Part shown: piece after piece, positions 1 to 64,000 of the stretch | How the letters are laid out: each line of letters starts with the position of its first letter | How positions within the stretch are numbered: the stretch's first letter is position 1 | DNA from: a virus | Virus record (IMG/VR): IMGVR_UViG_3300033273_000658 | Location: 64,001 to 128,000 of that record | DNA length: 64,000 nt | Strand: one strand, 5' to 3' | Notes under the pieces: model-generated | What the model saw: the letters and a program-made list of their open reading frames with translations, nothing else | What the model was told of the DNA's origin: nothing | Databases searched by the model: none | Made by a program: the position numbers and the translations under genes

Positions 1-37
1 AAATTTCTTAAGCACCTGTTCAACTACGAGGAATAAA

Positions 38-1036
38 ATGTTCAACCCCAATCATAAATTAATACAAAAAATAAAAGAGAAAGGAGGGTTTATTAACTCT
101 CATGCCCATTTTGATCGGGCTTATACCGTGACTGAAGATAATATGGAAAAGGTGGTTAATTACCACCTTTTTGATAAATGGCAGTTCGTTGATAAGTTCA
201 AGAAGAATGCCGAAGTCTCAATTTATATTCACAACATGATGGCAGCAATAAATCAACAAATCAAGTATGGAGTTGTTGGTGCTTTGACATTTGTTGACAT
301 TGATAGTGTATGTGGTTTTAAAGCAGTAGAAGCAGCTCAGATAGTAAAAAAAGAAGCGAAAGCCAAAGGTTTTGAGCTTAAAATTTGTTCCCAAGCGTTG
401 AAAGGTGTCTTGGCACCTAAAGAAAATAAATTACTTAAAAAAGCCTTAGATTTGGGGTATTTGGATGCTATTGGTGGTCTTCCAAGAGCAGATGAAGGAA
501 AAGCACAAGCACACTTAGATCAAATTCTTTTTTTAGGCAAAGAATATGGAAAGAGAGTTCATGTACACGTTGATCAACTTAATGATTCTCTAGAAAAAGA
601 AACCGAAATGCTTGCTTTGAGAACAATGCATTGGGGCATGGAAGGTAGAGTGACCGCTGTTCACGGTATTTCTATTGCAGCACATCCAAAAGAATACAGA
701 GAGCGTGTTTATGGTTTGGCTCGTGATGCGGCCCTTTCTTTTGTCTCATGCCCAACAGCTTGGATTGACTCTCGCAGAAAAGAGTGGTTAACTCCAACAC
801 ATAACTCCATCACACCTGTTGAAGAAATGATAAAACATGGCCTGACAGTTGCTATTGGCTCAGATAACATCCAAGATGTTTATAAACCATTCTCAGATGG
901 AAACATGTACACAGAGCTTAAATTTTTGCTTGAATGTTTGCATTTGTACGACATTGATACCCTTGTTGACATCGCAACCAAAAACGGGAGACTAGTTATT
1001 GGTATGGAGGATAATAATGAAGGAGCCAAAATTTAA
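38..1036 (+). CDS. Metal-dependent amidohydrolase, cytosine-deaminase (CodA)-like
   Basis: GGFINSHAHFD (HxH metal motif), HVHVDQ, VTAVHG and GSDNI..P match the amidohydrolase TIM-barrel pattern; RBS GAGG upstream. Confidence 0.8.
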   Translation: MFNPNHKLIQKIKEKGGFINSHAHFDRAYTVTEDNMEKVVNYHLFDKWQFVDKFKKNAEVSIYIHNMMAAINQQIKYGVVGALTFVDIDSVCGFKAVEAAQIVKKEAKAKGFELKICSQALKGVLAPKENKLLKKALDLGYLDAIGGLPRADEGKAQAHLDQILFLGKEYGKRVHVHVDQLNDSLEKETEMLALRTMHWGMEGRVTAVHGISIAAHPKEYRERVYGLARDAALSFVSCPTAWIDSRRKEWLTPTHNSITPVEEMIKHGLTVAIGSDNIQDVYKPFSDGNMYTELKFLLECLHLYDIDTLVDIATKNGRLVIGMEDNNEGAKI

Positions 1037-1280
1037 AGTTGGAGACCTTGTATTCTATCAAGCATCTGAAATAAATAAGTATGCTAATGGCGAGAGACAG
1101 ATGGGAATAGTACTTAAAGTTACCCCGGAAGTTTCACCACTGTTTGAGGATCTACCTGATGCCCATATGTGGGCGTATGAGTTTAAAGTTAAATGGATTG
1201 AAACAGGATACACTTCAACGCTTCACGGATTTAATTTAAAAAAAATTGAAATTCCACTTGACAAAGAAGAAGAAACATGA
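1017..1280 (+). CDS. Small KOW/SH3-like hypothetical protein (FKVGDLV family)
   Basis: Start moved to ATG 1017 after GGAGG; KVGDLV...GIV...VKW pattern. Confidence 0.6.
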   Translation: MKEPKFKVGDLVFYQASEINKYANGERQMGIVLKVTPEVSPLFEDLPDAHMWAYEFKVKWIETGYTSTLHGFNLKKIEIPLDKEEET

Positions 1281-1286
1281 TATACT
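1258..1286 (+). promoter_or_regulatory. sigma70-type promoter upstream of small ORF and tmRNA
   Basis: TTGACA-17nt-TATACT with TG extended -10. Confidence 0.8.
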
Positions 1287-1303
1287 ATAATAGAGGAGGA
1301 AAC

Positions 1304-1498
1304 ATGGTAGGAAGATTAGTAAAATGGATTCACGATGAGATGCCAACAAATCTTTGTGTAATAATTGATGATTTAGGGTACAAAGAAGATCATATAGTTT
1401 TATCCGAAGAAGAAGAAAATGAAATGCTTTTTCTTTGTTATGACTTTGTAACAAACGAACAATTTTATGCTTTGGAGAATGAACTCCAGTTTATTTAG
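1304..1498 (+). CDS. Hypothetical protein; the last base of its stop codon is the first G of tmRNA
   Basis: ATG after GAGGAGG; TAG at 1496-1498. Confidence 0.6.
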   Translation: MVGRLVKWIHDEMPTNLCVIIDDLGYKEDHIVLSEEEENEMLFLCYDFVTNEQFYALENELQFI

Positions 1499-1883
1499 GG
1501 GGCGCAATGGTTTCGACAGGGTAGACATGAAGGACAAGTGCAAGTAGGTAAGAACGACCTTAACAGTTTAAAAAAATTATAATTGCCAATAATAACAATT
1601 ATTTCGAAGTAGCTCAAGCAGCTTAATCGGGTGGTTTCTTTATACCATCAGTCCAAATAAAGATAGTCAGATGGGTGAGACGATAAAGTTATAAGGGAGT
1701 CTAGCGGACTTTGCCGTACCTAAAATGGTTACCCTGTTGGTAGCAGGTGGAACTCTAAGGCTACACAAGAGTTGGTTGGAAAAAAGGTAGCTACTTTGTT
1801 TGTTTAGAGAAACAAAATAAACTTGTGAACGACTTTAATTTATGATGCGCTGGACAGCAGTTCAATTCTGCTCGCCTCCACCA
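1498..1883 (+). ncRNA. ssrA: tmRNA, tag peptide ANNNNYFEVAQAA* (1585-1626)
   Basis: 5' GGGGGCG..GGTTTCGAC; 3' T-arm GCAGTTCAATTCTGC then CGCCTCC-A-CCA; acceptor stem has the G3.U alanine identity pair; resume codon GCC after ATAATT; tag ends in AA. Confidence 0.95.
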
Positions 1884-1933
1884 CTTTTTATTTTAAAATA
1901 ACTATTTATTGTAAATTTTATGGAGATTTAAAA

Positions 1934-2308
1934 ATGAAACTAACAACCCAAAAACTTAAGCAACTCATTAAAGAAGAGCTGAGCAACATAAAAGAATCAG
2001 AGGTTTATGAATTCCCAGATGTTAGTGGCTCAGCGCTGAACCCTGATAACATTGCAAAATACAGAGACTCGATTAAGCACCGCAAACCTCTTAGTGAAGA
2101 ACACATAGCTGACTTTCAACAATTTAAACAAATGTTGAAAACCCTTATAAAAGATAAATACGGTAGAAATCAAAATGAAATACACCACTATACACAAATC
2201 CAGAAATTTATTGCAGGCGTAGAGATGCAACTTGACTATCTTTTCTATGACCTTAAAAAGATAATGGAAAATCCATTGGATTATGAACATCTTGATGATG
2301 AAGGTTAA
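1934..2308 (+). CDS. Hypothetical protein with MKLTTQKLKQLIKEEL leader (putative virion-internal protein)
   Basis: Leader shared with several late-zone ORFs; ACTATTTA motif at 1901. Confidence 0.6.
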   Translation: MKLTTQKLKQLIKEELSNIKESEVYEFPDVSGSALNPDNIAKYRDSIKHRKPLSEEHIADFQQFKQMLKTLIKDKYGRNQNEIHHYTQIQKFIAGVEMQLDYLFYDLKKIMENPLDYEHLDDEG

Positions 2309-2318
2309 CTAAAAATAT

Positions 2319-2347
2319 TTGACAAACTCCTGAGAACATGTTATACT
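2319..2347 (+). promoter_or_regulatory. sigma70-type promoter
   Basis: TTGACA-17-TATACT with TG extended -10. Confidence 0.8.
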
Positions 2348-2369
2348 ATAATATAACTTAGGAGAAAAT

Positions 2370-2831
2370 ATGAATAGATTAGTACCTCCATCAATATGGA
2401 GTAATAAAACAGTTTTAGTGTCCGGTGGGTTTGATCCCATTCATGCCGGACATGTTGCTATGATAAGAGATGCAGCAAAGCACGGAGATGTGATTGTTGT
2501 TGCGAACTCTGACGAATGGCTTATGCGAAAGAAAGGGTTTGTGTTTATGCCCTTTGAAGAACGCCGAGACATTCTTAAGGAGATTAAAGGTGTCATCATT
2601 GTAGCAGCTGTCGATGACTCAGACGGAACGGTTTGTGATGCCCTTCGAAAAATTCGCCCAGACTATTTTGCTAATGGCGGAGACAGAGGAAAGAACAACA
2701 CACCGGAACAAGATGTCTGTGAAGAACTTGGCATCGAAATGCTTTGGGGAGTCGGTGGAGATTACAAACGAAACTCTTCATCTGACCTTGCAAAGAACTT
2801 GGTAGAAAATTATCCAAAGGAGGAAAAGTGA
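2370..2831 (+). CDS. HxGH cytidylyl/adenylyltransferase (TagD/RfaE-II/RibL-like)
   Basis: SGGFDPIHAGH, VVANSD, ERRDIL, FANGGDR, SSS motifs. Confidence 0.85.
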   Translation: MNRLVPPSIWSNKTVLVSGGFDPIHAGHVAMIRDAAKHGDVIVVANSDEWLMRKKGFVFMPFEERRDILKEIKGVIIVAAVDDSDGTVCDALRKIRPDYFANGGDRGKNNTPEQDVCEELGIEMLWGVGGDYKRNSSSDLAKNLVENYPKEEK

Positions 2832-2925
2832 ACGAACAATGGATTTTTTATTTAGATGCTCTCATCCCAATGGTAGGGTTAGTGTGTTTTTATTATTGCT
2901 TACATAATATAGAATAGGAGAACAA

Positions 2926-3174
2926 ATGAAAGAATATTTGATTTGGTATCGACTTCCCGGAGATACCATTGATAGAGTCCGTGGAACCGCTCGCAACTGG
3001 CAAAGAGCCGAAAGAATGGCTGAGAATCTTCATCTTCGTTTAACAAGCAATGATATTGATGTTGAAGCTGTTGGTGTCAAAAGTGGCTTCCATGGAGAGC
3101 TATATGAAGATGAAACACTACATATGAGATGGAATGTTATACCACCAGAACCAGAGCAACAGGAGGAACAATGA
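2926..3174 (+). CDS. Hypothetical protein
   Basis: ORF with AGGAG RBS. Confidence 0.55.
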   Translation: MKEYLIWYRLPGDTIDRVRGTARNWQRAERMAENLHLRLTSNDIDVEAVGVKSGFHGELYEDETLHMRWNVIPPEPEQQEEQ

Positions 3175-4088
3175 GATTTGCTTTATTAACAACACTTTTA
3201 TCATGCGGCGGAGACATTCTTATCTCCGCAAACTATGATGAAAAAACAAACGATACAAATAATGCTATCGTTGTTGAGGACACTGTATCCCCAAGTCCAA
3301 CAACGGACACCCCAAGCGAGCCATCAAGTAGCCCCACAAGTGAACCAGAGACTCAAATGACCGAACTATCCGTTGGTCTTGCAACAATTCATTTCCGACA
3401 GATTTCATGTCCAGCATGTGTTGGGGCTTATGGAGAGTTTGATATTTCAGCAGAACTAAAGATGCATCAACCAACATCCGGAGACTACTTTCAATACATG
3501 ACTCCCGTTGGTACATGTACAACTAATTTAATTGAGACCTATGTGAGCTCACAACCAGTTCAAGCGACACAACCCGCTATGTTTAACAACATTAGTCTCA
3601 ATCCATCAGGACAAGGACAGTGGACAAATAACTACCTCTACGAGTATCAAATAGAGAGACAAACACCTCACACAATTGTTACTGAAAACGGCACGATAAT
3701 CGATGCGTTTACGACCGTAGAGGGCTTTGATGACATTCAGCCCTACACCTTATTGTGGGTTGATCCTTCCTACGCTTTTGACGCTGTAATCTCCAAGAAT
3801 GGCACAACTTTTACATGGTATCCTGTGTTACCTCTTGATTACTTTGAGGTTCTTATTGCGGTCTATTCACCCGATGGTTCTCAACTTCTTGGAGCAGTTA
3901 GTTGCATGGAGACAGACACAGGTTACATGTGGGTTCCCGGAAACTATTTCCAAACATTTCCAACTTGGTCTCTTGCTGCCGTTCATCTTATCCGACACAG
4001 GATTGGAAGACAGATAGCACCAGAGTTTAATGGCTACATTGATTCTCACATGATTTGGGAAGTTGTTGGAACTGGACACATAGAATAG
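3171..4088 (+). CDS. Putative lipoprotein with Ser/Pro/Thr linker
   Basis: Start moved to ATG 3171 after AGGAGG; MRFALLTTLLSC lipobox-like; PSEPSSSPTSEP linker. Confidence 0.65.
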   Translation: MRFALLTTLLSCGGDILISANYDEKTNDTNNAIVVEDTVSPSPTTDTPSEPSSSPTSEPETQMTELSVGLATIHFRQISCPACVGAYGEFDISAELKMHQPTSGDYFQYMTPVGTCTTNLIETYVSSQPVQATQPAMFNNISLNPSGQGQWTNNYLYEYQIERQTPHTIVTENGTIIDAFTTVEGFDDIQPYTLLWVDPSYAFDAVISKNGTTFTWYPVLPLDYFEVLIAVYSPDGSQLLGAVSCMETDTGYMWVPGNYFQTFPTWSLAAVHLIRHRIGRQIAPEFNGYIDSHMIWEVVGTGHIE

Positions 4089-4092
4089 GTCT

Positions 4093-4152
4093 AAAGGCAT
4101 CCTACTGAAGAATCAGTGATAAGGGCTCCTCTCGCTAGGGTGCCTTTTTTTT
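4093..4152 (+). terminator. Long-loop hairpin followed by a U-tract
   Basis: AAAGGCATCCTA...TAGGGTGCCTTT then a T run. Confidence 0.55.
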
Positions 4153-4163
4153 ATATAAAACAT

Positions 4164-4192
4164 TTGACAAAGTACCAATACCATGGTATAAT
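4164..4192 (+). promoter_or_regulatory. sigma70-type promoter of dnaE
   Basis: TTGACA-17-TATAAT, perfect consensus. Confidence 0.85.
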
Positions 4193-4215
4193 ATAAACAT
4201 AATTGAGGAGGAATT

Positions 4216-7200
4216 ATGAAAAACATAAAATTTGTTGGGCTTCACGCTCATTCGGGTGTTGGTTCACCCTTTGATGGATTTGGATATCCACAAGAACACA
4301 TGGACTTTTGCTATGAGAATGGAGGTCGTGCTCTCGCATTGACTGATCATGGTAACATGAACGGTTTTGCTTATCAAATCCTTCATGCTAACAAGATGGC
4401 AAAAGAAGGCAAAGACTTCAAGCCAATCTTTGGTGTTGAAGCTTATTTCATTAATGATGTAGAACAATGGAGAAAAGAATATGAAGAACACAAAGCAGAT
4501 AAGAAAAAAGCAAAAGAACTCTCCGATAAACAATCAGGAGTTAATGTTGAAGAAGAAGGAGCTACTAAGTCAAAAGGTCGCTCAATTAATCGCTCTCGTC
4601 ATTTAGTTCTTCTTGCAATGAACCAAACTGGACTTAACAACATATTTAAATTAGTATCGGAAAGTTACAGTGGGAAATATTTTTATAGAAAGCCTCGCAT
4701 GGATTATAATCTCCTTAGTAAATACAGCGATGGTGTTATTGCTATGTCTGCTTGTCTTGGCGGTGTTTACGCTGGGTGCTATTGGGAGAATGTTGAGGAT
4801 GGCGAAGAGGCAGTTCTTAACTGCATGCGCGAAACCACACGAACGATGGTTGGCATTTTTGGTGATCGTTGGTATGGTGAGTTACAGTGGAATGCTGTAC
4901 CTGAGCAGCATGCTCTAAACAAATACATTATTCAGATGCACAAAGAGTTTGGTATCAAGTTGGTTTCAACAGCTGACTCGCACTATCCTACACCGACCGC
5001 TTGGAAAGACCGTGAGTTGTACAAACGTCTCGGTTGGTTAGGTCGTGGTGCACCTGAATGGTTGGACATGACTCTTCCCGGCTCTGTTCAAGACATGGAC
5101 TATGAACTGTATCCAAAGAATGGAGAGCAGATGTGGGAAGATTTTAAGAAATACTCGGAGGCATACGATTATGATGAACAACTCATCCTTAATAGCATTG
5201 AGGAAAGCCATCGTATCGCTTTCGAACGCATTGAACAGTTTATTCCAGACACTACTGTTCGTCTTCCTGATTTTGTTGTACCTGCTGGTCGTGATGAGGA
5301 TGACTATCTACGTGATTTATCACTTGGTGGGTTAAGTCATTTGCGTAAAGACAAGGGAGATTACATCTCTAGAATAAACCATGAGCTTAAAGTTATTGCT
5401 GATCGTGGTTTCTCAAAGTATTTCTTAACTATGAAAGCTATCTCTGATAAAACAAATGAAGTCCAGTTGGCTGGCCCTGGTCGTGGTTCAGCTGCTGGCT
5501 CATTGGTGGCCTACGCCCTAGGCATCACACAGGTTGATCCTATTGAGTATGGACTTCTGTTCTCTCGTTTCTTGCGCTCCGATGCAACAGACTATCCAGA
5601 CATCGACTATGATGTATCTGATCCTATGGTTCTGAAAGACATGCTTATCGAAGAGTGGGGCGATGATGTTGTTGTTCCTATCTCAAACTGGAATACACTT
5701 CAGCTTCGTTCTCTTCTCAAAGACATCTCCAAGTTCTACGAGATCCCATTCAATGAAGTGAACGCTGTTACAAACGTTATGATGAAAGAAGCCACACCTG
5801 CGGCCAAGCGAAAGCATGGTATCAAGGCTGGTGTATACACTCCTACGTTTGAAGAAACAATTGAGTTTTCTGACACTCTTCGTGCGTTCCTCAATAAGTA
5901 TCCACATGTTGCAGATCATGTTATGGCACTCTATGGATCTTATCGTTCGTGCTCTCGTCATGCTGGTGGTGTGGTTGTCGGAGAACAATTGAATAAGTAC
6001 ATGCCTTTGATTTCATCTAAAGGTGTGCGTCAAACCCCATGGTCTGAAGGTCAGAACGTTCGTCAGCTTGAACCGCTTGGTTTTATTAAGTTTGACATTC
6101 TTGGCCTATCAACGTTGAGAATGATTGAAGATTGTATTCGTCGTGTTCTAATTAACAATGGCACTAAGAATCCAACATTCGCTCAAATTAAATCTTTCTA
6201 CGATCAAAATCTACATCCAGATGTTATTGATCTCAACGACGAGGACGTTTATGAAAACATTTTCCATCAAGGCAAGTGGGCTGGTATTTTCCAGTTTACT
6301 GAGAAAGGTGCTCAATCTTTCGCTGTTCGCGCCCAACCAAAGTCTATCATTGATATTGCGGCTATCACGTCAATCTATCGCCCTGGGCCTTTATCGGCTG
6401 GTGTTGATAAGCAGTATGTCGCTGCTATCAATGATACTCTATCGATTAGTTATCTACATGAACTTGTAGAAGAAGTTACCAAAGAAACTTATGGCTTCTT
6501 GATTTTCCAAGAACAGATTGCTCTTCTTGCTTATAAACTCGGAGAAAATATCTCTATGGATGAAGCTAACCTCCTCCGCAAAGTACTTACTAAGAAGGGT
6601 ACGGGGAAAGGACATGAGATTAAAGAAGCGATCAAAGAAAAGTTTATCACGGGCTGTGAGAAGAAAGACATTAAGAAAGAAGATGCGGAGCAACTCTGGG
6701 CTACTTTTGAATATTTCTCTGGCTATGGTTTTAATAAGTCTCATGCTGTTTCTTATTCCATCATCTCTTTTCAATGCGCTTGGCTATACAATTATTTTCC
6801 TACTGAGTGGATGTGTTCTTTTCTTGATCGTGAACCCGACACTCGCAAAGAGAAAGCAATTAATATTGCAAAGTCTCACGGTTTCTCTATCAGCGACATT
6901 GATATTAATGTTTCTGGTGAAAGCTGGGAAGCTACTGATGCCACTAATCTAGTCGCACCTCTTACAACAATCAAAGGTCTTGGTGACAAAGCTATCGAAG
7001 AGATAGTTGCGAACCGCCCGTTTGAGACTGTTGAAGATTTACTATTCAATGAGAATGTTGTCTATCGTAAACTCAACAAAAAGTCTCTAGATGCTCTTTG
7101 TCGTGGTGGTGCTTTGGATTCACTTATTGATGACAGGTTCACAGGCGCTCAACACTTTTGGGCTGCATGTTGCCAGGATCGCCCGAAAAACCTTAAAAAA

Positions 7201-7641
7201 CTCGCTGAAAACATTGAGGCGTATAAGGAGGCCGGCGACTTCTCAAAAGACGATAGAGTTGAATTTCTTACGGAATTAACGGGTATTTTCCCTATGAATC
7301 TTGTTGCTCCGGAAGAAGTACAACAGTCTCTTGCTAAGTTCTGTGTTCCGCCTATCTCTGAGTTTGATCCTGCACTTGGTGCATGTTGGGGCATACCTCG
7401 CAATGTAAATCTTCGTAAGTCAAAGAATGGTAAGTGGTTTGCGGTTATCGATCTGATTGATTCAAATAGTAAACTTACAAAACTTCGGTATTGGGGTGTA
7501 AATAAAGATACTATTCGTGATGAGATTCTCTTGAACGAAGTTTACATCATCAAGCCACAATACTCTGATGGTTGGGGATTCTCAACAAGAGGTCATGTTG
7601 ATAAAACATGGAAACGTATGACAACAAATAAGGAGGAATAA
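4216..7641 (+). CDS. dnaE: DNA polymerase III alpha subunit (family C)
   Basis: PHP domain (HAHS..DG, ALTDHG, ADSHY), GRGSAAGSLVAY, catalytic PDIDYD, KFDILGL, FQEQ, GYGFNKSHA. Confidence 0.95.
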   Translation: MKNIKFVGLHAHSGVGSPFDGFGYPQEHMDFCYENGGRALALTDHGNMNGFAYQILHANKMAKEGKDFKPIFGVEAYFINDVEQWRKEYEEHKADKKKAKELSDKQSGVNVEEEGATKSKGRSINRSRHLVLLAMNQTGLNNIFKLVSESYSGKYFYRKPRMDYNLLSKYSDGVIAMSACLGGVYAGCYWENVEDGEEAVLNCMRETTRTMVGIFGDRWYGELQWNAVPEQHALNKYIIQMHKEFGIKLVSTADSHYPTPTAWKDRELYKRLGWLGRGAPEWLDMTLPGSVQDMDYELYPKNGEQMWEDFKKYSEAYDYDEQLILNSIEESHRIAFERIEQFIPDTTVRLPDFVVPAGRDEDDYLRDLSLGGLSHLRKDKGDYISRINHELKVIADRGFSKYFLTMKAISDKTNEVQLAGPGRGSAAGSLVAYALGITQVDPIEYGLLFSRFLRSDATDYPDIDYDVSDPMVLKDMLIEEWGDDVVVPISNWNTLQLRSLLKDISKFYEIPFNEVNAVTNVMMKEATPAAKRKHGIKAGVYTPTFEETIEFSDTLRAFLNKYPHVADHVMALYGSYRSCSRHAGGVVVGEQLNKYMPLISSKGVRQTPWSEGQNVRQLEPLGFIKFDILGLSTLRMIEDCIRRVLINNGTKNPTFAQIKSFYDQNLHPDVIDLNDEDVYENIFHQGKWAGIFQFTEKGAQSFAVRAQPKSIIDIAAITSIYRPGPLSAGVDKQYVAAINDTLSISYLHELVEEVTKETYGFLIFQEQIALLAYKLGENISMDEANLLRKVLTKKGTGKGHEIKEAIKEKFITGCEKKDIKKEDAEQLWATFEYFSGYGFNKSHAVSYSIISFQCAWLYNYFPTEWMCSFLDREPDTRKEKAINIAKSHGFSISDIDINVSGESWEATDATNLVAPLTTIKGLGDKAIEEIVANRPFETVEDLLFNENVVYRKLNKKSLDALCRGGALDSLIDDRFTGAQHFWAACCQDRPKNLKKLAENIEAYKEAGDFSKDDRVEFLTELTGIFPMNLVAPEEVQQSLAKFCVPPISEFDPALGACWGIPRNVNLRKSKNGKWFAVIDLIDSNSKLTKLRYWGVNKDTIRDEILLNEVYIIKPQYSDGWGFSTRGHVDKTWKRMTTNKEE

Positions 7642-7913
7642 TGAATGAATTAACAAAAGTCATAGACAAAGGCTACCCAACAATGTTGGTCTTTGCCAAA
7701 GTAATAAGAAACATTGGCTACGATCACAACACAGGAGACGAGATAATAGAATATGATCCGAAACTCAAAGCCGGATTTATATTGGAAGAGAGCAAACAGT
7801 TCGAACAATACTATCTTGTCAAGTATTTTGATGGTTCTACATGTTTTCATTGGGGTGTAGATCTTTTTTATAGAAAAGATGAAGAAAAAAACTTGACATA
7901 CTTGAGAAAATAG
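7641..7913 (+). CDS. Hypothetical protein
   Basis: Coupled to the dnaE stop; AGGAGG RBS. Confidence 0.55.
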   Translation: MNELTKVIDKGYPTMLVFAKVIRNIGYDHNTGDEIIEYDPKLKAGFILEESKQFEQYYLVKYFDGSTCFHWGVDLFYRKDEEKNLTYLRK

Positions 7914-7921
7914 TGTATAAT
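7893..7921 (+). promoter_or_regulatory. sigma70-type promoter
   Basis: TTGACA-17-TATAAT. Confidence 0.8.
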
Positions 7922-7943
7922 ATAAAAGTAATGAGGAGGAAAC

Positions 7944-8519
7944 ATGACAACTTTACAAACAATTTTAAACAAATGGTATACCGTCAAGGAACTGGCTGAA
8001 TTATTTGGCACGGCTCAACAGCTGAATGGAAAGAAATCTCAATACCATAGCTTACAAAAAATAGGCTTAGGTGAATTGTGGCACAATGGCAGACACAATC
8101 ACATCTGGATACAAGACATGCTGAGTTGTGTGACGAATGGTGCACTATCCATCGGAGGACAAGGTAAGAAAAATCCTGACATGTTTGGCACAATTAACAA
8201 TCAAGAAGTTAGAGTTGAACACAAAGGCTTTGTTAACGAGAACAACATAAGAGTTAGCGCTTCTAAATTTTTTGCTAGCAACGGAGGTATGACAGAGTTG
8301 AAAAAATGCAAATCAGAAAAAGAAAAAATTGATTTGATACTTGGACACTATACAGATGATTACTATGTTCTCACAAAAACAAATGGAGAATCAATGAAAG
8401 CAATCACAAGTATAGACGACATCAAAGTTTTCTTAATTAAAACTTCTGACATGGTGCCAATGCTAAAAGATAGTGATAAAGTTCCTTTGTCTATTTTGGA
8501 TCTGTCGGAGGTAAAATGA
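7944..8519 (+). CDS. Putative PD-(D/E)xK endonuclease
   Basis: NPDMFG...VEHK spacing; overlaps a methyltransferase gene. Confidence 0.45.
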   Translation: MTTLQTILNKWYTVKELAELFGTAQQLNGKKSQYHSLQKIGLGELWHNGRHNHIWIQDMLSCVTNGALSIGGQGKKNPDMFGTINNQEVRVEHKGFVNENNIRVSASKFFASNGGMTELKKCKSEKEKIDLILGHYTDDYYVLTKTNGESMKAITSIDDIKVFLIKTSDMVPMLKDSDKVPLSILDLSEVK

Positions 8520-9451
8520 GTAACAACGTTAAAGACGGACATAAAAACAAACAATCGTATGCAAACACCAGAACAACAGGTAAAGAGCAGTATTATACTA
8601 ATCCGGATGTAGTTGACATGTGTATGGAAGAAGTTGCCAAACACATTGATCTTTCTGGTCGATTTATTCTAGAACCTTGTGGTGGAACTGGAGAGTTTAT
8701 TGAAGGCTTCAAAAGAGCTGGGATAACTGATGATAGGATAGTATCATACGACATTGAACCTAAACATCCAAAAGTTGTTTTGGGTAATTATCTGGAAACA
8801 GACATCGGTTTTAAAAATTATGTTTCAATTACAAACCCTCCATTCGGTAGAATGTCTACATTAGCCAAAAAATTTTTTAATCATGCGGCTGATCATAGTG
8901 ATTACATTTGTTATCTTATACCAAAATCTTGGAGAAAGTGGTCCACTAAAAACTCTTTAGATAGTCGATTTCATTTAATCTCAGACATTGAATTACCAAG
9001 AAATTGCTTTTACCTTCCGGAAGGCAAAGACACAAAGAAAGATGTACTTAACACAGTATTTCAGATTTGGGAAAAAAGAGACACTATTAGAAAAAAGATC
9101 ACCATACCAGACAATGGGTTAGTAAAAAAAATAAAACCAACAACAAAAACCGTCAAAGACAAAAACAACAAAGATGTTCAAAGGCCTGACCATGTTACTG
9201 GCGCAAATTTTGAAATGATTGTATTTGGGCATTCCTGTGGCAAGTTCAAAGATTTAGATCCTGCAAAAAAATACGATGCCAAAACAACAACAATGTATTT
9301 TAAAATAGATCGACAAGATGTCATTGACGCAATAAAACAGATTGACTTTTCAAAACATTATAATAATGTATCATACGTTCAAGCTTTATCTCTTCAAGAA
9401 ATAAACTATGAGCTGAATGAGTATTTTAAATTAAACAATTTCAAATTTTAG
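8516..9451 (+). CDS. SAM-dependent DNA amino-methyltransferase (N6-adenine, gamma-like motif order)
   Basis: QYYT, LEPCGGTGEF (motif I), YDIEP, NPPFG (motif IV). Confidence 0.85.
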   Translation: MSNNVKDGHKNKQSYANTRTTGKEQYYTNPDVVDMCMEEVAKHIDLSGRFILEPCGGTGEFIEGFKRAGITDDRIVSYDIEPKHPKVVLGNYLETDIGFKNYVSITNPPFGRMSTLAKKFFNHAADHSDYICYLIPKSWRKWSTKNSLDSRFHLISDIELPRNCFYLPEGKDTKKDVLNTVFQIWEKRDTIRKKITIPDNGLVKKIKPTTKTVKDKNNKDVQRPDHVTGANFEMIVFGHSCGKFKDLDPAKKYDAKTTTMYFKIDRQDVIDAIKQIDFSKHYNNVSYVQALSLQEINYELNEYFKLNNFKF

Positions 9452-9459
9452 GAGAAACT

Positions 9460-9735
9460 ATGCTAGATAAAAAATTACAACAAGAAATTATAAAAAAATT
9501 CAAAGGAAAAGGAGGACCACCAGACACTGAATGCTCTATTATAGATAGTAAGGACATAAAAGAGTTTGTTGACCTTTTTGCCATGGCTTCTCTCGCAGCC
9601 AAGATTGCTGAACGTTGTTGGCCAGCAGTTAAAGAAGCGAGAATCACAAGCACTGGGGACGGTGTTATGTACAAGATTGACCGCAAGTATTTTCGTGGTC
9701 TTGAATATTGTTTCAAAATTTTCAAGGAGGAATAA
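9460..9735 (+). CDS. Hypothetical protein
   Basis: ORF with AGGAG RBS. Confidence 0.5.
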   Translation: MLDKKLQQEIIKKFKGKGGPPDTECSIIDSKDIKEFVDLFAMASLAAKIAERCWPAVKEARITSTGDGVMYKIDRKYFRGLEYCFKIFKEE

Positions 9736-9840
9736 TGAATCATTTAATGAACTGTCACGGCGAATGGAACATGTTGTTCGCTTGTGCATCAACAATGCCC
9801 ATACTTGGAGTATGGATTCGTTACAAACTTGGAGGTAAAC

Positions 9841-10146
9841 ATGACGAATGATATTAAAATTGTGGTAAACAAAGATTACCGAGACACAAAGTCAAAAGAG
9901 GAGCACATCGCTGATTATATCGAAAGTCTTGTTGCTATCGAAGAAGCAATGGAGCCCTACAAAGAGCAGAAGCGAGATCTTAAAAAAGAATACATTGAAA
10001 AACAATGGCTTTCCAAAGAAGACATTTCTCTTTCTGTTCGCGCTCTCCGTCTTCTCAAAGAGGACATTGACATTCCACAATTAATGGACATGTACATCAC
10101 CCTCAGACGCAAGCACGGAGTTCAGAAGGAGGAAGATGATGAATAG
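9841..10146 (+). CDS. Putative GapR/T4-DsbA-like dsDNA-binding protein
   Basis: Helical YIESLVAIEE..KEQKRDLKKE..VRALRLLK resembles the DUF2312 pattern; start after GGAGG. Confidence 0.4.
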   Translation: MTNDIKIVVNKDYRDTKSKEEHIADYIESLVAIEEAMEPYKEQKRDLKKEYIEKQWLSKEDISLSVRALRLLKEDIDIPQLMDMYITLRRKHGVQKEEDDE

Positions 10147-10441
10147 AGCCCAACGTAGAAAATTGGGTATAAAAGGGAAGAAGCCTGATCTTGAAAAAAA
10201 GATTGGGCTTTTTGATAAATTACCCAAACAGTGTACTAATTGTGATGCACCCTATGATAAGAAAGATAAAAAGATGGCTATGACTTGGTCGGTTGTTGTT
10301 CGCGAACAAGAGAACAAGGTGAATCTTTATTGTCCAACTTGCTGGGATAATGCACACAAAATGCTAGATCAAATGAAAAGAGATTTAGCCGATAGACAAC
10401 AAATTAAAGCTTTAGGAGAAACAAATGAGAATAAGAATTAA
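10136..10441 (+). CDS. Zn-finger protein
   Basis: CTNC...CPTC; NRAQRR N-terminus. Confidence 0.55.
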   Translation: MMNRAQRRKLGIKGKKPDLEKKIGLFDKLPKQCTNCDAPYDKKDKKMAMTWSVVVREQENKVNLYCPTCWDNAHKMLDQMKRDLADRQQIKALGETNENKN

Positions 10442-10841
10442 AAAAGTACACCCAGATGCTGTGATACCAAAATACGCTCACTTCGGTGATGCAGCAGTTG
10501 ATTTAGTCGCAACAAGAAAATGGGAAGATGACCATGGCAATGTTTGCTATGGAACAGGACTGGCTATGGAAATACCCCATCACCATGTCGGCTTGTTATT
10601 TGCTAGATCTTCTGTTTCAAAAACAGATCTTCGTCTTTGTAATGCTGTGGGTGTTATTGATGCTGGATACCGTGGCGAGATTATGTTGAAGTTTGATAAG
10701 AATGGCGAGAAACAATACGAACCAGGAGATAGAGTTGGGCAGCTTATGCTTGTCCCTATTCCATCTATCCAGTTTGTACAAGTAGCGAACCTTCCACAAT
10801 CTGATCGTGGTCTTGGTGGCTTTGGCTCTACCGGCAACTAA
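10425..10841 (+). CDS. dut: Trimeric dUTPase
   Basis: AAVDL, RSS, GVIDAGYRGEI, Q, RGLGGFGSTG motifs. Confidence 0.95.
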   Translation: MRIRIKKVHPDAVIPKYAHFGDAAVDLVATRKWEDDHGNVCYGTGLAMEIPHHHVGLLFARSSVSKTDLRLCNAVGVIDAGYRGEIMLKFDKNGEKQYEPGDRVGQLMLVPIPSIQFVQVANLPQSDRGLGGFGSTGN

Positions 10842-10848
10842 TTAAGTT

Positions 10849-11175
10849 ATGGATAAGAAAGATAAATCAAAACGAATTGTGTTTGAGAGTACAACAAACA
10901 AGCATGCACAACTTAAGGTTCGGCTGCAATACGATAGTATGACGCAAGCCGAATTCTTTCGTTGCTTGATTGATGGCTATTTAGCCAAAGATGAAAGGCT
11001 TCTAGAATTTCTAGAAGGCTACAGAATAACTAATGGTAAAGATTCAAAGCGAAATGCTAACTATAGAAAAAAAGATAACAAGAAAGCAGAAGACCTATTA
11101 AACAAGTTTGGAATCAAAGATGACGAATTGGAAAACATCTTTGATTTAATCGAAGAAGAATTTCCTGATTTATAG
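10849..11175 (+). CDS. Hypothetical protein, possibly ribbon-helix-helix
   Basis: KRIVF..LKVRL..MTQAEFFRCLI; no SD, ACTAATTA 4 nt before the ATG. Confidence 0.45.
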   Translation: MDKKDKSKRIVFESTTNKHAQLKVRLQYDSMTQAEFFRCLIDGYLAKDERLLEFLEGYRITNGKDSKRNANYRKKDNKKAEDLLNKFGIKDDELENIFDLIEEEFPDL

Positions 11176-11235
11176 TGTTTTTTGGTTTTATTGTTCTATT
11201 TATTAAGAATTTATGTTTTAAGGAGATTATAAACA

Positions 11236-11820
11236 ATGAAAAAGAAAATTTTGTCTGAAGCCCAAGTTAAACGCTTCATGGGTCTCGCAGGAATCCAACC
11301 TCTTAATGAAATGTCTACGTACACGGAAGAGGAACATAAGGAAGAAGGAAAATCACGCAATCCAAATCCTACTAGTAGAAATGAAGGTCTTTATGAAGAA
11401 GAAGACGCAATGGAACCCCCAATGCCAGAAGATGAAGAAGGCATGGAAGATGTTGATGCGCAAATTGACGAAGATGTTCTAATGGACGCAGTTAAAAGCT
11501 CACTTGAAGTCCATGATGCACTTAAAAGTATAGCATCTTCTGCTGGACTCCCTGTGGATGGAGAGCCTGAAATGAGCGAAGAGCCCCCAATGCCAGAGCC
11601 CGATGATAAAGAAGATGAAGAGGATCCTGAAATGGGTGACATGGAAGACGAAGACATGGATGATGTTCTTAAAGAAGTTGAGATGGAACTCACAGAAAAA
11701 GAAGAACAAGAAATGCAAGAAGAAATCGTTAACGAAGTCGCTCGTCGTGTTGCAAAGCGCATTGTTGAAGCAAAACGTGCTCATAAGCGTATGAACGAGG
11801 CTCTCGGTCGTAAAAAGTAA
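11236..11820 (+). CDS. Acidic protein, prohead-core/scaffold-like
   Basis: Very E/D-rich, repeated LxE sites, RFMGLAGI and IVNEVARRV helices. Confidence 0.45.
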   Translation: MKKKILSEAQVKRFMGLAGIQPLNEMSTYTEEEHKEEGKSRNPNPTSRNEGLYEEEDAMEPPMPEDEEGMEDVDAQIDEDVLMDAVKSSLEVHDALKSIASSAGLPVDGEPEMSEEPPMPEPDDKEDEEDPEMGDMEDEDMDDVLKEVEMELTEKEEQEMQEEIVNEVARRVAKRIVEAKRAHKRMNEALGRKK

Positions 11821-11827
11821 TTATTTC

Positions 11828-11856
11828 TTGACAGTTACATAAAATTGTGTTATACT
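11828..11856 (+). promoter_or_regulatory. sigma70-type promoter of the clpP-like gene
   Basis: TTGACA-17-TATACT; AGTTACATAAAATT at 11833-11846 lies in the spacer. Confidence 0.8.
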
Positions 11857-11906
11857 ATAAAGACTGGGGGCGGAAATCCTCGGTCTTTTTTTACTTAGGA
11901 GGTTAC

Positions 11907-12620
11907 ATGAAACACATTATTGAAAGAATCGTAAGGTTCGCAAAAGAAAAGAAAGGAAAAAAGAAATCAAAGGCTGAGGAACCAGCAAAGGAAGTTACAG
12001 AAGAAACCTCCGATAAACAAGAGGAAAAACCAGCTATTGATGTGCAAGCATTATTAAGCGGTATGGCGGATGAAATGGAGAGTAGAACAATGCTTCTCCA
12101 AGGTGAAGTCAATGAAGAGAAAGCAGGAGAAATTATCTCAGGTTTTTTAGCACTAGCAGACCTTAAACCACCCAAAGGAGAACTCAAAGAAGGTGAGATG
12201 CCTTATGACCCAATCACAATGTATGTGTCGACTTATGGTGGTTCAGCAGATGAAATGTTTGCTATCTTTGATATTATGAATCATTGCAAAAAATCATGCC
12301 ATATTGAAACAATTGGGATCGGGAAGGTCATGTCAGCAGGTACCCTTATACTTGCTGCCGGTACGAAAGGAAAGCGAAAAATTTCTAAAAACTGTCGTGT
12401 TATGTTACATCAAGTATCAGCCGGAGCATTCGGTCCCCTATTCAATATGACAACAGAGATTGATGCCATTCAAAAGCTTCAAGATCAATACATTGACGCT
12501 ATGGCTTCTTGTACAAACCTATCAAAAAGGAAGTTGAAATCACTACTTAATGAGAGGGTTAATGTTTATTTGACAGCCGAAGAAGCAGTTGAATATGGAT
12601 TAGCTGACATTATTATTTAG
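11907..12620 (+). CDS. clpP: ClpP-family protease
   Basis: YVSTYGG, GKVMSAG (Ser), RVMLHQ (His), YLTAEEAVEYGLAD; start after AGGAGG. Confidence 0.85.
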   Translation: MKHIIERIVRFAKEKKGKKKSKAEEPAKEVTEETSDKQEEKPAIDVQALLSGMADEMESRTMLLQGEVNEEKAGEIISGFLALADLKPPKGELKEGEMPYDPITMYVSTYGGSADEMFAIFDIMNHCKKSCHIETIGIGKVMSAGTLILAAGTKGKRKISKNCRVMLHQVSAGAFGPLFNMTTEIDAIQKLQDQYIDAMASCTNLSKRKLKSLLNERVNVYLTAEEAVEYGLADIII

Positions 12621-12630
12621 AGGTTATAAA

Positions 12631-13518
12631 ATGCAAGACAAGATATTTTACAATGAATCATCCGCACAATCTTTGGGCTGGGAACCTTCCTGGCTCGGAG
12701 CAAAAGGATTTGATGATGCTTTGATTAGAAAGATTCGTACTTTCCAACGAGAGAATGGACTCAAACCCGATGGTCTTCTTGGGCCTGGAACATATCGTAG
12801 ACTTTTGGCTCATCGTGAGGCCCAAGAAGAATATAATAATCATGTTGAGATCCAACCTGGGGAGAAAGCAATTCTCTACAAGGGCAAGAAGTTTCCAATC
12901 AAATGGGATAAGGTTGTCCTCCCATCAGATCCAGGCGGCATGGAACACGATAACGGTTATCAGCACATGAAACGCAAGCGCCAAGTATCCATGTTTGTGG
13001 CTCATTGGGATGTCTGTCTTAATTCAAAAACATGTTTTAAGGTTCTGAACAAGACAAGCCGTCAAGCTTCAATACACTTTGCTATTGATAATGACGGAAC
13101 TATCTATCAGTTCCTTGACATGAATCATATTGCTTGGCATGCTTCCAAGCGTATGGTAAACAAGAAGTCTGTTGGTGTGGAGATCTCCAATGCTTATTAT
13201 CCCAAGTATCAAAACTGGTATAAGAAGAATGGTTTTGGAGAGAGACCAATGATAACAGACGCAACTGTTCATGGAAAGAAGATGGAACCATTTATGGATT
13301 TCTATCCTGTGCAGAAAGAAGCATTGAAAGCACTCATGGAAGCTGTGCACAATGCCCTTGGTATTCCTTTGGAAGCACCCGAAGGAGACACCGTTGTTAA
13401 AGATGTTGCATCAGCAAAGTATAAAGGTTTTGTACACCACTACAATGTGGTTAAGAACAAGATTGATTGTGCTGGTCTAAACTTAAATAAATTAATAAAA
13501 GAAATAAAAAACACTTGA
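12631..13518 (+). CDS. Endolysin: peptidoglycan-binding domain plus Amidase_2
   Basis: FQRENGLKPDGLLGPGT; VAHW, SIHFAID..G.IYQ, AWHA, SVGVEI, H..KIDC. Confidence 0.85.
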   Translation: MQDKIFYNESSAQSLGWEPSWLGAKGFDDALIRKIRTFQRENGLKPDGLLGPGTYRRLLAHREAQEEYNNHVEIQPGEKAILYKGKKFPIKWDKVVLPSDPGGMEHDNGYQHMKRKRQVSMFVAHWDVCLNSKTCFKVLNKTSRQASIHFAIDNDGTIYQFLDMNHIAWHASKRMVNKKSVGVEISNAYYPKYQNWYKKNGFGERPMITDATVHGKKMEPFMDFYPVQKEALKALMEAVHNALGIPLEAPEGDTVVKDVASAKYKGFVHHYNVVKNKIDCAGLNLNKLIKEIKNT

Positions 13519-13564
13519 CAACTACCAAAACCGTGTTATATTATTGTATAAGCTTGGAGGCTAA

Positions 13565-15139
13565 ATGTCAAAACAATATAGTAACGGGTCTTCTCTTAAC
13601 GAGAAGATCCTTAAAGGTATGAACGTTCTTGCAGACAATGTGGGAACAACCCTTGGTCCAAAAGGACGCAATGTTATTCTTTATGATAAGAAACAAAACA
13701 TCCCTGTGATCACAAAAGATGGTGTAACCATCGCAAAGTTTGTGGAACTTGAAGACCCATTTGAAAACGTCGGTGTTCAAATCCTAAAACAAGCAGCAGA
13801 ACAATCTGCAAACAAAGCTGGTGATGGAACCACAACCACCACCGTCTTGACTAGAGGAATCATCAACAAGGCTCAGAAGTATCTGACCTCTGGTGTTTCT
13901 CCTATTGAACTCAAACGTGGTATGGACAAAGCATGTGAAGTTATCTGTGAGAAACTTGCAGAACATGCGAGACCTATCCAAACAGAAGAAGACATCTTTC
14001 ACATCGCAACTATTTCTGCTAACAACGACAAGTCTATTGGAACATTAATCTCCAAGGCTATCGATGCAGCAGGTAAAGATGGGACAGTTCTTGTTGAAGA
14101 AGCTCGCTCTGTTAATACATCACTTGATCTCATCGAAGGATTTCGTTTCGATAGTGGCTACATTTCGCCCACATTTATCACGAACGAACGCGCTGGTACG
14201 GTAGACTACGATAGTCCTCTTCTGCTCGTTACAGATGAAAAAGTTGAGACAATAGAACAAATTTTACCTACTCTAGAACTGGCTGCGAGAGAGTCTCGTC
14301 CTCTCATTATTGTTGCTGGTGAAATGGAAGGTCAAGCGTTGGCTGCTGTGATTGCAAATGCTGTCCGTGGCACAATGAAAGTTGCTGCTGTCAAGGCTCC
14401 GAGATACGGAGAAGAAAGACGTAACATCCTCAAAGACCTTTGTGCCTCTGTTGGTGCGACTTTCGTTACAAGAGAAAACGGATTGACCCTGAAAGAAGTT
14501 AAACTAACACACTTCGGTCAATCAAAAAGAATTACAGTATCAAAAGCTTGGACAACAATCGTAGGAGGTAAAGGTGATGAAGAAGAAATTGAAAAGCGTA
14601 TTGAGGCTGTTAAGGCCCTCATTGCTGAAGAAGAGGATCTCCGAGTCTGTGAGCGTCATCAAGAGCGAATCACTAGATTGGCATCCGGAGTGGCCGTTAT
14701 AAAGGTTGGTGCTGCAACTGAGGTTGAAATGATTGAGAAGAAGCATCGTATTGATGATGCTTTGGAAGCTGTTCGTTCGGCACAAGAAGAAGGTATCGTT
14801 CCTGGTGGCGGTGTTTCATTGCTTAAGTCTGTATCTGATATCCAGATTCAAGCAGATAATGATGAGCAAGCCTTGGGTGCCAAGATTGTTGTTGAAGCAG
14901 TTGAAGAACCTATCCGTCAAATGGCAAAGAATGCTGGTCTGTCACCTGACCTTGTTGTTCAGCAAGTTCGTGAGACAACTAGTTTCAATCATGGTATGAA
15001 TTTCTTGACCGGAGACATAGTTAACCTACTAGATTCAGGTGTTATTGACCCAGTTAAAGTTACAAAGTGCGCGTTGCAAAATGCAGTCTCTGTATCATCA
15101 ACTATTATCACAACTAGCCACGCGATTGTGAACTCCTGA
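13565..15139 (+). CDS. groEL: Chaperonin GroEL
   Basis: TLGPKGRNV, ITKDGVTIAK, AGDGTTT, KAPRYG, GIVPGGG, GVIDPVKV; no GGM tail; no groES in this window. Confidence 0.95.
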   Translation: MSKQYSNGSSLNEKILKGMNVLADNVGTTLGPKGRNVILYDKKQNIPVITKDGVTIAKFVELEDPFENVGVQILKQAAEQSANKAGDGTTTTTVLTRGIINKAQKYLTSGVSPIELKRGMDKACEVICEKLAEHARPIQTEEDIFHIATISANNDKSIGTLISKAIDAAGKDGTVLVEEARSVNTSLDLIEGFRFDSGYISPTFITNERAGTVDYDSPLLLVTDEKVETIEQILPTLELAARESRPLIIVAGEMEGQALAAVIANAVRGTMKVAAVKAPRYGEERRNILKDLCASVGATFVTRENGLTLKEVKLTHFGQSKRITVSKAWTTIVGGKGDEEEIEKRIEAVKALIAEEEDLRVCERHQERITRLASGVAVIKVGAATEVEMIEKKHRIDDALEAVRSAQEEGIVPGGGVSLLKSVSDIQIQADNDEQALGAKIVVEAVEEPIRQMAKNAGLSPDLVVQQVRETTSFNHGMNFLTGDIVNLLDSGVIDPVKVTKCALQNAVSVSSTIITTSHAIVNS

Positions 15140-15166
15140 AACTAGTTACTAGTGGAGGAATTTACT

Positions 15167-15433
15167 ATGACAAACAGTGACATAACACACTTGACCCAAG
15201 CTATTATGGAGCTGAAAGGTCAGATCGAAAGAATGTCTGAGCGCCAAGAAGAAATGGTTGAAGACGTTAAGAAAATTAAAGAGGCGGTATACAACCCAGA
15301 TGAAGGTTTGTATGCTCGCCTTAGAGCATTAGAACAGTGGCAAGAGAATCAATCAAAGATACAATGGTTTGTGTTGACGAGTATTTTTGGTCTTATCATG
15401 ACAACTGTATATAAAATGATAATTGTTACTTGA
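15167..15433 (+). CDS. Coiled-coil protein with C-terminal TM helix (XhlA/holin-like)
   Basis: GLYARLRALE then one hydrophobic helix; ACTAGTTA motif at 15141. Confidence 0.45.
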   Translation: MTNSDITHLTQAIMELKGQIERMSERQEEMVEDVKKIKEAVYNPDEGLYARLRALEQWQENQSKIQWFVLTSIFGLIMTTVYKMIIVT

Positions 15434-15458
15434 CAAATGCTCTGAAACATGTTATAAT
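15430..15458 (+). promoter_or_regulatory. sigma70-type promoter
   Basis: TTGACA-17-TATAAT. Confidence 0.85.
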
Positions 15459-15478
15459 TAAATATACTTGGAGGTATT

Positions 15479-15766
15479 ATGAGAGTAAGAATAAGTTATT
15501 CGGTAGAACTAGAAGATGTACCGGGTGAATGTGCACGTATGCTTCATGATTCTTTGGAGCACGTTGAAGAAGTACGCGAAGAAATTGTTGAGCTGGTCAA
15601 ACAACTTGATGATGATAAAGGGCAGGCATGGCTTGTCAAAGATAAAATTGATAGAACTAGACAAAAACTAGCAAAGCTTGATGCTGTCCTATCAGATAAT
15701 GACATGATCTTGGAAGGTTATTTCAAAGCCAAAGAGCCGGAGGTTGAAGATGCTAGCGAAGGGTGA
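15479..15766 (+). CDS. Hypothetical coiled-coil protein
   Basis: GGAGG RBS after promoter. Confidence 0.6.
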   Translation: MRVRISYSVELEDVPGECARMLHDSLEHVEEVREEIVELVKQLDDDKGQAWLVKDKIDRTRQKLAKLDAVLSDNDMILEGYFKAKEPEVEDASEG

Positions 15767-15962
15767 TCTCGTACGGGTTCCGGCTAACAGTTGTTTGACA
15801 CAAACTCAGTCGGAGCTTCACTTGATTGATAGATACACGTATCTTGAAAAACCAACACTTGGTATTTTTATTAAGTATGTTGGTAGACAGGCACTGTTGT
15901 TTATTAATGAGAACTACTGGAGAGTAGATACAAAAGATGTTAGATATGTAGGAGCAGCATAA
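15750..15962 (+). CDS. Small KOW/SH3-like protein
   Basis: KGDLVRV pattern; GGAGG RBS. Confidence 0.55.
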   Translation: MLAKGDLVRVPANSCLTQTQSELHLIDRYTYLEKPTLGIFIKYVGRQALLFINENYWRVDTKDVRYVGAA

Positions 15963-16255
15963 TGAGCACATTAGTAGAATTAATTGAGATTAAAAAAGAT
16001 ACAAAAGGAAATTACATGTTGAACACCATCTATGTAAATCCGAATCAAATTGTATTCATGCAAGAGAATCGACAAATCAAACAACAACTACAAGAAGGAA
16101 AGATAAGTCTTGGACTAAATCAGAACTTCACACAGTTTACAGACATTAGAATGAACTTCTCTTCTTATGTTTCTAATGTCACAGTGGTTGGAGATCCCGG
16201 TTTGATTGAGACAAAGATACACAAACAAAGTTTTAAACAGTTGCTGAGAGACTAG
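15962..16255 (+). CDS. Hypothetical protein (weakly FlbD-like)
   Basis: IYVNPNQIVFMQE. Confidence 0.45.
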   Translation: MSTLVELIEIKKDTKGNYMLNTIYVNPNQIVFMQENRQIKQQLQEGKISLGLNQNFTQFTDIRMNFSSYVSNVTVVGDPGLIETKIHKQSFKQLLRD

Positions 16256-16308
16256 TTCTGTCTAAAACAATTATTTTTCAACTAAAATAATTATAAAACG
16301 GAGGTAAA

Positions 16309-16572
16309 ATGAAAAAATACATAGTTTATGGAAGATCAAGCTGTCCTTATTGTATTAAGGTAGTGAACAAGTTATTGAGAGGTGGTAAGACATTTTATGT
16401 TGAACTGCACGATAGCACACCAGAAAAATTAGAAGAGGTTAAGAAAAGATTTAACCACCCAACAATTCCTGTTGTTACTTTTATAGACGACACAGAGATT
16501 CTTATCGGTGGTTGCGACGATACGATTGACCATCTTAAAAAAGAGAAGTCGAATGACGCTAGTGAGACATAA
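16309..16572 (+). CDS. Glutaredoxin
   Basis: CPYC, TIP, IGGCDD. Confidence 0.9.
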   Translation: MKKYIVYGRSSCPYCIKVVNKLLRGGKTFYVELHDSTPEKLEEVKKRFNHPTIPVVTFIDDTEILIGGCDDTIDHLKKEKSNDASET

Positions 16573-16765
16573 GCAACAAAAGTTCTTTGAGATTCTAGGT
16601 TTTGGAATTGTATTAGAAGACCACGGATACAAAGTCTTAGTAAGGTGGATTAATCCAAAGTCTCATAAACATACTCAACACATAATGACAAAGAACGCAC
16701 TACTCTTTCTTGACCCAAACGAGAAAGATTGTATTAAAGAACCGGAGATAATATGGAAAAATTAG
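16553..16765 (+). CDS. Hypothetical protein, paralog of 22263..22451
   Basis: Shared RH..F..GFGIV.ED...V.W...LD pattern. Confidence 0.5.
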   Translation: MTLVRHKQQKFFEILGFGIVLEDHGYKVLVRWINPKSHKHTQHIMTKNALLFLDPNEKDCIKEPEIIWKN

Positions 16766-17118
16766 ATGATTTTACAACAATGAAGCCGTGGGGACACGAG
16801 ATTCGTTTTGCACAGAATGATAAATACCTTGGAAAGATCCTTTATATCAAAAAAGGCCACAGGCTTTCAAGACAGTATCATGAGCTAAAAGACGAGACAA
16901 TTTTCGTTCAACATGGCACCCTTATACTAGAGCTAGGTTCACCTGACGTAGGCAGTTTTGAGCGCAAAATTCTTGGATACGGGGAAAGATTTCGTATACT
17001 TCCGGGAGTGATCCATCGTTTTTGTGCCCCTGATGATGCGCCGGTTACACTTATTGAAGTTTCAACACCTGAGATTAATGATGTTGTAAGGCTTGAAGAC
17101 GATTATAAAAGAGCATAG
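16753..17118 (+). CDS. Cupin, mannose-6-phosphate-isomerase-like
   Basis: KPWG, LSRQYH..KDET, HRF, EVST, RLEDDY. Confidence 0.8.
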   Translation: MEKLDDFTTMKPWGHEIRFAQNDKYLGKILYIKKGHRLSRQYHELKDETIFVQHGTLILELGSPDVGSFERKILGYGERFRILPGVIHRFCAPDDAPVTLIEVSTPEINDVVRLEDDYKRA

Positions 17119-17174
17119 TTAGTCTCCGTTTGCTCACCCTTCTCTCTATTTACTGTAGGGGGGAGGGTTTTTTT

Positions 17175-17882
17175 ATGTTATTGAGTTTAATTTTGGCTTG
17201 TACTTTAGGGTACAATTATGACAATGAAGGGGTGTCGTTATCGTTTGAACAGACAGCAGCAACTCATTATTTTTATTATGATAAGGCAGTAGAATCTTCC
17301 GTTAGAATTTTATCTTATTCCGGAGAAGAAGAGACTGGACATGCATCTGGCAACTACTTTAAATTGGGACAACACAGATTTATTATTACAGCAGCTCATG
17401 TTGTCACGGATGGAGACGATCTTTATGTTGAAGACTACAAAGATAAAGTGGAACTTGAGATTGTTGGTATTGATGTAGGAAACGATATTGCATTTGCTAT
17501 ACCAAAAAAGAATTTAAAAAGCGCAAAGCCCGTAAACTATAGAACAAATAAAAAACTAAACATTATAGGAGATACGATGGTATACGCAGGGTACCCTGCT
17601 GACTTAAATAAATCTGTATTTCATGGAACAGTTTCTACAGAAGCTAGATATTCTTTTATAATGCAATCTTTTGCTTTACCAGGAGCTTCTGGTTCTGTTG
17701 TTTTTGATAACAAAGGTTTGGCTGTTGGAGTGCTAAGTGCAATCAAGGTGGGGTACTCCGGAATCAGCCCATGGCCTCAGCTACATGGTTCCCTTGTTTA
17801 TGTTAATCGATTGAATTTTTATGACAAATACATGCTAGAGGAGTTGTTGGTGAAGTGGAAAAAATTAAAGTCGGAACTCTGA
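17175..17882 (+). CDS. Secreted/lipoprotein trypsin-like serine protease
   Basis: MLLSLILAC signal; TAAHV, NDIA, PGASGS triad motifs. Confidence 0.85.
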   Translation: MLLSLILACTLGYNYDNEGVSLSFEQTAATHYFYYDKAVESSVRILSYSGEEETGHASGNYFKLGQHRFIITAAHVVTDGDDLYVEDYKDKVELEIVGIDVGNDIAFAIPKKNLKSAKPVNYRTNKKLNIIGDTMVYAGYPADLNKSVFHGTVSTEARYSFIMQSFALPGASGSVVFDNKGLAVGVLSAIKVGYSGISPWPQLHGSLVYVNRLNFYDKYMLEELLVKWKKLKSEL

Positions 17883-18067
17883 TAGAAGACATGGGAAAGA
17901 TGGGAATCATTACTAAAGTCATTACTAGTGGAACACTTAAAACAGATAACGAATTGATTAAGTGGAGAAACAATTATGAAATCTTTTATTCTGATGGAAC
18001 GATAGCAATACTTGGTGAAGCTACACTTCACAGACTTATAGAAAAGGGAGATGTTAAGATCTTATGA
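17855..18067 (+). CDS. Small KOW/SH3-like protein
   Basis: IKVGTLI..MGII pattern. Confidence 0.5.
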   Translation: MEKIKVGTLIEDMGKMGIITKVITSGTLKTDNELIKWRNNYEIFYSDGTIAILGEATLHRLIEKGDVKIL

Positions 18068-18107
18068 CCTACTACTACCCTACTACCCCCCTACCCCCCT
18101 CCCCTAC
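18068..18107. repeat. C-rich CTACCC tract (G-quadruplex-like on the minus strand)
   Basis: C3, C6, C6 and C4 runs separated by TA/TACTA/T. Confidence 0.7.
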
Positions 18108-18141
18108 GGGGATGGTACGGGTGTATCCGGGGGTATCATGA

Positions 18142-18405
18142 ATGGATTCAATGGATGTAAAATTGCCAACTGAAAAACAAGACTTAATTAGATTATACAT
18201 TTATGTTAACCAAAGAATAAATGAGATCTGGAAAGAGTATGTTGTACACACCAATCTTAAATACGTTTCTGCAACAACAAAGATCTTTGCAATTATTTTT
18301 TGTGAAATGGATTTCTATGAATCTGTTCTAGCTAGAATAAGAGTTCATCTTTCCGAAGATGACATGCAAGAAATGAGAAAGCACGATGCAATTTGGGACT
18401 GGTGA
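18142..18405 (+). CDS. Hypothetical protein
   Basis: ORF track; overlaps next gene. Confidence 0.5.
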   Translation: MDSMDVKLPTEKQDLIRLYIYVNQRINEIWKEYVVHTNLKYVSATTKIFAIIFCEMDFYESVLARIRVHLSEDDMQEMRKHDAIWDW

Positions 18406-18580
18406 GCTTGTGTATTTTGAAGACCTTGATGGTCAAATTTACCTGTCTGTTATTCTTGCTGATGGGGTTTCTGGATACGGTGGAGATACGAGAATAATTT
18501 ATGTTATCTACTCAATCGCAAATCGATCCACTTGGTTGGCTTATGAGTCTGAGCTGACTCTAGCCAAAAACTTTACATAA
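18386..18580 (+). CDS. Small KOW/SH3-like protein
   Basis: FGTGELV..ESEL pattern. Confidence 0.5.
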   Translation: MQFGTGELVYFEDLDGQIYLSVILADGVSGYGGDTRIIYVIYSIANRSTWLAYESELTLAKNFT

Positions 18581-18592
18581 CTTTTTTTATCT

Positions 18593-18962
18593 AAGTTACA
18601 TAAAATTTTAACAAACTTCATAAAACATGTCAAACTTTTTATGTAACTTTCTTAAAATTGTCTCTTGCAAGAATCATGCCAAAAATGTTTTACATAACTC
18701 AGACACTGAAATCGTGGCTGCAACTACCTTTAAGGTTGTTTTTGGATCATTGCAAGAACCATGCCAAACTTTTTTTACATAACTTTGAACCATTTTAAGC
18801 AAGTTACATAAAATTTTAACAAACTTCATAAAATGACTTGCAAGAATCGTGCCAATTTTTATTTACATAACTCAGGCATCGAAAACAGCTCTACGAGCTT
18901 CCAAAGGCCAGATCGCTTAACTTTACTATGAAGTTACATAAAATTTTAACAAACTTCATAAA
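18593..18962. repeat. Three exact 32-bp direct repeats AAGTTACATAAAATTTTAACAAACTTCATAAA
   Basis: Copies at 18593, 18801 and 18931; partial inverted and tandem copies nearby. Confidence 0.9.
18665..18872 (-). promoter_or_regulatory. Island A: three sigma54 -24/-12 consensus sites with linked AGTTATGTAA motif
   Basis: Reverse complement of TGGCAY-N5-TTGCAA at 18665, 18750 and 18838. Confidence 0.8.
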
Positions 18963-19057
18963 CTTTAACAAACTTCATAAAAAAAGTGAAGAAAAAGTTT
19001 GACAAGGTTATTTTGCTGGGTTAATGAATATTCTGCAACACAAAACATGGAGACAAC

Positions 19058-19216
19058 ATGAAAGTTGGTGACTTGGTAAAGAATAAATACAACAACAAAG
19101 TTGGGATAATAATCTCACATAGTGGACGGCCACACCGTATACTTGGTGTAATGTACAGTGTGTGGATAGATGGACTTGATGTGCTATTACACGAATCAGA
19201 CTTGGAGGTATTATGA
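19058..19216 (+). CDS. MKxGDLV micro-protein (not in ORF track)
   Basis: MKVGDLVKN...DLEVL*; GGAG RBS after promoter TTGACA at 18999. Confidence 0.7.
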   Translation: MKVGDLVKNKYNNKVGIIISHSGRPHRILGVMYSVWIDGLDVLLHESDLEVL

Positions 19217-19368
19217 TAGGTAGACTTGTGCGTTGCAAATATACAAATGAAATAGGAATAGTGTTGCGTAGGGAAATAACACGCAGAGGAAACTTTCGCT
19301 ACCATGTGTTTATTGGTGGCCATACAGAAAGTTTTCTTCCACATTTCTTGGAGGTGATAGATGAATAA
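19213..19368 (+). CDS. MKxGDLV-family micro-protein
   Basis: MIGRLVRC...FLEVIDE*; ATGA overlap. Confidence 0.7.
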   Translation: MIGRLVRCKYTNEIGIVLRREITRRGNFRYHVFIGGHTESFLPHFLEVIDE

Positions 19369-19531
19369 AGGTGACTTGGTACGGATAAGACATAACGAAC
19401 ATCAAGGGCTATTCATCCTCATGGAAAAATGTTCGGCTGGTAGCCAGTTCGTGAGACTATATTCTTTGAAATACAACCGCGTATGTTTTGATATGATACG
19501 CTCATTAGAGGTGATAAATGCAGAAAGGTGA
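19361..19531 (+). CDS. MKxGDLV-family micro-protein
   Basis: MNKGDLVRI...SLEVINAER*. Confidence 0.7.
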   Translation: MNKGDLVRIRHNEHQGLFILMEKCSAGSQFVRLYSLKYNRVCFDMIRSLEVINAER

Positions 19532-19667
19532 TTTAGTTAGATGTATATACACTGATGAACTATTGGTCATAACTTCGGAAGAAGTTGACGGCTATTTTGA
19601 TGTGTATGCAGTTGGAAATGGAAACATGTGGCTTATGCCCAAAGAACATTTAGAGGTGATAAAATGA
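19518..19667 (+). CDS. MKxGDLV-family micro-protein
   Basis: MQKGDLVRC...HLEVIK*. Confidence 0.7.
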   Translation: MQKGDLVRCIYTDELLVITSEEVDGYFDVYAVGNGNMWLMPKEHLEVIK

Positions 19668-19849
19668 AAGTAGGTGATTTAAGAGTATTTAAGCCTTGTA
19701 GTTTCTATGCAAACAACATGTTTGTTGTCACACAAGTAGACGATATGGACTGCTCAATAACAATAAGAATAATAAAGACAGGAGAAGTGGAATGTTGGGA
19801 TCGAATAATACTTCTTCACGACAGTAAATCCGTATCGGTCAAAAAATAA
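19664..19849 (+). CDS. MKxGDLV-family micro-protein
   Basis: MKVGDLRVF; start after GAGGTGAT. Confidence 0.7.
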   Translation: MKVGDLRVFKPCSFYANNMFVVTQVDDMDCSITIRIIKTGEVECWDRIILLHDSKSVSVKK

Positions 19850-19858
19850 ACTTTTTTC

Positions 19859-19887
19859 TTGACAAAATAATTGCAACACATTAAGCT
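19859..19887 (+). promoter_or_regulatory. Early promoter cassette (representative; relatives at 21166, 23598, 25071, 26320, 27771, 28465, 28841)
   Basis: T-tract-C-TTGACA-17-TAAG(G/C)T (TATTAT at 28841), A/C-rich leader, GGAG RBS. Confidence 0.8.
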
Positions 19888-19916
19888 ATAATTGCCAATC
19901 AAAACATGGAGACAAA

Positions 19917-20660
19917 ATGAACATAGAAAAAACAAAAGAGATTCTGCTAGGAAGAATAAACAAACTGACAGAAGAAGAAAGAGAGTGGATGTACGAAAAC
20001 AATAGAGCATGGTATAACAAATACCTTTTTGATAGTCCGTACCAAAAAGAAGAATACTCCAACTTACAATGGGAAGCTATGTGGCTATGGTCATCCTTTG
20101 GCCAAGACTACCTTCGCAATAAGTCTTTGGCAAAGAAATTTCTATCTTCGGAGAAGAAGATGAATCAAGTCATGGATATGATGCAAGACCGCAAGAAGTG
20201 GTATAATACTCGTGTCGATGAAATAAAGCAGCTACATGCGACTGGTAAGCTCACACAAGAGATTATGGCTTTCTTCATAAGCATGTTTCGCAAAGAAAAC
20301 TTCAATGTCTTTGAGAGCTATGTTAAAGACCCAATCTTTGACACTGGTGCAATTGTGCAGTTTCGCTCCAACATTGGTGTAGACGCAGTTCTTCAAGAAC
20401 ATAAGTATAGTGGTGGCACACAGTATTACGGAGCGAATCATAGTACAATGCGAGAACTTAAGCAAAAGACCATGATGGTGCTGGGTGAAAGTCCACCGTT
20501 GGGCGGCAAGATTTATGCTAGTGCCTATTCTCATAAAGAGAAACAAGGTGGTTCACGCTTGTATCGTGTTCTTCCTATCGGAGACACAAAAGTGTATATT
20601 GTTGTGGAGAAGTTCCTTAAGAAGTGTAGAACAAAGGCAGTGAAAGATGCAAAGAAGTGA
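19917..20660 (+). CDS. Hypothetical protein with C-terminal SH3-like segment
   Basis: First gene after cassette; FDTGAIVQF..YRVL..EKFLK. Confidence 0.65.
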   Translation: MNIEKTKEILLGRINKLTEEEREWMYENNRAWYNKYLFDSPYQKEEYSNLQWEAMWLWSSFGQDYLRNKSLAKKFLSSEKKMNQVMDMMQDRKKWYNTRVDEIKQLHATGKLTQEIMAFFISMFRKENFNVFESYVKDPIFDTGAIVQFRSNIGVDAVLQEHKYSGGTQYYGANHSTMRELKQKTMMVLGESPPLGGKIYASAYSHKEKQGGSRLYRVLPIGDTKVYIVVEKFLKKCRTKAVKDAKK

Positions 20661-20841
20661 TTTCAAGAAAGGCGATCTGTTCAGATACAATAAAGGTATG
20701 TCTATCCATGATGACGTTCATGGGCTTATAGGCATTGTGCTTGCTCCAATCAATCAGTTTGGACAATACAAAGTGCAAGTAGCGCACAAAACATTGTGGG
20801 TTCCTTTTTGTTCCTTGGAGGTGTTAGATGAAGAAAGGTGA
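20647..20841 (+). CDS. MKxGDLV-family micro-protein
   Basis: FKKGDLFRY..GIV..SLEVL. Confidence 0.7.
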   Translation: MQRSDFKKGDLFRYNKGMSIHDDVHGLIGIVLAPINQFGQYKVQVAHKTLWVPFCSLEVLDEER

Positions 20842-20992
20842 TGTGGTAATACCAGTCAGTAAAGATTTAGATAAGACACCTATGATCTACATGGGAATAG
20901 GTTTGTGGACTGGGTGGATACGCGTGTATTGTCCAGCAGATGGACAGATAATACAGGTTAGAAAAACATTCGTACAAAAGGTGGAAGTATGA
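20828..20992 (+). CDS. MKxGDLV-family micro-protein
   Basis: MKKGDVVI...QKVEV*. Confidence 0.65.
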   Translation: MKKGDVVIPVSKDLDKTPMIYMGIGLWTGWIRVYCPADGQIIQVRKTFVQKVEV

Positions 20993-21156
20993 AAGTAGGT
21001 GATCTGGTACAGATGAAAGACACACGCTACCACAAAGAGATAGGTGTGGTCATAAAAACTTTTTTCCATGGCGATTGGCGAATAGAGGTTCATTGGGCTG
21101 ATGGTCGTGTGTTGTGGGAATCAAAGCTGGACTTAATACCTGTTGAAAAAACTTAG
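20989..21156 (+). CDS. MKxGDLV-family micro-protein
   Basis: MKVGDLVQM..IGVV..VHWADG. Confidence 0.7.
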   Translation: MKVGDLVQMKDTRYHKEIGVVIKTFFHGDWRIEVHWADGRVLWESKLDLIPVEKT

Positions 21157-21224
21157 AATTTTTTCTTGACAAGATTTGCTCAATCAGATAAGGTATAAAT
21201 ATAACATCAAAACATGGAGGCAAC

Positions 21225-21578
21225 ATGGCTTACATCAAACCAAAAATGAATGTGTTCTTCGCCAATGGTGGCAAGGCAATAACGGCAGTCATAGACAAGA
21301 TTGCATTTCGCAAGTACATGACAAAACCATACAAAGATCCAAAGACAGGTGAAACCAAACGTAGACAGAAGTCTATGCCGTTCGCAGTGTGTCGTGTGAT
21401 TCTATCTCTTGATCCATCGGTGAATGTGAATGAGACATTCCTTATCGCTGGTTATCAGCTTGAAAATGTAGTTATCAAGAATGAGAAGATGCTCACATTC
21501 AAAAGCGACTACGTTGCAGAGTATGCAAAAGACTATGGTAACGAATGGGTTAGGAGAATAATCAATGAAGATAGGTGA
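21225..21578 (+). CDS. Hypothetical protein
   Basis: First gene after cassette 21166. Confidence 0.65.
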   Translation: MAYIKPKMNVFFANGGKAITAVIDKIAFRKYMTKPYKDPKTGETKRRQKSMPFAVCRVILSLDPSVNVNETFLIAGYQLENVVIKNEKMLTFKSDYVAEYAKDYGNEWVRRIINEDR

Positions 21579-21741
21579 TTTAGTAAAATGTATAGAAACA
21601 GACTACGGAATAGGTATAATCACAATGAAAAGACCTTTTGGTGGTTTTATAGTGTGTTTTCCAAACTCAAAGTTAAAACATAGCGACAAGTGTATTGGTT
21701 TATCAAGAGGAAACTTGGAGGTGATCAATGAAAAAAGGTAG
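21565..21741 (+). CDS. MKxGDLV-family micro-protein
   Basis: MKIGDLVKC..GIGII..NLEVINEKR*. Confidence 0.7.
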   Translation: MKIGDLVKCIETDYGIGIITMKRPFGGFIVCFPNSKLKHSDKCIGLSRGNLEVINEKR

Positions 21742-21895
21742 TTTAGTGAGAATAAAACATTCAGCAGATATGAAACTCATAGGCACATTCGGTATTGTTT
21801 TGGGAGATTTGCAACATGGTCATATCATGATAAAGCGTTTTGTGGATGGTCGTAGAGATACCTATCATCAATCTAGATTGGAGCTGATAGCATGA
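21728..21895 (+). CDS. MKxGDLV-family micro-protein
   Basis: MKKGSLVRI..FGIV..RLELIA*. Confidence 0.7.
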   Translation: MKKGSLVRIKHSADMKLIGTFGIVLGDLQHGHIMIKRFVDGRRDTYHQSRLELIA

Positions 21896-22077
21896 AGATA
21901 GGTGATTTAGTTAGGGTAAACAGTGTTTTCTCTTGGGAACATCAAAAATACTTAGGCAAGATAGGTGTATTGAGGCGCAAAGCAGTAGGTACGGATAGTG
22001 TTTGGCTTGTGTACATAGATGGAAAAACATTATTATTAAGAGATGATAGATTAGAGGTGATAAATGAAAGTAGGTGA
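21892..22077 (+). CDS. MKxGDLV-family micro-protein
   Basis: MKIGDLVRV..RLEVINESR. Confidence 0.7.
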   Translation: MKIGDLVRVNSVFSWEHQKYLGKIGVLRRKAVGTDSVWLVYIDGKTLLLRDDRLEVINESR

Positions 22078-22288
22078 TTTAGTAAAGGTGTCCAACAAAG
22101 GGTTCACAGCGATAGGGTTCATCAAAAATATTATGAAAAGCCAGATGGGTGAATTTTTCATGGTACATTACCTTACCACCAATGGAGTCCCAAACTTTCG
22201 TGGATACACCAATGGTGGGCTGTGGTCAAAGAAGTATCTGCAATTATTAAAGGAGGTGGAAGATGAAAAAGATATTAGCAAGACATAG
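22064..22288 (+). CDS. MKxGDLV-family micro-protein
   Basis: MKVGDLVKV..IGFI. Confidence 0.7.
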   Translation: MKVGDLVKVSNKGFTAIGFIKNIMKSQMGEFFMVHYLTTNGVPNFRGYTNGGLWSKKYLQLLKEVEDEKDISKT

Positions 22289-22451
22289 AGACAAGGAAGT
22301 TTTCAATAAGATCGGCTTTGGAATAGTCACTGAGGATCTTGACGAGACAAAGTGCAAAGTGAAATGGCTGAAAAGCCAGTATGAAACTCTACAACTGAAA
22401 AATTACATCTTTTTGCTTGACGAACAGGCAGAGAACGGCTATATTGAATAG
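22263..22451 (+). CDS. Hypothetical protein, paralog of 16553..16765
   Basis: GFGIV.ED..VKW. Confidence 0.6.
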   Translation: MKKILARHRDKEVFNKIGFGIVTEDLDETKCKVKWLKSQYETLQLKNYIFLLDEQAENGYIE

Positions 22452-22620
22452 ACACAACAGGAGACAACATGTTAGATACAATAGAGAAATGTTATTATGT
22501 GAGCAGTGATAGACTGCATGAGAGTAAACCAATGACTATGTTTCAAGCTTTACGGTTTGCAGATAGTTTAGAGAGACAAGGACACAAGAACGTGTTCTTT
22601 TACAAGGGGCAGTTAGCGAT

Positions 22621-22800
22621 ATGAAGATAGGTGACTTGGTAAAACTGGAATACAAAGGCGTAGATCTTGATGAGAAAGATAGATTGAAGATTGGTATTGT
22701 GGTCAACAATACCATCACAACTTTACAACTGGCCAAGGTTCTTTGGAGTAATGGCGATCAAACATGGTGTTTATGCGAGCAGTTAGAGGTGATAGCATGA
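22621..22800 (+). CDS. MKxGDLV-family micro-protein
   Basis: MKIGDLVKL..IGIVV..QLEVIA*. Confidence 0.7.
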   Translation: MKIGDLVKLEYKGVDLDEKDRLKIGIVVNNTITTLQLAKVLWSNGDQTWCLCEQLEVIA

Positions 22801-22976
22801 AAATAAAAGTAGGAAGTTTAGTACAGATACAAAACTTTGCAAAGTACAGTGGAATGATTGGGATTGTCATATACGTTTGTAGACGAGCAGGTTTTGTCGA
22901 TAGTTACGCAGTAAAGATCCCGAACACCACATACGAGTTAGGTGTGGCGAGAGAACAACTCAAGGCGTTAGCATGA
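22797..22976 (+). CDS. MKxGDLV-family micro-protein
   Basis: MKIKVGSLVQI..IGIV. Confidence 0.7.
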   Translation: MKIKVGSLVQIQNFAKYSGMIGIVIYVCRRAGFVDSYAVKIPNTTYELGVAREQLKALA

Positions 22977-23128
22977 AAGTAGGTGATTTGGTTAAACACA
23001 TGGGGCATGGTCGCATTGGTGTTATTCTTAGAGATCTAGTTCCCAATGCTAGGGTTAAAAGGTATCTTGTTCATTGGGGTGACTATCAGTCATCACAAGT
23101 AGTATGGGCTTTGGAGGTGATAGCATGA
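22973..23128 (+). CDS. MKxGDLV-family micro-protein
   Basis: MKVGDLVKH..IGVI..ALEVIA*. Confidence 0.7.
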   Translation: MKVGDLVKHMGHGRIGVILRDLVPNARVKRYLVHWGDYQSSQVVWALEVIA

Positions 23129-23304
23129 AGAAAGGTGATTTAGTAACGGAGAAGTGGCGCATGTGGCGAAACATAGGTATCGTCAAGAGAGTAGGCAAAG
23201 ACGGATATACAAAGGTTAAATGGATCTTGAAAGCAGATCCAGTAGCTGACGATCAGTTTACCAGTGTGTTCGTTGTAATAGGAGAGATCAATGAAAGTAG
23301 GTGA
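23125..23304 (+). CDS. MKxGDLV-family micro-protein
   Basis: MKKGDLVT..IGIV..VKW. Confidence 0.7.
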   Translation: MKKGDLVTEKWRMWRNIGIVKRVGKDGYTKVKWILKADPVADDQFTSVFVVIGEINESR

Positions 23305-23446
23305 TTTGGCAGAATATTATTTACGTCCAAAAAGCTGGGGCATTATTGTAGGGATAGATACCTTTGAGTATGAGATGTTTTGGATGGATGGAAGCCGTGG
23401 ATGGATCTCAAAACGATCAATGGTCAAGAAAAGAGGTGATCAATGA
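23291..23446 (+). CDS. MKxGDLV-family micro-protein (tandem duplicate 1)
   Basis: MKVGDLAE..WGIIV..DTFEYEMFWMDG. Confidence 0.7.
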   Translation: MKVGDLAEYYLRPKSWGIIVGIDTFEYEMFWMDGSRGWISKRSMVKKRGDQ

Positions 23447-23589
23447 AAGTAGGTGATTTAGCAGAACACCACATCAACTCTTGGTGTTGGGGTATTATTG
23501 TGGCGATGGATACCTTTGAGTATGAGGTGTTTTGGATGGACGGAGAACGCTCTTGGGTAAGAAAAGAAATCATGGTCAAAAAATTATAG
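23443..23589 (+). CDS. MKxGDLV-family micro-protein (tandem duplicate 2)
   Basis: MKVGDLAE..WGIIV..DTFEYEVFWMDG. Confidence 0.7.
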   Translation: MKVGDLAEHHINSWCWGIIVAMDTFEYEVFWMDGERSWVRKEIMVKKL

Positions 23590-23655
23590 CTTTTTTCTTG
23601 ACAAAATAATTCCAATCCTATAAGGTATAAACATAACATCAAAACAGGAGACGAC

Positions 23656-24576
23656 ATGAAACTAGGTTACGCATGTATCAACAAAGGACTATCTGAACAG
23701 TCCATCAAAAACCGTATCACAACCAACCGTACATTTCGCAAGGCTACCTTTGAAGAGAAAGGTTTACCTCATGCGTCTGCTATCTTCTTACAGAACAGTA
23801 AAGACTTGCTTAAGATCCTCCAATGGAACGAGCAACACAACATCAAGTTCTTTCGCTTGTCCTCGCAGATTGTATCGTGGGCTACGGAGTATCAGCTCAC
23901 TGACTTGCCAGACTACGATCAGATTGAAGAAGTTCTTTTTGAGTGTGGTCTATTCATCGAAGAGCATGGTATGCGTGTCACATCACATCCCGATCACTTT
24001 GTCAAACTTGCGTCACCCAATGAGGATGTTGTTCGCAATTCTATTCGTGACTTGGAGATTCATGGTGAGATCTTTGATCTATTGTGCCTACCTCGTACCC
24101 ACTATGCCAAACTGAACATTCATGTTGGCGCGTCCTATGGTGACAAACCCAAGGCTATTGACAACTTTTGTCGTAACGTAGATAGACTATCCGATGCAGT
24201 ACGCTCTCGTTTGACCGTAGAGAATGATGATCGTGCCTCCTTGTACTCTACCCTAGACCTCATGGAAGTTTACAAGCGTGTCGGTACTCCCATCGTACAT
24301 GACCTACACCACCATGGGTTCTGCACTGGTGGTCTATCCAACCCCGATGCTCTTACACTTGCAGTGTCTACATGGGGCGATACTACCCCCGTGGTACACT
24401 ACTCCCAATCCCGTGCCATAGAACACAATGACACGTCCATCAAGGCACATGCACACTCAGACTCATACTGGACACCAGTGGATACATACGGACATGATGT
24501 GGATGTGATGCTTGAATGCAAGCACAAAGAGCTAGGTTTATTCAAGATGCGAGAACTATTAGGAAAAACTATTTAA
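23656..24576 (+). CDS. uvsE: UV DNA damage endonuclease
   Basis: LGYACIN, FFRLSS, HPDHFV.L, NIHVG, LTVENDD, DLHHH, HYSQS, HSD, DVMLECKHKE. Confidence 0.92.
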   Translation: MKLGYACINKGLSEQSIKNRITTNRTFRKATFEEKGLPHASAIFLQNSKDLLKILQWNEQHNIKFFRLSSQIVSWATEYQLTDLPDYDQIEEVLFECGLFIEEHGMRVTSHPDHFVKLASPNEDVVRNSIRDLEIHGEIFDLLCLPRTHYAKLNIHVGASYGDKPKAIDNFCRNVDRLSDAVRSRLTVENDDRASLYSTLDLMEVYKRVGTPIVHDLHHHGFCTGGLSNPDALTLAVSTWGDTTPVVHYSQSRAIEHNDTSIKAHAHSDSYWTPVDTYGHDVDVMLECKHKELGLFKMRELLGKTI

Positions 24577-24590
24577 CAAAGGAGACAACC

Positions 24591-24839
24591 ATGAAAACAG
24601 AAAGAGAACAAGCAATACAAAACCTTATGAAAATAATGCCTGACCATACTGACAGTGCGTTTATAGTTAAACAAGAGGGTGATGATAGTGGCTCGTACCT
24701 ATGTGTGTATGTAGAGCGCACAGAGACAGGTGCAGAGGTATGCAAGACCATCCCAACACCGTTTGAGGGATGGAGAGTGGTGCATGTGTGGTGTCCAGAT
24801 GGGTTCATCAAGCACATACTGGAGAGAACGAGAGAATGA
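24591..24839 (+). CDS. Hypothetical protein
   Basis: ATG after AGGAG. Confidence 0.55.
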   Translation: MKTEREQAIQNLMKIMPDHTDSAFIVKQEGDDSGSYLCVYVERTETGAEVCKTIPTPFEGWRVVHVWCPDGFIKHILERTRE

Positions 24840-25045
24840 AAATAGGCGATCTTGTTGTGTTATCGGCCAAAGGTGCGAAGTTAAAGCACAACCACAATTA
24901 TTATCGTGGCTTTGGAATTATTTTAGAGGTTTACCCAGCGAAAGGATACTATGACTTCGGTATACAGTGGTTTTGCGAGGGTAGATCCACACACAACAAG
25001 AGAGTTTGGTTTAAGAGATACGAGATAAAGAAATTAAAACCTTGA
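24836..25045 (+). CDS. MKxGDLV-family micro-protein
   Basis: MKIGDLVVL..FGII..IQW. Confidence 0.7.
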   Translation: MKIGDLVVLSAKGAKLKHNHNYYRGFGIILEVYPAKGYYDFGIQWFCEGRSTHNKRVWFKRYEIKKLKP

Positions 25046-25129
25046 TTATGAAAAAACTTCAATTTTTTTCTTGACAAAATAATTGTAACCCTATAAGCTA
25101 TAAACACCACACCGAACAACGGAGAAAAA

Positions 25130-25327
25130 ATGATTGGAAAACTAGTAAAACGAAAAGAAAAAAAACACCACAAGTTTTGGGGAGTAGGTATAGTTTTAGA
25201 TTACAGATCCACAGGAAGATTTTACCCCAGTACAGAACTGAAAGTGCATTGGGTTTCCTGTGAAATCGGTTCACAGATTTCTAGCATTGACATTGGGCTT
25301 GTGGAGTTTTTAGATGAAAGCAGGTAG
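25130..25327 (+). CDS. MKxGDLV-family micro-protein
   Basis: MIGKLVK..GVGIV..VHW..VEFLDESR. Confidence 0.7.
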   Translation: MIGKLVKRKEKKHHKFWGVGIVLDYRSTGRFYPSTELKVHWVSCEIGSQISSIDIGLVEFLDESR

Positions 25328-25460
25328 TGTAGTAGAAAATACTTTTGGAGACATTGGTATCGTCATTCGACAGATAGGTGTCGCAGATAGGTGGCTCATT
25401 CAATGGGCTAGTGGAGAAGTTTACGGTATCAATGGATACCAACTAGAGGTGATAGCATGA
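25314..25460 (+). CDS. MKxGDLV-family micro-protein
   Basis: MKAGSVV..IGIV..QLEVIA*. Confidence 0.7.
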   Translation: MKAGSVVENTFGDIGIVIRQIGVADRWLIQWASGEVYGINGYQLEVIA

Positions 25461-25651
25461 AGATAGGTGATTTAGTAAAAGTGACACACAAAGGTAATCG
25501 TACGATTGGATACATCAAAAAGTTTGGACGTTATGGGAAGAGTTATGTTATGGTCGTGTACTTGACTGGCTCTCATGTAGGCAAAGAGCGGTTCTTCTCA
25601 GAAAAAGAAGTCCTACCAATCAATCAACTCATTGGAGAGGAAAGAGCATGA
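25457..25651 (+). CDS. MKxGDLV-family micro-protein
   Basis: MKIGDLVKV..IGYI. Confidence 0.7.
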   Translation: MKIGDLVKVTHKGNRTIGYIKKFGRYGKSYVMVVYLTGSHVGKERFFSEKEVLPINQLIGEERA

Positions 25652-25827
25652 AGATAGGTGATTTAGTTATAGTAAAAGATGTTTTGGGCTACAACACGTA
25701 CATGCAGAACCTTGCCGGTCACATTGGTGTAATTGTCAAGGAAAGGTACAATGAGCATTGGGTGAAAGTCCACATACTAGGAAAAACAAAAAGGATCAGC
25801 ATATATGATTTGAAGGTGATAAAGTGA
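25648..25827 (+). CDS. MKxGDLV-family micro-protein
   Basis: MKIGDLVIV..IGVI..DLKVIK*. Confidence 0.7.
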   Translation: MKIGDLVIVKDVLGYNTYMQNLAGHIGVIVKERYNEHWVKVHILGKTKRISIYDLKVIK

Positions 25828-26000
25828 AGATAGGAACACTATGCGAAGTGGTTGCAATAGCAAGTCATTTTCCATCACAGTTTGGTGATTTAGTGGTCAT
25901 AACAGGATACACACATGGTGTATACATCACTGGAACAAACTTGAAAACAGGCAAAACACATCATTACAACCCAACAGAACTCAAAGAGGTGAAACAATGA
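25824..26000 (+). CDS. MKxGDLV-family micro-protein (GTG start)
   Basis: MKIGTLCEV..ELKEVKQ*. Confidence 0.6.
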   Translation: MKIGTLCEVVAIASHFPSQFGDLVVITGYTHGVYITGTNLKTGKTHHYNPTELKEVKQ

Positions 26001-26296
26001 ACGTATACGAAGTTACAAAAACAAGACCATGGGATGGTAGAGAAACAATAAGTATTCACATGACACGAAAAGGTGCTTTGCAAGTGGCTTGCATAGAGGG
26101 TTTGGATGCACTTTTGGGCTGTTTTCATGAAGATGATGAGGATTTAGCATGGGCAGAAAAGAGTCTTGAAACACTTGAAAACCCAGATCATACGCTCAAA
26201 ATAAAAGAACTGGAAACTATGTTCGATAAATGCGAAGAACTTCTTTGGAGCATAGAAATGGAGGTAGAGGTGCATGAATACGCACTCAAACCATAA
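25997..26296 (+). CDS. Hypothetical acidic protein
   Basis: ATGA-coupled ORF. Confidence 0.6.
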   Translation: MNVYEVTKTRPWDGRETISIHMTRKGALQVACIEGLDALLGCFHEDDEDLAWAEKSLETLENPDHTLKIKELETMFDKCEELLWSIEMEVEVHEYALKP

Positions 26297-26379
26297 AAAA
26301 ATTATTTTCAACTTTTTTCTTGACAAAACAATTCCAACCCTATAAGGTATAAAGACCAACCCAAACAAACGGAGACAAC

Positions 26380-27309
26380 ATGAACATTCATGAAAACAAG
26401 AACAGCTCAAACAGAAGTAAAGCAACATGTGGCTACTGCCGAGAAGAGGGGCACAACCAATACCAATGTCCACACGTCAAAGGTGATTGGGAGAACTTCC
26501 TATCAAGACTGGAAATTCCCAAAGACAAAGATGGTAACATCATCAGACGTGGCTATAATTACGCTGTATGGAGTTATAGTGGCAACTTCGATCCTCTCAC
26601 TATGGACATAGCCAATAATGCTCTTGCCTCATGGTTTCGTAACTGCAAGAAAGCATACCTCGTCCAGAAAGAACGTGGGTTCAATCTTGAACACAAAACC
26701 AAGCGCAAAGCAGTAAATAGAACATGTGGCTTTTGTGGTGGCAAAGATCATACAAGGCGCAACTGTACCAAGATGGAACAGTTTCTCAAAGACTGCTACA
26801 AAGCCAATGAGAACTGGCGAATGGCTGCCTACAAAGATCTTGTGTTGGATGGTGGCTTATCTGTTGGGGCTTGTATCAAGGTCTCTTATGAAACAGGCAA
26901 CTGGAGTAATAGAGAGACTAAAATGAGCACCGGTATCATCACCAAGATAAATTGGAACACTGTAAATGTGTTCTCCGGTATGAACAAACGTCACAACGAT
27001 GCTCATTCTCCGATAGAGGTTTCTGTACTGGTAGATGGTGAAACAAGACGACTTGATAATCTTGCTGACAAGTTCAACACTGTCGGAGAGAATGGTAGAA
27101 TACATTCCTTTTGGAATGGTGCCCCAGCATGTTCACTGCATACAGTTATCACCAACTCCCCTACTCCCCTACCCCAAGAGTGGATTACTTCCTACAAGGA
27201 ATCCTTTGGAACTCTTGTCAAGAAGAGAACTTATGAGCAACTACAAAACGGCTTGAAGTCCGATTGGCGACCTGCTAACCTTGTAGCTCACATTGACGCA
27301 TGGAAATAA
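26380..27309 (+). CDS. Protein with two CCHC zinc knuckles
   Basis: CGYCREEGHNQYQC and CGFCGGKDHTRRNC (CX2CX4HX4C). Confidence 0.75.
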   Translation: MNIHENKNSSNRSKATCGYCREEGHNQYQCPHVKGDWENFLSRLEIPKDKDGNIIRRGYNYAVWSYSGNFDPLTMDIANNALASWFRNCKKAYLVQKERGFNLEHKTKRKAVNRTCGFCGGKDHTRRNCTKMEQFLKDCYKANENWRMAAYKDLVLDGGLSVGACIKVSYETGNWSNRETKMSTGIITKINWNTVNVFSGMNKRHNDAHSPIEVSVLVDGETRRLDNLADKFNTVGENGRIHSFWNGAPACSLHTVITNSPTPLPQEWITSYKESFGTLVKKRTYEQLQNGLKSDWRPANLVAHIDAWK

Positions 27310-27310
27310 C

Positions 27311-27493
27311 ATGCGTTATTCTCCCCTACATACAGGTGATCTCATACACATGTATGGATTGGAGAGCATGATAGGTGTGGTTGTGCGTGAAAGGCGCGAG
27401 GGTGTGTATGATATACACATCTTCCAAGACAATCGCACATTCACATTCCCTAGGGGTATGCTAGAAAAACTTAAAACAACGGAGATAACATGA
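27311..27493 (+). CDS. Small KOW/SH3-like protein
   Basis: TGDLI..IGVVV..MLEKL. Confidence 0.55.
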   Translation: MRYSPLHTGDLIHMYGLESMIGVVVRERREGVYDIHIFQDNRTFTFPRGMLEKLKTTEIT

Positions 27494-27744
27494 AATATTA
27501 TTTACTAACCATAACAATCTATGATGGAGATCATGAGTATTGGGATAAAGCCATCGTCTTTATGAAAGATACATCAGATGAACACAAAGTGTTAAAAGCT
27601 TGGTCTGGTCATGATGATCTTGTTTATGATGAAGATCTCAGGGTGTACATGTCACCATATACCTATCGTGGCTATCGACTATATCATGCACAAGAGATAG
27701 AAGAAAACGACCTCCCAATACTACGCAAGTACCATATTGGGTAA
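27490..27744 (+). CDS. Hypothetical protein
   Basis: GGAG RBS; ATGA overlap. Confidence 0.6.
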   Translation: MKYYLLTITIYDGDHEYWDKAIVFMKDTSDEHKVLKAWSGHDDLVYDEDLRVYMSPYTYRGYRLYHAQEIEENDLPILRKYHIG

Positions 27745-27830
27745 ACGGACAAAAAATTTCAACTTTTTTCTTGACAAAATAATTCCAATCCTATAAGCTA
27801 TAAACACTAACCCAAACAAACGGAGTGACC

Positions 27831-28334
27831 ATGAACGCACTAACCAAAAGACAAAACGAAGTCTACAACGACATAATAGATTTTATCATTCACAATCATA
27901 GATCCCCTAGTTATCGTGAGCTAGGTGATAGACTTGGAATTAAAAGCACAAATGGTGTCTTTGACCATGTAAAGGTTCTTAAACAGAAAGGCCTTTTAAG
28001 AAATGAAACAAAGATAACACCTGTTTCTATGCCTAAAAAACAAACAACTAGTGTTTCTCCGTCATGTATTGGGTTAAACAAGACTCAAAAACTACTATTA
28101 TTCACAAGATTATTGACAAAGATAGGTTCAATGCCAAAAGATGAAATCTTATCTAAGTATGGAATCTGCGAAAGAACTTGGAGACGTTGGAAAAAAGATA
28201 TGCATGGAGCCGGTATTGCTGTTTATACATGGCGATGTAAAAAAACAAAGACCTCCTTGGTGGGTACACCCCATGCCTATGTCCAAGCTATGATTGATGA
28301 AATGAATGAAAAATTAAACAAAAGGAGTAAATAA
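27831..28334 (+). CDS. LexA-like winged-HTH protein lacking the S24 peptidase domain; second HTH at C-terminus
   Basis: LTKRQ.EV...PSYRELG..LGIKSTNGV.DHVKVL..KG; no LexA-type V.AG cleavage site or Ser-Lys domain; EILSKYGICERTWRRW. Confidence 0.75.
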   Translation: MNALTKRQNEVYNDIIDFIIHNHRSPSYRELGDRLGIKSTNGVFDHVKVLKQKGLLRNETKITPVSMPKKQTTSVSPSCIGLNKTQKLLLFTRLLTKIGSMPKDEILSKYGICERTWRRWKKDMHGAGIAVYTWRCKKTKTSLVGTPHAYVQAMIDEMNEKLNKRSK

Positions 28335-28539
28335 TGATTCACCACAACGCATTTTATATGTTCCTCATAAATACAGGAATAGTGCTATTGTCAGCTTATT
28401 TCTTGGATAGATGGGCAACCTACACCCAAAGAAAGCCAATTTCCAAAAAAAATAAAAAAAATACTTGACAAAATAATTTCAACCCTATAAGGTATAAACA
28501 TCTTCACAACGAAGAACTTTCAACAACAACGGAGACAAC

Positions 28540-28821
28540 ATGTCATTTACCGACCAACAACTAAAACAACTAGGCACGTATGAGATACAAAATCTATCAG
28601 ATGAAGAACTCAAAGAACTTACTGTTTCACAATTGGAAATCATCAAAGATACTTTACAAGATGAACGAGACGAACTTGCAAACGAATACAATACTGGCGA
28701 CCCTCTTTGCTATCCCCCTGACTGGTATGATTACCACGTATATCCTCTTGATAGTGCAATCTCAAAGATCGAAGATCTCATGAAAGACGATGAAAATTCC
28801 GATGAAGATTCATGGTATTAA
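28540..28821 (+). CDS. Small acidic protein
   Basis: Sole gene between two promoter cassettes. Confidence 0.6.
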   Translation: MSFTDQQLKQLGTYEIQNLSDEELKELTVSQLEIIKDTLQDERDELANEYNTGDPLCYPPDWYDYHVYPLDSAISKIEDLMKDDENSDEDSWY

Positions 28822-28926
28822 AAAAACTTTAACTTTTTTCTTGACAAAGCTTTTCAACCTAATTATTATATAAACATCTTCACAGCGAAGAACTTTCAAC
28901 AACAACAAAACTAACGGAGGCCTCCC

Positions 28927-29988
28927 ATGGCTATTGACTTCAAAACATTCTCTAACGTAATCAACCCTATCCTTAACGCAAAGTTCCCTGTCCTCGTTCG
29001 TGGTCGGCACGGTATCGGTAAATCTACCATCGTTTACCAAAAAGCCAAAGAACTCGGTCTGCCTGTCGTAGAGCGTAGAGCATCCCAAATGACTGAGGGG
29101 GACTTGCTTGGCTTGCCAAAGCAATCAGACAATGATGTAACTGAGTGGTGTCCACCAAAGTGGTTCAAGACTGCTTGTGATACCCCTGTTGTCCTCTTCC
29201 TTGATGAAGTAGACCGTGCAACACTTGAAGTCCGTCAAGGTATCTTTGAACTATGCGATAGCCGTAAGATTGCCGGTCGCAGTCTTCATCCCGACACCCT
29301 TATCTTTGCTTGTGTCAATGGCGGAGAACATGGTTCTCAATACCAAGTAGGTGAGATGGATCCCGCAGAACTTGACCGCTACACTGTCTTTGACGTAGAA
29401 CCTACGGTAGAAGATTGGCTTAACTGGGCAAAGGGTAATGTTGCCCAAGAAATCTGGGATTTCATCAATCAGAACCACAATCATCTTGAACACAATGATG
29501 ACTACGAGCCTAACAAGGTTTACCCATCAAGACGTTCTTGGGAACGACTATCCACGACTTTGTCTGGAATGGGCGATCAGATTGAGGGTTCATCTGTAAC
29601 CTACCATATCGCTTGCTCTTTCATTGGCTTTGAGGGTGCAGTGGCATTCAAAGACTTCCTTGACAAATACGATCGTCAAGTCACCATCGAAGATCTTCTA
29701 GATGATGGTAAGTTTGACAAGATCAAAGGTTGGAAAATCAACGATCACAATGCCATGGTCGAAAAGATGAAAGCAAAGAACATCTTTGCAGACCGTCTAT
29801 CCGACACACGTCTTGATAACCTTGCAAAGTACTTCTTGCAACTTCCATCCGAGATTGTCATGGTTCTATGGCAGTCCATGGCTCAGACCGATGAGTCTAC
29901 CTACAACATCGCTAAACTTTGGGCAATCGAAGTGGATGGTACATCTATTCAAGACTATGTTGTCGGTATCCTCAACGCAGGAAACTAA
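28927..29988 (+). CDS. MoxR-like AAA+ ATPase
   Basis: Walker A GRHGIGKS, Walker B LFLDE, MDPAELDR, SRRSWE. Confidence 0.88.
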   Translation: MAIDFKTFSNVINPILNAKFPVLVRGRHGIGKSTIVYQKAKELGLPVVERRASQMTEGDLLGLPKQSDNDVTEWCPPKWFKTACDTPVVLFLDEVDRATLEVRQGIFELCDSRKIAGRSLHPDTLIFACVNGGEHGSQYQVGEMDPAELDRYTVFDVEPTVEDWLNWAKGNVAQEIWDFINQNHNHLEHNDDYEPNKVYPSRRSWERLSTTLSGMGDQIEGSSVTYHIACSFIGFEGAVAFKDFLDKYDRQVTIEDLLDDGKFDKIKGWKINDHNAMVEKMKAKNIFADRLSDTRLDNLAKYFLQLPSEIVMVLWQSMAQTDESTYNIAKLWAIEVDGTSIQDYVVGILNAGN

Positions 29989-30056
29989 GCCACAAAGGCT
30001 TTGGCTCCTTGTGCCTTGAAACAAGGAGACTATAATCCCTTTCTATGGAGATACCC

Positions 30057-30395
30057 ATGAGAATACACAAAGGTACATTCAAGATACGAGAACATGATGA
30101 TGGTGAACGAAAGTGGTCTTATTACGATGGATCGTATGGCAACGACTTCCCTTTCTATGTTCATCGTAAAGAGAACGAAAAGTGGTGGACTTTATCTCAC
30201 ATGTCTACTGGCTACATGATAAAGAAGAACCTATCACTGAAAGAGGCAAGGCGATTGTGCAAGGCTCTCAAAGAGTGGCCTTTGTTCCTAATGCCTACTG
30301 CTGAGACTTTGAACCATCAAAAGTCTTTACTACCAACCTACAAACAACAACTACTTAACAACATTGTACACAATGCAGGAGAAACCAATGAGTAA
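30057..30395 (+). CDS. Hypothetical protein
   Basis: WTLSHMSTG motif; GGAG RBS. Confidence 0.55.
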   Translation: MRIHKGTFKIREHDDGERKWSYYDGSYGNDFPFYVHRKENEKWWTLSHMSTGYMIKKNLSLKEARRLCKALKEWPLFLMPTAETLNHQKSLLPTYKQQLLNNIVHNAGETNE

Positions 30396-30594
30396 TAACG
30401 AGATCAACATTACACTGAACATATCAGACGAACTACTATCCAAGCTAATCATGGCTATGCAACCACAAAGCAACTCCATGGGAATACCCTTGCAAGCTCT
30501 CATGGGTATGGCTATGCCACCACAAGCACTTCCCAAGGCAGAAAAGCCCAAGAAGAAAGCACCTATGGGTTTCAAAACAGGGAGCGCAGAATGA
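30388..30594 (+). CDS. Hypothetical protein
   Basis: AGGAG RBS; C-terminal PMGF. Confidence 0.5.
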   Translation: MSNNEINITLNISDELLSKLIMAMQPQSNSMGIPLQALMGMAMPPQALPKAEKPKKKAPMGFKTGSAE

Positions 30595-30833
30595 GCAGAC
30601 CAAAATTGCAGTATAGCAACATAACGTACTACGCAATACAAAGGCAAAAGCTGGAGTTTCCACCAGAACTTGAAGAGTTATCTGAACCTTTGGAAGTCAA
30701 GTCATTGGCTCAAAAGATAGAGGAAGCGCACACAAACCTAGATAGAATAGAATTTTCAAAAAAAAACTTGACAATTCCTATCGAACAGAATAATAGTAAA
30801 TTATCACCCCAACAAGGAGATTCCAATGAGTGA
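30591..30833 (+). CDS. Hypothetical protein
   Basis: ATGA-coupled ORF. Confidence 0.45.
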   Translation: MSRPKLQYSNITYYAIQRQKLEFPPELEELSEPLEVKSLAQKIEEAHTNLDRIEFSKKNLTIPIEQNNSKLSPQQGDSNE

Positions 30834-32064
30834 TAACGAAACAACAGAAAAGTTTGACTTGAACATGCACACTTTCCGTTTGCTACAACAAGAACCGTTC
30901 TTCGCAAGTCTTTCAAGACGTATTCACAAAGCACCATCCAAGCACATTCCAACTGCTGGTGTCCGTATCAATCCACAGTCAGCACAGTTTGAGATGCTTT
31001 ACAATCCAGAGTTCATGGCAAGTCTTACAGACAAGCAAAAGCTTGGTGTTCTAATGCACGAGTTTTACCACATCATCTTTGAGCACGTCACCACACGACT
31101 TCCAGCAGAGGGTATGTCTATGAAGTGGAACGTTGCAACAGACCTTGCAATCAACAGTCACATCATGGACATGTTGCCGGAGGGTGGATGTATCCCATCA
31201 AAGGTTGGCACTCCGTTTGAGAACTATCCTGTCGGTCTATCTGCTGAGGCTTATCTAAAGATAATCGAAGAAGATGAGCAGTTCAAGAAAGACGATGGTC
31301 AAGGCCAAGGTGACGGTCAAGGTGGTCAAGGTGACGGAGATCCATCACAAGGGCAAGGCCAAGGTTCATCGCTGGGCGATCATGTTCTTGACGATCATAG
31401 TGGCTGGGGCGATGTAGATGAAGAGACAAAGGCTATGGCCAAAGAGCGTTTGAAAGACGCTATGGAGAAAGCCGCAAAGGATGCGTCAAGCGGTCAAGGC
31501 TGGGGTTCTGTATCGGCAGACGTTCGTAAGCAGATCATGGACGCTATCACACCGAAGATTGACTGGCGCAAGGTTCTTCGATACTTCATCAAGACCTCAC
31601 AGCGTAGCAACAAGCGATCAACCGTTCGCAGATTGAACCGTAGGTTCCCTTACATTCATGCTGGCCGAAAGGTTACACGTCAAGCCAAGATTGCTATCAG
31701 CATTGACCAATCGGGTTCTGTTTCAGACACCATGCTTGCCTCATTCTTCGCAGAACTCAATAGCCTATCAAGCCTTGCCGAGTTTACCGTTGTGCCTTTC
31801 GATACCGAAGTAGATGAGAGCCTTGTCTACACATGGAAGAAAGGTGAGCGCAAGACATGGGAGCGTGTCAAGTGTGGTGGCACATGCTTTGACGCTCCGA
31901 CACGATACGTCAATGAGAACGGTTTCGATGGTCACATCATCTTGACTGACATGGAGGCTCCAAAGCCGATAGCCAGCAAGTGCCAACGCATGTGGATGAC
32001 TGACCAACGAGGCAAGGAGAACCCTTACTTCACAACCAATGAACGTGTCATAGCGATAGACTAG
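30826..32064 (+). CDS. DUF2201-like zincin plus vWA protein (MoxR partner)
   Basis: HEFYH, WNVATDLAIN, Gly/Gln linker, DDHSGW, MIDAS IDQSGS, GGT, ILTD. Confidence 0.85.
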   Translation: MSDNETTEKFDLNMHTFRLLQQEPFFASLSRRIHKAPSKHIPTAGVRINPQSAQFEMLYNPEFMASLTDKQKLGVLMHEFYHIIFEHVTTRLPAEGMSMKWNVATDLAINSHIMDMLPEGGCIPSKVGTPFENYPVGLSAEAYLKIIEEDEQFKKDDGQGQGDGQGGQGDGDPSQGQGQGSSLGDHVLDDHSGWGDVDEETKAMAKERLKDAMEKAAKDASSGQGWGSVSADVRKQIMDAITPKIDWRKVLRYFIKTSQRSNKRSTVRRLNRRFPYIHAGRKVTRQAKIAISIDQSGSVSDTMLASFFAELNSLSSLAEFTVVPFDTEVDESLVYTWKKGERKTWERVKCGGTCFDAPTRYVNENGFDGHIILTDMEAPKPIASKCQRMWMTDQRGKENPYFTTNERVIAID

Positions 32065-32072
32065 GTGATAAC

Positions 32073-32819
32073 ATGATAGGGATGTTGTATAGAACGAAAC
32101 ACAGCAAACACATATATGCTTGCATAAGCATAGACTATGCACACATCCCCTACTTCACCATGGTCTGTATAACAGACGGAGACACATGGGTAGTCAAGGG
32201 ATTGAGAGAGCTAGATAGATACTTTGAACCCCTAACAACACCGGAGGAAGAATGATTGGTACACTATGGAGATTCAACGAAACCGGCAAGGTATACATTC
32301 TCAAAGAGAAGTATACCACAAGACAAGGGAATGAATACTGCGTATTCATACAGCCATGTGGCAACCATGTAACACTTCGTGACTACTTTATCAAGAAAAC
32401 TATGACTAAGATAACCTACTCTACCCCTACCAAGGAGAAACCATGATCGGTACACTATGGAAATGTCGAAAAGGCAAGGTTTACATTCTCAAAGACAAAT
32501 ACTATACAACAGGTGGGGCACTATACTATGTGTTCACGACACCCAGCCTAGGCCATGTGAGACTTCGTGATTTCTTTGTAGAGAGATCTATGACCAAGAT
32601 AGCCTAACCTACTACCCTACTACCCCACCCCCAACCAAAGGAGAAACTATGGTCGGAACACTATGGAAGAGCGAGAGTGGTATAGCAGTATGCACTGCAT
32701 GCAAAGATGGGTTCTACACACTGAGATACCTTGACGCTCCCGATTGCTTTGCTCACATAAGCGAGAGCAGTCTACACTTCTACTACACACAACTCACACA
32801 ACCACAGGAGGAAACATGA
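32073..32819 (+). CDS. Four tandem paralogous micro-genes M(I/V)GxL(W/Y): 32073-32255, 32252-32446, 32443-32607, 32649-32819
   Basis: MIGMLYR, MIGTLWR, MIGTLWK, MVGTLWK; copies 2 and 3 share GKVYILK.KY..LRD.F...MTKI. Confidence 0.65.
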
Positions 32820-32951
32820 GTAAACCTAAGCACACGATGGACAAAGTAACCATCACAACACGTACCAACACAGGAACACAAGTGCGTGTCCTGTCTCCAA
32901 AGGAGATCAAGCGCACAACCAAGTACAACACCTTTCACTACGGAGGCAAGG

Positions 32952-33200
32952 ATGGAGGATAAAACTGCAATCACTATCAAAGCAGTCAAAGAGGCTCTAG
33001 ACTTCATAGAGAATCTATGGGGCAATTGGGATGGAGATCTTCATGACTTCGTTGCGAACGTCATAAGTGAAGATACTGTTACACAGTATGACGTGCAACA
33101 CCTTTTGGATGCTCTCTCCAAAGGAGAGCATGTGGATGGGATTGAGACTCTCTATGTCAATAAACGAGGTTCAAAGTACCAAATCAAAATCAAACGGTGA
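32952..33200 (+). CDS. Hypothetical protein
   Basis: ATG after GGAGG. Confidence 0.5.
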   Translation: MEDKTAITIKAVKEALDFIENLWGNWDGDLHDFVANVISEDTVTQYDVQHLLDALSKGEHVDGIETLYVNKRGSKYQIKIKR

Positions 33201-33241
33201 ATGAGGTAATGTAAGGGGCAGTTTCAGAGTAGAGGCACCTC

Positions 33242-33277
33242 TTGCAATTTCCATGCCAAAAAAATTTTACGTAACTC
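33242..33277 (-). promoter_or_regulatory. Island B: one sigma54 composite site
   Basis: Reverse complement GAGTTACGTAA-N8-TGGCATGGAAATTGCAA. Confidence 0.75.
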
Positions 33278-33390
33278 AGACCAGCTCACAACCATCCCCT
33301 AAGGGGATGAAAAAAACTTTCACTTTTTTCTTGACAACCTTTTCTGAACCCTATAAGAGTATTGTACCAACCCAAACCGATGGAAACAAA

Positions 33391-33615
33391 ATGAACAAGA
33401 TCATTTACTTCTACACAATCTACTGGAAATCATTTCCAACTCAGTACAGACCATCCGAGATAGAATCACTGAGTATAGCTTATTCCGAGAACAACGTACC
33501 AAAGGATAGATTCGATCATCATGATGCTGTTTTGGATTATCTTATAGATACCAATCCAAACCCCTTTGAGTCAGTGCCAGAATTTATCATCATCAAGACC
33601 ACAACAGAACAATAG
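33391..33615 (+). CDS. Hypothetical protein
   Basis: ATG at end of cassette. Confidence 0.6.
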   Translation: MNKIIYFYTIYWKSFPTQYRPSEIESLSIAYSENNVPKDRFDHHDAVLDYLIDTNPNPFESVPEFIIIKTTTEQ

Positions 33616-33623
33616 GAGACACC

Positions 33624-33848
33624 ATGAAGTTCCAACCAACAATCCTTATAGACAACGACCTCTACATCAAGATCGAAAAAGGGGAAGTAAAACTTCAATG
33701 TGGCCAATGGATACAACTTGAATGGTGTGATAAACCATCACGATGGGTTGGACTTACCAAAGCCAGAACTTTATGGGCAGTTCACTATCCAGTCAAGATG
33801 AACCAGTTCAAAACATTGTGCAAGAACATAAACCGATTCCAATCATAA
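33624..33848 (+). CDS. Hypothetical protein
   Basis: AGGAG RBS; LQCGQWI..SRWVG. Confidence 0.6.
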   Translation: MKFQPTILIDNDLYIKIEKGEVKLQCGQWIQLEWCDKPSRWVGLTKARTLWAVHYPVKMNQFKTLCKNINRFQS

Positions 33849-34016
33849 TAGGAGACAACCATGAACAAAACTGAAATGTATAGACAACAACTTCGTCAAC
33901 TTCGTAGCAACTTCTATGCTAAAGACAAGCCCACTTTTCAAGAAATGATGGAGTTTGCACAAGAAGAAATCTACCTTGTAAAGAAGATGAACGGAAAGTT
34001 TTAATAGGAGACAACC

Positions 34017-34199
34017 ATGAACAACAAAATGCCTTTATCCTCCATCTTTGATGGGAAAGACCACGAAACCTTTGTATCCATCAATCTTGCCTTGCAAGCT
34101 CTAAACATGGACGGAGTACCATCTGAATTACGAGAGATTACCGAACAAGCTCTTGTGGAATTGCTAAAAGCCAGTTTTGACATGAACAATTGCAACTGA
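34017..34199 (+). CDS. Hypothetical protein
   Basis: AGGAGACAACCATG start. Confidence 0.55.
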   Translation: MNNKMPLSSIFDGKDHETFVSINLALQALNMDGVPSELREITEQALVELLKASFDMNNCN

Positions 34200-34282
34200 G
34201 AAATTTATTTTCAACTTTTTTCTTGACAACCTTTTCTGAACCCTATAAGAGTATTATACCAACCCAAACCGATGGAGACATC

Positions 34283-34537
34283 ATGTCAAAAATGATACAA
34301 CTTGAACCACCCTTTGATAAAGAAATGCCTACCTTTGATGCAATCATGATTGCCGAGGGTGTTGTGCAAGCCGAGAGCAGAGAACAATACATCCAAGCAT
34401 GGCAAGTACTCATCGACACTGGCATGGCCTATCAGCTACAAGGATGGTTCCATAGAACGGCAGATGCTCTTATAGAGAACGGTCACTGCACACCACGAAA
34501 GACACAACAAGCCAACAACCAAACATACTCATGCTAA
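34283..34537 (+). CDS. Hypothetical phage early-type protein
   Basis: WQVLIDTGMAYQLQGWFHRTA motif; cassette start. Confidence 0.6.
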   Translation: MSKMIQLEPPFDKEMPTFDAIMIAEGVVQAESREQYIQAWQVLIDTGMAYQLQGWFHRTADALIENGHCTPRKTQQANNQTYSC

Positions 34538-34901
34538 TAATGGAGAACATCATGATTTATTTCGTAGACTACACATACAACACAACAGGCGCAAACTTTG
34601 GAGCGCAGTACGGTTTCATGCGAATCAAAGCAACATCCAAAGCAGACGCAATCACCAAAGCTAAAAAGCAAGCCCCACGCAACGCAAAAGGCTTCAAGGC
34701 TACACCTGTATAACGGAGACACACATGAATGAAACAGAAGTATTCCTTGCACTCCTTTTCTTATGGGCAACCTTTCTTCTCTTCTCATTGGGCATTGTAC
34801 CTACATAATCAAAGCCTTATAAAAAAATTCAACTTTTTTTCTTGACAACCTTTTCTGAACCCCTTATATAATAAACACCAACCCAAACTGATGGAGACAA
34901 C

Positions 34902-35285
34902 ATGTCACTCATTCTACAACAAAACAAACAAGAAATCAAAGACTTCTGCCTTGACCGACTTCGTGAGCTATCAATCTACATGGGCAATCAAGACTTCCGA
35001 GATGCTTATGTTTCTGACCTGCATGACGACATCTTTAACCGAGACTATTACATCATTGGTCACTACCAAGCTAAACAATGGATGGGGGATTCTGCTTTCG
35101 ATATGATCGGAGACGTTGTAGAGTATGAGCGAGACAACTTCGGAGAAGTCCATACAGACCTTTCTTCTCCCGAAAGCGTTGTGAACATGTGGGTTTATGT
35201 GGAGGGATGGAACATCATTCATAAGTGTTATGAAGCTGTTGTGATGGAGTTGGGTGATGAGCAATGCCAATTGGATGTGACATAA
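34902..35285 (+). CDS. Acidic protein, possible Ocr-like DNA mimic
   Basis: D/E-rich and helical; DLHDDIFN.DYYIIG. Confidence 0.4.
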   Translation: MSLILQQNKQEIKDFCLDRLRELSIYMGNQDFRDAYVSDLHDDIFNRDYYIIGHYQAKQWMGDSAFDMIGDVVEYERDNFGEVHTDLSSPESVVNMWVYVEGWNIIHKCYEAVVMELGDEQCQLDVT

Positions 35286-35361
35286 AATCTCATCTTTTTT
35301 CTTGACAAAGTAAACCGAACCCTATAAGAGTATTATACCAACCCAAACCGATGGAGACATC

Positions 35362-35649
35362 ATGAACAACTATCTTGACCTTGCACTACAAGCCTACCGT
35401 AACGGAACCATGGACACCCGATACGAATACTTCGCAGAAGTAGCTACCCTTGCGAAATTGTATAAAGACTTGCATACGCTTTACTTTGAGATTGATGAAC
35501 TGCAAGAAGAGAAGAATCCCGATGGTTCCTATGTGGACAACACCGAAGAGCTGGAGCGCATGAGACAAGCGTATCGCAACACCCAAGAAATGCTCCATGC
35601 CTATGAAGAATACGCAATCCCCCTCATCTGCAAGCAGGTGTTGAAATGA
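35362..35649 (+). CDS. Hypothetical protein
   Basis: Cassette start. Confidence 0.6.
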   Translation: MNNYLDLALQAYRNGTMDTRYEYFAEVATLAKLYKDLHTLYFEIDELQEEKNPDGSYVDNTEELERMRQAYRNTQEMLHAYEEYAIPLICKQVLK

Positions 35650-35792
35650 GCGACAAAGACTTGAACGCCCTTGCAATAATGATCCTTGTCCTTGCCCTAC
35701 CTTTTATCCTATGCTAACATTCATCATCATCCAACTAACCGTATCAATCACCTACTCATACTTGACCATCTACCTGAACAATCGGAGACCAC

Positions 35793-35981
35793 ATGAAAAA
35801 TAAATCTTTTAATACTCTTGAATCTGCCTATAAGTACTACGATGTTGTATCTCAGAACTATGTAGCTTTCCTTATACTCAATAGAGAAGAAGACAAGTAC
35901 GAAGTAATCAATCAAGACTTGTATGACCACTACGCTTTTGAGTTTGATCTTGACATGGTTATCATGGACTTTGTCTGCTAG
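35793..35981 (+). CDS. Hypothetical acidic protein
   Basis: GGAG RBS. Confidence 0.55.
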   Translation: MKNKSFNTLESAYKYYDVVSQNYVAFLILNREEDKYEVINQDLYDHYAFEFDLDMVIMDFVC

Positions 35982-36045
35982 GCTACTCCCCTCTACCGTA
36001 CTACCCCCCTACCCTACCCCCCTACCTAACCGACCGGAGATTTAC

Positions 36046-36288
36046 ATGAACACTCAATCCACCCTCACACAAATTATCGATAGAACCCTTGCACTCATTG
36101 ACAACGGACTTGAACGCTCCGTAGGAGACATGCGCCTTATGGACGCTCTTGAGCTTGTGGGTGTCCTCATGGACATACGTGAACGTCAGCTCGTATACGA
36201 TAATGAGCGCAGTGTTTCCGAGCCTATTCCATCATGCAGAAAGGCATGTATGAAAAAGCCCAAATGCAAAGGTACAGATGGGCTATAA
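36046..36288 (+). CDS. Hypothetical protein
   Basis: ATG after GGAG, downstream of a C-rich tract. Confidence 0.5.
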   Translation: MNTQSTLTQIIDRTLALIDNGLERSVGDMRLMDALELVGVLMDIRERQLVYDNERSVSEPIPSCRKACMKKPKCKGTDGL

Positions 36289-36492
36289 AACGGAGGAAAT
36301 AAACTTTATGAAAGTATTGTTTTGTGGCGTGTTATGGATGTATTGAAATTTTCCTTTATTGTCGGGAGTATCTGAGCTAAAACAGCTCCTAAGCACACCA
36401 CCCACTACTAAGTAGTACCCCCAAAACTAAAACGCCTTTTTTCCCCGAAACTTTTGAAATAGGGGAATCTTTTTTTTGCCCAAAATCTAATT

Positions 36493-36665
36493 GAAAATGA
36501 GAATCATTATCAAAATGCGCCTTGCAATTTCCGTGCCAAAACTTCTTTACATAACTCCGAGCCGATTGTCCTTGCAATTTCCGTGCCAAAACTTCTTTAC
36601 ATAACTCCGAGATCACCCGAAAATACCCCTTGCAAAAAGCGTGCCAAAAAAATTTCACATAACTC
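36493..36665 (-). promoter_or_regulatory. Island C: Fur box plus three sigma54 composite sites (42-bp exact direct repeat, period 50)
   Basis: GAAAATGAGAATCATTATC at 36493; sigma54 sites at 36522, 36572, 36630. Confidence 0.8.
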
Positions 36666-36816
36666 AAAACAGCTTTCCAGATAGCTGGGATTAAGGTGGC
36701 TCCCGTAGGGAGATAAAAAAAATGAAAAAAAAGTTTGACACCAGAAACACCATCGGATAGAAGTAAGTATCGGCTTTTTTCGATGGTCGAATTTTCACAT
36801 CCCTTTCGGAGCTATC

Positions 36817-37116
36817 ATGCCCTACTACGCTTTCTTCCACTGTTCCCACTGCAATTGCCTCCTCCCAGAACATGATCAATCCTTTGGATTCTACCGAGAC
36901 GATAACGACAAAGCAGTTTGTTTACGTTGCTTCAGCTCTCTTGATGGAGAACTACCTGTCGATGTACAACAAGCATTTGAGGCTATCATAGAGCGTATGG
37001 ATGAGTATCACGAGACCTTTCGTGGAGCTATGGTTCATGTGTCCTATGAGTATGGTACAAATGAGACGCACCACCAACAGCTTTGGGCTATGTACCGAGA
37101 TCTATACAAGTCCTAA
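36817..37116 (+). CDS. Zn-finger hypothetical protein
   Basis: CSHC...CLRC; promoter TTGACA at 36735. Confidence 0.55.
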   Translation: MPYYAFFHCSHCNCLLPEHDQSFGFYRDDNDKAVCLRCFSSLDGELPVDVQQAFEAIIERMDEYHETFRGAMVHVSYEYGTNETHHQQLWAMYRDLYKS

Positions 37117-37463
37117 AAACCGGCCTTTGAAGGCCCTTCCTTTAACATCCAACCCCTAGCGAGATAAACTCATGATGTACAATAATCACTTCAATCCGTT
37201 CCCCTATCTAATCATTGCAATCTATACCTCCCTAATCTTCATTGGCCTTGCAGGGTTCTATCAGAACATAGCACACCCAAAACCCTTGCCAAAGGTAGAG
37301 ATTCCCCACAATGAAGTCGAAATCACATTTATTTCAAAATAATTCTTGACACCACCAAAATAACCCAGTATACTGTATAGAGACGATAACGATTGAGATA
37401 ATGAGTTTCAAGACTGCTGAATCGATCCGAAGTCTCTCCAACCCCTCCCAAATAGGAAACCCC

Positions 37464-37808
37464 ATGCCACGTTACTTTTCTTGCTCTTGCCACCTCAACA
37501 CCGAAACCACTTGCCGACACGATAGAGATCCTTTCAATGCTCTCCGTATGAGAACCGACTGGACTGTAGCTGACTTCGATGGTCTCAGCTCAAAAGAAGT
37601 CCAAGCTATCAATGAGTCCAATGCACGATACAACCAGCTTGCAGAAGAGATTGAGGAGATGAACATCTCCATAGCTATGCGCCAGATGGACGATGGAACC
37701 TACAACAAAAAACCACGTAGAACCAAGCGTATCAAACGCGTCTCTCTCTCAGAAGAACAACAAGCCGAGATTATCGCAGATCTCAAAGAGGACGGCTACG
37801 AAGTGTAG
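37464..37808 (+). CDS. Hypothetical protein
   Basis: Promoter TTGACA-17-TATACT at 37346; AGGA RBS. Confidence 0.55.
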   Translation: MPRYFSCSCHLNTETTCRHDRDPFNALRMRTDWTVADFDGLSSKEVQAINESNARYNQLAEEIEEMNISIAMRQMDDGTYNKKPRRTKRIKRVSLSEEQQAEIIADLKEDGYEV

Positions 37809-37873
37809 CCAACTCTTCTACCCTACTACATACCACCCTACTACCCTACTACCCCACCCCCAAGGACATACCC

Positions 37874-38263
37874 ATGAGCACATCTAACGCTAACAACGAG
37901 ACCACTATTAACCCCTCTTCTCTTCCAACTGCTGAATACCTCTATGCTCGCAACCCTGCTCTCCGAGACTCCAAAAACACCATCTCATACACGCAGTTCG
38001 ATAAAATCGTGCGCTCAATAGAGCCAAGCGCATACCAGCAATTACGCCTCATAGAGCTATGTGAGATGTACAACGCTCTCACACGTGAGCAACAGGTAGC
38101 ACAGGATGAGCCACACTTAAGCGCAGAAGATGACTTTGCAATCTTTACAGATCAAAACGGGTTTACTATCATTCAGCATGAACCAACCTTTATCAAGTTT
38201 AAGCTTATGGGCTATGAGAGTGTCGAAATGAAACGGCCGAGAAGACTCTCAATCATACTCTAA
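37874..38263 (+). CDS. Hypothetical protein
   Basis: AAGGA RBS after a C-rich tract. Confidence 0.55.
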   Translation: MSTSNANNETTINPSSLPTAEYLYARNPALRDSKNTISYTQFDKIVRSIEPSAYQQLRLIELCEMYNALTREQQVAQDEPHLSAEDDFAIFTDQNGFTIIQHEPTFIKFKLMGYESVEMKRPRRLSIIL

Positions 38264-38297
38264 GTTTTTGGAGTTTGCCAGAAGAACCATTTCATTT

Positions 38298-38498
38298 TGA
38301 GAATGGTTCTCATTTTTTTAGCTCGGTCATTTTGAGAATCATTCTCAATTTCAGTTTTTGGCATGAGCTTTGCAATATTGCAAGAAGTGTGCCAAACTTT
38401 TTTGACATAACTCAGACCGTTTTTCTCTTGCAAAAACCGTGCCAAAAAAAATTGTCATAACTCAAATGGCCTAGCTGGCCATTTGAGAATCATTCTCA
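38298..38498. promoter_or_regulatory. Island D: three Fur-type 7-1-7 boxes plus three sigma54 sites (two convergent)
   Basis: TGAGAATGGTTCTCA at 38298, TGAGAATCATTCTCA at 38333 and 38484; sigma54 + at 38359, - at 38378, - at 38428; 11-bp inverted repeat 38461-38487. Confidence 0.8.
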
Positions 38499-38668
38499 TT
38501 TAGAAAAAAATGAAAAAAAGTGAAAAAAAAGTTTGACATAGCAAAATGAGTCGGGTATTATAGAGTATGCCTTTTTTGAGGCTGTCGCTCTTTTACATCC
38601 CCAATAACAAATCTTCCTCTCCGTGGCTGTTCATGGAGAGAGACAAACTTCTTTATATGGAGCCAACC

Positions 38669-39094
38669 ATGGCAACAATCATTCTCAATTCTCTTAATCT
38701 CCTCACAAAAATCATCAATCAAGGTGCTTTTGCAACTGACGCTATCGCAGAAGTCCAGAACACCTATGGTCTTGATCAAGAGCAGGTCGATACCGTACTC
38801 ATGGAGTACAACATCAATCAGATGCGTTCCCAGCGTTCTCAGCTCACACTGACTGTCTGCTTAAAGAACGCATCCAGCGTAGAGATTCCTCTTACTCAGG
38901 CCCAGTTCGATCTGCTCATGGCGCAGTTCAATACTGGGGATGCAAAGGATCCCTATGGGAATCTCATTGTGAGAAGTGTAGAGATCACTGACAACAAGCG
39001 TATCCGTCAGCATGGTTATGCACCCGATGGAAACACAGGTTACAACTGGGGTTATGCATCCACAGGACGCTTGTCACATCCCAGTGATGAATAA
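38669..39094 (+). CDS. Hypothetical protein
   Basis: ATG after GGAG; promoter TTGACA-17-TATTAT at 38533. Confidence 0.55.
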   Translation: MATIILNSLNLLTKIINQGAFATDAIAEVQNTYGLDQEQVDTVLMEYNINQMRSQRSQLTLTVCLKNASSVEIPLTQAQFDLLMAQFNTGDAKDPYGNLIVRSVEITDNKRIRQHGYAPDGNTGYNWGYASTGRLSHPSDE

Positions 39095-39330
39095 ACATCC
39101 ACCCAATCACCCAAAACAGGGGGCGCAAGCCCCCAAGGAGCTTGTATGAGCCGTTTAATGAATCTTGCACACCTTGGAAATCCACTTGTAAAATGCACAA
39201 AATGTGGATTCCAATACCCCAAACTTGGAAAGTGGTCAATTGCCACCCATCAATGTACAGGAAAGAAAAAATGAGACTAGATCACTTCGTCATCAAACCA
39301 CCCACAACCAACCTTTATAGAGGAGCCACC

Positions 39331-39708
39331 ATGGCCATTTCAAACACACCCAAAACCAACACCCAAACCATCACAACAGGAGCCACCATGGCACACTATC
39401 CACAAAACACCCCATCTGTAACCCAGTCACGAGGCTTTGAGTCGTCACACATGACTTGGGTTCGCACACAACAAACTGGATCGGATCTTGTATACGGTCG
39501 TATTCGTGACACCGGAGCCAACTACATTGTAGAGGGTTATCGATCTGGTGTATGGGTTGCGATCCCTTGCAAGAATCTCCCAAGTGCACAGCTTCTTCTT
39601 GGTGGTGTCATGCCAAAGGCAACACACAAACGAGAAAAGGCGCACTATGACTTTCAGAAAGCCCATGTAGAGCTATACGCATGGTGGAAAGACCACAGCA
39701 TTGTATAA
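39331..39708 (+). CDS. Hypothetical protein with two in-frame AGGAGCCACCATG starts (39331, 39388)
   Basis: Duplicated initiation region. Confidence 0.5.
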   Translation: MAISNTPKTNTQTITTGATMAHYPQNTPSVTQSRGFESSHMTWVRTQQTGSDLVYGRIRDTGANYIVEGYRSGVWVAIPCKNLPSAQLLLGGVMPKATHKREKAHYDFQKAHVELYAWWKDHSIV

Positions 39709-39783
39709 CTCTTCCAGTGCTCTAGCCGTGGCATAAAACGGCCTACTACCCCACCCCCGTACCCCCACAAACAGGAGACATCC

Positions 39784-40143
39784 ATGTCACACGAGACACC
39801 CGAAACCAACCCCACAACCCCACAAAACACTACCACCAAGAAAGTTCTTTACATTGCTCATTTATGCCCATACGACATGGCTCAGTATGGATATGGAACC
39901 ACACATCGCTTTTCAGATCGGGAGGAGTTTGAGGCTTTCCGAGCCTCCAAAGGCTCTCGTTGTGATGACTACAGTCGTTGGATCTACCATGTGCGCACCA
40001 TCTTTAATCGAATCGAAGAAGGATACGATGTAGACTCGTGGTATTTCGACTATGGTGTCAATAATGACGGTTCAGTTTCAAAAACCCCATACGGACATTG
40101 GAACCAGTACCATGCAGATTTCAAGAGCTTTCCCGAAATCTAG
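39784..40143 (+). CDS. Hypothetical protein
   Basis: AGGAG RBS after a C-rich tract. Confidence 0.55.
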   Translation: MSHETPETNPTTPQNTTTKKVLYIAHLCPYDMAQYGYGTTHRFSDREEFEAFRASKGSRCDDYSRWIYHVRTIFNRIEEGYDVDSWYFDYGVNNDGSVSKTPYGHWNQYHADFKSFPEI

Positions 40144-40170
40144 TCACGTCAAGTCTTGACGTAACAACAT

Positions 40171-40197
40171 GAGCCGAAATTTTCGGCTCTTTTTTTT
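40171..40197 (+). terminator. Rho-independent terminator
   Basis: GAGCCGAAA/TTTCGGCTC hairpin then T8. Confidence 0.75.
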
Positions 40198-40211
40198 GAG
40201 CTTGATCATTT

Positions 40212-40459
40212 TGAGAATCATTCTCAATTTCTGTTTTAACAAATTTCATAAAATTTTATGCAAGTTAGATAAAAATCCTCTTGCAATAACCGTGCCAAAC
40301 TTTCTTTACGTAACTCCAAAAATCTTGCATGCAAGAAGTGTGCCAAAAAAACTTTACGTAACTCAAACCGGATAGCTGAAAATCCTCTTGCAAGAAGTGT
40401 GCCAAACTTTCTTTACGTAACTCAAAACACATAGCTGAGCATTTTTGAAAATCTTCTCA
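40212..40459 (-). promoter_or_regulatory. Island E: Fur box plus three sigma54 composite sites
   Basis: TGAGAATCATTCTCA at 40212; sigma54 sites at 40281, 40329, 40388, each with TTACGTAACT. Confidence 0.8.
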
Positions 40460-40652
40460 TTTAGAGCCGGTCAAAAAATGTCCTCAAAAAAAAGAAAAAA
40501 AATGTTTGCACATCGAAAAAACATGTTATATTAATTTTGTGGCGAGGTCATAACCTCAAAACTTTTTTCGCTCTTTGTCAGTTCCAATAATAATCCTGTT
40601 CTTTTCGTGGGTGCTAGTGCCACGAATCAAACCATCACAACAGGAGCCACCC

Positions 40653-41078
40653 ATGGCCTTATTAATCTTTCTACTCGTATTCGGTTATGTCGTTTGCGAC
40701 ATTGCCAAGAACATCAAAAACAATCGCAAATAGGAGATAAACCATGCTTATTATCGCATCTGCATACATTTCACTGATCGGGGGCTTTGGCCTCTACCAC
40801 TTCCTCAAACTCATTTTCAATCAATAGGAGACACCATGTCAGAAACTCACGTCCTTTTCAGTTTATTCCTCACCATCTCAGTTATGCTTTCCGGCTTTGT
40901 CTGGATTGTATGCGAAGAGTCTACACCATCTGAAACAGACGATTGGGAACTTATTCCAATCGCTCAAAAGATGGTCACAATCGGCCAGAAGCTTTCCGGC
41001 TTATACCTTTCTCTATCGATCCCCATCATGTTTTTTAACATGGTGTACATCATTACATTCTGCACCCACCAACCTTAG
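40653..41078 (+). CDS. Three small membrane proteins: 40653-40733, 40744-40827, 40836-41078
   Basis: Each has an AGGAG RBS and 1-2 hydrophobic helices. Confidence 0.55.
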
Positions 41079-41087
41079 GAGACAACC

Positions 41088-41447
41088 ATGAACACATTCA
41101 CAACCAACCAGCCCACAACAGGAAACAACACCATGAACCAAGACAACACAACCCACGTAGAACACAGCGCCACCAACACTATCCCATCCGTATATGATGA
41201 TACAAACCACAAGTATGACACACTTGAAACCACGCACCTCCCAAACCCCTCGGAATACCGTTCTGAGGTGGCAGTGATGTACGACTTCTTATGTGCTATC
41301 TCGGATTCGTGGGTACACTGCGCGAATACTCAGTACATCATTGACCATGCTCGTAACGAGCTTGTGCGTGGTGGTCGTACTCCATTCTACCATGAGTGCA
41401 TTAAGGAGCTTGTGAAGCTCTACAATGCACCACAAGGGGGTGAGTAA
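41088..41447 (+). CDS. Hypothetical protein
   Basis: AGGAGACAACCATG start. Confidence 0.55.
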   Translation: MNTFTTNQPTTGNNTMNQDNTTHVEHSATNTIPSVYDDTNHKYDTLETTHLPNPSEYRSEVAVMYDFLCAISDSWVHCANTQYIIDHARNELVRGGRTPFYHECIKELVKLYNAPQGGE

Positions 41448-41610
41448 TGACGAGTATCATCACCACCACAGGGCTTGCATTGCTTGCCCTTGTGGGCTTT
41501 GTGGGTGAGGTATTCGCCCCATGGAATGACATCCCCCGAAGCCTATCGGCTCGGCTCCTCTTGACGGCTGGCCTGTTTGGGCTGGCCTTGCGCCTGATGG
41601 GGTGGTTCTG

Positions 41611-41898
41611 ATGTTTCTGAGAGTCACCCAAACCCACACCAATCGCCCAAGCACGTGCAACGCACGTGCATGCGATTGCAAGCCCATCCCCTCCGGTACC
41701 CCGGTGGTGTGGACGGTGTCTACCTATCGGGGGCGTACCCTCAGCCGTGTGTGGCACCCTGAGTGCTTTGAGAGAGCCACGGCATACGCTCCCTACTATC
41801 ATAGACTCAAAGCGATTAGGGAGGGTAAAGACATCCTCCCGTTACCATTGTCGGCCTATTGTCCTGAGACGGGAAAGGTAATAGGCTACGAGCGATAG
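41611..41898 (+). CDS. Putative Zn-finger protein
   Basis: C....C.C.PI..G...WHPEC. Confidence 0.45.
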   Translation: MFLRVTQTHTNRPSTCNARACDCKPIPSGTPVVWTVSTYRGRTLSRVWHPECFERATAYAPYYHRLKAIREGKDILPLPLSAYCPETGKVIGYER

Positions 41899-41947
41899 AC
41901 CACCAGCCGATCGAATGATCGGCATTCTCTTTCCCCCACACCATAAT

Positions 41948-41966
41948 GATAATGAGAATCATTATC
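41948..41966. promoter_or_regulatory. Fur box (18/19 match to GATAATGATAATCATTATC)
   Basis: GATAATGAGAATCATTATC, with an extra CATAAT hexamer on the 5' side. Confidence 0.8.
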
Positions 41967-41998
41967 AATACCAGCCCGATTGGATGGGGCAAGACTTT

Positions 41999-42079
41999 CA
42001 AGTAATTGATTTCAATTATGGTATAGCGCAAACCGAAATCAATTATGGTTTTGAAATCGAAATCAATTATGGTTTGCGC
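41999..42079. repeat. TCAATTATGGT direct repeats x3, an IHF-consensus site and an inverted repeat
   Basis: Copies at 42012, 42039, 42063; reverse complement AATCAATTACTTG at 41999-42011; GCGCAAACC/GGTTTGCGC. Confidence 0.7.
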
Positions 42080-42274
42080 AACCCCCTCCTCCTACTTCCC
42101 CTTGGTTGGAGCGTTGCGAAATAAGTACTTGAAAGTCTTGACACGTCAAATCGGCGCAGATACATCCTCGCTACACACAGAAATTTCCCAGATTTGAAAA
42201 AAATTAAAAAACATAAAACTATTTAAGGTGTAAAAAAATATAGAAAAAAAATTTCTAGATTTAAGGAGCATAAA

Positions 42275-42598
42275 ATGAAATTAACAACAACACAAATAAG
42301 AAAGCTTATAAAAGAAGAGCTGCGTAAAATTCTAAAAGAAATGGATTATTCAGAAAGCATGAGTCTTGATTTGGGGTATTTGCAAAACTTAGCCAATCAA
42401 GTTAGAGAAAAAACTATTTCAAACAATGACATGCAAGAATTAATCAAAGCTGTTCAATTGATTGGAAATGAGCTTTTCGCTCAAAAATTAAATCCCAATG
42501 GGGAACACGCGATGTTTTATTATAAAACAGTTGGATTGGTAGATCCTGATGTTGACATGTATGAATTTAGCCCGGAAGAAGAGCCAGAATTTTATTAA
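42275..42598 (+). CDS. Protein with MKLTTTQIRKLIKEEL leader
   Basis: Leader motif; ACTATTTA at 42218. Confidence 0.65.
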   Translation: MKLTTTQIRKLIKEELRKILKEMDYSESMSLDLGYLQNLANQVREKTISNNDMQELIKAVQLIGNELFAQKLNPNGEHAMFYYKTVGLVDPDVDMYEFSPEEEPEFY

Positions 42599-42609
42599 AG
42601 AAACATAAA

Positions 42610-42948
42610 ATGAAATTTTATATCATAGAAAATAGTCGCATACCCCAAGCGCTTTCGCTTTTTATAAACATCTGGGCGATTACCCTATACCCGTTTATTA
42701 TTTGCAAAGGAGAACTTGACCAACGCACAAAAACTCATGAGATAATCCACCTTCATCAACAACGAGAGCTTTGGCTCATCGGCTTCTATTTATTGTATGT
42801 TTGGTATTGGCTTGTGGGTGTCTATAAACTTAGGTCATTTCATGGCGCATATCTCAATATTCCGTTCGAAAAAGAGGCTTACGCTAATGATCAGGACCCA
42901 ACATACCCCGTTCGCCGCAAAGCGTTTTCTTGGAGGAAATATCGATGA
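42610..42948 (+). CDS. Small HExxH metallopeptidase-like protein
   Basis: AITLYPFI, HEIIH..QQ, Y.NIPFEKEAY. Confidence 0.7.
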   Translation: MKFYIIENSRIPQALSLFINIWAITLYPFIICKGELDQRTKTHEIIHLHQQRELWLIGFYLLYVWYWLVGVYKLRSFHGAYLNIPFEKEAYANDQDPTYPVRRKAFSWRKYR

Positions 42949-43442
42949 ATATAAGCAGAAATTTACTAAAACAAATTATAAACGAAGAGCTTCGCAAAGT
43001 CCTTAACGAAGTTGATAGAGAATCTTGCGCTATTCACTCTCTCGGTTTTATTGATTTGGATGGAAACTTTATAGATTTAGAATCTTTTGCGACCGAATAC
43101 CAAAAAAGAATAAATGTTGCTTATACGCATGGAGATTATTTAAAAAGTGTAGGTTTAGATTGGACACCTGATGGCTGGATTAAAGTATCAAATGCTTATT
43201 CAATGACTATAGAAGCTTCTGACTGGTCTGCTATAAAACCGCAACAAGTCGATGGTTTAATTGACATGTGGATGTCTTGCACCAAATATTCCCCATGGAT
43301 TAGAAAAAAAGCAAATTCAAAGCATTTAGAATTTTGGGCTGGTGGTGAAGTCTTACCTAAGATGACTTTGGAAGAATTTCTATTAACATACGGCACTAAA
43401 GAGCAATTTGAAAGATTTTTTAATTTTTTAATTAATTACTAG
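42945..43442 (+). CDS. Protein with LLKQIINEEL leader
   Basis: Leader motif; GFI..DG..H..GWIKV. Confidence 0.6.
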   Translation: MNISRNLLKQIINEELRKVLNEVDRESCAIHSLGFIDLDGNFIDLESFATEYQKRINVAYTHGDYLKSVGLDWTPDGWIKVSNAYSMTIEASDWSAIKPQQVDGLIDMWMSCTKYSPWIRKKANSKHLEFWAGGEVLPKMTLEEFLLTYGTKEQFERFFNFLINY

Positions 43443-43520
43443 ATAAAAGTGGAAAAATTTAGGGCGCGATGCTCCGCTTGGAAAAAACCCTTCCTAGTTA
43501 CAATAGGGGGGTTTTATGTT

Positions 43521-44453
43521 ATGTGGTTATTATCATTATTATGGGGGTGCGGCTCAGACCATTTCTTGAGCCATGGAAAAATTCAGAATGAAATTGAATA
43601 TGTTTATGTCCAAGACAATTACATTGAGGGCTCTGAGGATACAGGATCAAATGAACCAATATGGGTAGACTCATTCACACAACCATCTATATCAAATGGA
43701 GTTGATATAATCTGGGTTATTGATGGCTCAGGATCAATGACAGATGATCACGCACTTGTTCTCCAAGGAATTTCAGATATGATGCATAGCCTCCCGCTTA
43801 TTAGTTGGAGGCTTATTATTATTTCAATGACACCTCATGAGGCCGTTGCTGTTGAGACATTTCCATTGCTGCCGGGAGACAGCGATTTGGATGCTTTTGT
43901 GATGTTTTCGCAAAATGTTAATAATGGATATGAACAAGGGTTTGAATCTGTTTATCAGTTTATTGAAAACAATGAGTTTGCTCGTCAATGGTTGAGGGAT
44001 GATGCTGCTTTATTAACGGTATTTGTCTCGGATGAAGATGATCAATCAAGTTCTAGGTTTCCAACGGTTGAAATATTTAAAAATTGGCTTGATAGTATAA
44101 GAGATCATGTCTATGTCTCCTCAATTACCAATCTTATGCCAGATGATTCGCTTTGCAACAACTACTCTCACAACGTTGGATTTAGATATCAAGAATTAAC
44201 CAATTTATATTCTGGTCAATTGCTTGATATTTGCTCCGAAAACTGGTCGCAAGGTGTTGCTGATGCCTCTAACCAGCTGCAGCTCAGAGAATGGCTTGAT
44301 CTTTCAAAAATTCCCGCAAATGACCAAGAAATTTATGTGTTTGTTGATGGTCTAGAGTATTTTGATTGGCATTATAATCCGGATGAAAATAGAGTTTATT
44401 TTGATGTTGTTCCGGATGAAGAAACTTTAGTTGAAATTGCATACTATTACTAA
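43521..44453 (+). CDS. vWA-domain lipoprotein
   Basis: MWLLSLLWGC; DIIWVIDGSGSM (MIDAS), FVSDEDDQS, G.RY, DIC..NW. Confidence 0.75.
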   Translation: MWLLSLLWGCGSDHFLSHGKIQNEIEYVYVQDNYIEGSEDTGSNEPIWVDSFTQPSISNGVDIIWVIDGSGSMTDDHALVLQGISDMMHSLPLISWRLIIISMTPHEAVAVETFPLLPGDSDLDAFVMFSQNVNNGYEQGFESVYQFIENNEFARQWLRDDAALLTVFVSDEDDQSSSRFPTVEIFKNWLDSIRDHVYVSSITNLMPDDSLCNNYSHNVGFRYQELTNLYSGQLLDICSENWSQGVADASNQLQLREWLDLSKIPANDQEIYVFVDGLEYFDWHYNPDENRVYFDVVPDEETLVEIAYYY

Positions 44454-44461
44454 TTATTAAC

Positions 44462-45415
44462 ATGAAAATACGAATAACAAAGAAAAAAAACATTGAAGAA
44501 ATTTCATCTAGTGGATCCGGGTCAGGATTTGCTGGAAATGCATTTCAAAATAAAAACAAAACAGAAGTAAATGAAGCAACTGAGATCAAAAGTGAAGTAG
44601 ATCCTGAACAAAAACTTGAAGATGGATACATTTCTCTTATTACAGTGCACAACACCGATTTAAATTATAAAATTATTCAAAATTTAGTTATTGAAAAAGA
44701 GTCACTATATATTGAATCTAGCTCTTATCATAAGCTTGCAGATGAAGTTGAAAAATGTATTCCTAGTGCGATAGTTTGGAGCTATGGTAGCAAGATGATA
44801 GAATACAGTCAAATTTCTTTTGACATTAGTAAAATAGAAATTAATGGAAAACCAATAACAAATCTTCACGGACTAGAAGAAAATATTTTTTTAAATAAAA
44901 TGGATGCCGTTAGATTTTTTAATCAAGTTATGAAAGAAATAGGTCAATATGTTTCCAAGCATTTAGATAAAGTTTATCGTTTTATTGGAATACCATCAGA
45001 AGAAGAAGAAAAATTATTTTCTGATGATAAGGCTACCAAGCGAACCCAGATTTATAAAATGGGACTAAAAAGGCTTTTTAGAAGTTTACCAGGAAATTGG
45101 AAGACACAAGAGGTAGGAGATCCAAATGATTTGTTTTTTTGGAGATGTCCTGATGGAGAACAGAGCACTCTGGTCTTTGAAAATAAAGAAATTGAGTTCA
45201 CAAATGAAGAAATCGATTTAATTCATGAAATGTATTCAACTTCTGGTGCTATGATGGGATCTGGTAGTGGTCATATTCCTAGAGAACGCAACCCAAAAGC
45301 TCACAAACGCTATGTTCGTATACGATTTACGCGTCAAAGGCTTCAAAACTTCAAACCAAGTAGATATTTTCCCAATAGGATGCAGCAGTTAGGTGAAAAG
45401 TGGTCACGGAAATAA
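44462..45415 (+). CDS. Hypothetical late protein; reading frame continues after TAA to 45520
   Basis: IxE followed by S/G-rich motifs; in-frame downstream CSNPKGF..QFC. Confidence 0.6.
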   Translation: MKIRITKKKNIEEISSSGSGSGFAGNAFQNKNKTEVNEATEIKSEVDPEQKLEDGYISLITVHNTDLNYKIIQNLVIEKESLYIESSSYHKLADEVEKCIPSAIVWSYGSKMIEYSQISFDISKIEINGKPITNLHGLEENIFLNKMDAVRFFNQVMKEIGQYVSKHLDKVYRFIGIPSEEEEKLFSDDKATKRTQIYKMGLKRLFRSLPGNWKTQEVGDPNDLFFWRCPDGEQSTLVFENKEIEFTNEEIDLIHEMYSTSGAMMGSGSGHIPRERNPKAHKRYVRIRFTRQRLQNFKPSRYFPNRMQQLGEKWSRK

Positions 45416-45526
45416 AGAAAAAAGCGAAAAAGCAAATGTTCTAATCCAAAAGGCTTCACAATGAAGCAATTTTGTAAAAACCAGCGCACAAGATCCAAAA
45501 AAGGACAAAAAAAGAATTAATTTTCA

Positions 45527-45555
45527 TTGACAAACCCCTTATTTAATGTTATATT
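45527..45555 (+). promoter_or_regulatory. sigma70-type promoter
   Basis: TTGACA-17-TATATT with TG extended -10. Confidence 0.7.
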
Positions 45556-45636
45556 AAGTTTACACAACAAAAAAAACTATATAACATGTCTTATGTTTAT
45601 AATATAACATACAATTACAAAGGTGTCAACAAAAAA

Positions 45637-46677
45637 ATGAAAAAAATTAGCTTTGATTTCGATAATACTATCGCAATGTCCTTTATGACATACATAAATG
45701 AAGAACCAATACCGGTTTTTCAATCCTATAATGACAAAATTATAAAAAAAATTAAGAAACATATCAAAAATGATGATGATATTTACATCGTAACTGCTAG
45801 AACCGAGGAATTGGAGCAGTATTTTCCCGATCAAACAGTAGAAAAACATCTTGAGAAGCTTGGTCTTAAAGATTATTTTTGGCCAGACAGAGTAATCTTT
45901 ACTGCTGCACAGCCAAAATCAGATATTTTGCATAATTTAGGTGTTGAAAAGCACTATGATGACTCAATTGAAGAACATTTTGACGGTCTTGATGCAAAAT
46001 ACGAGGTAATTCAGCCCTTGGATGACTTCAAAGACAGTGAAACAGTCGGAAAAGTATGTATTTTTGATGATAATGAGAAGATGTTGATACTACAAAGATC
46101 AGATGAAGGGCATTTATGGGACTTACCAGGTGGTCATCTTAAGAATGTTGAGATAGCTAGGGGTGAACAGGGCTACGAAGACGGCACAGAACGCGAAGTT
46201 TTCGAAGAAACAGGTATAATGGTGCCATTTATCAAGGAATTTATGGATTATGACTTCAATCATAAGGGTCTCGTACACAAAATTCACTTATATTTAAGCA
46301 AAATTGAAGGAAATGAGCCGCCTGTACGACTTGATTTGCAAGATCATATCGAAAACATCGACTATAAATGGGTTACAATCGAAGAATTAGAAGATTATAT
46401 GGGGAAAACAACGACAAATTTACGTAAAGCTTACGATATGATCTCAATTCAGGACGAAATCTTTGAACATACAGAGCCATATCAGCTAAAAATGAAGAAA
46501 AAACACCGAAACATGAAGAGAAAACTAGTTGGGTTTGGCAAAAATAAGCATTTTGGTGGTGGAAAAGGTCATTCTAGACCAAAAATGAGTCGTTCCAAGT
46601 CTGCTCCGCCGCCTTTTGGGGCAATGGGAGAGGGAAAAGAACCTAAAAAGATACTAAAAATAAGGAAAAAACGATGA
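45637..46677 (+). CDS. HAD-like phosphatase plus Nudix hydrolase fusion
   Basis: FDFDNT, VTAR, K, HYDD; LPGG..REVFEETG; basic tail. Confidence 0.8.
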   Translation: MKKISFDFDNTIAMSFMTYINEEPIPVFQSYNDKIIKKIKKHIKNDDDIYIVTARTEELEQYFPDQTVEKHLEKLGLKDYFWPDRVIFTAAQPKSDILHNLGVEKHYDDSIEEHFDGLDAKYEVIQPLDDFKDSETVGKVCIFDDNEKMLILQRSDEGHLWDLPGGHLKNVEIARGEQGYEDGTEREVFEETGIMVPFIKEFMDYDFNHKGLVHKIHLYLSKIEGNEPPVRLDLQDHIENIDYKWVTIEELEDYMGKTTTNLRKAYDMISIQDEIFEHTEPYQLKMKKKHRNMKRKLVGFGKNKHFGGGKGHSRPKMSRSKSAPPPFGAMGEGKEPKKILKIRKKR

Positions 46678-46985
46678 ATTTTGATGATTTTGAGCGTCCT
46701 TTGGACCCCGATGCAGAGCAATTAGCCCTTAAAATGCAGGCTTTTTTAAAATCAAAAAACGGTAATTTATTGCAACCTGTACGATTAAAAGGCAAAAAAG
46801 AGACTTACTATTGGTCTTTCATGAACAAAAAACATGAATTATTACATCCAAACTCGGAAATGTACTTACTGCCGTGGAAAGAAACAGAAAAAGGTGAATA
46901 CTATGTGTATTCTCCGTATACTTTTCAAAGCGGCAATGTATTTCTAGTTCCAAAAAATGAAATTATAGATTTGGGGTTTAATTAA
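46674..46985 (+). CDS. Hypothetical protein
   Basis: ATGA-coupled. Confidence 0.55.
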   Translation: MNFDDFERPLDPDAEQLALKMQAFLKSKNGNLLQPVRLKGKKETYYWSFMNKKHELLHPNSEMYLLPWKETEKGEYYVYSPYTFQSGNVFLVPKNEIIDLGFN

Positions 46986-47120
46986 TGTATTCTTTTATCT
47001 ATTTATGTATAGCATTAATGATTTTTCTAATCATTTATGTATTAATTGGGTTTGAATTGATGGTAGCGACTTTGTTGTTCTTGATTTTCTTATCTTTGAT
47101 AACAATAATAGGAATGTTAA

Positions 47121-47480
47121 ATGAAAATAAATGAATCTAAGTTAAAACAAATTATCAATGAAGAAATGATGATGCTTGACGATAAACATCATGACCATGA
47201 AATCGATGAAGAAGGCGGAATGGCCAAGTCTCAGCTCTATAACATAGCAAAATATGCTATTATGCTTCACGATGCGTTAGAAGACGAAGATCAACTAGAA
47301 GCATGGGTTCAAAGTAAAATTACAATTGCAAAAGAATACATTGGAAAAGTTAAGCATTATCTAGAATACGAAATGGGGCTTGAGTTGGAAGATCCTGAAT
47401 TAATGACCGATGAATATTCCGAAGATGAAAGCGAATATTATGAATTTGAAGATGATGACGAAGATCCAATGTATACATGA
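47121..47480 (+). CDS. Protein with KLKQIINEE leader
   Basis: Leader; MAKSQL..LEAWVQSKIT.A..Y helical domain. Confidence 0.65.
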   Translation: MKINESKLKQIINEEMMMLDDKHHDHEIDEEGGMAKSQLYNIAKYAIMLHDALEDEDQLEAWVQSKITIAKEYIGKVKHYLEYEMGLELEDPELMTDEYSEDESEYYEFEDDDEDPMYT

Positions 47481-47507
47481 CCAGATTGGCAGGATTAGGG
47501 TAATCGC

Positions 47508-49577
47508 ATGAAAATAAAAATTATCTCCACTCGTATGACAACTATGTCTGAGGGAAAAGACGAAAAAAATTGGATTAAAAAACAACCAGAACAGTTACAG
47601 CCTATTTGGAAAATGGCTAGTCAAAATAAGTTAAAAGTTTCAGACTTTAAATGGATTTTAAACAACAAACAAGAGCATCCATTGGAAGATGTTGTTGACG
47701 ATGTCATAAAATTCAAAAATCAAAAGATACAACAGATTTTGAAAAGTAATGATTTACCTTATAATTTAAAACAATACAAAAACGCCAATGATTTAAAACT
47801 AATTCTTTCTCAAATCGAACAAGTAGAAGAGGGAGAGATAAAATATGATGAAGTCTTAAAGGACCCTTCTCAAGTTAAATTTTTAAAAAAAGTTGGCAAT
47901 AGAGAAATTTTGTTAGCCTTAACTCAAAAAGGTTCTATCTCTTGTGACATCTCCGGGAAAGACACTACATGGTGTACGACAAAAAGGAAAGGTCAAAACT
48001 TATTTTACAGTTACATCGCTAAAGACATTATCTTGTTTTACATTATGGACTATTCTAGAACTCCTCAGTTCAAAACAAAAGCAACAAAAGATCAGCCAGA
48101 AATAACTGAAGACACTGATATGGATTCTAGACTATGTGTTGGATTTGCAAAAGGTAAGCCTATTTTGGATGGAAAAGCTGGTGGTGCTTCTGTTGATGCT
48201 GCCAATAATGGTTTGACAGAAAGGTCTTTACAAAAGTATTTTGGAGATGATTACAATGAAATAATGAATTTAATGTACAAAGAAGCAGAAAAAATTGGAA
48301 CAAATCATCCAGCCAAAGAAACAATAAAACAAGCTGGTACAAACATTTTAAAATTAAAAAAAATAATTAAAAATTATGGAGAAGAAGAAAAGATAGATCT
48401 TTTTTCTGTGATTGTACCTAAAAACAGACAAAACATAATAATCCCAAGAGAAAAAATAGACCCTAGGGTATTGGATTACATTATTAAGTCTATGGAAGGA
48501 TTTGAAACTAAATCGATTGGTATTAATTTTTTCACAAAGGTTACAACTGATTCAATAAAAGAATTAATCTTGATGGACTGCCCTCAACTACATTCTTCTA
48601 CTATTGATTTCTTGGTTAAAAAAGTAATCGAAAATCCTTCAGAAAAATTGAGAGGATTAACCCATAACGATACTGAGGTGACATTGTTAGCGAGAACCAA
48701 TAACATTTCTCCCAATAATATTAAAGGTCTTATAAATGTCTTTCAGGGAAAACACCGTTGGAGCGACTATAAGAGATTTTGTAAGGCTCTCGCTGGTAAT
48801 AAAAATGTTTCCTCTGACGTTTTGGAAGATCTTTATAGTGAAGGTTGGCACACAGTTCAACTGCGTTATAACGATGCCAAAGAGATGTATTCTGCCGAAG
48901 GGATAAAATTCTTAAAAAATTTAAGAAGTTTGGTTTTAGCAAACCCCAATGTTTCAGCTGACATTGTTGGTAAATTGAATTTTAGTAATGTTCATCAGGT
49001 AATAGAATATCTAAAAAATACAAATGCCAATCCAGAAGTATTAAAACAGATTTTTAAAAAATCTCTTGACAATACCACAGGTAACCAGCAATTTCTTTTC
49101 TTTTATGGTCTCGCTAGAAATAAGAATACACCTCATGAAATAATCAATCAAATTATAGAATTACAGCCAACACTAGGCATTCAAGTTTTACAAAATCCTA
49201 GTGTGCCAAAAGAAATTGTAGACTTAGTATATTATAAGATACCAGTAGAACAAAGGTATGAAATTGCTATTGAACGTACAATAAATGTTTATGCTTTATC
49301 TCTATTTGCCAAAGAAGAAGATGTAGATGACAGGGCTCTTGCTGCGGGTCGAAAAGAATTGCCGATAGAAATTATGAAAGAGCTAGTTAATGACCCAAGC
49401 AAAGAAGTCAGAGAAGAATTGCTATATAATGAAAATGTAACAAATGAAATCTTGAAAATACTATCACAAGATGAAGATGATGATATAAAAACTGTGGCTA
49501 TGCAATACCTTAAACAAAGAGGAATCCAAGAAAGTTTTGGACGGCTAGCAAAAAAATTTAAAAGGCTTTTAAAATGA
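47508..49577 (+). CDS. Large protein with WCT motif and leucine-rich-variant/HEAT-like repeats
   Basis: TTWCT; repeated LA.N.N.....L units; ELVNDPSKEVR. Confidence 0.6.
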   Translation: MKIKIISTRMTTMSEGKDEKNWIKKQPEQLQPIWKMASQNKLKVSDFKWILNNKQEHPLEDVVDDVIKFKNQKIQQILKSNDLPYNLKQYKNANDLKLILSQIEQVEEGEIKYDEVLKDPSQVKFLKKVGNREILLALTQKGSISCDISGKDTTWCTTKRKGQNLFYSYIAKDIILFYIMDYSRTPQFKTKATKDQPEITEDTDMDSRLCVGFAKGKPILDGKAGGASVDAANNGLTERSLQKYFGDDYNEIMNLMYKEAEKIGTNHPAKETIKQAGTNILKLKKIIKNYGEEEKIDLFSVIVPKNRQNIIIPREKIDPRVLDYIIKSMEGFETKSIGINFFTKVTTDSIKELILMDCPQLHSSTIDFLVKKVIENPSEKLRGLTHNDTEVTLLARTNNISPNNIKGLINVFQGKHRWSDYKRFCKALAGNKNVSSDVLEDLYSEGWHTVQLRYNDAKEMYSAEGIKFLKNLRSLVLANPNVSADIVGKLNFSNVHQVIEYLKNTNANPEVLKQIFKKSLDNTTGNQQFLFFYGLARNKNTPHEIINQIIELQPTLGIQVLQNPSVPKEIVDLVYYKIPVEQRYEIAIERTINVYALSLFAKEEDVDDRALAAGRKELPIEIMKELVNDPSKEVREELLYNENVTNEILKILSQDEDDDIKTVAMQYLKQRGIQESFGRLAKKFKRLLK

Positions 49578-49915
49578 AGACAGTTGATCATGTAGCGTTA
49601 CTAGTAGACGACCTTGATGTTGCTCAAGCTTGGTACGAAGAAAGACTTGAAGCAACTTGCGAGTATTCCACAGATTCTTACCGTAGAATGCGTTTTAATA
49701 ATACTACCCTTGCTCTCATAAGCAAACATCGTTACCCCTATGCTCACGTTGGAATTCTTACCGAATGTAAGGAAGATTTACCCCAAGATGGAGAAAGGGT
49801 AGAACACCGAGATGGAACGATTGGAGTTTATCAATTTGATCCGGATGGAAACTGTATTGAATACATTTGGTATAACGAAGAATGCAAGAAGACCGTTAGA
49901 AATGAAAACAAATAA
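49574..49915 (+). CDS. VOC/glyoxalase-family protein
   Basis: DHVALLVDDL..A..WY, HVG, DPDGNCIE. Confidence 0.85.
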   Translation: MKTVDHVALLVDDLDVAQAWYEERLEATCEYSTDSYRRMRFNNTTLALISKHRYPYAHVGILTECKEDLPQDGERVEHRDGTIGVYQFDPDGNCIEYIWYNEECKKTVRNENK

Positions 49916-50159
49916 CAAGCCATTTATGGAATCTTATAGAGACATGTTTGAAGTTGGAGACATAGTGTGGTGGAGCGAATGGGAAACTTTAGAAAACTAT
50001 GAATACAGATCACAAGTTCAGCATGGTGCTATTATAGAAATAAGAATAAAAAAAAATTTGTACAACGAAAGATCGGTTTATGTGGCAGAGGTTCTTCCTT
50101 TTGGCCAAACAAAAACTCGTGAACTTTCTCTTCATCTTCTAAACAAAAGGACTAATTAA
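49902..50159 (+). CDS. Small KOW/SH3-like protein
   Basis: FEVGDIVWW. Confidence 0.5.
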   Translation: MKTNNKPFMESYRDMFEVGDIVWWSEWETLENYEYRSQVQHGAIIEIRIKKNLYNERSVYVAEVLPFGQTKTRELSLHLLNKRTN

Positions 50160-50162
50160 TAC

Positions 50163-51194
50163 ATGAATAAATTTTTTAATATTAATAATAAATGTGGGAT
50201 GGATTTGTCTCAAACAGAAGAATTGTTCCATGATCTCGGACACTTTGCACAAAATCGATTTGGTTTCAAAAAACCACCTTCTCTTAATTTGGTATCAGAT
50301 GTAGAGAACGGTCAAAAACCTCTTGGAAAAACAGCATATTACGATCCACATGAAAGATGTGTTACGATCTACACAGACAATAGACACATCAAGGACATTC
50401 TAAGATCTCTTGCTCATGAACTAGTTCACCATATGCAAAATGAACTTGGCATGCTTGATGATGATGGTTATCACAGCCCTGGATATGCTCAAAAGAACAA
50501 GCAAATGAGAAACAGAGAAAGTGAAGCTTATGAAAAGGGAAACCTTTGCATGCGAGATTGGGAAGATCGCCTAAAACAATCAAAACCTACTATTTATAAC
50601 GAATGGAGAATTAAAACTATGTCTACTAAAAAATGGAAAAATAATGAACTTATGGAAAATGTAACCAGAAAGTTCGGATTCAAAATGGATCTCACTCAAC
50701 TTAATGAGGCTTCTTGTGGAAGCAAGAAAAAGTATGAAGAAGAATTAAAAGAAGAGAAGGAATGCCCTGAGTGTAAAGGCAAGGGTGACGAATGTAAGTG
50801 TCCTGATAAAAAAGAATTAAAAGAAGTTGATGAAGATGGTGACGGAAAACCTGCTCCACCAAAATGGTCTAAAAAAAGCAAAGATAAACCAAAAGAACCA
50901 CCAAAGTGGGCAGATGTAGATGATAATGATCCAAATGTTCAAGAATCCAAACTTCGAAAAGTCATAAGAAAAATTGTTCTCTCAGAGATGGCAAAAAAGA
51001 AACCTTTAGACGCTACAATGATTGACAGAATAAAAGACCCCAAAAAGGCTCAAAGATTAATCGATAAATATGAAGCGATTATCAAGAAAGAAGAAGATAA
51101 AACTGAATTTAAACACGGAGCTGCTGAGGATTATAAGAGAGCAGTTGATAATTTAAGAGTAGTATTAAGAGATCTTGAAAAGAAGGAAAAATAA
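50163..51194 (+). CDS. Zincin-like protein (HELVH) with charged C-terminal half; possible nested start at 50619
   Basis: TAYYDP, DILRSLAHELVHHMQ, ESEAY. Confidence 0.7.
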   Translation: MNKFFNINNKCGMDLSQTEELFHDLGHFAQNRFGFKKPPSLNLVSDVENGQKPLGKTAYYDPHERCVTIYTDNRHIKDILRSLAHELVHHMQNELGMLDDDGYHSPGYAQKNKQMRNRESEAYEKGNLCMRDWEDRLKQSKPTIYNEWRIKTMSTKKWKNNELMENVTRKFGFKMDLTQLNEASCGSKKKYEEELKEEKECPECKGKGDECKCPDKKELKEVDEDGDGKPAPPKWSKKSKDKPKEPPKWADVDDNDPNVQESKLRKVIRKIVLSEMAKKKPLDATMIDRIKDPKKAQRLIDKYEAIIKKEEDKTEFKHGAAEDYKRAVDNLRVVLRDLEKKEK

Positions 51195-52006
51195 TGAACA
51201 AAAACATTATTGAAATAAACAGTCTCCAAGAATTCTTGGATTTGGCCAAGGAAGAACAAATGACAGAAGAAGAAAAAGTACTAAGAGAATTTATTCGTAG
51301 AGAACTTATCAAAGAAATAAAAGCCGAAGAACAACAAGAATTTGAATTAAGAAAAATAATTCGTAATCTATTGAAAGAAGGTGACATCTCTGATATTCAT
51401 CCCCACAGATCAACTGCTATTAATGCTCTTGAAGATGTTCTTAAAAAAATGATTCCAACTCTTAGAAAAGATTATAAAAATCTTACTACAGATAAAACCC
51501 AAAGAGAATCCTTTCGTGCACACATTCTTAAGGCGATGTCTGACATTGTTGCACCTGCTATGAATAATGCTAAGTATGCATCTGGTGGTGCATTACTCTC
51601 TGAGCCTTCTAATCTTGGTGACTCAGAAAAGCCAGAAAGCAATGATGACGATGACCTAGATGCTGAACTACAGGCCTTAGAAGAAGTTGAAATTGACATT
51701 ACTGATGATGAAGATCCAATTGAAAAGCCTGAAGAAGATAAGAAGCTCAATGTTGAACCAGATGATGAACCTGATGAAAAAGAAGAGTTTGGAATCCAAG
51801 GTATGGATGAAACAGGAAGAAACATGGCATACACCACATTTAGAAAAGTTTCCCAATACATTCTAGACACATTTGATATGCTAGCTAACCCAAAAGATAA
51901 AGAAGTTTTCATTGACTACCTCCTGACTAATTCAAAACTATACTTCGATAAATTTGAAGATGAACTTCAGAATACAGTTCAAGAACCAGATTCTCCTGAA
52001 GCTTAA
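51194..52006 (+). CDS. Acidic late protein
   Basis: E..LR..IR..L..E helices. Confidence 0.6.
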   Translation: MNKNIIEINSLQEFLDLAKEEQMTEEEKVLREFIRRELIKEIKAEEQQEFELRKIIRNLLKEGDISDIHPHRSTAINALEDVLKKMIPTLRKDYKNLTTDKTQRESFRAHILKAMSDIVAPAMNNAKYASGGALLSEPSNLGDSEKPESNDDDDLDAELQALEEVEIDITDDEDPIEKPEEDKKLNVEPDDEPDEKEEFGIQGMDETGRNMAYTTFRKVSQYILDTFDMLANPKDKEVFIDYLLTNSKLYFDKFEDELQNTVQEPDSPEA

Positions 52007-52021
52007 TACAACAACAAATAT

Positions 52022-52050
52022 AATATAACATATCTAATCTTTATTGTCAA
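52022..52050 (-). promoter_or_regulatory. Antisense sigma70-type promoter
   Basis: Reverse complement TTGACA-17-TATATT with TG extended -10. Confidence 0.65.
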
Positions 52051-52129
52051 ATAATTTTATTAATATAATTTTAGATATATTAATTTTTTATATATAATAA
52101 TATTATATAATATATAACAATAAAATAAT

Positions 52130-52507
52130 ATGTGGAAAAAGAAATTAAGAGAATATAAAGGTAAGTTTGAAAACTACTCTATTAGAAAAAAACTGAATTA
52201 TGAAAAGAAGATTAATTCTAATTTCGAAACAATTCTTAATTCTCTAACACTGGAAGAAATAATAGCACTTAAATTAGAACTTGCTGCATCTCATGTAAAC
52301 CATAAATTGTATGGGTTTCCTATTATCAGGTCTATAAAATTTATTGTAAGAGAAGCAGTTGTTAAATTTGCTCTCTCAGCTACTAGAACTCCAAAAGATG
52401 CTGCTGGTGTATTGGGTATAACAGAAAGACAATTAAAAGAAGAAATACAAAGATTTCAAATAAATCCGAAAGAATGTAATTATGAAGTGTCAGAAGATAC
52501 TAATTAA
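52130..52507 (+). CDS. Protein with C-terminal Fis-type HTH
   Basis: FAL.......AAGVLGIT...L...I. Confidence 0.5.
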   Translation: MWKKKLREYKGKFENYSIRKKLNYEKKINSNFETILNSLTLEEIIALKLELAASHVNHKLYGFPIIRSIKFIVREAVVKFALSATRTPKDAAGVLGITERQLKEEIQRFQINPKECNYEVSEDTN

Positions 52508-52523
52508 TTTGAGGTATTTTACT

Positions 52524-53720
52524 ATGGAAGAAACTGAAGAAATCTTAGATGAAAAACGTGGCAAAAAAAGACACCACAAAAAGAAGGCTAAGAAAAAGGG
52601 TAAAACTGATGGAAAAAGTGCAAAGTCCAAAGGATACACTTTAAGAGATTGGTTTGATGAAGGAGGATGGGTACAAGCTGGGGGCAAGTATGATGGAAAA
52701 CCGTGTGCTAAACAACCCGGTCAAAAGACAAAACCTTTTTGTAGAGATCCTGACGATAGAGCTAAAATGAGCAAAAAAGAGAGAGAATCTCGTGCTAAGA
52801 AAAAAAGAAAAGAAGATCCAAATCCAAACAGAAAAGGGAAGGCTAAAAACGTGACTGCAAAAAACAAGAAAAAATCCAAGAAGAATGAAGATGTATTCAG
52901 ACTATCTAATGAAGAAATTAGAACAATTATTTCTGAAGAGCTTGAAAAGGTATTGGATGAAAAACGTGGTAAAAAAAGACATCACAAAAAGAAAGCTAAG
53001 AAAAAAGCCAAAAGAGATGCATGTTACCATAAAGTAAAAAGAAGATATAAGATCTGGCCTTCTGCTTATGCATCTGGTGCATTAACAAGATGCAGAAAAG
53101 TAGGTGCAAAGAATTGGGGTAACAAATCGAAAAAGAAGAAAAAATCTAAAAAAAATGAATCAATTTCTGAATCATTACAGTATCATTTAGACCATGGTGT
53201 AGGTGTTGATAAAAATGTCTTCAGACCAGGAAGTTCTGAGTTTTTTAATGTTTTTAGAGAAGCAAGACAGTTGTTTCGCGAAGGAGTGTATAAAATACAT
53301 TCAGAAAATGAAAAAGAAATTATTGAATCTGATCTCGGAGAATTTGGAATGTTTGGAGAACAAATGGTACCTCTTGATTTTCCAATGCTAATAGAACAAG
53401 ATGAAGATGAATTACTTGACGAAAAGAAACGTAGAAAGAAAAAAAAGAAGAAAGATCCTCCTTTAAATAAACCAACAAAAAACACCGGCGGAGGAAAAAA
53501 GTATAAAGTATATGTTAGATCAAAGTCTGGTGGTGTAAAAAAGATTACCTATGGTGATGCCAAAGGTGGCCTCAAAGGAAACTGGAACAACGCAGAAGCA
53601 AGAACGAATTTTGCAAAAAGACATAAGTGCGCTGATAAGAAAGATAGAACTAAAGCTGGATACTGGGCGTGTAGAGCTCACAAGCATTTTGGAAAGAATG
53701 TTCCCGGAAGGTTCTGGTAA
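52524..53720 (+). CDS. Lys-rich multi-module protein (putative virion-internal polyprotein)
   Basis: Start after GAGGT; LDE-K-rich repeats; modules LRDWF..WV..C, DACY.KVK.....PSAYASG, KKY.VYV..YG...RH.C..GYWAC. Confidence 0.65.
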   Translation: MEETEEILDEKRGKKRHHKKKAKKKGKTDGKSAKSKGYTLRDWFDEGGWVQAGGKYDGKPCAKQPGQKTKPFCRDPDDRAKMSKKERESRAKKKRKEDPNPNRKGKAKNVTAKNKKKSKKNEDVFRLSNEEIRTIISEELEKVLDEKRGKKRHHKKKAKKKAKRDACYHKVKRRYKIWPSAYASGALTRCRKVGAKNWGNKSKKKKKSKKNESISESLQYHLDHGVGVDKNVFRPGSSEFFNVFREARQLFREGVYKIHSENEKEIIESDLGEFGMFGEQMVPLDFPMLIEQDEDELLDEKKRRKKKKKKDPPLNKPTKNTGGGKKYKVYVRSKSGGVKKITYGDAKGGLKGNWNNAEARTNFAKRHKCADKKDRTKAGYWACRAHKHFGKNVPGRFW

Positions 53721-54274
53721 TGAAGTTTAGAATATTAATGGAAAATTGGAAAAAATTTGTTCTAAAAGAGAACGAAGATTTAGAAATACCTGAAATGGAA
53801 GATAATTTTCTTTACCATGGTACCAGTATTAAAAATGCAAAAGATATTGAAGAGGGAGGCTTAGAGCCAAGTTTCGGTCCTGTGGTTAAAGGAACAGAGG
53901 GATATGGTTACTACATGGATGATGATTATTATGATCCGTATTATAGAGTGGAAGGAACCTTGTTTTTTTCTGACGATATTGATACATGGAAATATGGCAG
54001 CTTAAGAGATGGAAAATTGTTAGGTGGCAACAATGTTGATGAAGCAGCACTGGTTATTGTAGAAAATAATGATTCCATTTATAGAATGCTTGAAGACGGC
54101 GTAGTTATTGATTACGAAGGCAATCAAGTTGATTATGTTGGAGATTTACCGGTAGATAAACTTCCTCCATTTATAGAAAGAAACGATTTTTTTTCAATTG
54201 AATGGCAACCGGCTGAAGATGTCTTGTACGGAGAACGATTAAAAGCATTTTTAAAAAAATATGGCAACCTCTAG
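53720..54274 (+). CDS. Putative ADP-ribosyltransferase-fold protein with xENWKKF leader
   Basis: LYHGTS......I...GL.P, LFFS. Confidence 0.5.
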   Translation: MKFRILMENWKKFVLKENEDLEIPEMEDNFLYHGTSIKNAKDIEEGGLEPSFGPVVKGTEGYGYYMDDDYYDPYYRVEGTLFFSDDIDTWKYGSLRDGKLLGGNNVDEAALVIVENNDSIYRMLEDGVVIDYEGNQVDYVGDLPVDKLPPFIERNDFFSIEWQPAEDVLYGERLKAFLKKYGNL

Positions 54275-54282
54275 AGTATAAG

Positions 54283-54552
54283 ATGGACTTCCCATTCACT
54301 GAAAAAAGAATATCAAAAAAAATTTTTTTGCGAGAGTTCAAAAGAGATGTTGTCTCCGATGAACTCATTTGGCACATGGATAGAGAAGATCGTTATGTTA
54401 AGGTTGTTTCCGGTAAAGGTTGGGAACTACAACTTGATAATAAATTGCCTACATTATTAAAAGAAAACACTATTTATTTCATACCAAAGTATACTTATCA
54501 CCGTATAATTAAAGGCGATACTGATTTAGTTGTGGAGATAGAAAAACTATGA
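54283..54552 (+). CDS. Cupin-like protein
   Basis: WHMD.EDR, IPK..YHRIIKG. Confidence 0.65.
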   Translation: MDFPFTEKRISKKIFLREFKRDVVSDELIWHMDREDRYVKVVSGKGWELQLDNKLPTLLKENTIYFIPKYTYHRIIKGDTDLVVEIEKL

Positions 54553-55283
54553 AACATAAACTTATTATGGAAAACTGGAGAAAATTTGTTATAACAGAAG
54601 CATGGGCTGGAGGAAAAGGCTTTGGCTCTCTTATAAAGCCTGTAATGTTCCCTGACATCGGTCAGCCCGGAGATCCTCTCCGTCATGTTGAGTCTGGTGG
54701 CGAACTTAAAGGTTGGGATAAATACGGACAATTGGTTGCCGAAGCATATCTAGCAGCACCAGACGAAAATTCTGCAGGATTGGAATCTTTTAATGCCCTT
54801 ATTCCGCACATTGACAATAACTTTAAAAGAATTGTCGGAAGAGACACAGAAGTTAATTTTGTACCGGAAGATCCGTATTCCTCTGCTGAAGAAATGTTAG
54901 ATGATTACAAGCAGAATAAAAAACTTGACATTACAACACAATTTAATCAAGGTGGTTTTTATGGCCCAGAGCGAAATCTCAAGTTCCGCGCTGTACATGA
55001 TTACTTTGCTCACATGAAAGCTGGAAAAAAAGATAAATTTAAGTTGCCTCGTTTTTCTTGGGAAGGAGAAATTAGAGCATACAATGAGCACATGCTTTTG
55101 GTTGGAAAACAAGCCAAGCTCCTGCCTGCTCTTTTCACTGAAATTATAGGACAAGCAGCAGTGTTCGGTTATACCGGAGCATTTCCAGATCAAAAAATTA
55201 TTGCAATACCGGGATTTGACTATGTTAACATCGGTGCTGTTGATGGTTATCAAATTATCGATGGAGATTTGGTGAAGGTATAA
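54549..55283 (+). CDS. Protein with xENWRKF leader and FRAVHDYFAH motif
   Basis: N..FRAVHD..H, GE..A...H, L.TE..GQ. Confidence 0.6.
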   Translation: MKHKLIMENWRKFVITEAWAGGKGFGSLIKPVMFPDIGQPGDPLRHVESGGELKGWDKYGQLVAEAYLAAPDENSAGLESFNALIPHIDNNFKRIVGRDTEVNFVPEDPYSSAEEMLDDYKQNKKLDITTQFNQGGFYGPERNLKFRAVHDYFAHMKAGKKDKFKLPRFSWEGEIRAYNEHMLLVGKQAKLLPALFTEIIGQAAVFGYTGAFPDQKIIAIPGFDYVNIGAVDGYQIIDGDLVKV

Positions 55284-55284
55284 C

Positions 55285-55866
55285 ATGTTAACTGCTATTG
55301 GCGATGTAATGAGAGAAGCCTACAAGAGAGGCTGGATAACAACTCGTGATGGAAACTGTTCTGTTCGTATGAGAAACAGACCATTTCTCTACATCACCCC
55401 TTCGGGTGTTAGGAAGACCATTATTCATCCAGAGAGTGTTGTAAAAATAAAAATAAAGGATGATGAGCTTCATTTTAATCCATCTCTCCGCCCATCAGGT
55501 GAATTATGGATGCATTGGAATCTTTTGAAAGATGCAACAAGTACCACATCAGTCCTTCACCTTCATCCTACGTACTGTGTTGCTGCAATGTACAAAGGTT
55601 GGCAGCTTAACGACATTGTTAAAGATTTTCCAGAGGTATTTCGTTATACCAGAACAGGACCTAATGTTCCAAAACTTGAAGCAACCTCACAAGATCTCGC
55701 AGATCAAACTTACCAGAAATTTTTAGGAAAAGATGGAAAGATAGCTTATGATATTGTAGGGCAAGAGTGTCATGGTGTAACAGCTATTGCAAAAAATCCA
55801 TGGGATGCTTTTGAGCACATAGAGAGATTAGAGCACATCTGTCAAATCGTTTTGGCGGCAAGTTAA
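55285..55866 (+). CDS. Class II aldolase/adducin-family protein
   Basis: DGNCS, ITPSG, PSGEL.MH, HLHP, HGV. Confidence 0.88.
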   Translation: MLTAIGDVMREAYKRGWITTRDGNCSVRMRNRPFLYITPSGVRKTIIHPESVVKIKIKDDELHFNPSLRPSGELWMHWNLLKDATSTTSVLHLHPTYCVAAMYKGWQLNDIVKDFPEVFRYTRTGPNVPKLEATSQDLADQTYQKFLGKDGKIAYDIVGQECHGVTAIAKNPWDAFEHIERLEHICQIVLAAS

Positions 55867-55884
55867 TTTTTTTTAAAAAAATTC

Positions 55885-55913
55885 TTGACACGCACCTTGG
55901 GGTATGTTATAAT
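55885..55913 (+). promoter_or_regulatory. sigma70-type promoter
   Basis: TTGACA-17-TATAAT. Confidence 0.85.
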
Positions 55914-55944
55914 ATAAATACACAACAACAACCCCTGGAGCATA

Positions 55945-56739
55945 ATGCGTAAAATAGTTTTATTTGACATGGATGGAACACTAACTCCTCCAAGAGAACG
56001 TCTAGATCAAAGTCTTGTTGAGACACTTATCAAGCTTAGTAATCATGCTGAGATTGGTATAGTGAGCGGTAGTGACTATGAATACATTATGCAGCAATGT
56101 GGTCTCCTGACACTGAAAGATCAAATTAACCTTAAGCTACATATTCTTCCATGCAATGGAACTATGCATTATGCTCCACCTTTATACCGAGAACAGCGTC
56201 ATCAATTGGTTCATGAGAATAACATGCGTCAAGTATTAGGTGATGCTGATCTCAATAAATTGTTTAAAAAAATTATTAATTATCAAGATCACATTGTATC
56301 TCATTATGACATTCCTTTAACCGGTCACTTTGTTTCTTACCGTGGTTCAATGATAAATTGGTGTCCAATAGGCAGAAATGCAACTAAACAGGATAGAGAG
56401 ATTTTTCAAGAGTTTGATAAGAATTTTGGAATGTCTTCATTCAGAAGAACAGTTCTGGAACAAATAAAAGAAGAGTTTTCTAATACCAAACTTGATGTCA
56501 CAATCAAGCTAGGCGGTGAGACATCTTTTGACATTTTCCCTGTTGGGTGGGATAAAACTTATGCACTCAATCATTTTCCAGATTATAAAATCTGGTTCCT
56601 CGGTGATAGGTGCGGAGATAATGGAAACGATAAAGAAATCTTCGATGCTTTACAACCAGAATGCTCTTTCTGGGTTGATGGCACCAAACATACCAAAGAG
56701 ATTTTAGAAGAGCTTTTAATTCCAAAACTTGGTGAATAA
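55945..56739 (+). CDS. Eukaryote-type (HAD-IIB) phosphomannomutase
   Basis: LFDMDGTLT..R, VSGSD, NG, R..MIN.CPIGR.A, GG..SFD.FP.GWDKTY.L, GD....GND.EI. Confidence 0.85.
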   Translation: MRKIVLFDMDGTLTPPRERLDQSLVETLIKLSNHAEIGIVSGSDYEYIMQQCGLLTLKDQINLKLHILPCNGTMHYAPPLYREQRHQLVHENNMRQVLGDADLNKLFKKIINYQDHIVSHYDIPLTGHFVSYRGSMINWCPIGRNATKQDREIFQEFDKNFGMSSFRRTVLEQIKEEFSNTKLDVTIKLGGETSFDIFPVGWDKTYALNHFPDYKIWFLGDRCGDNGNDKEIFDALQPECSFWVDGTKHTKEILEELLIPKLGE

Positions 56740-57113
56740 TGAAAGAAACAAAAGACATTTTAAAGAGAGCAATGAAACACGGTTTTGATCTTAGCTTCAT
56801 TGAAAATTATAATGAAAAAAGAATACTACAAGGTCTTTATGATTATTTGGTTAGGAATCATTATTATTGTTCCATGGAAGATGGTGTTATCTATGTTGGA
56901 ATAGACATAGTTCAGGACATAGCTGAAGTTACAATTTCCAATAAAACTATGAAAGTTAAGCCGATAACAGATAAAGGATTCTTTGATATTCTTATTTCAC
57001 TATTTAAGTACATAAGGTTCGCATCTTCTATAGAACAAAAAGAAATAGAAGAAGACATATCTACTGAAACAGATGAAGATGATGATGAATCAAGTGAGGA
57101 AATGTGGTTATGA
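56739..57113 (+). CDS. Hypothetical protein
   Basis: TAATG-coupled ORF with acidic tail. Confidence 0.55.
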   Translation: MKETKDILKRAMKHGFDLSFIENYNEKRILQGLYDYLVRNHYYCSMEDGVIYVGIDIVQDIAEVTISNKTMKVKPITDKGFFDILISLFKYIRFASSIEQKEIEEDISTETDEDDDESSEEMWL

Positions 57114-57433
57114 AAATTTTTTATCTTAATAGAACAGAAGACGAGTCCGGAGTTTCTGGTACTGGTCGGATAGCACAAGGTTTTATTTTTGATAATGGAA
57201 AAGTCTGCTTAACATGGTTATCAGAACATCCAAGTGTTACAGTATATGATAACATTGGAGAAGTTCGTGCAATACATGGTCATGCCGGAAAAACAGAAGT
57301 TGTAATGGAACCAGATTATAAGAGGGCTTTTGGAGAACTAAAAGCTTTTGTCGATAGTTTTTCATTGTCAGATGTTGTTGCTGAAAAACTTCCTTTAGAA
57401 TCAGCAGCAGGAAAACTACTGAGTAAAAACTAA
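57110..57433 (+). CDS. Hypothetical phage protein
   Basis: R.ED.SGVSGTG..A.G..F..G....W, HGH.GKT. Confidence 0.65.
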   Translation: MKIFYLNRTEDESGVSGTGRIAQGFIFDNGKVCLTWLSEHPSVTVYDNIGEVRAIHGHAGKTEVVMEPDYKRAFGELKAFVDSFSLSDVVAEKLPLESAAGKLLSKN

Positions 57434-57440
57434 ATACTAT

Positions 57441-57914
57441 GTGGAACGCTATACTCTCAAACTTGATGCATCTTGGAGACCAATCGAAATTATCGATGGG
57501 TTCAAAGGATTCAACATGTGCTTTACAGGGAGAGCTAACGTGGTTTTGAATTATGACGATGGATTTTTCCCTGCTGTAATTGTTTTGAAGTCATACATTA
57601 GAAAAGAATTTATGTCTTATGCATGCAATAGAAAAAATGTTGTATGGAGAGATAAAAGCATTTGTCAATACTGTGGTGGCAGATTTTCTTTTTCTGAATT
57701 AACAATGGATCATGTTGTCCCAAAATCTCGTGGTGGTGACAAATCATGGACAAACATTGTTGCATGTTGCAAAAGATGTAATAATAAGAAAGGCAATAGA
57801 ACCCCTGAAGAAGCAAAGATGCCTTTAATCAAAAAACCTATTGTTCCAAAATGGAACATTCATGTTTTACTGCGAGATAAATTAATACCACAAGAATGGG
57901 AAGACTACATATAG
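57441..57914 (+). CDS. HNH endonuclease (McrA-like)
   Basis: RD...CQYCG, TMDHVVPKSRGG..SW.N.V.CC..CN..KG. Confidence 0.9.
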   Translation: MERYTLKLDASWRPIEIIDGFKGFNMCFTGRANVVLNYDDGFFPAVIVLKSYIRKEFMSYACNRKNVVWRDKSICQYCGGRFSFSELTMDHVVPKSRGGDKSWTNIVACCKRCNNKKGNRTPEEAKMPLIKKPIVPKWNIHVLLRDKLIPQEWEDYI

Positions 57915-57922
57915 GAGAAAAA

Positions 57923-58183
57923 ATGAGTGATACTATTTTTAATAAAGAAACAACAGACATGATTGTAAAAAAAATCAAACAAGATCCAACTGGAAAGATG
58001 GCTGAAGTTATGCATAAAATTTTAGACGTATGTGAAGAAGCAGGAAACAGAGGATTCACAATGCAAGAACTTTCTGTGATAGCAACAACAGGATGGTTTC
58101 TATCACAAAGTCCAGAGCTAAGAAGTTTGCTGGATGACATGATGGGGCTAACACCACCATCTGATGATGAAATCTGGAATTGA
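57923..58183 (+). CDS. Hypothetical protein
   Basis: AGGAG RBS. Confidence 0.55.
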   Translation: MSDTIFNKETTDMIVKKIKQDPTGKMAEVMHKILDVCEEAGNRGFTMQELSVIATTGWFLSQSPELRSLLDDMMGLTPPSDDEIWN

Positions 58184-58185
58184 TA

Positions 58186-58214
58186 AAAATGGGAGGCAAA
58201 AAGCCTCCCATTTT
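58186..58214. terminator. Bidirectional-type terminator hairpin
   Basis: AAAATGGGAGGC-AAAAA-GCCTCCCATTTT. Confidence 0.75.
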
Positions 58215-58242
58215 GCTATTTATGGTATTGGAGAATTTAAAA

Positions 58243-58530
58243 ATGAAACTATCAGAAAAAAGAATTAAGCAAATTATTCTAGAAGAAATAAATAAAATAA
58301 CAGAACAAGAGCAGCCTCCTGAAGATGAAACTAAAACACTTCAACAGTTAAAGAAATTTTTATTAGAGTTATCAAAAAACACAAATCAAATAAAAGGAGC
58401 ATCTTCAGCTGAAGTAAAGGCTGTAGCTGATTTATTTTTAATTATTTTAAGATCTTTACCACAAGGAGAAGTGTCAAAGTATATACAGTATACAACAGAC
58501 ATTTTTAATAAGAAAACAGGAAACAAATAA
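58243..58530 (+). CDS. Protein with RIKQIILEEI leader
   Basis: Start after GGAG; GCTATTTA motif at 58215. Confidence 0.65.
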   Translation: MKLSEKRIKQIILEEINKITEQEQPPEDETKTLQQLKKFLLELSKNTNQIKGASSAEVKAVADLFLIILRSLPQGEVSKYIQYTTDIFNKKTGNK

Positions 58531-61500
58531 TGAACAATAGAAATCTTGCAATTAAAATCTCCAAGCATCCCTTGTTGAGAAAACTTTCCGAAGATAAGAA
58601 AATCCCAAAAAGCATTCTTGCACGCCTCATTGTTGAAGAGATGATGTCTGAAATGGCACCACCAATAACCAATCCATCCTTAAAAAGTGCAACTAGAGCA
58701 GTTCAACAAAGTTTAAAAAATCTAGAATCAAACCCCCAAAGCGTTTTTCAAAAGTATTTTGATACGAATCAAAATAAACCGGTTTATCCATATGGTGCTT
58801 TTGATCAACTTAGCTCAAATGATCAAAGAAAATACCAAGGAAAAATACATGACACTATTTTAAGATCTTACCAAGCTTGGAAAGGAGATGAGCTGAATTC
58901 TGATGAACTTGAAGCTTTGGAAAATCATTTGAACAGTTTTCTGGTAGACCCTGAACCAGAACAAGCAGAACCTGAAAGTTCTCAGGAATATAAAAGAATT
59001 ACAGATGTGGATCACGATGATGAAAGAATACAACCATTTCTTGAATATGTTAACAGGTACTCATTGGGATTAGAAGGATACAAATTAATTGATTTTACAG
59101 TTCTATTAATGAATCTATACTACAAAGCAAAACAGCTTAAGTTAAGTGAATCTGAGTTTAGATCCATAAAAAAAGCGCTTGAACAAAATACTCAACTAGC
59201 TAATCAAAAGAGGTTTGAAGAATTAGTAGAGTTTAAGCAAGTCATTCAGTTTCTAGAAAAATACTCAACTGTTGAAGAGCAAGCCTGGAGAAATTTTATT
59301 AAAACTTTTCAAGAAGAAAATTTTCCTGCCACTTTTCCATCATCTGAAGATGTTCCACCTTCACCAGAGGAACCCACTCAAGATACCACAACTCCCGATG
59401 AACCAGAAGATACTGAAAAAGACAAAGAAGGAACTGAACCTGAAACACCAGAATCTGCAGATTCAAAAGACACTGAAAGAGATGAAGAAGAGATTGAGGG
59501 TGAAGAGAAAAAAACACCAGAAGATTCTGAAACAGAAGAAGAAGAGGCAACCATTGCTCCAGAAACAGAAGAAGGTGGAGAGGAAGAAGAAAAAACCGAC
59601 CCCTTACCTGAAGAAATTGAAGAAAAGAAAAAGCAAGCATACATTGATGCATCAACAAAATTCCAAAATGATTTTTATGATCAAGAATACAGAATCGATC
59701 AAGCGAACCTTATTGGTGCTGTAATCAATGCGATCTCAGACATTTATGATAATCCAAACAAAGTAAGAGCATTTGGCAGAGTACCATCAGAAGAACAAAA
59801 TCTTCAAGAAAATGATGAAACAATACAAGCATCAGAAGATGAGATTAGAAATCTAAGAATCGATTTTAGATCATTATTATCCAGAATCAATACAGCAAAG
59901 TCAGAATTAGATAAATTTGAAAAAGCAAAAACTACCGGTTCTGTTGTCACAGATAATTATAAAAAACAATTCTTGCTTATTTTGAGAAGAATCCAAGCAT
60001 CGATTAAAACTATACATAATTCACTTCAAGTTATAATTGGAGATAAATTTTCCATTAATGAACAGGTAACAAAAGAAGACATTATACAACAATGGAAAGA
60101 AGTTCAAGATAAGTATGACAAAGCTGTTCAATCTTCTGCTTCTTTAAGAGAGTTAATGGCTGGAACAGAATCATCAGAAAAACCAGAATTAATAATACAG
60201 GATACTTATTCATCTCTTTTGGATTTGGCTACACACTTTCCAAGTGTAAATCCTTTCGGAAGTTCCGAAGTAAAGACCAAAGAAGACATGAATAAATATA
60301 AAGAAGCTTTTGAGAATGCTGTTGGAAAAGTCAAAACAGATTTACAAAATGTTCTTTCTTTGATGAAAATTGGAAGATCTGGTAAAGCCACACTTCAATC
60401 TGCATTGAATGGTCTAGAAGATTTTTCTGGATCTGTTCAAAGTATTTTCGGTGTTCCATCTCAGTTTGTTGAAATTAAAGTAGATAATCAAACACCAGCG
60501 GCTGAAGGAAAACCGACTGAAGTAGAAGTTGAAGGTGATTTGGATTCTGAAACAAAACCTAAAGAAGTTAGTGAATTTGACAAAGCAATTGATAAACTAA
60601 CATCAGGGCAGATAGCTGAATTTATAAACCAACAAAATTATAAACTTGGACCCTTAATGTTAAACTATCTAGTGGACAAAGGAGACGTTACCAAAGCAGC
60701 AGAAACTTTGAGTCTTATAAAAGATCCGGGTTTGAAAGCAAGAATTATTATTGATAGCGGCAAAGGTAAAACTACAATTCATAAAGATTATTACGATGAT
60801 TTTAAGAAAGGGTTTATTGAATTCGCAAAAGAACAACCAGAAATGAATGTGCTGGACCCAAATGACTTTGGAAAAATGCTATCACAATTTGAAAAAGAGT
60901 CTCCGAAACAATATAAAGAATTAATGAATGTAATTGAGGATGAAGAAAATCAGCTTTATAAAGACCTTGCGCAACGTCAAAAAGATAGTGAGATAGCAGC
61001 AGAAGATTTAGAAAAAGAAATCCAAAAAGTTATGGCAACCATTGATACTAAACAAGAATGGGAGCAACTTTTAAAAAGACAAGCAATCGAAGATCAAAAT
61101 ATTATAAAAACAGCAGGAATAATAAGAGATCTCTTTGTTGAAGTCTTCAAAAGTCTTTCTGGTGAAGAGGATGAATTAGAAGAATCAGTAATCAATAAAT
61201 TTATGGGAAGACTCTCACCAGATTCTGATGTTATAAAAAGAACTTTTATTACAAGATCAACAAATTACATTTCAAATCTTGACGTCGGCGCGGAAAAAGA
61301 AGAAATAAAAAATACATTGACATCAAAATTTGAAAAGTTATCAGAAGAAGATCAAAAACTTATAATTGATAATTATCGTAAAGTTCTAAAGCCTATGTCT
61401 TTAAAAGACATGTTAACATCTGTTTACCAGAATGAAGGCTTTGGGGAACTTTTTAATACTGGTTTATCAGGCAATCAAATAAAGGGCATAATAAAACAAT

Positions 61501-62678
61501 CTTATAAAGATTCAAAACAAAAAAATTGGAATGACAGCACTGCCGCTGACCTCGACGACGACAACGACGGCATCTTGGATTCCGATGAGGGAACTGGCGA
61601 CACTGATGGCGACGGCATTCCCAACAACCAAGATTTGGATGCCGATGGCGATGGTCAAGAATCTTATGAGGAAGAAGATTCCGAAAACAACCGGGAACGT
61701 CAAGACTCAGAGCCACCACCTGAAGATGAAGAGATGTCTGAAGAAAATCCTTTTGAACTTGCTGATTGGTATGAAGATTCCGAAAACAACTGGGAACCTC
61801 AAGACTCAGAAACACCACCTGAAGATTCTGATGAAGCTACAAATGAACTACAACAAGAATACAAAAAACAAACAGGTATAGACTTTGAAAAAGGTGAAAT
61901 TGAAGAATTGGAAGCTTTGATTAATTTTAGTCCTCAAATCAATGAGAGTTTGGAAGATGATTTTAAAAGTATCATAGGAAGTGATAATTATTCTAAACAC
62001 CAAAGAAAATTTGACAATTACATTCAAAACCTTAATTACAACAGAAAACAAACACTCATTCAAGCTTTTAAGAAAGCAAAAGATTCAGAAAAATTTAAAA
62101 GATTTTTTAAACAACGTTTCATGAAAAATACTGCTAATACTCCGGACCCTATAAAAGACCTGCCACCAACCAAAGCTCTTGGAGCAGTAGTATTCTGTCC
62201 TTCTTGTAGTGCTAAATTTAGTTTTTCTCTTCCAAAAAAATACCAAAATAGACATTCTAAGACGTTACCATTCAAATGTGGGAATTGCGATGATAATTTC
62301 AAAGTAAAAGTTGAAGACCTTTACACTATAGGTGGCACCGAATTGGTTACCTCAAAGATAAGACATATGAATATAAATGGACTGCAACTATGGTCGTCTT
62401 GGAAACAATTCATTCAATACGTTAAACATTTTGGCGAGCCTCTGGAAGATAGCGACCCGGTAAGTGCCTTCGGAGGAGAATGGAAGACTGCTGTGGAGCA
62501 CCCGGAATTAGAACAGTTTTTCTCACCAGAAGAAATTGATTCTCCTCCACAGAAAGATAAAAAAGAAACAGCAGAAGATTTTTATCCTGGTGGTTTTGTC
62601 CCAGATTCTGTTAAAGAACAGATAATTGCAAACAAACTCAAACCCCTCATTCGTGAGCTGCTAAACAAAGGAAAATAA
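58530..62678 (+). CDS. Giant acidic protein with Ca-binding DxDxDG repeats and a Zn ribbon
   Basis: 1382 aa; DDDNDGILD..DTDGDGIPN..DADGDG; 33-aa tandem duplication; CPSC..CGNC. Confidence 0.7.
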   Translation: MNNRNLAIKISKHPLLRKLSEDKKIPKSILARLIVEEMMSEMAPPITNPSLKSATRAVQQSLKNLESNPQSVFQKYFDTNQNKPVYPYGAFDQLSSNDQRKYQGKIHDTILRSYQAWKGDELNSDELEALENHLNSFLVDPEPEQAEPESSQEYKRITDVDHDDERIQPFLEYVNRYSLGLEGYKLIDFTVLLMNLYYKAKQLKLSESEFRSIKKALEQNTQLANQKRFEELVEFKQVIQFLEKYSTVEEQAWRNFIKTFQEENFPATFPSSEDVPPSPEEPTQDTTTPDEPEDTEKDKEGTEPETPESADSKDTERDEEEIEGEEKKTPEDSETEEEEATIAPETEEGGEEEEKTDPLPEEIEEKKKQAYIDASTKFQNDFYDQEYRIDQANLIGAVINAISDIYDNPNKVRAFGRVPSEEQNLQENDETIQASEDEIRNLRIDFRSLLSRINTAKSELDKFEKAKTTGSVVTDNYKKQFLLILRRIQASIKTIHNSLQVIIGDKFSINEQVTKEDIIQQWKEVQDKYDKAVQSSASLRELMAGTESSEKPELIIQDTYSSLLDLATHFPSVNPFGSSEVKTKEDMNKYKEAFENAVGKVKTDLQNVLSLMKIGRSGKATLQSALNGLEDFSGSVQSIFGVPSQFVEIKVDNQTPAAEGKPTEVEVEGDLDSETKPKEVSEFDKAIDKLTSGQIAEFINQQNYKLGPLMLNYLVDKGDVTKAAETLSLIKDPGLKARIIIDSGKGKTTIHKDYYDDFKKGFIEFAKEQPEMNVLDPNDFGKMLSQFEKESPKQYKELMNVIEDEENQLYKDLAQRQKDSEIAAEDLEKEIQKVMATIDTKQEWEQLLKRQAIEDQNIIKTAGIIRDLFVEVFKSLSGEEDELEESVINKFMGRLSPDSDVIKRTFITRSTNYISNLDVGAEKEEIKNTLTSKFEKLSEEDQKLIIDNYRKVLKPMSLKDMLTSVYQNEGFGELFNTGLSGNQIKGIIKQSYKDSKQKNWNDSTAADLDDDNDGILDSDEGTGDTDGDGIPNNQDLDADGDGQESYEEEDSENNRERQDSEPPPEDEEMSEENPFELADWYEDSENNWEPQDSETPPEDSDEATNELQQEYKKQTGIDFEKGEIEELEALINFSPQINESLEDDFKSIIGSDNYSKHQRKFDNYIQNLNYNRKQTLIQAFKKAKDSEKFKRFFKQRFMKNTANTPDPIKDLPPTKALGAVVFCPSCSAKFSFSLPKKYQNRHSKTLPFKCGNCDDNFKVKVEDLYTIGGTELVTSKIRHMNINGLQLWSSWKQFIQYVKHFGEPLEDSDPVSAFGGEWKTAVEHPELEQFFSPEEIDSPPQKDKKETAEDFYPGGFVPDSVKEQIIANKLKPLIRELLNKGK

Positions 62679-63998
62679 ATGGCAAAAAAAACATATGTTA
62701 TTGATACAAGCGTCTTTCTTAGTGATGCAAATGCACTGTACCGTTTTAAGAATAACGACATTGTTATTCCAATCAAAGTATTGGAAGAAATCGACAAACA
62801 CAAGAAGCGACAAGACTCTGTTGGCTTTAATGCTCGTCTCATCATAAAGCACCTTGACGAGTTGAGAGTCAAAGGATCTCTTCATAAAGGATTACGTATT
62901 GGAAAGGGCATGGGAATTCTAAGAGTTGCAAAGGCTTCTTCCGATCTTCCCAAAGACCTTGATTTCAATGTCCCCGATCACCAGATCCTCTCTGTTGCCG
63001 TTCATGAAAGCAAAGAGAATGAAAGACGTAAAGTCATTGTTGTGTCTCGCGACATCAACATGCGAGTCATTGCCGATTCCCTTGGTCTTATCTCAGAAGA
63101 CTATGAGACCAATTCAATTGTTGAAGACAAAGACAAAGTATACGAAGGTTTTGCTGAGGTTCTCGTTGATGATGAATTCATTGAGCGTTTCTACGATGGC
63201 GAAGAGATGATACTTGAAGAATCCATGGTAAAAGAAAAGTTATACCCAAATCAATTCCTTCTTCTAATTTCATCAAGCAACCCAAAAAAGTCCGCTATTT
63301 GCCGATTTTTCGATCATAAAAAGCCTTTAAAACCAATCAACGTCAAGGACTACTCAAAGTCTTGGGGAGTCGTTCCTCGTAATAAAGAGCAGACATTTGC
63401 GTATGATTTGCTGTTTGATGATGATGTTCCACTTGTCTCTCTTATTGGTCGTGCTGGTTCTGGTAAAACCCTTATGGCAATTGCTGCTGGTCTTGAACAA
63501 ACTGTTGGATTTGCCGAGAGAAAATACAAAAAGATCGTTGTGTCTCGTCCTGTTCAACCTATGGGAAAAGACATTGGTTTCCTTCCCGGAACCATGGAGG
63601 AGAAGATGCTTCCGTGGTTGATGCCTATTCATGACAACCTTGAATTCATCCTAGGAAATAAGAATCAAATAAAGTCTTATTTTGAGAAAGGGCAAATTGA
63701 AGTTGAGGCGATAACATACATTCGTGGCCGCTCAATCTCAAACGCCTTCATTATCATTGACGAAGCCCAGAACCTCACAGCTCACGAAGTTAAGACAATT
63801 ATTACGCGTGTTGGAGAGAACACAAAGATTATCTTGACCGGAGACATTGAACAGATTGATAACATTTATACAAATGAAACTTCAAACGGCTTGACATACG
63901 CTATTGAGAAATTCAAACATGCTGAATTAGCCGGCCACATCACCTTCAGAAAAGGTGAGAGATCCAAGATTGCAACTCTGGCATCCAAAGTTCTGTAG
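62679..63998 (+). CDS. phoH: PIN-PhoH (PhoH2-type) protein
   Basis: PIN domain VIDTSV..EEID..DHQIL..DINMR; Walker A GRAGSGKT, GFLPG, RGRS, IIDEAQN, TRVGE, GDIEQID. Confidence 0.92.
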   Translation: MAKKTYVIDTSVFLSDANALYRFKNNDIVIPIKVLEEIDKHKKRQDSVGFNARLIIKHLDELRVKGSLHKGLRIGKGMGILRVAKASSDLPKDLDFNVPDHQILSVAVHESKENERRKVIVVSRDINMRVIADSLGLISEDYETNSIVEDKDKVYEGFAEVLVDDEFIERFYDGEEMILEESMVKEKLYPNQFLLLISSSNPKKSAICRFFDHKKPLKPINVKDYSKSWGVVPRNKEQTFAYDLLFDDDVPLVSLIGRAGSGKTLMAIAAGLEQTVGFAERKYKKIVVSRPVQPMGKDIGFLPGTMEEKMLPWLMPIHDNLEFILGNKNQIKSYFEKGQIEVEAITYIRGRSISNAFIIIDEAQNLTAHEVKTIITRVGENTKIILTGDIEQIDNIYTNETSNGLTYAIEKFKHAELAGHITFRKGERSKIATLASKVL

Positions 63999-64000
63999 AC

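Follow-up and report, generated by a model that had tools for sequence, protein, structure and literature searches.

Thirteen sites matching the sigma-54 -24/-12 consensus were found between the early operons of an uncultured, marine, T4-like phage with many relatives in ocean metagenomes. Twelve of them lay on the strand opposite every gene, each held in a fixed relation to a second motif. Sigma-54 is the bacterial sigma factor that awaits a signal-driven ATPase, and we tentatively read these arrays as host sigma-54 holoenzyme sites in a composite module, which may act as enhancer-dependent leftward promoters; judged from sequence comparison, we would place this reading just short of probable. 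The layout looks more like that of backward-firing, host-state-gated promoters than of passive decoys.

The window analyzed here is a stretch of 64,000 nucleotides (positions 64,001 to 128,000 of IMG/VR record IMGVR_UViG_3300033273_000658) from a phage genome of 141,005 bases (78% complete, 37.5% GC). It held 13 exact matches to TGGCAY-N5-TTGCA, 12 on the minus strand and one on the plus strand (38359), compared with 0.06 expected from shuffles, in line with the initial annotation, which had expected well under one by chance. When the scan was extended to all 141,005 bases, no further match was obtained. All 13 cores fell within genome positions 82.6–104.4 kb, the early region, and were grouped in five intergenic islands, every one of them between plus-strand genes (Table 1). 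The sites reported earlier were all present, with minus-strand positions one too low (18666, not 18665). The convergent pair in island 4 was also real, and the gap between its 16-mers (38359(+)/38379(−)) was 4 nt rather than the 2 bp first given. Stacked sites were 47–89 bp apart, and the stacks lay directly after terminators and before the next promoter. The islands had been called gene-free, and the open reading frames overlapping the sites (a start at 33253, 36389–36667 on the minus strand, 38260–38460, and 40169–40375) were indeed repeat artefacts; comparison with relatives placed the true start of the island-2 gene at the ATG at 33392. Throughout the window, no credible minus-strand gene was seen downstream of the sites, as had been stated.

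Table 1. Coordinates of the sigma-54-type units and associated elements in the window.
Feature	Position	Strand	Details
Island 1 unit 1	18666..18700	-	core 18666-18681; partner GAGTTATG at 18693-18700
Island 1 unit 2	18751..18785	-	partner motif variant AAGTTATG
Island 1 unit 3	18839..18873	-	composite unit
Island 1 leftward sigma-70 promoter	18605..18633	-	TTGACA, 17 nt, TAAAAT with TG; downstream of the three units, co-directional
Bare partner-motif copy CTTTACATAACT	18570..18581	+	without core; at stop codon of upstream gene
Island 2 single unit	33243..33277	-	adjoins conserved stem-loop after upstream gene
Island 3 unit 1	36523..36557	-	composite unit
Island 3 unit 2	36573..36607	-	composite unit
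Island 3 unit 3	36631..36665	-	composite unit
Island 3 Fur-type 7-1-7 box	36498..36512	.	10 nt after last core, about +1 of predicted start
Island 4 plus-strand core, the only one	38359..38374	+	without partner motif; convergent with unit 38379
Island 4 unit 1	38379..38413	-	composite unit
Island 4 unit 2	38429..38463	-	partner variant GAGTTATGAC
Island 4 Fur-type palindrome	38333..38347	.	left of units; more copies 38298-38312, 38484-38498
Island 5 unit 1	40282..40316	-	composite unit
Island 5 unit 2	40330..40364	-	composite unit
Island 5 unit 3	40389..40423	-	composite unit
Island 5 Fur-type palindrome	40212..40226	.	left of units; degenerate copy near 40446-40460
Rightward sigma-70 early promoter, -35 hexamer after island 1	18999..19004	+	TTGACA
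Equivalent -35 hexamers after islands 2-5	33331, 36735, 38533 (TTGACA); 40505 (TTTGCA)	+	

Each minus-strand site formed a rigid 35-bp unit consisting of GAGTTAYG, 10 nt, and the -24/-12 core. The partner site as a whole was 12 bp long (GAGTTAYGTAAA), occupied -45 to -34, and stood a fixed 19 nt ahead of the consensus core. Units were stacked one to four deep on the antisense strand in the spacers between early operons. Within TGGCAY(R)-N4-TTGCW, the GG and GC dinucleotides were 10 bp apart in 13 of 13 window sites, and among 182 distinct units, drawn from about 80 contigs, GG was retained in all 182 and GC in at least 181. The positions -26T, -23C, -22A, -15T, and -14T were essentially invariant in these units; C was preferred over T at -21 and G over A at -20, and -19 to -16 varied. 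The claim that the spacer varies while GG/GC and their spacing stay fixed therefore holds in the window and in the relatives. These positions, secondary preferences included, agree with the published sigma-54 consensus. One unit core matched the pspG site of E. coli, which PMC4591121 lists as mapped by ChIP, at 16 of 17 positions.

The partner motif stood at exactly 19 nt in 182 of 201 cores, and most others carried a degenerate copy. Cores also occurred without it, on the same strand, in a second, unrelated upstream context, which indicates that the core is an independent module. Conversely, the partner motif alone formed tandem arrays with iteron-like 28–31 bp spacing in three relatives (L010, L012, and L122), so its binder is probably a phage-lineage factor that was coupled to sigma-54 later. 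IHF, NtcA, TyrR box, ArcA, and OmpR sites were considered as identities for the partner site, and the likeness was weak or failed in the bare arrays.

The composite unit was present in at least 120 marine metagenome contigs, and 200 of 201 distinct cores shared the antisense strand. At the contig level, 64 of 80 were clearly antisense to their genes and six were called sense; three of these six were chance matches in coding sequence and two align antisense with the window. Among 185,579 bacterial species genomes, the unit was absent save for four single chance-level matches. The number of units per island differed between the window and a relative whose neighboring protein was 98% identical (L004). 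Islands of L010 and L012 could not be placed onto the window by synteny, and neither Pfam nor PHROGs gave anything informative for the genes flanking the islands.

Each island was flanked by terminator stem-loops and sigma-70 early promoters (TTGACA), and the plus-strand sigma-70-type promoters reported after all five islands were present. Together with the conservation above, this supports the earlier proposal of sigma-54-type sites under selection, antisense, and upstream of sigma-70 early promoters. For the stem-loops on the right side of the arrays, an RNA tetraloop interpretation was discarded, since on either strand they can just as well be taken for triloops. Fourteen island-1-type contigs were aligned, the window among them, and the 13 others all kept the leftward sigma-70 promoter of island 1, most with a perfect TTGACA-N17-TATAAT and some with TATATT. 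In 24 of 88 distinct arrays, a Fur-type box (a 7-1-7 inverted repeat with at most three mismatches to the classical TGATAAT-N-ATTATCA) began 10–12 nt past the core, with varying letters between. This places the candidate Fur site at +1 to +3 of the predicted sigma-54 start. Apart from Fur boxes or the sigma-70 promoter, nothing was conserved downstream of the cores in the 182 units; no leftward terminator was found, and an Rfam search gave no family match.

On the preferred reading, the phage lineage would have built a composite module from the partner motif and a consensus -24/-12 core. Leftward firing of sigma-54 polymerase from the units would require an active host activator ATPase and, in arrays with a Fur-type box over the start site, would also require that the Fur-type repressor be inactive. 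In island 1, the constitutive sigma-70 promoter would contribute to the same leftward transcript. Having passed back over the upstream terminator, the polymerase would enter the preceding operon from its 3′ end, giving antisense RNA and head-on transcriptional interference. Early transcription might thereby be braked or insulated according to the state of the host, with the activator reporting, for example, nitrogen or membrane stress and Fur reporting iron. If this is true, early-gene spacers would wire together consensus sigma-54 sites, Fur-type boxes, and the partner site, and a widespread group of ocean phages would read the nutrient or stress state of the host at the very start of infection, by way of antisense transcription, which studies of phage gene control seldom take into account. 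The constant 19-nt distance also gives a concrete starting point in the search for a new protein that partners sigma-54 polymerase. It is improbable, in our estimate, that a phage-lineage protein bound at the partner site touches the promoter-bound holoenzyme from -45 to -34 and opens it without a canonical AAA+ ATPase or locks it closed; the phage would in that case own a private switch on the host sigma-54 polymerase, used for antisense early-gene control or for sequestering the enzyme.

Of the three functions first suggested, host-state-dependent antisense RNA fitted best, and the pure decoy and the roadblock were not supported as they had been stated. Both belong to an explanation we consider unlikely, in which the units are docking sites that do not fire: closed sigma-54 holoenzyme on them would block or insulate, in an oriented manner, against read-through from the upstream operon, or the arrays would soak up sigma-54 at the expense of the host regulon. 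In favor of this, sigma-54 holoenzyme can sit stably in a closed complex as long as no activator acts, and in E. coli the majority of sites show no transcription (PMC4591121); the phage offers 12 sites per genome copy, closely stacked right after terminators and ahead of the next promoter, with neither activator gene nor recognizable enhancer found. A decoy, however, has no need of a fixed strand, yet polarity was 200 to 1, and the Fur-type box locked at the predicted start and the conserved sigma-70 promoter firing in the same direction are hard to explain without firing. In addition, a genome-wide E. coli test did not see roadblock repression by bound sigma-54 holoenzyme (PMC4591121), and trapped holoenzyme would also tie up core polymerase that the phage needs. 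Somewhat more doubtful is that the sigma-54 likeness is coincidental and the 35-bp unit is an operator of one or two phage DNA-binding proteins, or a rightward promoter for a phage-redirected polymerase. The strict 19-nt coupling, the bare partner arrays, and the virtual absence of the composite from bacterial genomes all speak for this, and the plus-strand reading of the units points with the genes from upstream of them. Against it, all consensus positions were matched, including Y at -21, R at -20, and a free spacer, and cores also occurred without the partner motif. In the gene direction, no -10 hexamer combined A at position 2 with T at position 6, so a valid sigma-70 -10 element was lacking, and hexamer content and spacing argued against gene-sense promoters of the sigma-70 (with or without a MotA-like box), sigma-32, sigma-28, or ECF type. 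Neither a phage RNA polymerase nor a phage sigma-70-family factor was found; weak PF00940 matches in relatives, taken as a possible single-subunit RNA polymerase, proved to be T4-type terminase.

Tandem promoters at T7 and T4 origins yield primer or R-loop RNA for replication, and the leftward promoters might do likewise, with the partner-motif repeats as iterons. Island 1 is an AT-rich field with several repeat families, and its tandem leftward promoters run against the rightward transcription of the rest of the genome; the bare partner arrays have iteron-like spacing, and GC skew is reversed over 28–42 kb, which holds four islands. We nevertheless rate this origin-type explanation as highly improbable: there are five separate islands spread over 22 kb, no initiator gene could be recognized, the explanation does not account for the Fur coupling, and the skew change coincides with a change in GC content and may therefore simply mark foreign DNA.

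In the 78%-complete genome and a close relative, no sigma-54 gene (Sigma54_DBD or Sigma54_CBD), no sigma-54 activator gene, and no Fis-type helix-turn-helix (HTH_8) was found; the best PF00158 match, to a MoxR-type ATPase lacking GAFTGA, reached 15.1 bits against a cut-off of 20.2. No classical distal enhancer was recognized. These absences count against the promoter reading, as do the missing leftward terminator and Rfam match, the lack of conserved sequence past the cores other than Fur boxes or the sigma-70 promoter, and the lack of arrays in relatives at 55–71% protein identity. Tandem sigma-54 promoters 48 bp apart are also unusual, which counts the same way.

To our knowledge, hardly any sigma-54 promoters have been described in phages, and we know of no Fur-operated sigma-54 promoter. 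Fur-repressed promoters share with these arrays the 7-1-7 inverted repeat across the predicted start, with at most three mismatches to the classical box; the promoter covered by the candidate site would here be of sigma-54 type and on a phage. E. coli sigma-54 sites, both intergenic and intragenic antisense, were mapped by Bonocora et al. 2015 (PMC4591121). Bacterial sigma-54 promoters have the identical -24 GG/-12 GC core, spacing, and secondary preferences, and many are likewise antisense or far from genes and silent without an activator. Unlike them, the phage arrays are one to four deep, carry a second motif at a fixed distance (-45 to -34), and are near-absolutely antisense, with no distal enhancer or activator gene identified. 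According to PMC10914365, Pseudomonas phage YuA, which is virulent and encodes no polymerase, relies on both sigma-54 and sigma-70 of its host, and one sigma-54-like promoter (P015) was confirmed by promoter trap and 5′-end mapping (Ceyssens et al. 2008, cited there); this example indicates that sigma-54 promoters are workable in a phage. PeSL cassettes of T4-type phages combine a terminator stem-loop with a sigma-70 early promoter between small, fast-turning-over ORFs (PMC2839356, PMC4122927), and the islands have the same order of stem-loop terminator and sigma-70 early promoter among small variable ORFs. The PeSLs of PMC4122927, which does not mention sigma-54, comprise a stem-loop and a sigma-70-like early promoter, with no antisense promoters, partner motif, or Fur boxes in the passages covered.

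The remark on rpoN in Myxococcus xanthus had no bearing on this marine phage of 37.5% GC. A Bacteroidota host is argued against by the canonical TTGACA/TATAAT early promoters, given the promoter consensus of that group, and a cyanobacterial host weakly by the absence of psbA. The phage tmRNA had no real match among 400 genomes from the class of a ‘gamma proteobacterium symbiont’ MAG (G006), and megablast of the phage against known phages gave no match. The nearest cultured relatives were a Flavobacterium phage (47% terminase identity) and a Microcystis phage (43%).

The pattern TGGCAY-N5-TTGCA matched 13 times in the window compared with 0.06 matches expected by chance, and a scan of the 141,005-base genome, proposed in the initial annotation, found it nowhere outside these sites. 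Twelve of the 13 matches were on the minus strand, spread over five gene-free spacers (islands 1–5) separating plus-strand operons. The excess over chance and the placement of minus-strand sites away from genes, both claimed earlier, were thus reproduced; the face-to-face pair was confirmed at 38359/38379, and the rightward promoter coordinates were correct on inspection.

The window covers positions 64,001–128,000 of the source record, a linear, uncultured virus of 37.5% GC with an estimated completeness of 78%, and all credible genes are carried by the plus strand. These include a T4-type terminase and portal, a DnaE-type polymerase, a chaperonin, a PIN-PhoH protein, a MoxR-type ATPase with a VWA partner, and a tmRNA. 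By terminase identity the nearest cultured phages were distant (Flavobacterium phage, 47%; Microcystis phage, 43%), and psbA was absent from complete relatives. Dozens of canonical sigma-70 promoters (TTGACA, 17 nt, TATAAT) were observed, every one rightward (in gene direction) and many carrying a TG as well as an A/T-rich element upstream. Searches of this 78% complete genome gave no RNA polymerase of the phage's own and no sigma-70-family factor, sigma-54 or sigma-54 activator; the sole AAA match was the MoxR-type protein, which has no GAFTGA loop. Long runs of micro-genes, with products starting MK(V/I)GDLV and a ribosome-binding site for each gene, are a hallmark of the entire phage group. 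One segment showed negative GC skew and raised GC content while its genes stayed on the plus strand; as four of the five islands also fall within it, this segment may be foreign or hyperplastic.

Each minus-strand site sat in a rigid 35-bp unit, which in the sigma-54 direction reads GAGTTAYG (the partner motif), 10 A/T-rich bases and TTGGCAY-N5-TTGCA. Distances between units clustered at 47–51, 56–59, 69, and 82–89 bp. Read along the genes, every island opens with the terminator at an operon's end, in many cases followed by a Fur-type 7-1-7 palindrome; between one and three units come next, then a short GC stem-loop, and finally an A-rich tract ahead of the following sigma-70 promoter. Copies of a second repeat family lie among the units of island 1; in relatives this repeat is a near-palindrome readable as an extended -10 element both ways.

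Position counts were taken over 182 distinct units, using the partner motif as anchor and tolerating up to three core mismatches. GG was present in all 182 units and GC in at least 181, and -26 T, -23 C, -22 A, -15 T, and -14 T were essentially invariant. Positions -21 (C 115, T 66), -20 (G 130, A 49), and -11 (A 170, T 11) showed preferences, and -19 to -16 varied. Judged by these counts, the core is the sigma-54 consensus, secondary preferences included. One window core was identical at 16 of 17 positions to the E. coli pspG site, which was mapped by ChIP (PMC4591121). In 14 aligned island-1-type contigs both core blocks were kept in orthologous units and the spacer changed. Some cores, on the same strand, had a conserved sequence of quite another kind upstream of them, which indicates that the core is a module in its own right. 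A coincidental likeness to sigma-54 sites is, in our estimate, quite improbable.

The partner motif lay exactly 19 nt from the core in 182 of 201 distinct cores, and most of the others had a degenerate copy in the same place. Among the 201, the only gene-strand core was the window's 38359 copy. By a crude ORF measure, arrays were clearly antisense in 64 of 80 contigs and ambiguous in 10. Of the six called sense, three were chance matches in coding sequence and two align antisense with the window; contig L122, from a different phage type, is a genuine exception. Downstream of the core, in the sigma-54 direction, three main settings were observed: a perfect leftward (minus-strand) sigma-70 promoter, kept in the 14 island-1-type contigs; a Fur-type box, seen in 24 of the 88 distinct arrays, that begins 10–12 nt past the core; and, in the island-2 type, a conserved stem-loop at a conserved gene's end. 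In a fourth group the array is followed by the antisense strand of the terminator that ends the upstream operon. The Fur-type boxes of the 24 arrays begin between +1 and +3 relative to the predicted sigma-54 start, and the letters between core and box vary; relatives carry two or three such palindromes in tandem.

A fixed strand, a box of repressor type placed at the start site, and a sigma-70 promoter pointing the same way are features expected of firing promoters, and we therefore favour reading the islands as leftward, activator-dependent sigma-54 promoters. Their transcripts or polymerases would extend back into the operon that precedes the island, producing host-state-dependent interference or antisense RNA. 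Host-state-dependent antisense RNA, already suggested in the initial annotation, gains from these three features and loses from the lack of conserved sequence downstream of the cores, where Rfam also gave no family matches; no activator or enhancer was identified for the arrays. The decoy or roadblock proposed there is retained as a rival, in which the arrays would be docking sites, but polarity is superfluous for a sponge, and bound sigma-54 polymerase did not repress as a roadblock when tested in E. coli (PMC4591121); we consider it unlikely. That the units are instead bound by a phage protein is also unlikely, and an origin-type role for the islands appears very improbable. Without a core, the partner motif formed tandem arrays, 28–31 bp apart, in three related contigs (L010, L012, L122), with at most one sigma-54 core within them. 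Since it stands alone there, the motif is probably a binding site of wider use in the phage group, one that some lineages combine with the sigma-54 core.

Coordinates of features (window positions unless a contig is named)
Feature	Position	Strand	Remarks
tmRNA gene, full-length	1498-1883	+	Rfam 101.9 bits; ARAGORN tag peptide ANNNNYFEVAQAA
Repeat family, AAGTTACATAAAATTTTAACAAACTTCATAAA and relatives	18590-18990		island 1
MK(V/I)GDLV micro-gene runs	19058-26000		also in relatives
Skewed segment	28000-42000		GC 41-45% vs 32-41%
Mini-ORF, hydrophobic	36308-36346	+	12 codons; strong ribosome-binding site; after last gene ahead of island 3
Fur-type 7-1-7 palindromes, TGAGAATCATTCTCA and variants	36498-36512, 38298-38312, 38333-38347, 38484-38498, 40212-40226, about 40446-40460		flanking arrays
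GGACA-N5/6-TGTCC	40469-40483		palindrome
Hydrophobic ORFs, two or three	40654-40830		about 26 codons; good ribosome-binding sites; immediately past island 5
Partner-motif arrays	L122 130-320; L010 14963-15047; L012 16159-16249		3 to 6 copies; iteron-like

The close relative L004 (neighbouring protein 98% identical) carried the same units in different numbers, and 78 relatives at 54–71% identity had none above chance level. The composite pattern was nearly absent from bacteria (four single matches in 185,579 species genomes) and was found in 12 stretches of viral contigs and at least 120 contigs from marine metagenomes. YuA is a precedent for sigma-54 promoters in a phage (PMC10914365). PeSL cassettes are otherwise similar in layout to the islands, but the available sections of PMC2839356 and PMC4122927 describe them without the sigma-54 modules seen here. 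In agreement with the earlier statement that such phage arrays are not known, no antisense arrays joined to a second motif and to Fur-type boxes turned up in the literature searched.

Other small elements were observed near the islands. In relatives (such as L004 near 15404, and contigs L141, L159, and L167), an extra sigma-54 core with another upstream context points antisense over the mini-ORF, an arrangement reminiscent of type I toxin-antitoxin pairs; this core has decayed in the window copy. The GGACA-N5/6-TGTCC palindrome, present also in L009, L012, and many metagenome loci, lies on or directly upstream of the -35 element of early rightward promoters throughout the phage group, even in relatives that have no sigma-54 sites; it probably serves as an operator or an activator site.

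Follow-up and report, generated by a model that had tools for sequence, protein, structure and literature searches.

The DNA analyzed here comes from an uncultured marine myovirus represented by a 141,005-bp record (~141 kb), of which the window, a stretch of 64,000 nucleotides, is a part. The plus strand of this genome holds 61 of 62 long ORFs. Both strands of the window were searched with the pattern TGCCA-N8-TNWCRTAACT, and 12 matches were found, every one on the plus strand. Shuffled windows averaged 0.01 matches and in no case came to 12. The whole record contains those 12 sites and none further. Read on the minus strand, each site has the form AGTTAYGTAA(A)-N7/8-TGGCA(C/T)-N5-TTGCA, with GG and GC doublets 10 bp apart, and all 12 conform to the sigma-54 promoter pattern YTGGCACG-N4-TTGCW. 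The fullest form, AGTTAYGTAAA-N7-TGGCAY-N5-TTGCA, combines a canonical sigma-54 -24/-12 element with an 11-bp box at -44 to -34.

Composite units and further box copies

The 12 units, all on the minus strand, are spread over five intergenic islands. Island 1 carries unit 1 (18666..18699, with the sigma-54 core at 18666-18681 and the box AGTTATGTAA at 18690-18699), unit 2 (18751..18784), and unit 3 (18839..18872). Unit 4 (33243..33276), the sole unit of island 2, lies 43 bp past the stop codon of a winged-helix gene and is convergent with it. Island 3 holds units 5 (36523..36556), 6 (36573..36606), and 7 (36631..36664; box variant AGTTATGTGA); island 4 holds units 8 (38379..38412; box variant AGTTATGTCA) and 9 (38429..38462; box variant AGTTATGACA); and island 5 holds units 10 (40282..40315), 11 (40330..40363), and 12 (40389..40422). 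The initial annotation had described a box 8 bp upstream of 12 minus-strand sigma-54 sites. With the box start taken as the TGCCA start plus 13, its coordinates were all reproduced (18690, 18775, 18863, 33267, 36547, 36597, 36655, 38403, 38453, 40306, 40354, and 40413), and its three box variants (TCACATAACT, TGACATAACT, and TGTCATAACT) match the description. Its placing of the motif at -35 to -44 also holds, as the 10-mer covers -44 to -35 when GG is set at -25/-24.

Two sigma-54-like cores without a box were found in the 141,005-bp record. One (38359..38374) is on the gene (plus) strand and faces unit 8, with which it shares the palindrome TTGCAATATTGCAA; the other (genome 1532-1547, minus strand) lies inside an SbcC-like gene.

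Island 1 is an A/T-rich cluster that adjoins replication genes and contains eight box copies on both strands. A minus-strand copy without a sigma-54 core (AGTTATGTAA, 18573..18582) overlaps the stop codon of the gene at 18386-18580, and on the gene strand a copy AGTTACATAA is followed by AATTTTAACAAACTTCATAAA (18802..18811), with a third copy at 18932-18941. The segment at 18594..18648 (minus strand) is a leftward consensus sigma-70 promoter with flanking boxes: TTGACA-N17-TAAAAT at 18605-18633, an upstream box copy AGTTACATAA at 18639-18648, and a second copy, inverted, at 18594-18603, where transcription would start. At least 10 other contigs have, as the window does, the arrangement AGTTACATAA-N5-TTGACA-N17-TATAAT with an inverted copy across +1; the leftward consensus form, TTGACA-N17-TA(A/T)AAT, in island 1 and at least 10 contigs, points in the same direction as the units. 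The closely related box form at this promoter has a CA center in place of TG or CG, and its presence there indicates that sigma-54 is not the sole partner of the box family. Box copies thus occur at several promoters, with inverted copies bracketing one of them, and the box looks like a predicted operator.

Conservation and distribution of the composite

Spacing was counted in 183 distinct cores from 80 metagenome contigs, and a profile was built from 179 distinct sites. The box, allowing ≤2 mismatches, stands at exactly 8 nt in 170 of the 183 cores and at no other spacing. Relatives that were found through a protein, and not through the motif, have it at 8 nt in 16/17 cores; a second protein-found set gave 16/18 cores among the matches listed, two of the eight contigs being near-identical. 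Conservation in the profile is unbroken from about -48 to -8, and nothing is conserved past -8, in the would-be transcript. The spacer is variable in sequence yet A/T-rich. Secondary core positions are also conserved (T at -27 in 98%, G at -20 in 76%, A at -11 in 92%, and T at -18 and -17 in 78% and 85%); such positions favor tight formation of the closed complex. The conservation pattern is, as far as sequence can indicate, promoter-like. These data support the proposal of a composite functional unit, here of about 37 to 41 bp. The invariant distance between box and core, across a spacer that varies, is hard to explain unless something reads both halves together. Homologous islands keep both the motif and the 8-bp spacing, so the earlier idea of a protein that may contact the holoenzyme, for which decay of either would have counted as refutation, is not refuted by them.

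AGCT, which had been noted close to the box, occurs ≤25 nt beyond it in 22/92 first units and 32/203 units overall, with a background of 6%; the enrichment is loose, and no fixed distance was seen. The integration host factor (IHF) consensus WATCAANNNNTTR was present in just 1 of 187 sites when -86 to -25 was searched on either strand, which bears out the doubt already voiced about IHF, and we rejected it as a candidate. The box and the -24 element together form a partial dyad, TGTAAA-N6-TTGGCA, in 131/187 sites. The TyrR/PhhR box is TGTAAA-N6-TTTACA with G-N14-C, and the phage dyad agrees with it at 10 of 12 positions in register; the equally conserved 5′ AGTTA falls outside the dyad. We treat this likeness as a lead only.

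It is conceivable, though in our judgment rather unlikely, that the units are not sigma-54 sites. They would then be a 37-bp bipartite site for phage proteins (for example, iterons of origins that leftward transcription primes) or would serve as promoter for a phage polymerase or sigma factor that escaped recognition, and the -24/-12 likeness would be convergence. The dyad fits this reading, as do the base composition, the box copies on both strands, and the replication-gene neighborhood of island 1; the record, moreover, is only 78% complete, so a phage factor could be missing from it. Against it, however, the units carry the preferred base at every sigma-54 position, including secondary ones that another protein need not copy, and five dispersed islands would be unusual for an origin. 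Within the 141 kb, no match to Sigma54_DBD or Sigma54_CBD and no sigma-70-family factor was detected. Phages of a sister clade, furthermore, place a box-less plus-strand sigma-54 core just upstream of a real gene, that for a phage sigma-70-family factor. We count in favor of the sigma-54 assignment that the wider phage family would appear to use sigma-54 productively. The sister-clade core also lends indirect support to the presence of sigma-54 in the host, which we infer.

The composite is present in the two closest viral relatives (10 and 7 cores) and in >120 marine metagenome contigs; complete relatives at 63 to 68% identity have no cores. In 185,579 bacterial species genomes there were seven single matches to the composite, which is the chance level. 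The composite is therefore phage specific. Bacterial chromosomes lack it, so the candidate host sigma-54 promoters in which it was proposed to look for it will not show it.

Relatives differ in how many units an island holds (1 to 5), as they might if the units were selfish or neutral tandem repeats, spread by duplication and without a function of their own. We consider this very improbable: the spacer and positions -21 to -16 diverge freely within units, whereas contigs with flanking proteins no more than 43 to 50% identical agree in the spacing and in 25 or more specified positions, and the position and orientation of the units are syntenic.

Orientation, divergent promoters, and a leftward terminator

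Among 211 cores in metagenome contigs, 209 are on one strand and 2 on the other, and in 70 of 80 contigs the genes lie opposite to the unit strand. The units point against the genes because the genes are on the other strand; with all genes so placed, the units are antisense, divergent elements. (The initial annotation did not mention the gene strand, the sigma-70-linked box, the class of box-less cores, or the absence from bacteria.)

The islands stand back-to-back with strong predicted rightward sigma-70 early promoters, all on the plus strand. These are found at 18999..19027, preceded by an A-tract and divergent from island 1; at 33331..33359, divergent from unit 4; at 36735..36763 and 38533..38561 (each with an A-tract), divergent from islands 3 and 4; and at 40505..40532, where the promoter divergent from island 5 is sigma-70-like, has an A-tract, and was read directly as TTTGCA-N16-TATATT. 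A strict divergent sigma-70 promoter occurs ≤260 bp upstream of 35/81 clusters, compared with 0/71 in the downstream control. The distances from cluster to sigma-70 promoter bunch at 53, 63 to 65, 75 to 77, and 87 bp, in steps of about one helical turn, a pattern that may reflect nothing but the shared ancestry of island types.

Downstream of the units we found no ORF and no conserved RNA. A hairpin with a T-run at 36252..36284 (minus strand), within the last codons of the plus-strand gene 35923-36288, is a predicted intrinsic terminator for leftward transcripts of island 3, and it would act on the leftward strand only. Across 19 homologues the T-run is invariant and compensatory changes occur in five of nine pairs; in 12 of the 19, a box-less sigma-54 core lies about 105 to 120 nt upstream. 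Such cores form a conserved class that would work with no box. The leftward terminator was seen in only one island type, and across all clusters terminators are no commoner leftward (17/58 versus 13/58). Leftward transcription is to be expected from the conserved terminator and the consensus sigma-70 promoter that points the same way.

Candidate regulators and possible roles of the units

Sigma-54 promoters of the classical, enhancer-dependent kind (glnAp2, nifH, Pu, and pspA) have their activator sites roughly at -80 to -150, and IHF frequently occupies the interval. In this genome and five relatives, no enhancer-binding ATPase (PF00158) matched above the cutoff; the one weak match was to a MoxR/CbbQ-type ATPase that all 72 relatives share, whether or not they have units. 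No GAFTGA-like peptide is encoded in any of the six frames, and upstream of -48, in the zone where an activator site would be expected, the site profile shows nothing conserved. Pseudomonas phage YuA, a virulent phage that depends on sigma-70 as well as sigma-54 (Ceyssens et al. 2008, as cited in PMC10914365), is a precedent for phage use of sigma-54 and, by analogy, for the reliance on both host factors without an obvious activator of its own that is predicted here. What PMC10914365 relates of YuA, however, is a single gene-strand sigma-54-like promoter, with no phased motif, array, or antisense placement described.

With neither an activator nor its site found, the units might bind sigma-54 holoenzyme that is never opened. 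Arrays of closed complexes, stiffened by a box-binding factor, would then be a structural element upstream of the divergent sigma-70 early promoter, there to tune it or to shield it from the preceding operon, or else a sink that drains the small host sigma-54 pool as phage DNA multiplies. We regard this as a serious possibility, if short of a probable one. Units are packed as close as 39 to 51 bp, which is compatible with simultaneous closed complexes only, selection appears to favor the tightest-binding core sequence, and the proximity of divergent sigma-70 promoters at helical steps would be in keeping, shared ancestry aside. A sink, however, has no need of a fixed orientation, yet nearly all cores face one way. 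The co-oriented consensus sigma-70 promoters and the leftward-only terminator argue that RNA is made, as does the box-less core that heads the terminator-bounded unit in most homologues. In E. coli and Salmonella, intragenic and antisense sigma-54 sites (PMC4591121 and PMC3844500) are likewise reported in nonproductive or antisense positions, where they form inactive closed complexes; those sites are scattered singly inside genes, whereas the phage units are intergenic, arrayed, strictly oriented, and boxed.

The gene beside unit 4 (32952..33200, plus strand) encodes an acidic 82-amino-acid protein, a predicted winged helix. The gene is a clade marker: phages that have it also bear units, and in every case a composite unit follows it in convergent orientation. 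An AlphaFold2 model (pLDDT 90) has the topology H-strand-H-H-hairpin, and its best Foldseek matches (E 0.05 to 0.4; Z 5 to 7) are all winged-helix domains: BlaI, SSV1 F-112, and the DNA-binding domains of MarR/ArsR and Fur/Zur, together with protein-binding winged helices of ESCRT-II and MCM. DNA-binding proteins of this fold contact DNA via helix 3 and the wing; the wing here is basic, in a protein that is acidic overall. It is a candidate box-binding factor.

The explanation we favor, with about even confidence, is that the units are host sigma-54 promoters for antisense or other non-coding RNAs and that a box-bound factor gates them. The TTGGCAC-N5-TTGCAA half would dock host sigma-54 holoenzyme facing left, against the genes and back-to-back with the strong rightward sigma-70 early promoter. 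The box half, AGTTAYGTAAA, together with the A/T-rich 7-bp spacer, would abut the upstream edge of the closed complex, where a sequence-specific factor, most likely phage encoded, would read the box and gate the unit; the ATPase activator could be one of the host's enhancer-binding proteins, working with no conserved site upstream. Units that fire would yield non-coding leftward RNAs that overlap, in antisense, the 3′ ends of the early operons upstream, those of one island type ending at the dedicated terminator. The effect would be a sigma-70-independent damping or timing of early and regulatory genes, the winged-helix gene included. We count against this explanation that units so closely packed accord better with a row of parked closed complexes than with promoters firing side by side, and also the negative results on an activator and its site, the restriction of the leftward terminator to one island type, and the finding of neither an ORF nor a conserved RNA downstream.

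T4 middle promoters exemplify sigma appropriation acting on sigma-70, the MotA box replacing the -35 element; we know of no described counterpart for sigma-54. Like the MotA box, the phage-specific box keeps a constant distance to a host sigma element, and it may have a phage factor as its reader that reprograms the holoenzyme. A small phage protein, for which the modeled 82-residue protein is the best candidate, might dock at the AGTTAYGTAAA box against the upstream face of the sigma-54 closed complex, and either substitute for the ATP-driven enhancer-binding protein or license any active host one, giving private control over antisense RNAs that shut early operons. We consider such an appropriation of sigma-54 unlikely.

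Like the classical promoters, the phage units have a GG-N10-GC core, extended to TGGCAC-N5-TTGCA, with A/T-rich DNA just upstream of -24. Classical promoters drive genes; the phage units are viral, in tandem arrays, and antisense to genes, and in place of a conserved distal site or an IHF consensus they have a box fixed next to the core. Sigma-54 also drives the small RNAs Qrr1-5 (through LuxO) and GlmY/GlmZ (through GlrR, with overlapping sigma-70 and sigma-54 promoters). The phage units share with these a sigma-54 promoter for a putative short, terminator-bounded non-coding RNA, and the predicted service of one RNA by both kinds of promoter. Qrr1-5 and GlmY/GlmZ, however, are encoded on chromosomes, act in trans via Hfq, and come with defined activator sites, whereas the phage RNA would be cis-antisense and has no evident activator site.

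Sigma-54 promoters are defined by two short elements and a distant enhancer, and our literature searches returned no described sigma-54 promoter that has a further proximal element in strict phase with these. In the phage group treated here, which is widespread in the ocean, about 170 distinct sites conserve such an element, in a geometry that cannot express any gene. It may represent a new way of switching on sigma-54 polymerase without a conventional enhancer, or the use of parked polymerase as a building block of early control regions. Either, if true, would be a new mode of viral takeover of the host polymerase and would offer synthetic biology a compact, orthogonal control part.

Composite units and their genomic setting

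A search of the window with the pattern TGCCA-N8-TNWCRTAACT gave 12 matches, every one on the plus strand, against a shuffle expectation of 0.01; they lie exactly at the 12 box coordinates reported in the initial annotation. Read on the minus strand, each site consists of a box, AGTTAYGTAAA (AGTTATGTAAA), followed by 7 variable A/T-rich bases and TGGCA(C/T)-N5-TTGCA. As judged from sequence, this second half is the sigma-54 (RpoN) -24/-12 consensus, and with its GG at -25/-24 the 10-mer falls at -44 to -35, where the annotation had placed it. The whole 141,005-bp record holds no further composite site. Two additional sigma-54-like cores lack the box: one is on the plus strand at 38359-38374, and the other, a probable chance match, is in an SbcC-like gene outside the window. 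The plus-strand core stands face to face with a minus-strand core at 38379-38394, with the palindrome TTGCAATATTGCAA between them, and has a Fur-like palindrome in its upstream zone in place of the box. The 12 units form five islands, all intergenic, at 18.6-19.0, 33.25, 36.5, 38.4, and 40.3 kb. Two plus-strand readings of the units were rejected: as sigma-70 promoters with TTGCAA as the -35 element, inspection found no acceptable -10 element at any spacing, and at the RNA level they form no consistent hairpin.

The IMG/VR virus record, of which the window takes up bases 64001-128000, is estimated to be 78% complete and carries a myovirus gene set, comprising terminase, portal, major head, sheath, DnaE-type polymerase, DnaB, ribonucleotide reductase, GroEL, and tmRNA. 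Of 62 long ORFs, 61 lie on the plus strand, as does every ORF with a positive coding score in 17-43 kb, and independent gene calls on related contigs give the same strand picture; the units therefore point against every gene. The plus-strand ORFs between islands are real genes, to judge from their protein-level homologues (30 to 97% identity) in a relative. On its right side, each island closes with a rightward sigma-70 promoter (aaaaatgaaaaaaaagTTTGACA-N17-TAnnnT) that is strong and preceded by an A-tract, and thus units and early promoters stand back-to-back. The G+C content is 0.41 to 0.45 at 28000-42000, versus 0.32 to 0.40 elsewhere in the window, with negative GC skew despite the plus-strand genes; this block coincides with the span that predicted leftward transcription from islands 2 to 5 would cross. 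The full-length tmRNA gene lies at 1498-1883 (Rfam, 101.9 bits; tag peptide ANNNNYFEVAQAA).

No cultured phage matched 6 kb of the sequence by blastn, and the closest cultured relatives of the AAA ATPase, in the Vibrio phage Va1 group, are just 31% identical, so no host was assigned. The missing host assignment speaks for the units being a sigma-54-independent protein site or an origin, but the core follows sigma-54 preferences even at its secondary positions, and we consider this explanation quite improbable.

Conservation and phasing of the box

Among 72 related viral loci gathered via the MoxR-like ATPase, minus-strand sigma-54 cores occur only in the two closest, with 10 cores (98% ATPase identity) and 7 cores (73%); the box is at exactly 8 nt in 16 of these 17. 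No core was found in about 185 kb of three complete relatives at 63 to 68% identity. A search of 185,579 bacterial and archaeal species, one genome each, gave 7 single composite matches, in unrelated MAGs, which by our own estimate is about chance level; the composite is thus not characteristic of host chromosomes. At least 120 marine metagenome contigs match it, many with 2 to 5 tandem units, and a scan of viral contigs placed it in 15 stretches of about 11 contigs.

Conservation was quantified in 80 metagenome contigs from among the matches listed. In this set, 209 cores share one strand, against 2 on the opposite one, and long ORFs run opposite to the unit strand in 70 of the 80 contigs. 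AGTTAYGTAA, with up to 2 mismatches, lies exactly 8 nt from 170 of 183 distinct cores in these listed matches, and at no other spacing from 4 to 12 nt in any of the 183; about 47 of the boxed sites deviate from the search pattern and so were not picked by it. The composite profile from the same 80 listed contigs, tttnAGTTATGTAAAnaatttTTGGCAcGgTTcTTGCAAgg, has box positions each 83 to 95% conserved and a spacer that is 80 to 98% A/T and variable in sequence, with no conservation beyond -8 or upstream of -48. Distances between units there peak at 48 to 51, 57, 69, and 84 to 89 bp, with a minimum of 39 bp. Loss of the box or its spacing in homologous islands, the outcome set beforehand as counting against a fixed phasing, was not seen; both box and 8-nt spacing persist, and this test therefore does not refute the phasing that the annotation had claimed. 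That the units are neutral repeats, as differing unit numbers among relatives might suggest, is highly improbable given the pattern of constrained versus free positions.

Separable modules and candidate readers

A related, CA-centred form of the box, AGTTACATAA, has the core TTACATAA, the reverse complement of the TTATGTAA used at sigma-54 units, and also occurs without a sigma-54 core. In island 1 and at least 10 other contigs it stands 5 bp ahead of a leftward sigma-70 promoter with the consensus sequence TTGACA-N17-TATAAT, whose start site is covered by an inverted copy; as read from the DNA, this arrangement is that of a classic operator. In several contigs, the CA-centred form takes the -35 position on the gene strand, 17 bp before TATAAT. 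The TG/CG-centred form is nearly confined to sigma-54 units (155 composite versus 10 non-composite occurrences). By this distribution the box is not just an accessory to sigma-54. Since the CA-centred form occurs without a core, and a class of cores occurs without a box, the two halves are separable modules, tightly coupled in one promoter class.

Other motifs accompany the islands. In metagenome loci L099 to L178, some islands carry short direct arrays of the -35-like hexamer cTTGACa on the sigma-54 strand; L113, for instance, has three consecutive copies. On either side of the sigma-54 arrays lie Fur-box-like 7-1-7/8-1-8 palindromes (TTGAGAATCATTCTCAA), found in the window at 36499-36511, 38299-38311, 38334-38346, 38485-38497, 40213-40225, and 41954-41966. 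A GGACA-N4-7-TGTCC palindrome, absent from this genome, is present in 128 copies in 49 of 80 related contigs among the matches listed, and occupies the Fur-like positions in the contigs inspected; the two palindromes look like exchangeable operator specificities.

The box does not behave as an IHF site, whose consensus is present in 1 of 187 sites. Neither sigma-54 domains nor a sigma-70-family factor was found in the phage; no enhancer-binding ATPase scored above threshold in this phage or in five relatives, and no reading frame encodes a GAFTGA-like loop. The sole weak match was a MoxR/CbbQ-type protein whose partner is a VWA protein. This ATPase (28927-29988) was rejected as a hidden activator: it is of the MoxR/CbbQ/midasin type, VWA-paired, and present in 72 of 72 relatives regardless of units. 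The MoxR-type AAA+ ATPase and DUF2201 metallopeptidase/VWA pair (28927-32064) is a conserved feature of over 70 related viral contigs. A 169-residue product with a LexA-type DNA-binding domain (27825-28334) has homologues in 0 of the 72 loci; it was ruled out as the box binder, being missing even from the 98%-identical relative. Neither the clade-specific ORFs at 21225-21578, 30045-30395, 30364-30594, and 34902-35285 nor the early ORFs at 34-43 kb matched a DNA-binding family in Pfam or PHROGs, and a protein atlas gave no lead on them.

The gene for an 82-residue protein (32952-33200) is among the ORFs that the three viral records with units have in common and that complete relatives lacking units do not contain; of these ORFs, it alone is absent from all other loci among the 72. 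Public metagenomes contain 239 clusters of its family, none of which has a name or a Pfam domain, and in the viral collection the protein was found only in the two unit-bearing relatives from the ATPase search. Eight contigs, two of them near-duplicates, were chosen by this protein alone (51 to 82% identical); all eight carry, 40 to 83 bp past its stop codon, an opposite-strand composite unit whose box is at 8 nt. The gene was not found in five further unit-bearing viral contigs, which as 4 to 29% complete fragments are uninformative. A confident AlphaFold2 model (pLDDT 90) has the helix-strand-helix-helix-hairpin order of a winged helix, and the best structural matches listed are all winged-helix domains, with middling scores: the DNA-binding proteins BlaI, SSV1 F-112, MarR/ArsR, and Fur/Zur, and the protein-binding ESCRT-II and MCM. 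Apart from a basic wing, the protein is acidic. It may recognize the box, bind to the polymerase, or be no more than the target of the convergent antisense promoter. The gene is followed by a hairpin at 33205-33245, also present in homologues, whose stems covary (AAGGGG/CCCCTT, AAGAGG/CCTCTT, GGTGGG/CCCACC) around a 19-nt loop of conserved sequence (CAGTTTCAGAGTAGAGACA). The 3' arm of this hairpin and the -12 region of the convergent unit overlap in most contigs.

Probable leftward transcription and sigma-54 in the phage family

Across 19 distinct homologues of the island-3 region, just one consensus RNA structure was obtained: a hairpin on the sigma-54 strand, with compensatory changes in 5 of 9 pairs and an invariant T-run after it. 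It lies at 36252-36284 on the minus strand, within the last codons of the gene at 35923-36288; on the gene strand an A-run precedes the hairpin, an arrangement that is no terminator. Twelve of the 19 homologues have a box-less core (gcgtttttGGCATGGATTTTGCA) some 105 to 120 nt upstream of the terminator; this core is lost in the window and kept in the 98% relative. No comparable leftward terminator was seen in other island types, there is no general excess of leftward terminators (17/58 leftward versus 13/58), and island 3's putative leftward RNA of 268 nt shows no unusual degree of structure (z = -1.04). Leftward transcription appears the most economical reading, because the terminator covaries and consensus sigma-70 promoters are co-oriented with it. 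The island-3 RNA would cover, in antisense, the start codon and ribosome-binding site of a tiny plus-strand ORF that is not conserved. After the gene at 35923-36288, the alignment of these homologues (A1) contains a strongly conserved GGAGG-N9/10-TTTATGA start region (36290-36345 in the window); the ORF behind it, of 5 to 16 codons, is not conserved, and the predicted RNA would span it.

We give roughly even chances to the units being leftward sigma-54 promoters that fire and are gated through the box. Their strict orientation, their promoter-like pattern of conservation, the leftward terminator, and the co-oriented sigma-70 promoters argue for this, but no activator was found and the units are packed very tightly. 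Those last two points would instead suit parked closed complexes that never open and that serve the divergent early promoter or drain sigma-54, as would the stepped distances to the divergent -35 element (53, 63 to 65, 75 to 77, and 87 bp). Parking leaves the terminator unexplained, however, and a sigma-54 sink does not account for the orientation; we judge the parked reading rather unlikely.

Sigma-54 promoters in phages are already known. The literature searches made found no description of such a phased proximal box. What is new is the strictly phased proximal box and its wide conservation, together with the occurrence of the box at a class of sigma-70 promoters and the link between the box and an uncharacterized winged-helix gene.

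Published work gives phage YuA as a precedent for sigma-54 dependence (PMC10914365). A sister clade of the present phage carries a single box-less plus-strand core (TGGCAC-N5-TTGCAATATATA) just upstream of a 319-residue ORF with Pfam Sigma70_r2 and r4 domains (19296-20283 in the related locus L032; also in L028 and L034). Its placement before a regulatory gene is hard to read as other than functional, and would imply a cascade in the sister clade from host sigma-54 to a phage sigma-70-family factor. This core before a sigma-factor gene argues that the hosts of the phage family very probably possess sigma-54.

Follow-up and report, generated by a model that had tools for sequence, protein, structure and literature searches.

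A coupled array of predicted SH3/KOW-like barrel genes in a marine myovirus, with shared junctions that may serve both translation and gene turnover

What do two dozen very small phage genes encode when they begin and end alike but differ in between, and how are such genes gained and lost? We addressed this question for a 64,000-nucleotide window (positions 64,001 to 128,000 of IMG/VR record IMGVR_UViG_3300033273_000658), the whole stretch of DNA analyzed here. The source record is 141 kb and 78% complete, with ~22% of the genome missing; it stems from an uncultured marine myovirus of ~185 kb, the terminase of which is distantly T4-like. An earlier note had located 24 open reading frames of the MKxGDLV...LEVI type in the segment 19058-26000, and exactly 24 were found there, all on the plus strand and 48-74 aa in length. 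They constitute one lineage-specific protein family without a name, whose members are stand-alone proteins of ~57 aa on average. The features are listed below (TU, putative transcription unit; L010, closest relative).

17855..18067 (+) outlying weak family-like ORF, HMM E 0.007
18999..19057 (+) promoter-like site (TTGACA, 17 nt, TAATGA) and GGAG leader before the first array, from sequence reading
19058-19849 (+) run 1, 5 units
19058..19216 (+) family unit, 52 aa, LEVL ending, opens TU 1
19213..19368 (+) family unit, 51 aa, start MIGRLV, upstream ATGA overlap; L010 counterpart 89% identical
19361..19531 (+) family unit, 56 aa, upstream overlap 8 nt, tail LEVINAER
19518..19667 (+) family unit, 49 aa, acidic (pI 4.4), upstream overlap 14 nt
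19664..19849 (+) family unit, 61 aa, most divergent member, no LEVI ending, closes TU 1; AlphaFold-modeled
19852..19916 (+) promoter-leader cassette (T-run, TTGACA, 17 nt, TAAGCT, ATAA, GGAG leader)
19917..20660 (+) non-family gene, 247 aa, no PHROG match, opens TU 2; L010 counterpart 90% identical
20647-21156 (+) run 2, 3 units
20647..20841 (+) family unit, 64 aa, N-terminal extension of 6 residues, tail LEVLDEER
20828..20992 (+) family unit, 54 aa
20989..21156 (+) family unit, 55 aa, closes TU 2; divergent unit at the same L010 position
21159..21224 (+) promoter-leader cassette
21225..21578 (+) non-family gene, 117 aa, opens TU 3
21565-22288 (+) run 3, 4 units
21565..21741 (+) family unit, 58 aa, missing in L010
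21728..21895 (+) family unit, 55 aa, missing in L010
21892..22077 (+) family unit, 61 aa, modeled as typical member (AlphaFold, fold searches)
22064..22288 (+) family unit, 74 aa, long C-terminal tail
22621-23589 (+) run 4, 6 units
22621..22800 (+) family unit, 59 aa
22797..22976 (+) family unit, 59 aa, start MKIKVGSLV
22973..23128 (+) family unit, 51 aa, missing in L010, present in relative L014 at 93% identity
23125..23304 (+) family unit, 59 aa
23291..23446 (+) family unit, 51 aa, tail KKRGDQ
23443..23589 (+) family unit, 48 aa, recent tandem copy of 23291 (interiors 56% identical), closes TU 3
23591..23655 (+) promoter-leader cassette
23656..24576 (+) UV-damage-endonuclease-like gene, non-family (phrog_8420, E 2e-47)
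24836-25045 (+) run 5, 1 unit
24836..25045 (+) family unit, 69 aa, solitary, closes TU 4
25063..25129 (+) promoter-leader cassette
25130-26000 (+) run 6, 5 units
25130..25327 (+) family unit, 65 aa, start MIGKLV, missing from this site in L010
25314..25460 (+) family unit, 48 aa
25457..25651 (+) family unit, 64 aa
25648..25827 (+) family unit, 59 aa, missing in L010
25824..26000 (+) family unit, 58 aa, starts with GTG where L010 has ATG, ATGA overlap with the non-family 99-aa gene that comes next
26313..26379 (+) promoter-leader cassette
27311..27493 (+) outlying weak family member beyond the segment, HMM E 3e-5
27764..27803 (+) promoter cassette core, sixth near-identical copy

We considered the joints between these genes. 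Genes of the array meet at 18 joints, all of them overlaps: 4 nt (ATGA) at 11 joints, 14 nt at six, with the stop lying within the next gene's GGTGA or its equivalent, and 8 nt at one. A Shine-Dalgarno (SD)-like purine run occupies the last codons of the upstream gene at each of the 18. With these overlaps and an SD inside the upstream coding sequence, the array has the geometry of a translationally coupled operon. The earlier note's conserved junction held in its ATGA and GGTGA overlaps, but the full 34-nt consensus at fixed spacing fitted only four joints at ≤3 mismatches because the distance from SD to ATG falls into two classes. At the downstream side, 14 copies of the start motif ATGAARRTAGGTGAT were counted at ≤1 mismatch, against 0.03 expected by chance.

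The codons of the LEVI ending are forced into the next gene's SD, as had been proposed: GAG is used in 10/10, GTG in 9/10, and ATA in 7/8 cases, against genome frequencies of 0.28, 0.10, and 0.22. All nine plus-strand GAGGTGAT sites of the 141-kb genome lie within the 7 kb of the array. The ending, described earlier as frequent, is an exact LEV[I/L] in 10 of the 24 units; two more end in LELI or LKVI. LEV-type endings were present in 12 of 18 units that precede a coupled family gene versus none of the six other units. In unit 23291, R-G-D in the tail encodes the next gene's AGAGGTGAT in a frame that differs from that of LEVI.

We suggest that three signals would be superimposed at a junction. 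The last β-strand of the upstream protein, LEVI, would be written in the codons GAG GTG ATA to form GAGGTGAT, an SD placed 6-7 nt ahead of the next start; an ATGA stop/start overlap, or a 14-nt overlap ending in the next gene's GGTGA, would follow; and the first β-strand of the downstream protein, MKxGDLV with its KOW-like G-D-x-V motif, would complete the junction.

Searches of Pfam and PHROG with all 24 members matched no family and gave no named homolog. Conservation across the family is complete at G4 and reaches at least 90% at each of M1 and L6. Interiors of paralogs share a mean identity of 24.5% versus 22.1% for shuffled controls, hence the description of the interiors as highly variable was accurate; at this ~25% identity the core hydrophobic pattern is kept. 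AlphaFold predicted a five-stranded SH3/KOW-like barrel for the typical member (21892..22077, pLDDT 93.6) and the same strand order for the most divergent one (19664..19849, pLDDT 91.7), with strands at 6-9; 19/24-26/30; 31/37-36/42; 42/45-46/50; 54-56. An interior-only leave-one-out HMM ranked 14 of the 24 members within the top 10 of 2,256 ORFs and missed ~6, including this divergent member; its predicted fold thus relies on an alignment fixed by the conserved ends.

Foldseek returned KOW domains as the best PDB matches, also for the divergent member, and seven uncharacterized phage proteins matched in the fold search at E ≤ 1e-3. VIA-align superposed the Mind-bomb repeat, DSIF/NusG KOW, PetP, NdhS, and YorP at Z 8.1-9.1 (rmsd 1.5-2.4 Å, 50-60 residues), values of 8-9 barely exceeding the tool's "common" level for small barrels and hence not being specific. 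PDB chains at Z ≥ 5 numbered 282, and the best rows were SH3-like barrels (KOW, PsaE/NdhS/PetP, Tudor, MIB repeat). From these models, the family is predicted to consist of small SH3/KOW-like β-barrels, in line with the earlier suggestion. Taken as a whole, we consider it likely that the array is a coupled family of such barrels whose junctions drive both translation and gene turnover.

As a best guess at function, the barrels would be single-domain binders, each with its own host or phage macromolecule as target, that serve host takeover or counter-defence. If so, the array would be an accessory repertoire with fast turnover. SH3-like domains are found in the proven counter-defence proteins Nip (PMC11984713) and Orf65/TifA (PMC11322646); these are unrelated to the array members in sequence, larger or multi-domain, and not part of a paralog array. 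Early gene clusters for takeover or anti-defence likewise comprise small genes that vary among relatives and have strong promoters and ribosome-binding sites, the promoters here being promoter-like sequences.

It is possible, though unlikely, that the barrels instead modulate nucleic acid, transcription, or translation, RNA- or DNA-binding included, by mimicking or competing with NusG/Spt5 or ribosomal KOW proteins, rather than binding diverse targets. The best structural matches include the KOW domains of NusG, RfaH, and Spt5 as well as L21e, and the superpositions on KOW domains, five-stranded barrels of equal size, reached Z 8.8 for DSIF KOW6-7, 8.5 for T. maritima NusG, and 8.1 for A. aeolicus NusG (rmsd 1.6-1.7 Å across 50-56 residues). 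The N-terminal G-D-x-V followed by G-I-V, a G-x-hydrophobic second strand, resembles the KOW motif (PF00467), and 15 of the 24 members are basic (pI > 8). However, PF00467 matched none of the 24 members even at E 10, and the family profile retrieved no KOW protein from the PDB at E ≤ 1 except L21e (0.25-0.38). Four members are acidic, with net charges from -5 to +9 across the family. The units, at 48-74 aa, have neither an NGN domain nor a ribosomal context, and 24 divergent copies with almost random interiors are ill-suited to one conserved partner surface.

Other single-domain proteins of 55-85 aa, namely YorP of the SPbeta prophage (PF09629), PetP, NdhS (Ssl0352), and PsaE, share the barrel (Z 7.5-8.5), but array members have no Pfam match to these families. 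YorP superposed at Z 8.2 (2HEQ), and in the ESM Atlas the YorP and DUF4314 clusters resemble the family at the feature level (similarity 0.90-0.91); the PF09629 and DUF4314 (PF14192) profiles matched none of the 24 members. The family profile scored PsaE and NdhO at E 0.35-0.8. We did not find psbA in the array-bearing phage or in four complete relatives; a connection with photosynthesis is thus unsupported.

Next, we compared the array with relatives, all metagenome-assembled contigs, using the UV-damage-endonuclease-like gene (23656..24576) as an anchor, which gave 102 related viral loci. Against L010, the window showed four in-register indels of exactly whole units. Left flank gives way to right flank within a shared ATGAAR-RTAGG(TGATTTAGT) stretch in three of them and at a start codon behind a promoter cassette in the remaining one. 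All four thus switch at a shared junction or start. In addition, unit 20989..21156 is replaced in L010 between a junction on the left and a promoter cassette on the right, and unit 25130..25327 has a 77% nucleotide match elsewhere in L010 (19291-19507). The content and order of the array also differ in L011, L012, L013, and L014. An identical order among relatives, which the earlier note had held to speak against its own reading, was thus not what we found; its expectation that units are duplicated, lost, or swapped in register agrees with the four gains or losses and the one replacement.

These comparisons support a reading as shuffled cassettes, and we infer recombination as the mechanism of turnover. 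Homologous or microhomology recombination between units, at a shared stretch of 15-27 nt, would add, remove, or replace genes, and it would move whole genes because every unit carries this stretch in register. A unit landing at a junction would automatically be transcribed and translated.

Transcription would be provided by six near-identical σ70-like promoter-leader cassettes on the plus strand (19852-27764), and these would recombine with each other likewise. The leader of 18999..19057, with AAACATGGAGACAACATG, is common to the other cassettes. In relatives, a GGAC-N7-GTCC hairpin is fused to the -35 element of the cassette, and the unit that closes an operon terminates in KKCP and has its stop codon within the next TTGACA; in the window cassettes, the hairpin is merely an A6/T6 pair. 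We envisage short operons, each under one cassette, in which genes may be chained by translational coupling. The region appears promoter-dense and is presumably expressed early.

We then examined selection on the units. Between the window and L010, the dS of individual units spans 0.06 to 1.07. The pooled interior dN/dS of orthologs is 0.22 and 0.35 versus 0.10 for backbone genes, and several orthologs retain 94-98% protein identity at dS 0.06-0.79. The interiors are under purifying selection, and with an average dN/dS < 1 there is no sign of an arms race. These values bear on the view, which we rate as quite improbable, that the array is mostly a by-product, a selfish or near-neutral turnover of ORFans in a hyperplastic region, where junction homology spreads units of little individual function by unequal recombination. 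Unit presence varies widely among close relatives, related complete genomes hold between 5 and 22 copies, and dN/dS amounts to 2-3 times the backbone value, as this view would have it; yet dN/dS lies far below 1, orthologs are conserved to the degree given above, and both the hydrophobic core and the predicted fold are kept at ~25% identity. The family also persists over 932 database clusters (50% identity) reaching E ≤ 1e-3. All eight related ~185-kb phages carry it, at 5-22 copies each; it was not found in the two nearest cultured phages. Among short top hits, 77 of 137 carry the terminus xE[S..]R, the trace left by a 14-nt overlap with the following unit.

We deem it very improbable that function resides in the RNA, in which case the doubled AGGTGAT would turn the transcript into a ribosome sink or a standby platform, with incidental peptides. 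Besides the GAGGTGAT sites, 23 of the genome's 34 plus-strand AGGTGAT sites lie within the 7 kb, and third codons end in A in 15 of 17 V/I cases. However, distant relatives keep the protein motifs with the codons GTC GGT GAT and GAG GTT ATC, which break both extended sites; the ribosome sink of the earlier note has no support, its second AGGTGAT requiring third codons that end in A, as they do in this lineage. Ordinary coupled initiation calls for just this SD spacing of 6-7 nt, A/T-rich codons near the start are also favored in unrelated genes of this genome, and the interiors are under purifying selection.

Least credible of all is a dedicated hypermutation system of the diversity-generating retroelement type, which would account for conserved ends and variable interiors: the reverse transcriptase PF00078 was not found in the 141-kb record (78% complete) while search controls were positive, variation covers the whole interior including length changes, and orthologs are conserved. 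The earlier term "diversified", in the sense of positive selection, finds no support in this result or in an interior dN/dS of 0.22-0.35.

The preferred reading, coupled barrels with exchangeable junctions, has a precedent in the PeSL (promoter-early stem-loops) of T4-type phages, which mediate modular shuffling in hyperplastic regions (Arbiol et al. 2010, PMC2839356; Comeau et al. 2014, PMC4122927); their promoter/terminator activity and excised mini-circles were demonstrated by reporter assays and PCR on phage DNA (PMC2839356). Here too, repeated σ70-like cassettes divide up a region where small non-essential genes abound, a GGAC...GTCC hairpin abuts the -35 element in relatives, indels and replacements between close relatives end at the repeats, and the terminase is distantly T4-like. 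By contrast, most breakpoints here lie in coding junctions of paralogs (SD, start, and first seven codons), not in intergenic cassettes, and the shuffled genes are one protein family, coupled in translation by their geometry.

Large DNA viruses harbor tandem multigene families or "genomic accordions", such as amplified poxvirus K3L and the MGF families of ASFV. The array resembles them in that paralog copy number shifts by repeat recombination, presumably so in the array, and repertoires are lineage-specific. It differs in its units of ~170 bp, whose ends would double as translation signals, and in that most paralogs are ancient (~25% identity) and not recent amplifications; 23291/23443 is the sole pair that looks recent.

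Scanning for the motif and searching with an HMM trained on the members recovered exactly 24 units, all on the plus strand and 48–74 aa long (mean 57.5 aa), the same 24 micro-genes that the earlier note had described. The units fall into six runs, which are broken by a 247-aa gene, a 117-aa gene, two small ORFs, the UvdE-like gene, and one more small ORF. Every unit has glycine at position 4, nearly all have M1 and L6, and many share a central G-I/V-I/V and a W towards the end. The start motif ATGAARRTAGGTGAT occurred 14 times at no more than one mismatch, against 0.03 occurrences expected. Two small ORFs lie between sub-arrays:

window 22263-22451, plus strand: small ORF of 62 aa, a weak family-like match without the N-terminal motif (HMM E 0.12)
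window 22469-22624, plus strand: small ORF, preceded by a promoter-like site, TTGACG-17-TATATT, at 22417

The interiors were indeed highly variable, with a mean identity among units of 24.5%, close to the 22.1% of shuffled controls. When each member in turn was left out of an interior-only HMM, 14 of the 24 ranked among the ten best of 2,256 ORFs; those ahead of them were weaker family relatives that the member HMM also detected outside the array range (around 996, 16487, 17855, and 27311). Approximately six members, among them 19664, 20828, and 25824, went unrecognised. Adjacent units did not resemble each other significantly more than distant units do (25.8% vs 24.4% identity, permutation p = 0.18), hence recent local duplication is not the main source of the array, with the pairs 23291/23443, 22621/22797, and 25457/25648 as exceptions.

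With the paralog alignment, AlphaFold2 modelled the typical member 21892 as a barrel of five strands (pLDDT 93.6) and gave the same topology for the most divergent member, 19664 (pLDDT 91.7), although the fold of the most divergent members depends on an alignment anchored at the conserved ends. Foldseek ranked Spt5/NusG KOW domains, PetP, SH3 domains, and YorP on top (TM 0.67–0.79, at E values of only ~4e-3). VIA-align against 48,161 chains returned Z scores of 8.1–9.1 over 50–60 residues for a Mind-bomb repeat, DSIF KOW6-7, NusG, PetP, NdhS/Ssl0352, and YorP. Owing to these confident models and structural matches, an SH3-like, KOW-like small barrel, already suspected from the residue pattern, is well supported as the predicted fold class; the matches speak to fold class and not to superfamily. 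The likeness to PetP, NdhS, and PsaE is at the level of fold only, and psbA is lacking in this record and in four complete relatives. No unit had a significant family match in Pfam or PHROGs, no solved relative of the family was found by sequence, and sequence matches carried only the label 'hypothetical protein'. Likewise, we found no description of this unit family in the literature on tandem small SH3-like phage gene families.

The 18 gene-to-gene joints comprise 11 ATGA overlaps, six overlaps of 14 nt, and one of 8 nt. The tails NESR, NEKR, DEER, and DESR recur because of the 14-nt class: they are the ATG-AAR-RTA-GGT-GA of the next gene read one base out of frame. The idea of a conserved junction held for these overlaps, which include the ATGA and GGTGA types, but not for a full 34-nt consensus, which fits only four joints at no more than three mismatches because there are two classes of SD-to-ATG spacing. 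A scan of viral contigs for the exact junction pattern matched only five stretches, since spacing and wobble bases vary.

Codon usage bore out the suggestion that LEVI codons serve as the Shine-Dalgarno (SD) of the next gene. Among the ten units with a LEV[I/L] ending, GAG encodes E in 10/10 (genome frequency 0.28), GTG encodes V in 9/10 (0.10), and ATA encodes I in 7/8 (0.22), an excess that we assessed by binomial tails. These codons produce GAGGTGAT, with GAGG 6–7 nt ahead of the next ATG, the spacing that ordinary initiation needs. All nine GAGGTGAT sites on the plus strand of the genome lie inside this 7 kb. LEV-type endings were present in 12 of 18 units that precede a coupled family gene vs none of the six run-ending units. 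In unit 23291, AGAGGTGAT is written as R-G-D, in a reading frame other than that of LEVI, which makes the DNA signal the conserved object there. More distant relatives retain L-E-V-I with the spelling GAG GTT ATC, and in both models LEVI makes up strand five. It is therefore a protein feature as well, and what the SD dictates in the window lineage is the choice of codons alone.

Codons in excess of genome background at the N-terminus are GGT (19/24), third codons ending in A (15/17), and TTR for leucine (16/22). Part of this excess is a general preference for A/T-rich codons at positions 2–8 of unrelated genes. Distant relatives use GTC GGT GAT here. The doubled AGGTGAT is thus a lineage-specific spelling and not a property of the family, and the proposal that it turns the mRNA into a ribosome sink is left without basis.

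Promoter-leader cassettes subdivide the region. In each, a T-run and TTGACA are separated by 17 nt from TAAGGT or TAAGCT plus ATAA, and the leader behind them has GGAG at its end. Behind each cassette lies a short operon whose first gene is a unique gene or a family unit; overlaps link the units after it. The final unit of an operon in relatives typically has the C-terminus KKCP, encoded by AAA AAA TGT CCT TGA, with the TGA of the following TTGACA serving as its stop and a GGAC-N7-GTCC hairpin in front. The corresponding version in the window is degenerate (A6...T6).

window 19852, 21159, 23591, 25063, 26313, and 27764, plus strand: six near-identical promoter-leader cassettes of ~65 nt, from sequence
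window 18999: looser version of the promoter-leader, from sequence
L010 (the closest related viral contig) 5985-5998, 7300-7313, and 9940-9953; L011 (a further related contig) 6085, 9935, 11590, and 12305: KKCP ends, codons AAAAAATGTCCTTGA, with the stop within the -35 TTGACA of the next promoter

Because the LEVI codons form the SD and the KKCP stop sits in TTGACA, both possible C-termini of a unit are written by the downstream regulatory element, be it the next SD or the next -35 box. The locus is a clean natural example of regulatory sequence shaping protein ends according to what follows. Loose matches to the promoter form cluster in the same part of the genome, with 22 of 31 at 80–100 kb (~window 16–36 kb). 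From promoter type and gene content, we infer early expression. We also noted that the gene-free stretch upstream of the first array (window 18560-19000) contains three to four copies of a ~32-nt repeat, AAGTTACATAAAATTTTAACAAACTTCATAAA, and three copies of CTTGCAAGAAYCRTGCCAA, which resemble an RpoN -24/-12 site on the minus strand.

Relatives were gathered using the UvdE-like neighbour gene as an anchor, which gave 102 related viral loci, several of them on 180–192 kb contigs rated 100% complete by CheckV; all relatives compared are metagenome assemblies. L010 (UvdE protein 97% identical, backbone DNA ~85% identical) is collinear with the window and differs from it by whole units. Since a first HMM pass under-counted the units of L010 (16 vs at least 18), we claim absences only where nucleotide alignment shows them, namely for 21565 together with 21728, 22973, 25648, and 25130, each lacking at its L010 position. 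At these four indels, L010 follows the left flank of the window as far as the start codon and the right flank from there on, and in three of the four the flanks switch inside the shared ATGAAR-RTAGG(TGATTTAGT) stretch. In place of unit 20989, L010 has a divergent family member that is bounded on the left by a junction and on the right by a promoter cassette. L010 also has two units without a close window counterpart, and, about 8 kb away, a stretch that matches unit 25130 at 77% of nucleotides. The first operon of L014 contains units most similar to window 22621 and 25130, while L011, L012, and L013 have few units in common with the window. Array order was therefore not identical in these five relatives, and the whole-unit indels and the one replacement, with switches at the start motif, agree with the earlier note's view that units are duplicated, lost, or swapped in register. 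Exact shared runs between junction pairs within the window reached 27 nt (mean 9.1), compared to a mean of 5.6 for interior 50-mers. Per-unit dS between the window and L010 ranged from 0.06 to 1.07, a spread that indicates unit-wise exchange among diverged genomes.

Shared unit ends may hence also be recombination points that reshuffle whole genes between relatives. Each junction could act as a 'plug-and-play' cassette site that needs no integrase: because it would be SD, start codon, and first β-strand codons at once, recombination between two junctions would move a whole binder gene into a ready slot, where it would be automatically transcribed and translated. The nearest described mechanism is the modular shuffling mediated by promoter-early stem-loop (PeSL) cassettes in hyperplastic regions of T4-type phages (PMC2839356, PMC4122927), and the promoter cassettes here match that description by sequence. 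Unlike PeSL, the candidate recombination points here form a second, denser layer inside the coding junctions of one paralog family, and these junctions double as translation-coupling signals.

Pooled interior dN/dS was 0.22 vs L010 and 0.35 vs L014, against 0.10 for backbone genes. By this measure, the units are real proteins under purifying, somewhat relaxed selection, and the interiors gave no average signal of positive selection (0.22–0.35). No reverse transcriptase was found in the 141-kb record. A profile search of 1.84 billion cluster representatives returned 932 proteins at E ≤ 1e-3. Among the best 150 matches, 137 were short; of these, 128 start with the N-terminal motif, 92 have a LEVI-like end, and 77 carry an xE[S..]R tail (40 NESR, 23 SESR). 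Such tails are the footprint of a following unit, so the array architecture is general for the family. In whole-genome searches, eight related records each had 5–22 copies (seven of 180–192 kb and 100% complete, the eighth being the contig of L010, 49% complete), and the two nearest cultured phages had none. Database relatives include in-frame two-unit fusions (91–127 aa) and a few long proteins (322–905 aa) with three to six tandem copies of the module, as seen in proteins P0005, P0010, P0016, P0023, P0063, and P0110. Another protein, P0067, has identical long repeats and looks like a different, possibly transposon-related, context.

Net charge of the units ranges from -5 to +9 (15 basic and 4 acidic members). 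This range, together with the near-random interiors, argues for a different partner per unit over a single shared ligand. SH3-like domains are present in the proven phage counter-defence proteins Nip (PMC11984713) and Orf65/TifA (PMC11322646); the comparison is by analogy only, an SH3-like domain being what they have in common with the units. It is conceivable, though we hold it rather doubtful, that abundant marine ~185-kb phages use integrase-free junction slots and share a clade-wide pan-repertoire in which SH3-like binder cassettes number in the hundreds to thousands, with different sets in individual phages serving against host defences or for takeover. Such a pan-repertoire, if true, would be the phage counterpart of an integron cassette array. 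Should the units bind targets in host defence or takeover, their arrays would amount to a compact natural collection of minimal binding scaffolds and would also be a ready marker of strain-level phage diversity. In viromes, small unannotated phage genes make up the largest share of what has no known function, and here one ~57-aa fold family accounts for at least 932 sequence clusters and fills as many as 24 slots per genome in a widespread clade of marine phages, without a Pfam or PHROG entry.

The window covers bases 64001-128000 of an IMG/VR viral contig of 141,005 bp (78% complete by CheckV), and the long ORFs are all on the plus strand. A T4-like large terminase, a portal, a major head protein, and a tail sheath are encoded, which makes the phage a myovirus. 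A DnaE-type polymerase, GroEL, and the UvdE-like endonuclease are also encoded. No close cultured phage was found: neither megablast of the 7-kb region nor tblastn of one unit matched any of 50,697 cultured-phage records, and the closest terminases are those of Flavobacterium phage immuto (45.5%) and Microcystis phage Mel-JY01 (43.3%). The terminase matches, the lack of psbA, and the standard type of the tmRNA yielded no host assignment. Further features of the window are as follows:

window 1498-1883, plus strand: full-length, standard one-piece tmRNA (Rfam RF00023, 101.9 bits)
window 13565-15139, plus strand: GroEL-type chaperonin (phrog_5725, E 1e-137)
window 30826-32064, plus strand: HNH endonuclease of 412 aa (phrog_1314, E 7e-57), with an L010 counterpart at 98% protein identity

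The tag peptide of the tmRNA, as read by ARAGORN, is ANNNNYFEVAQAA.
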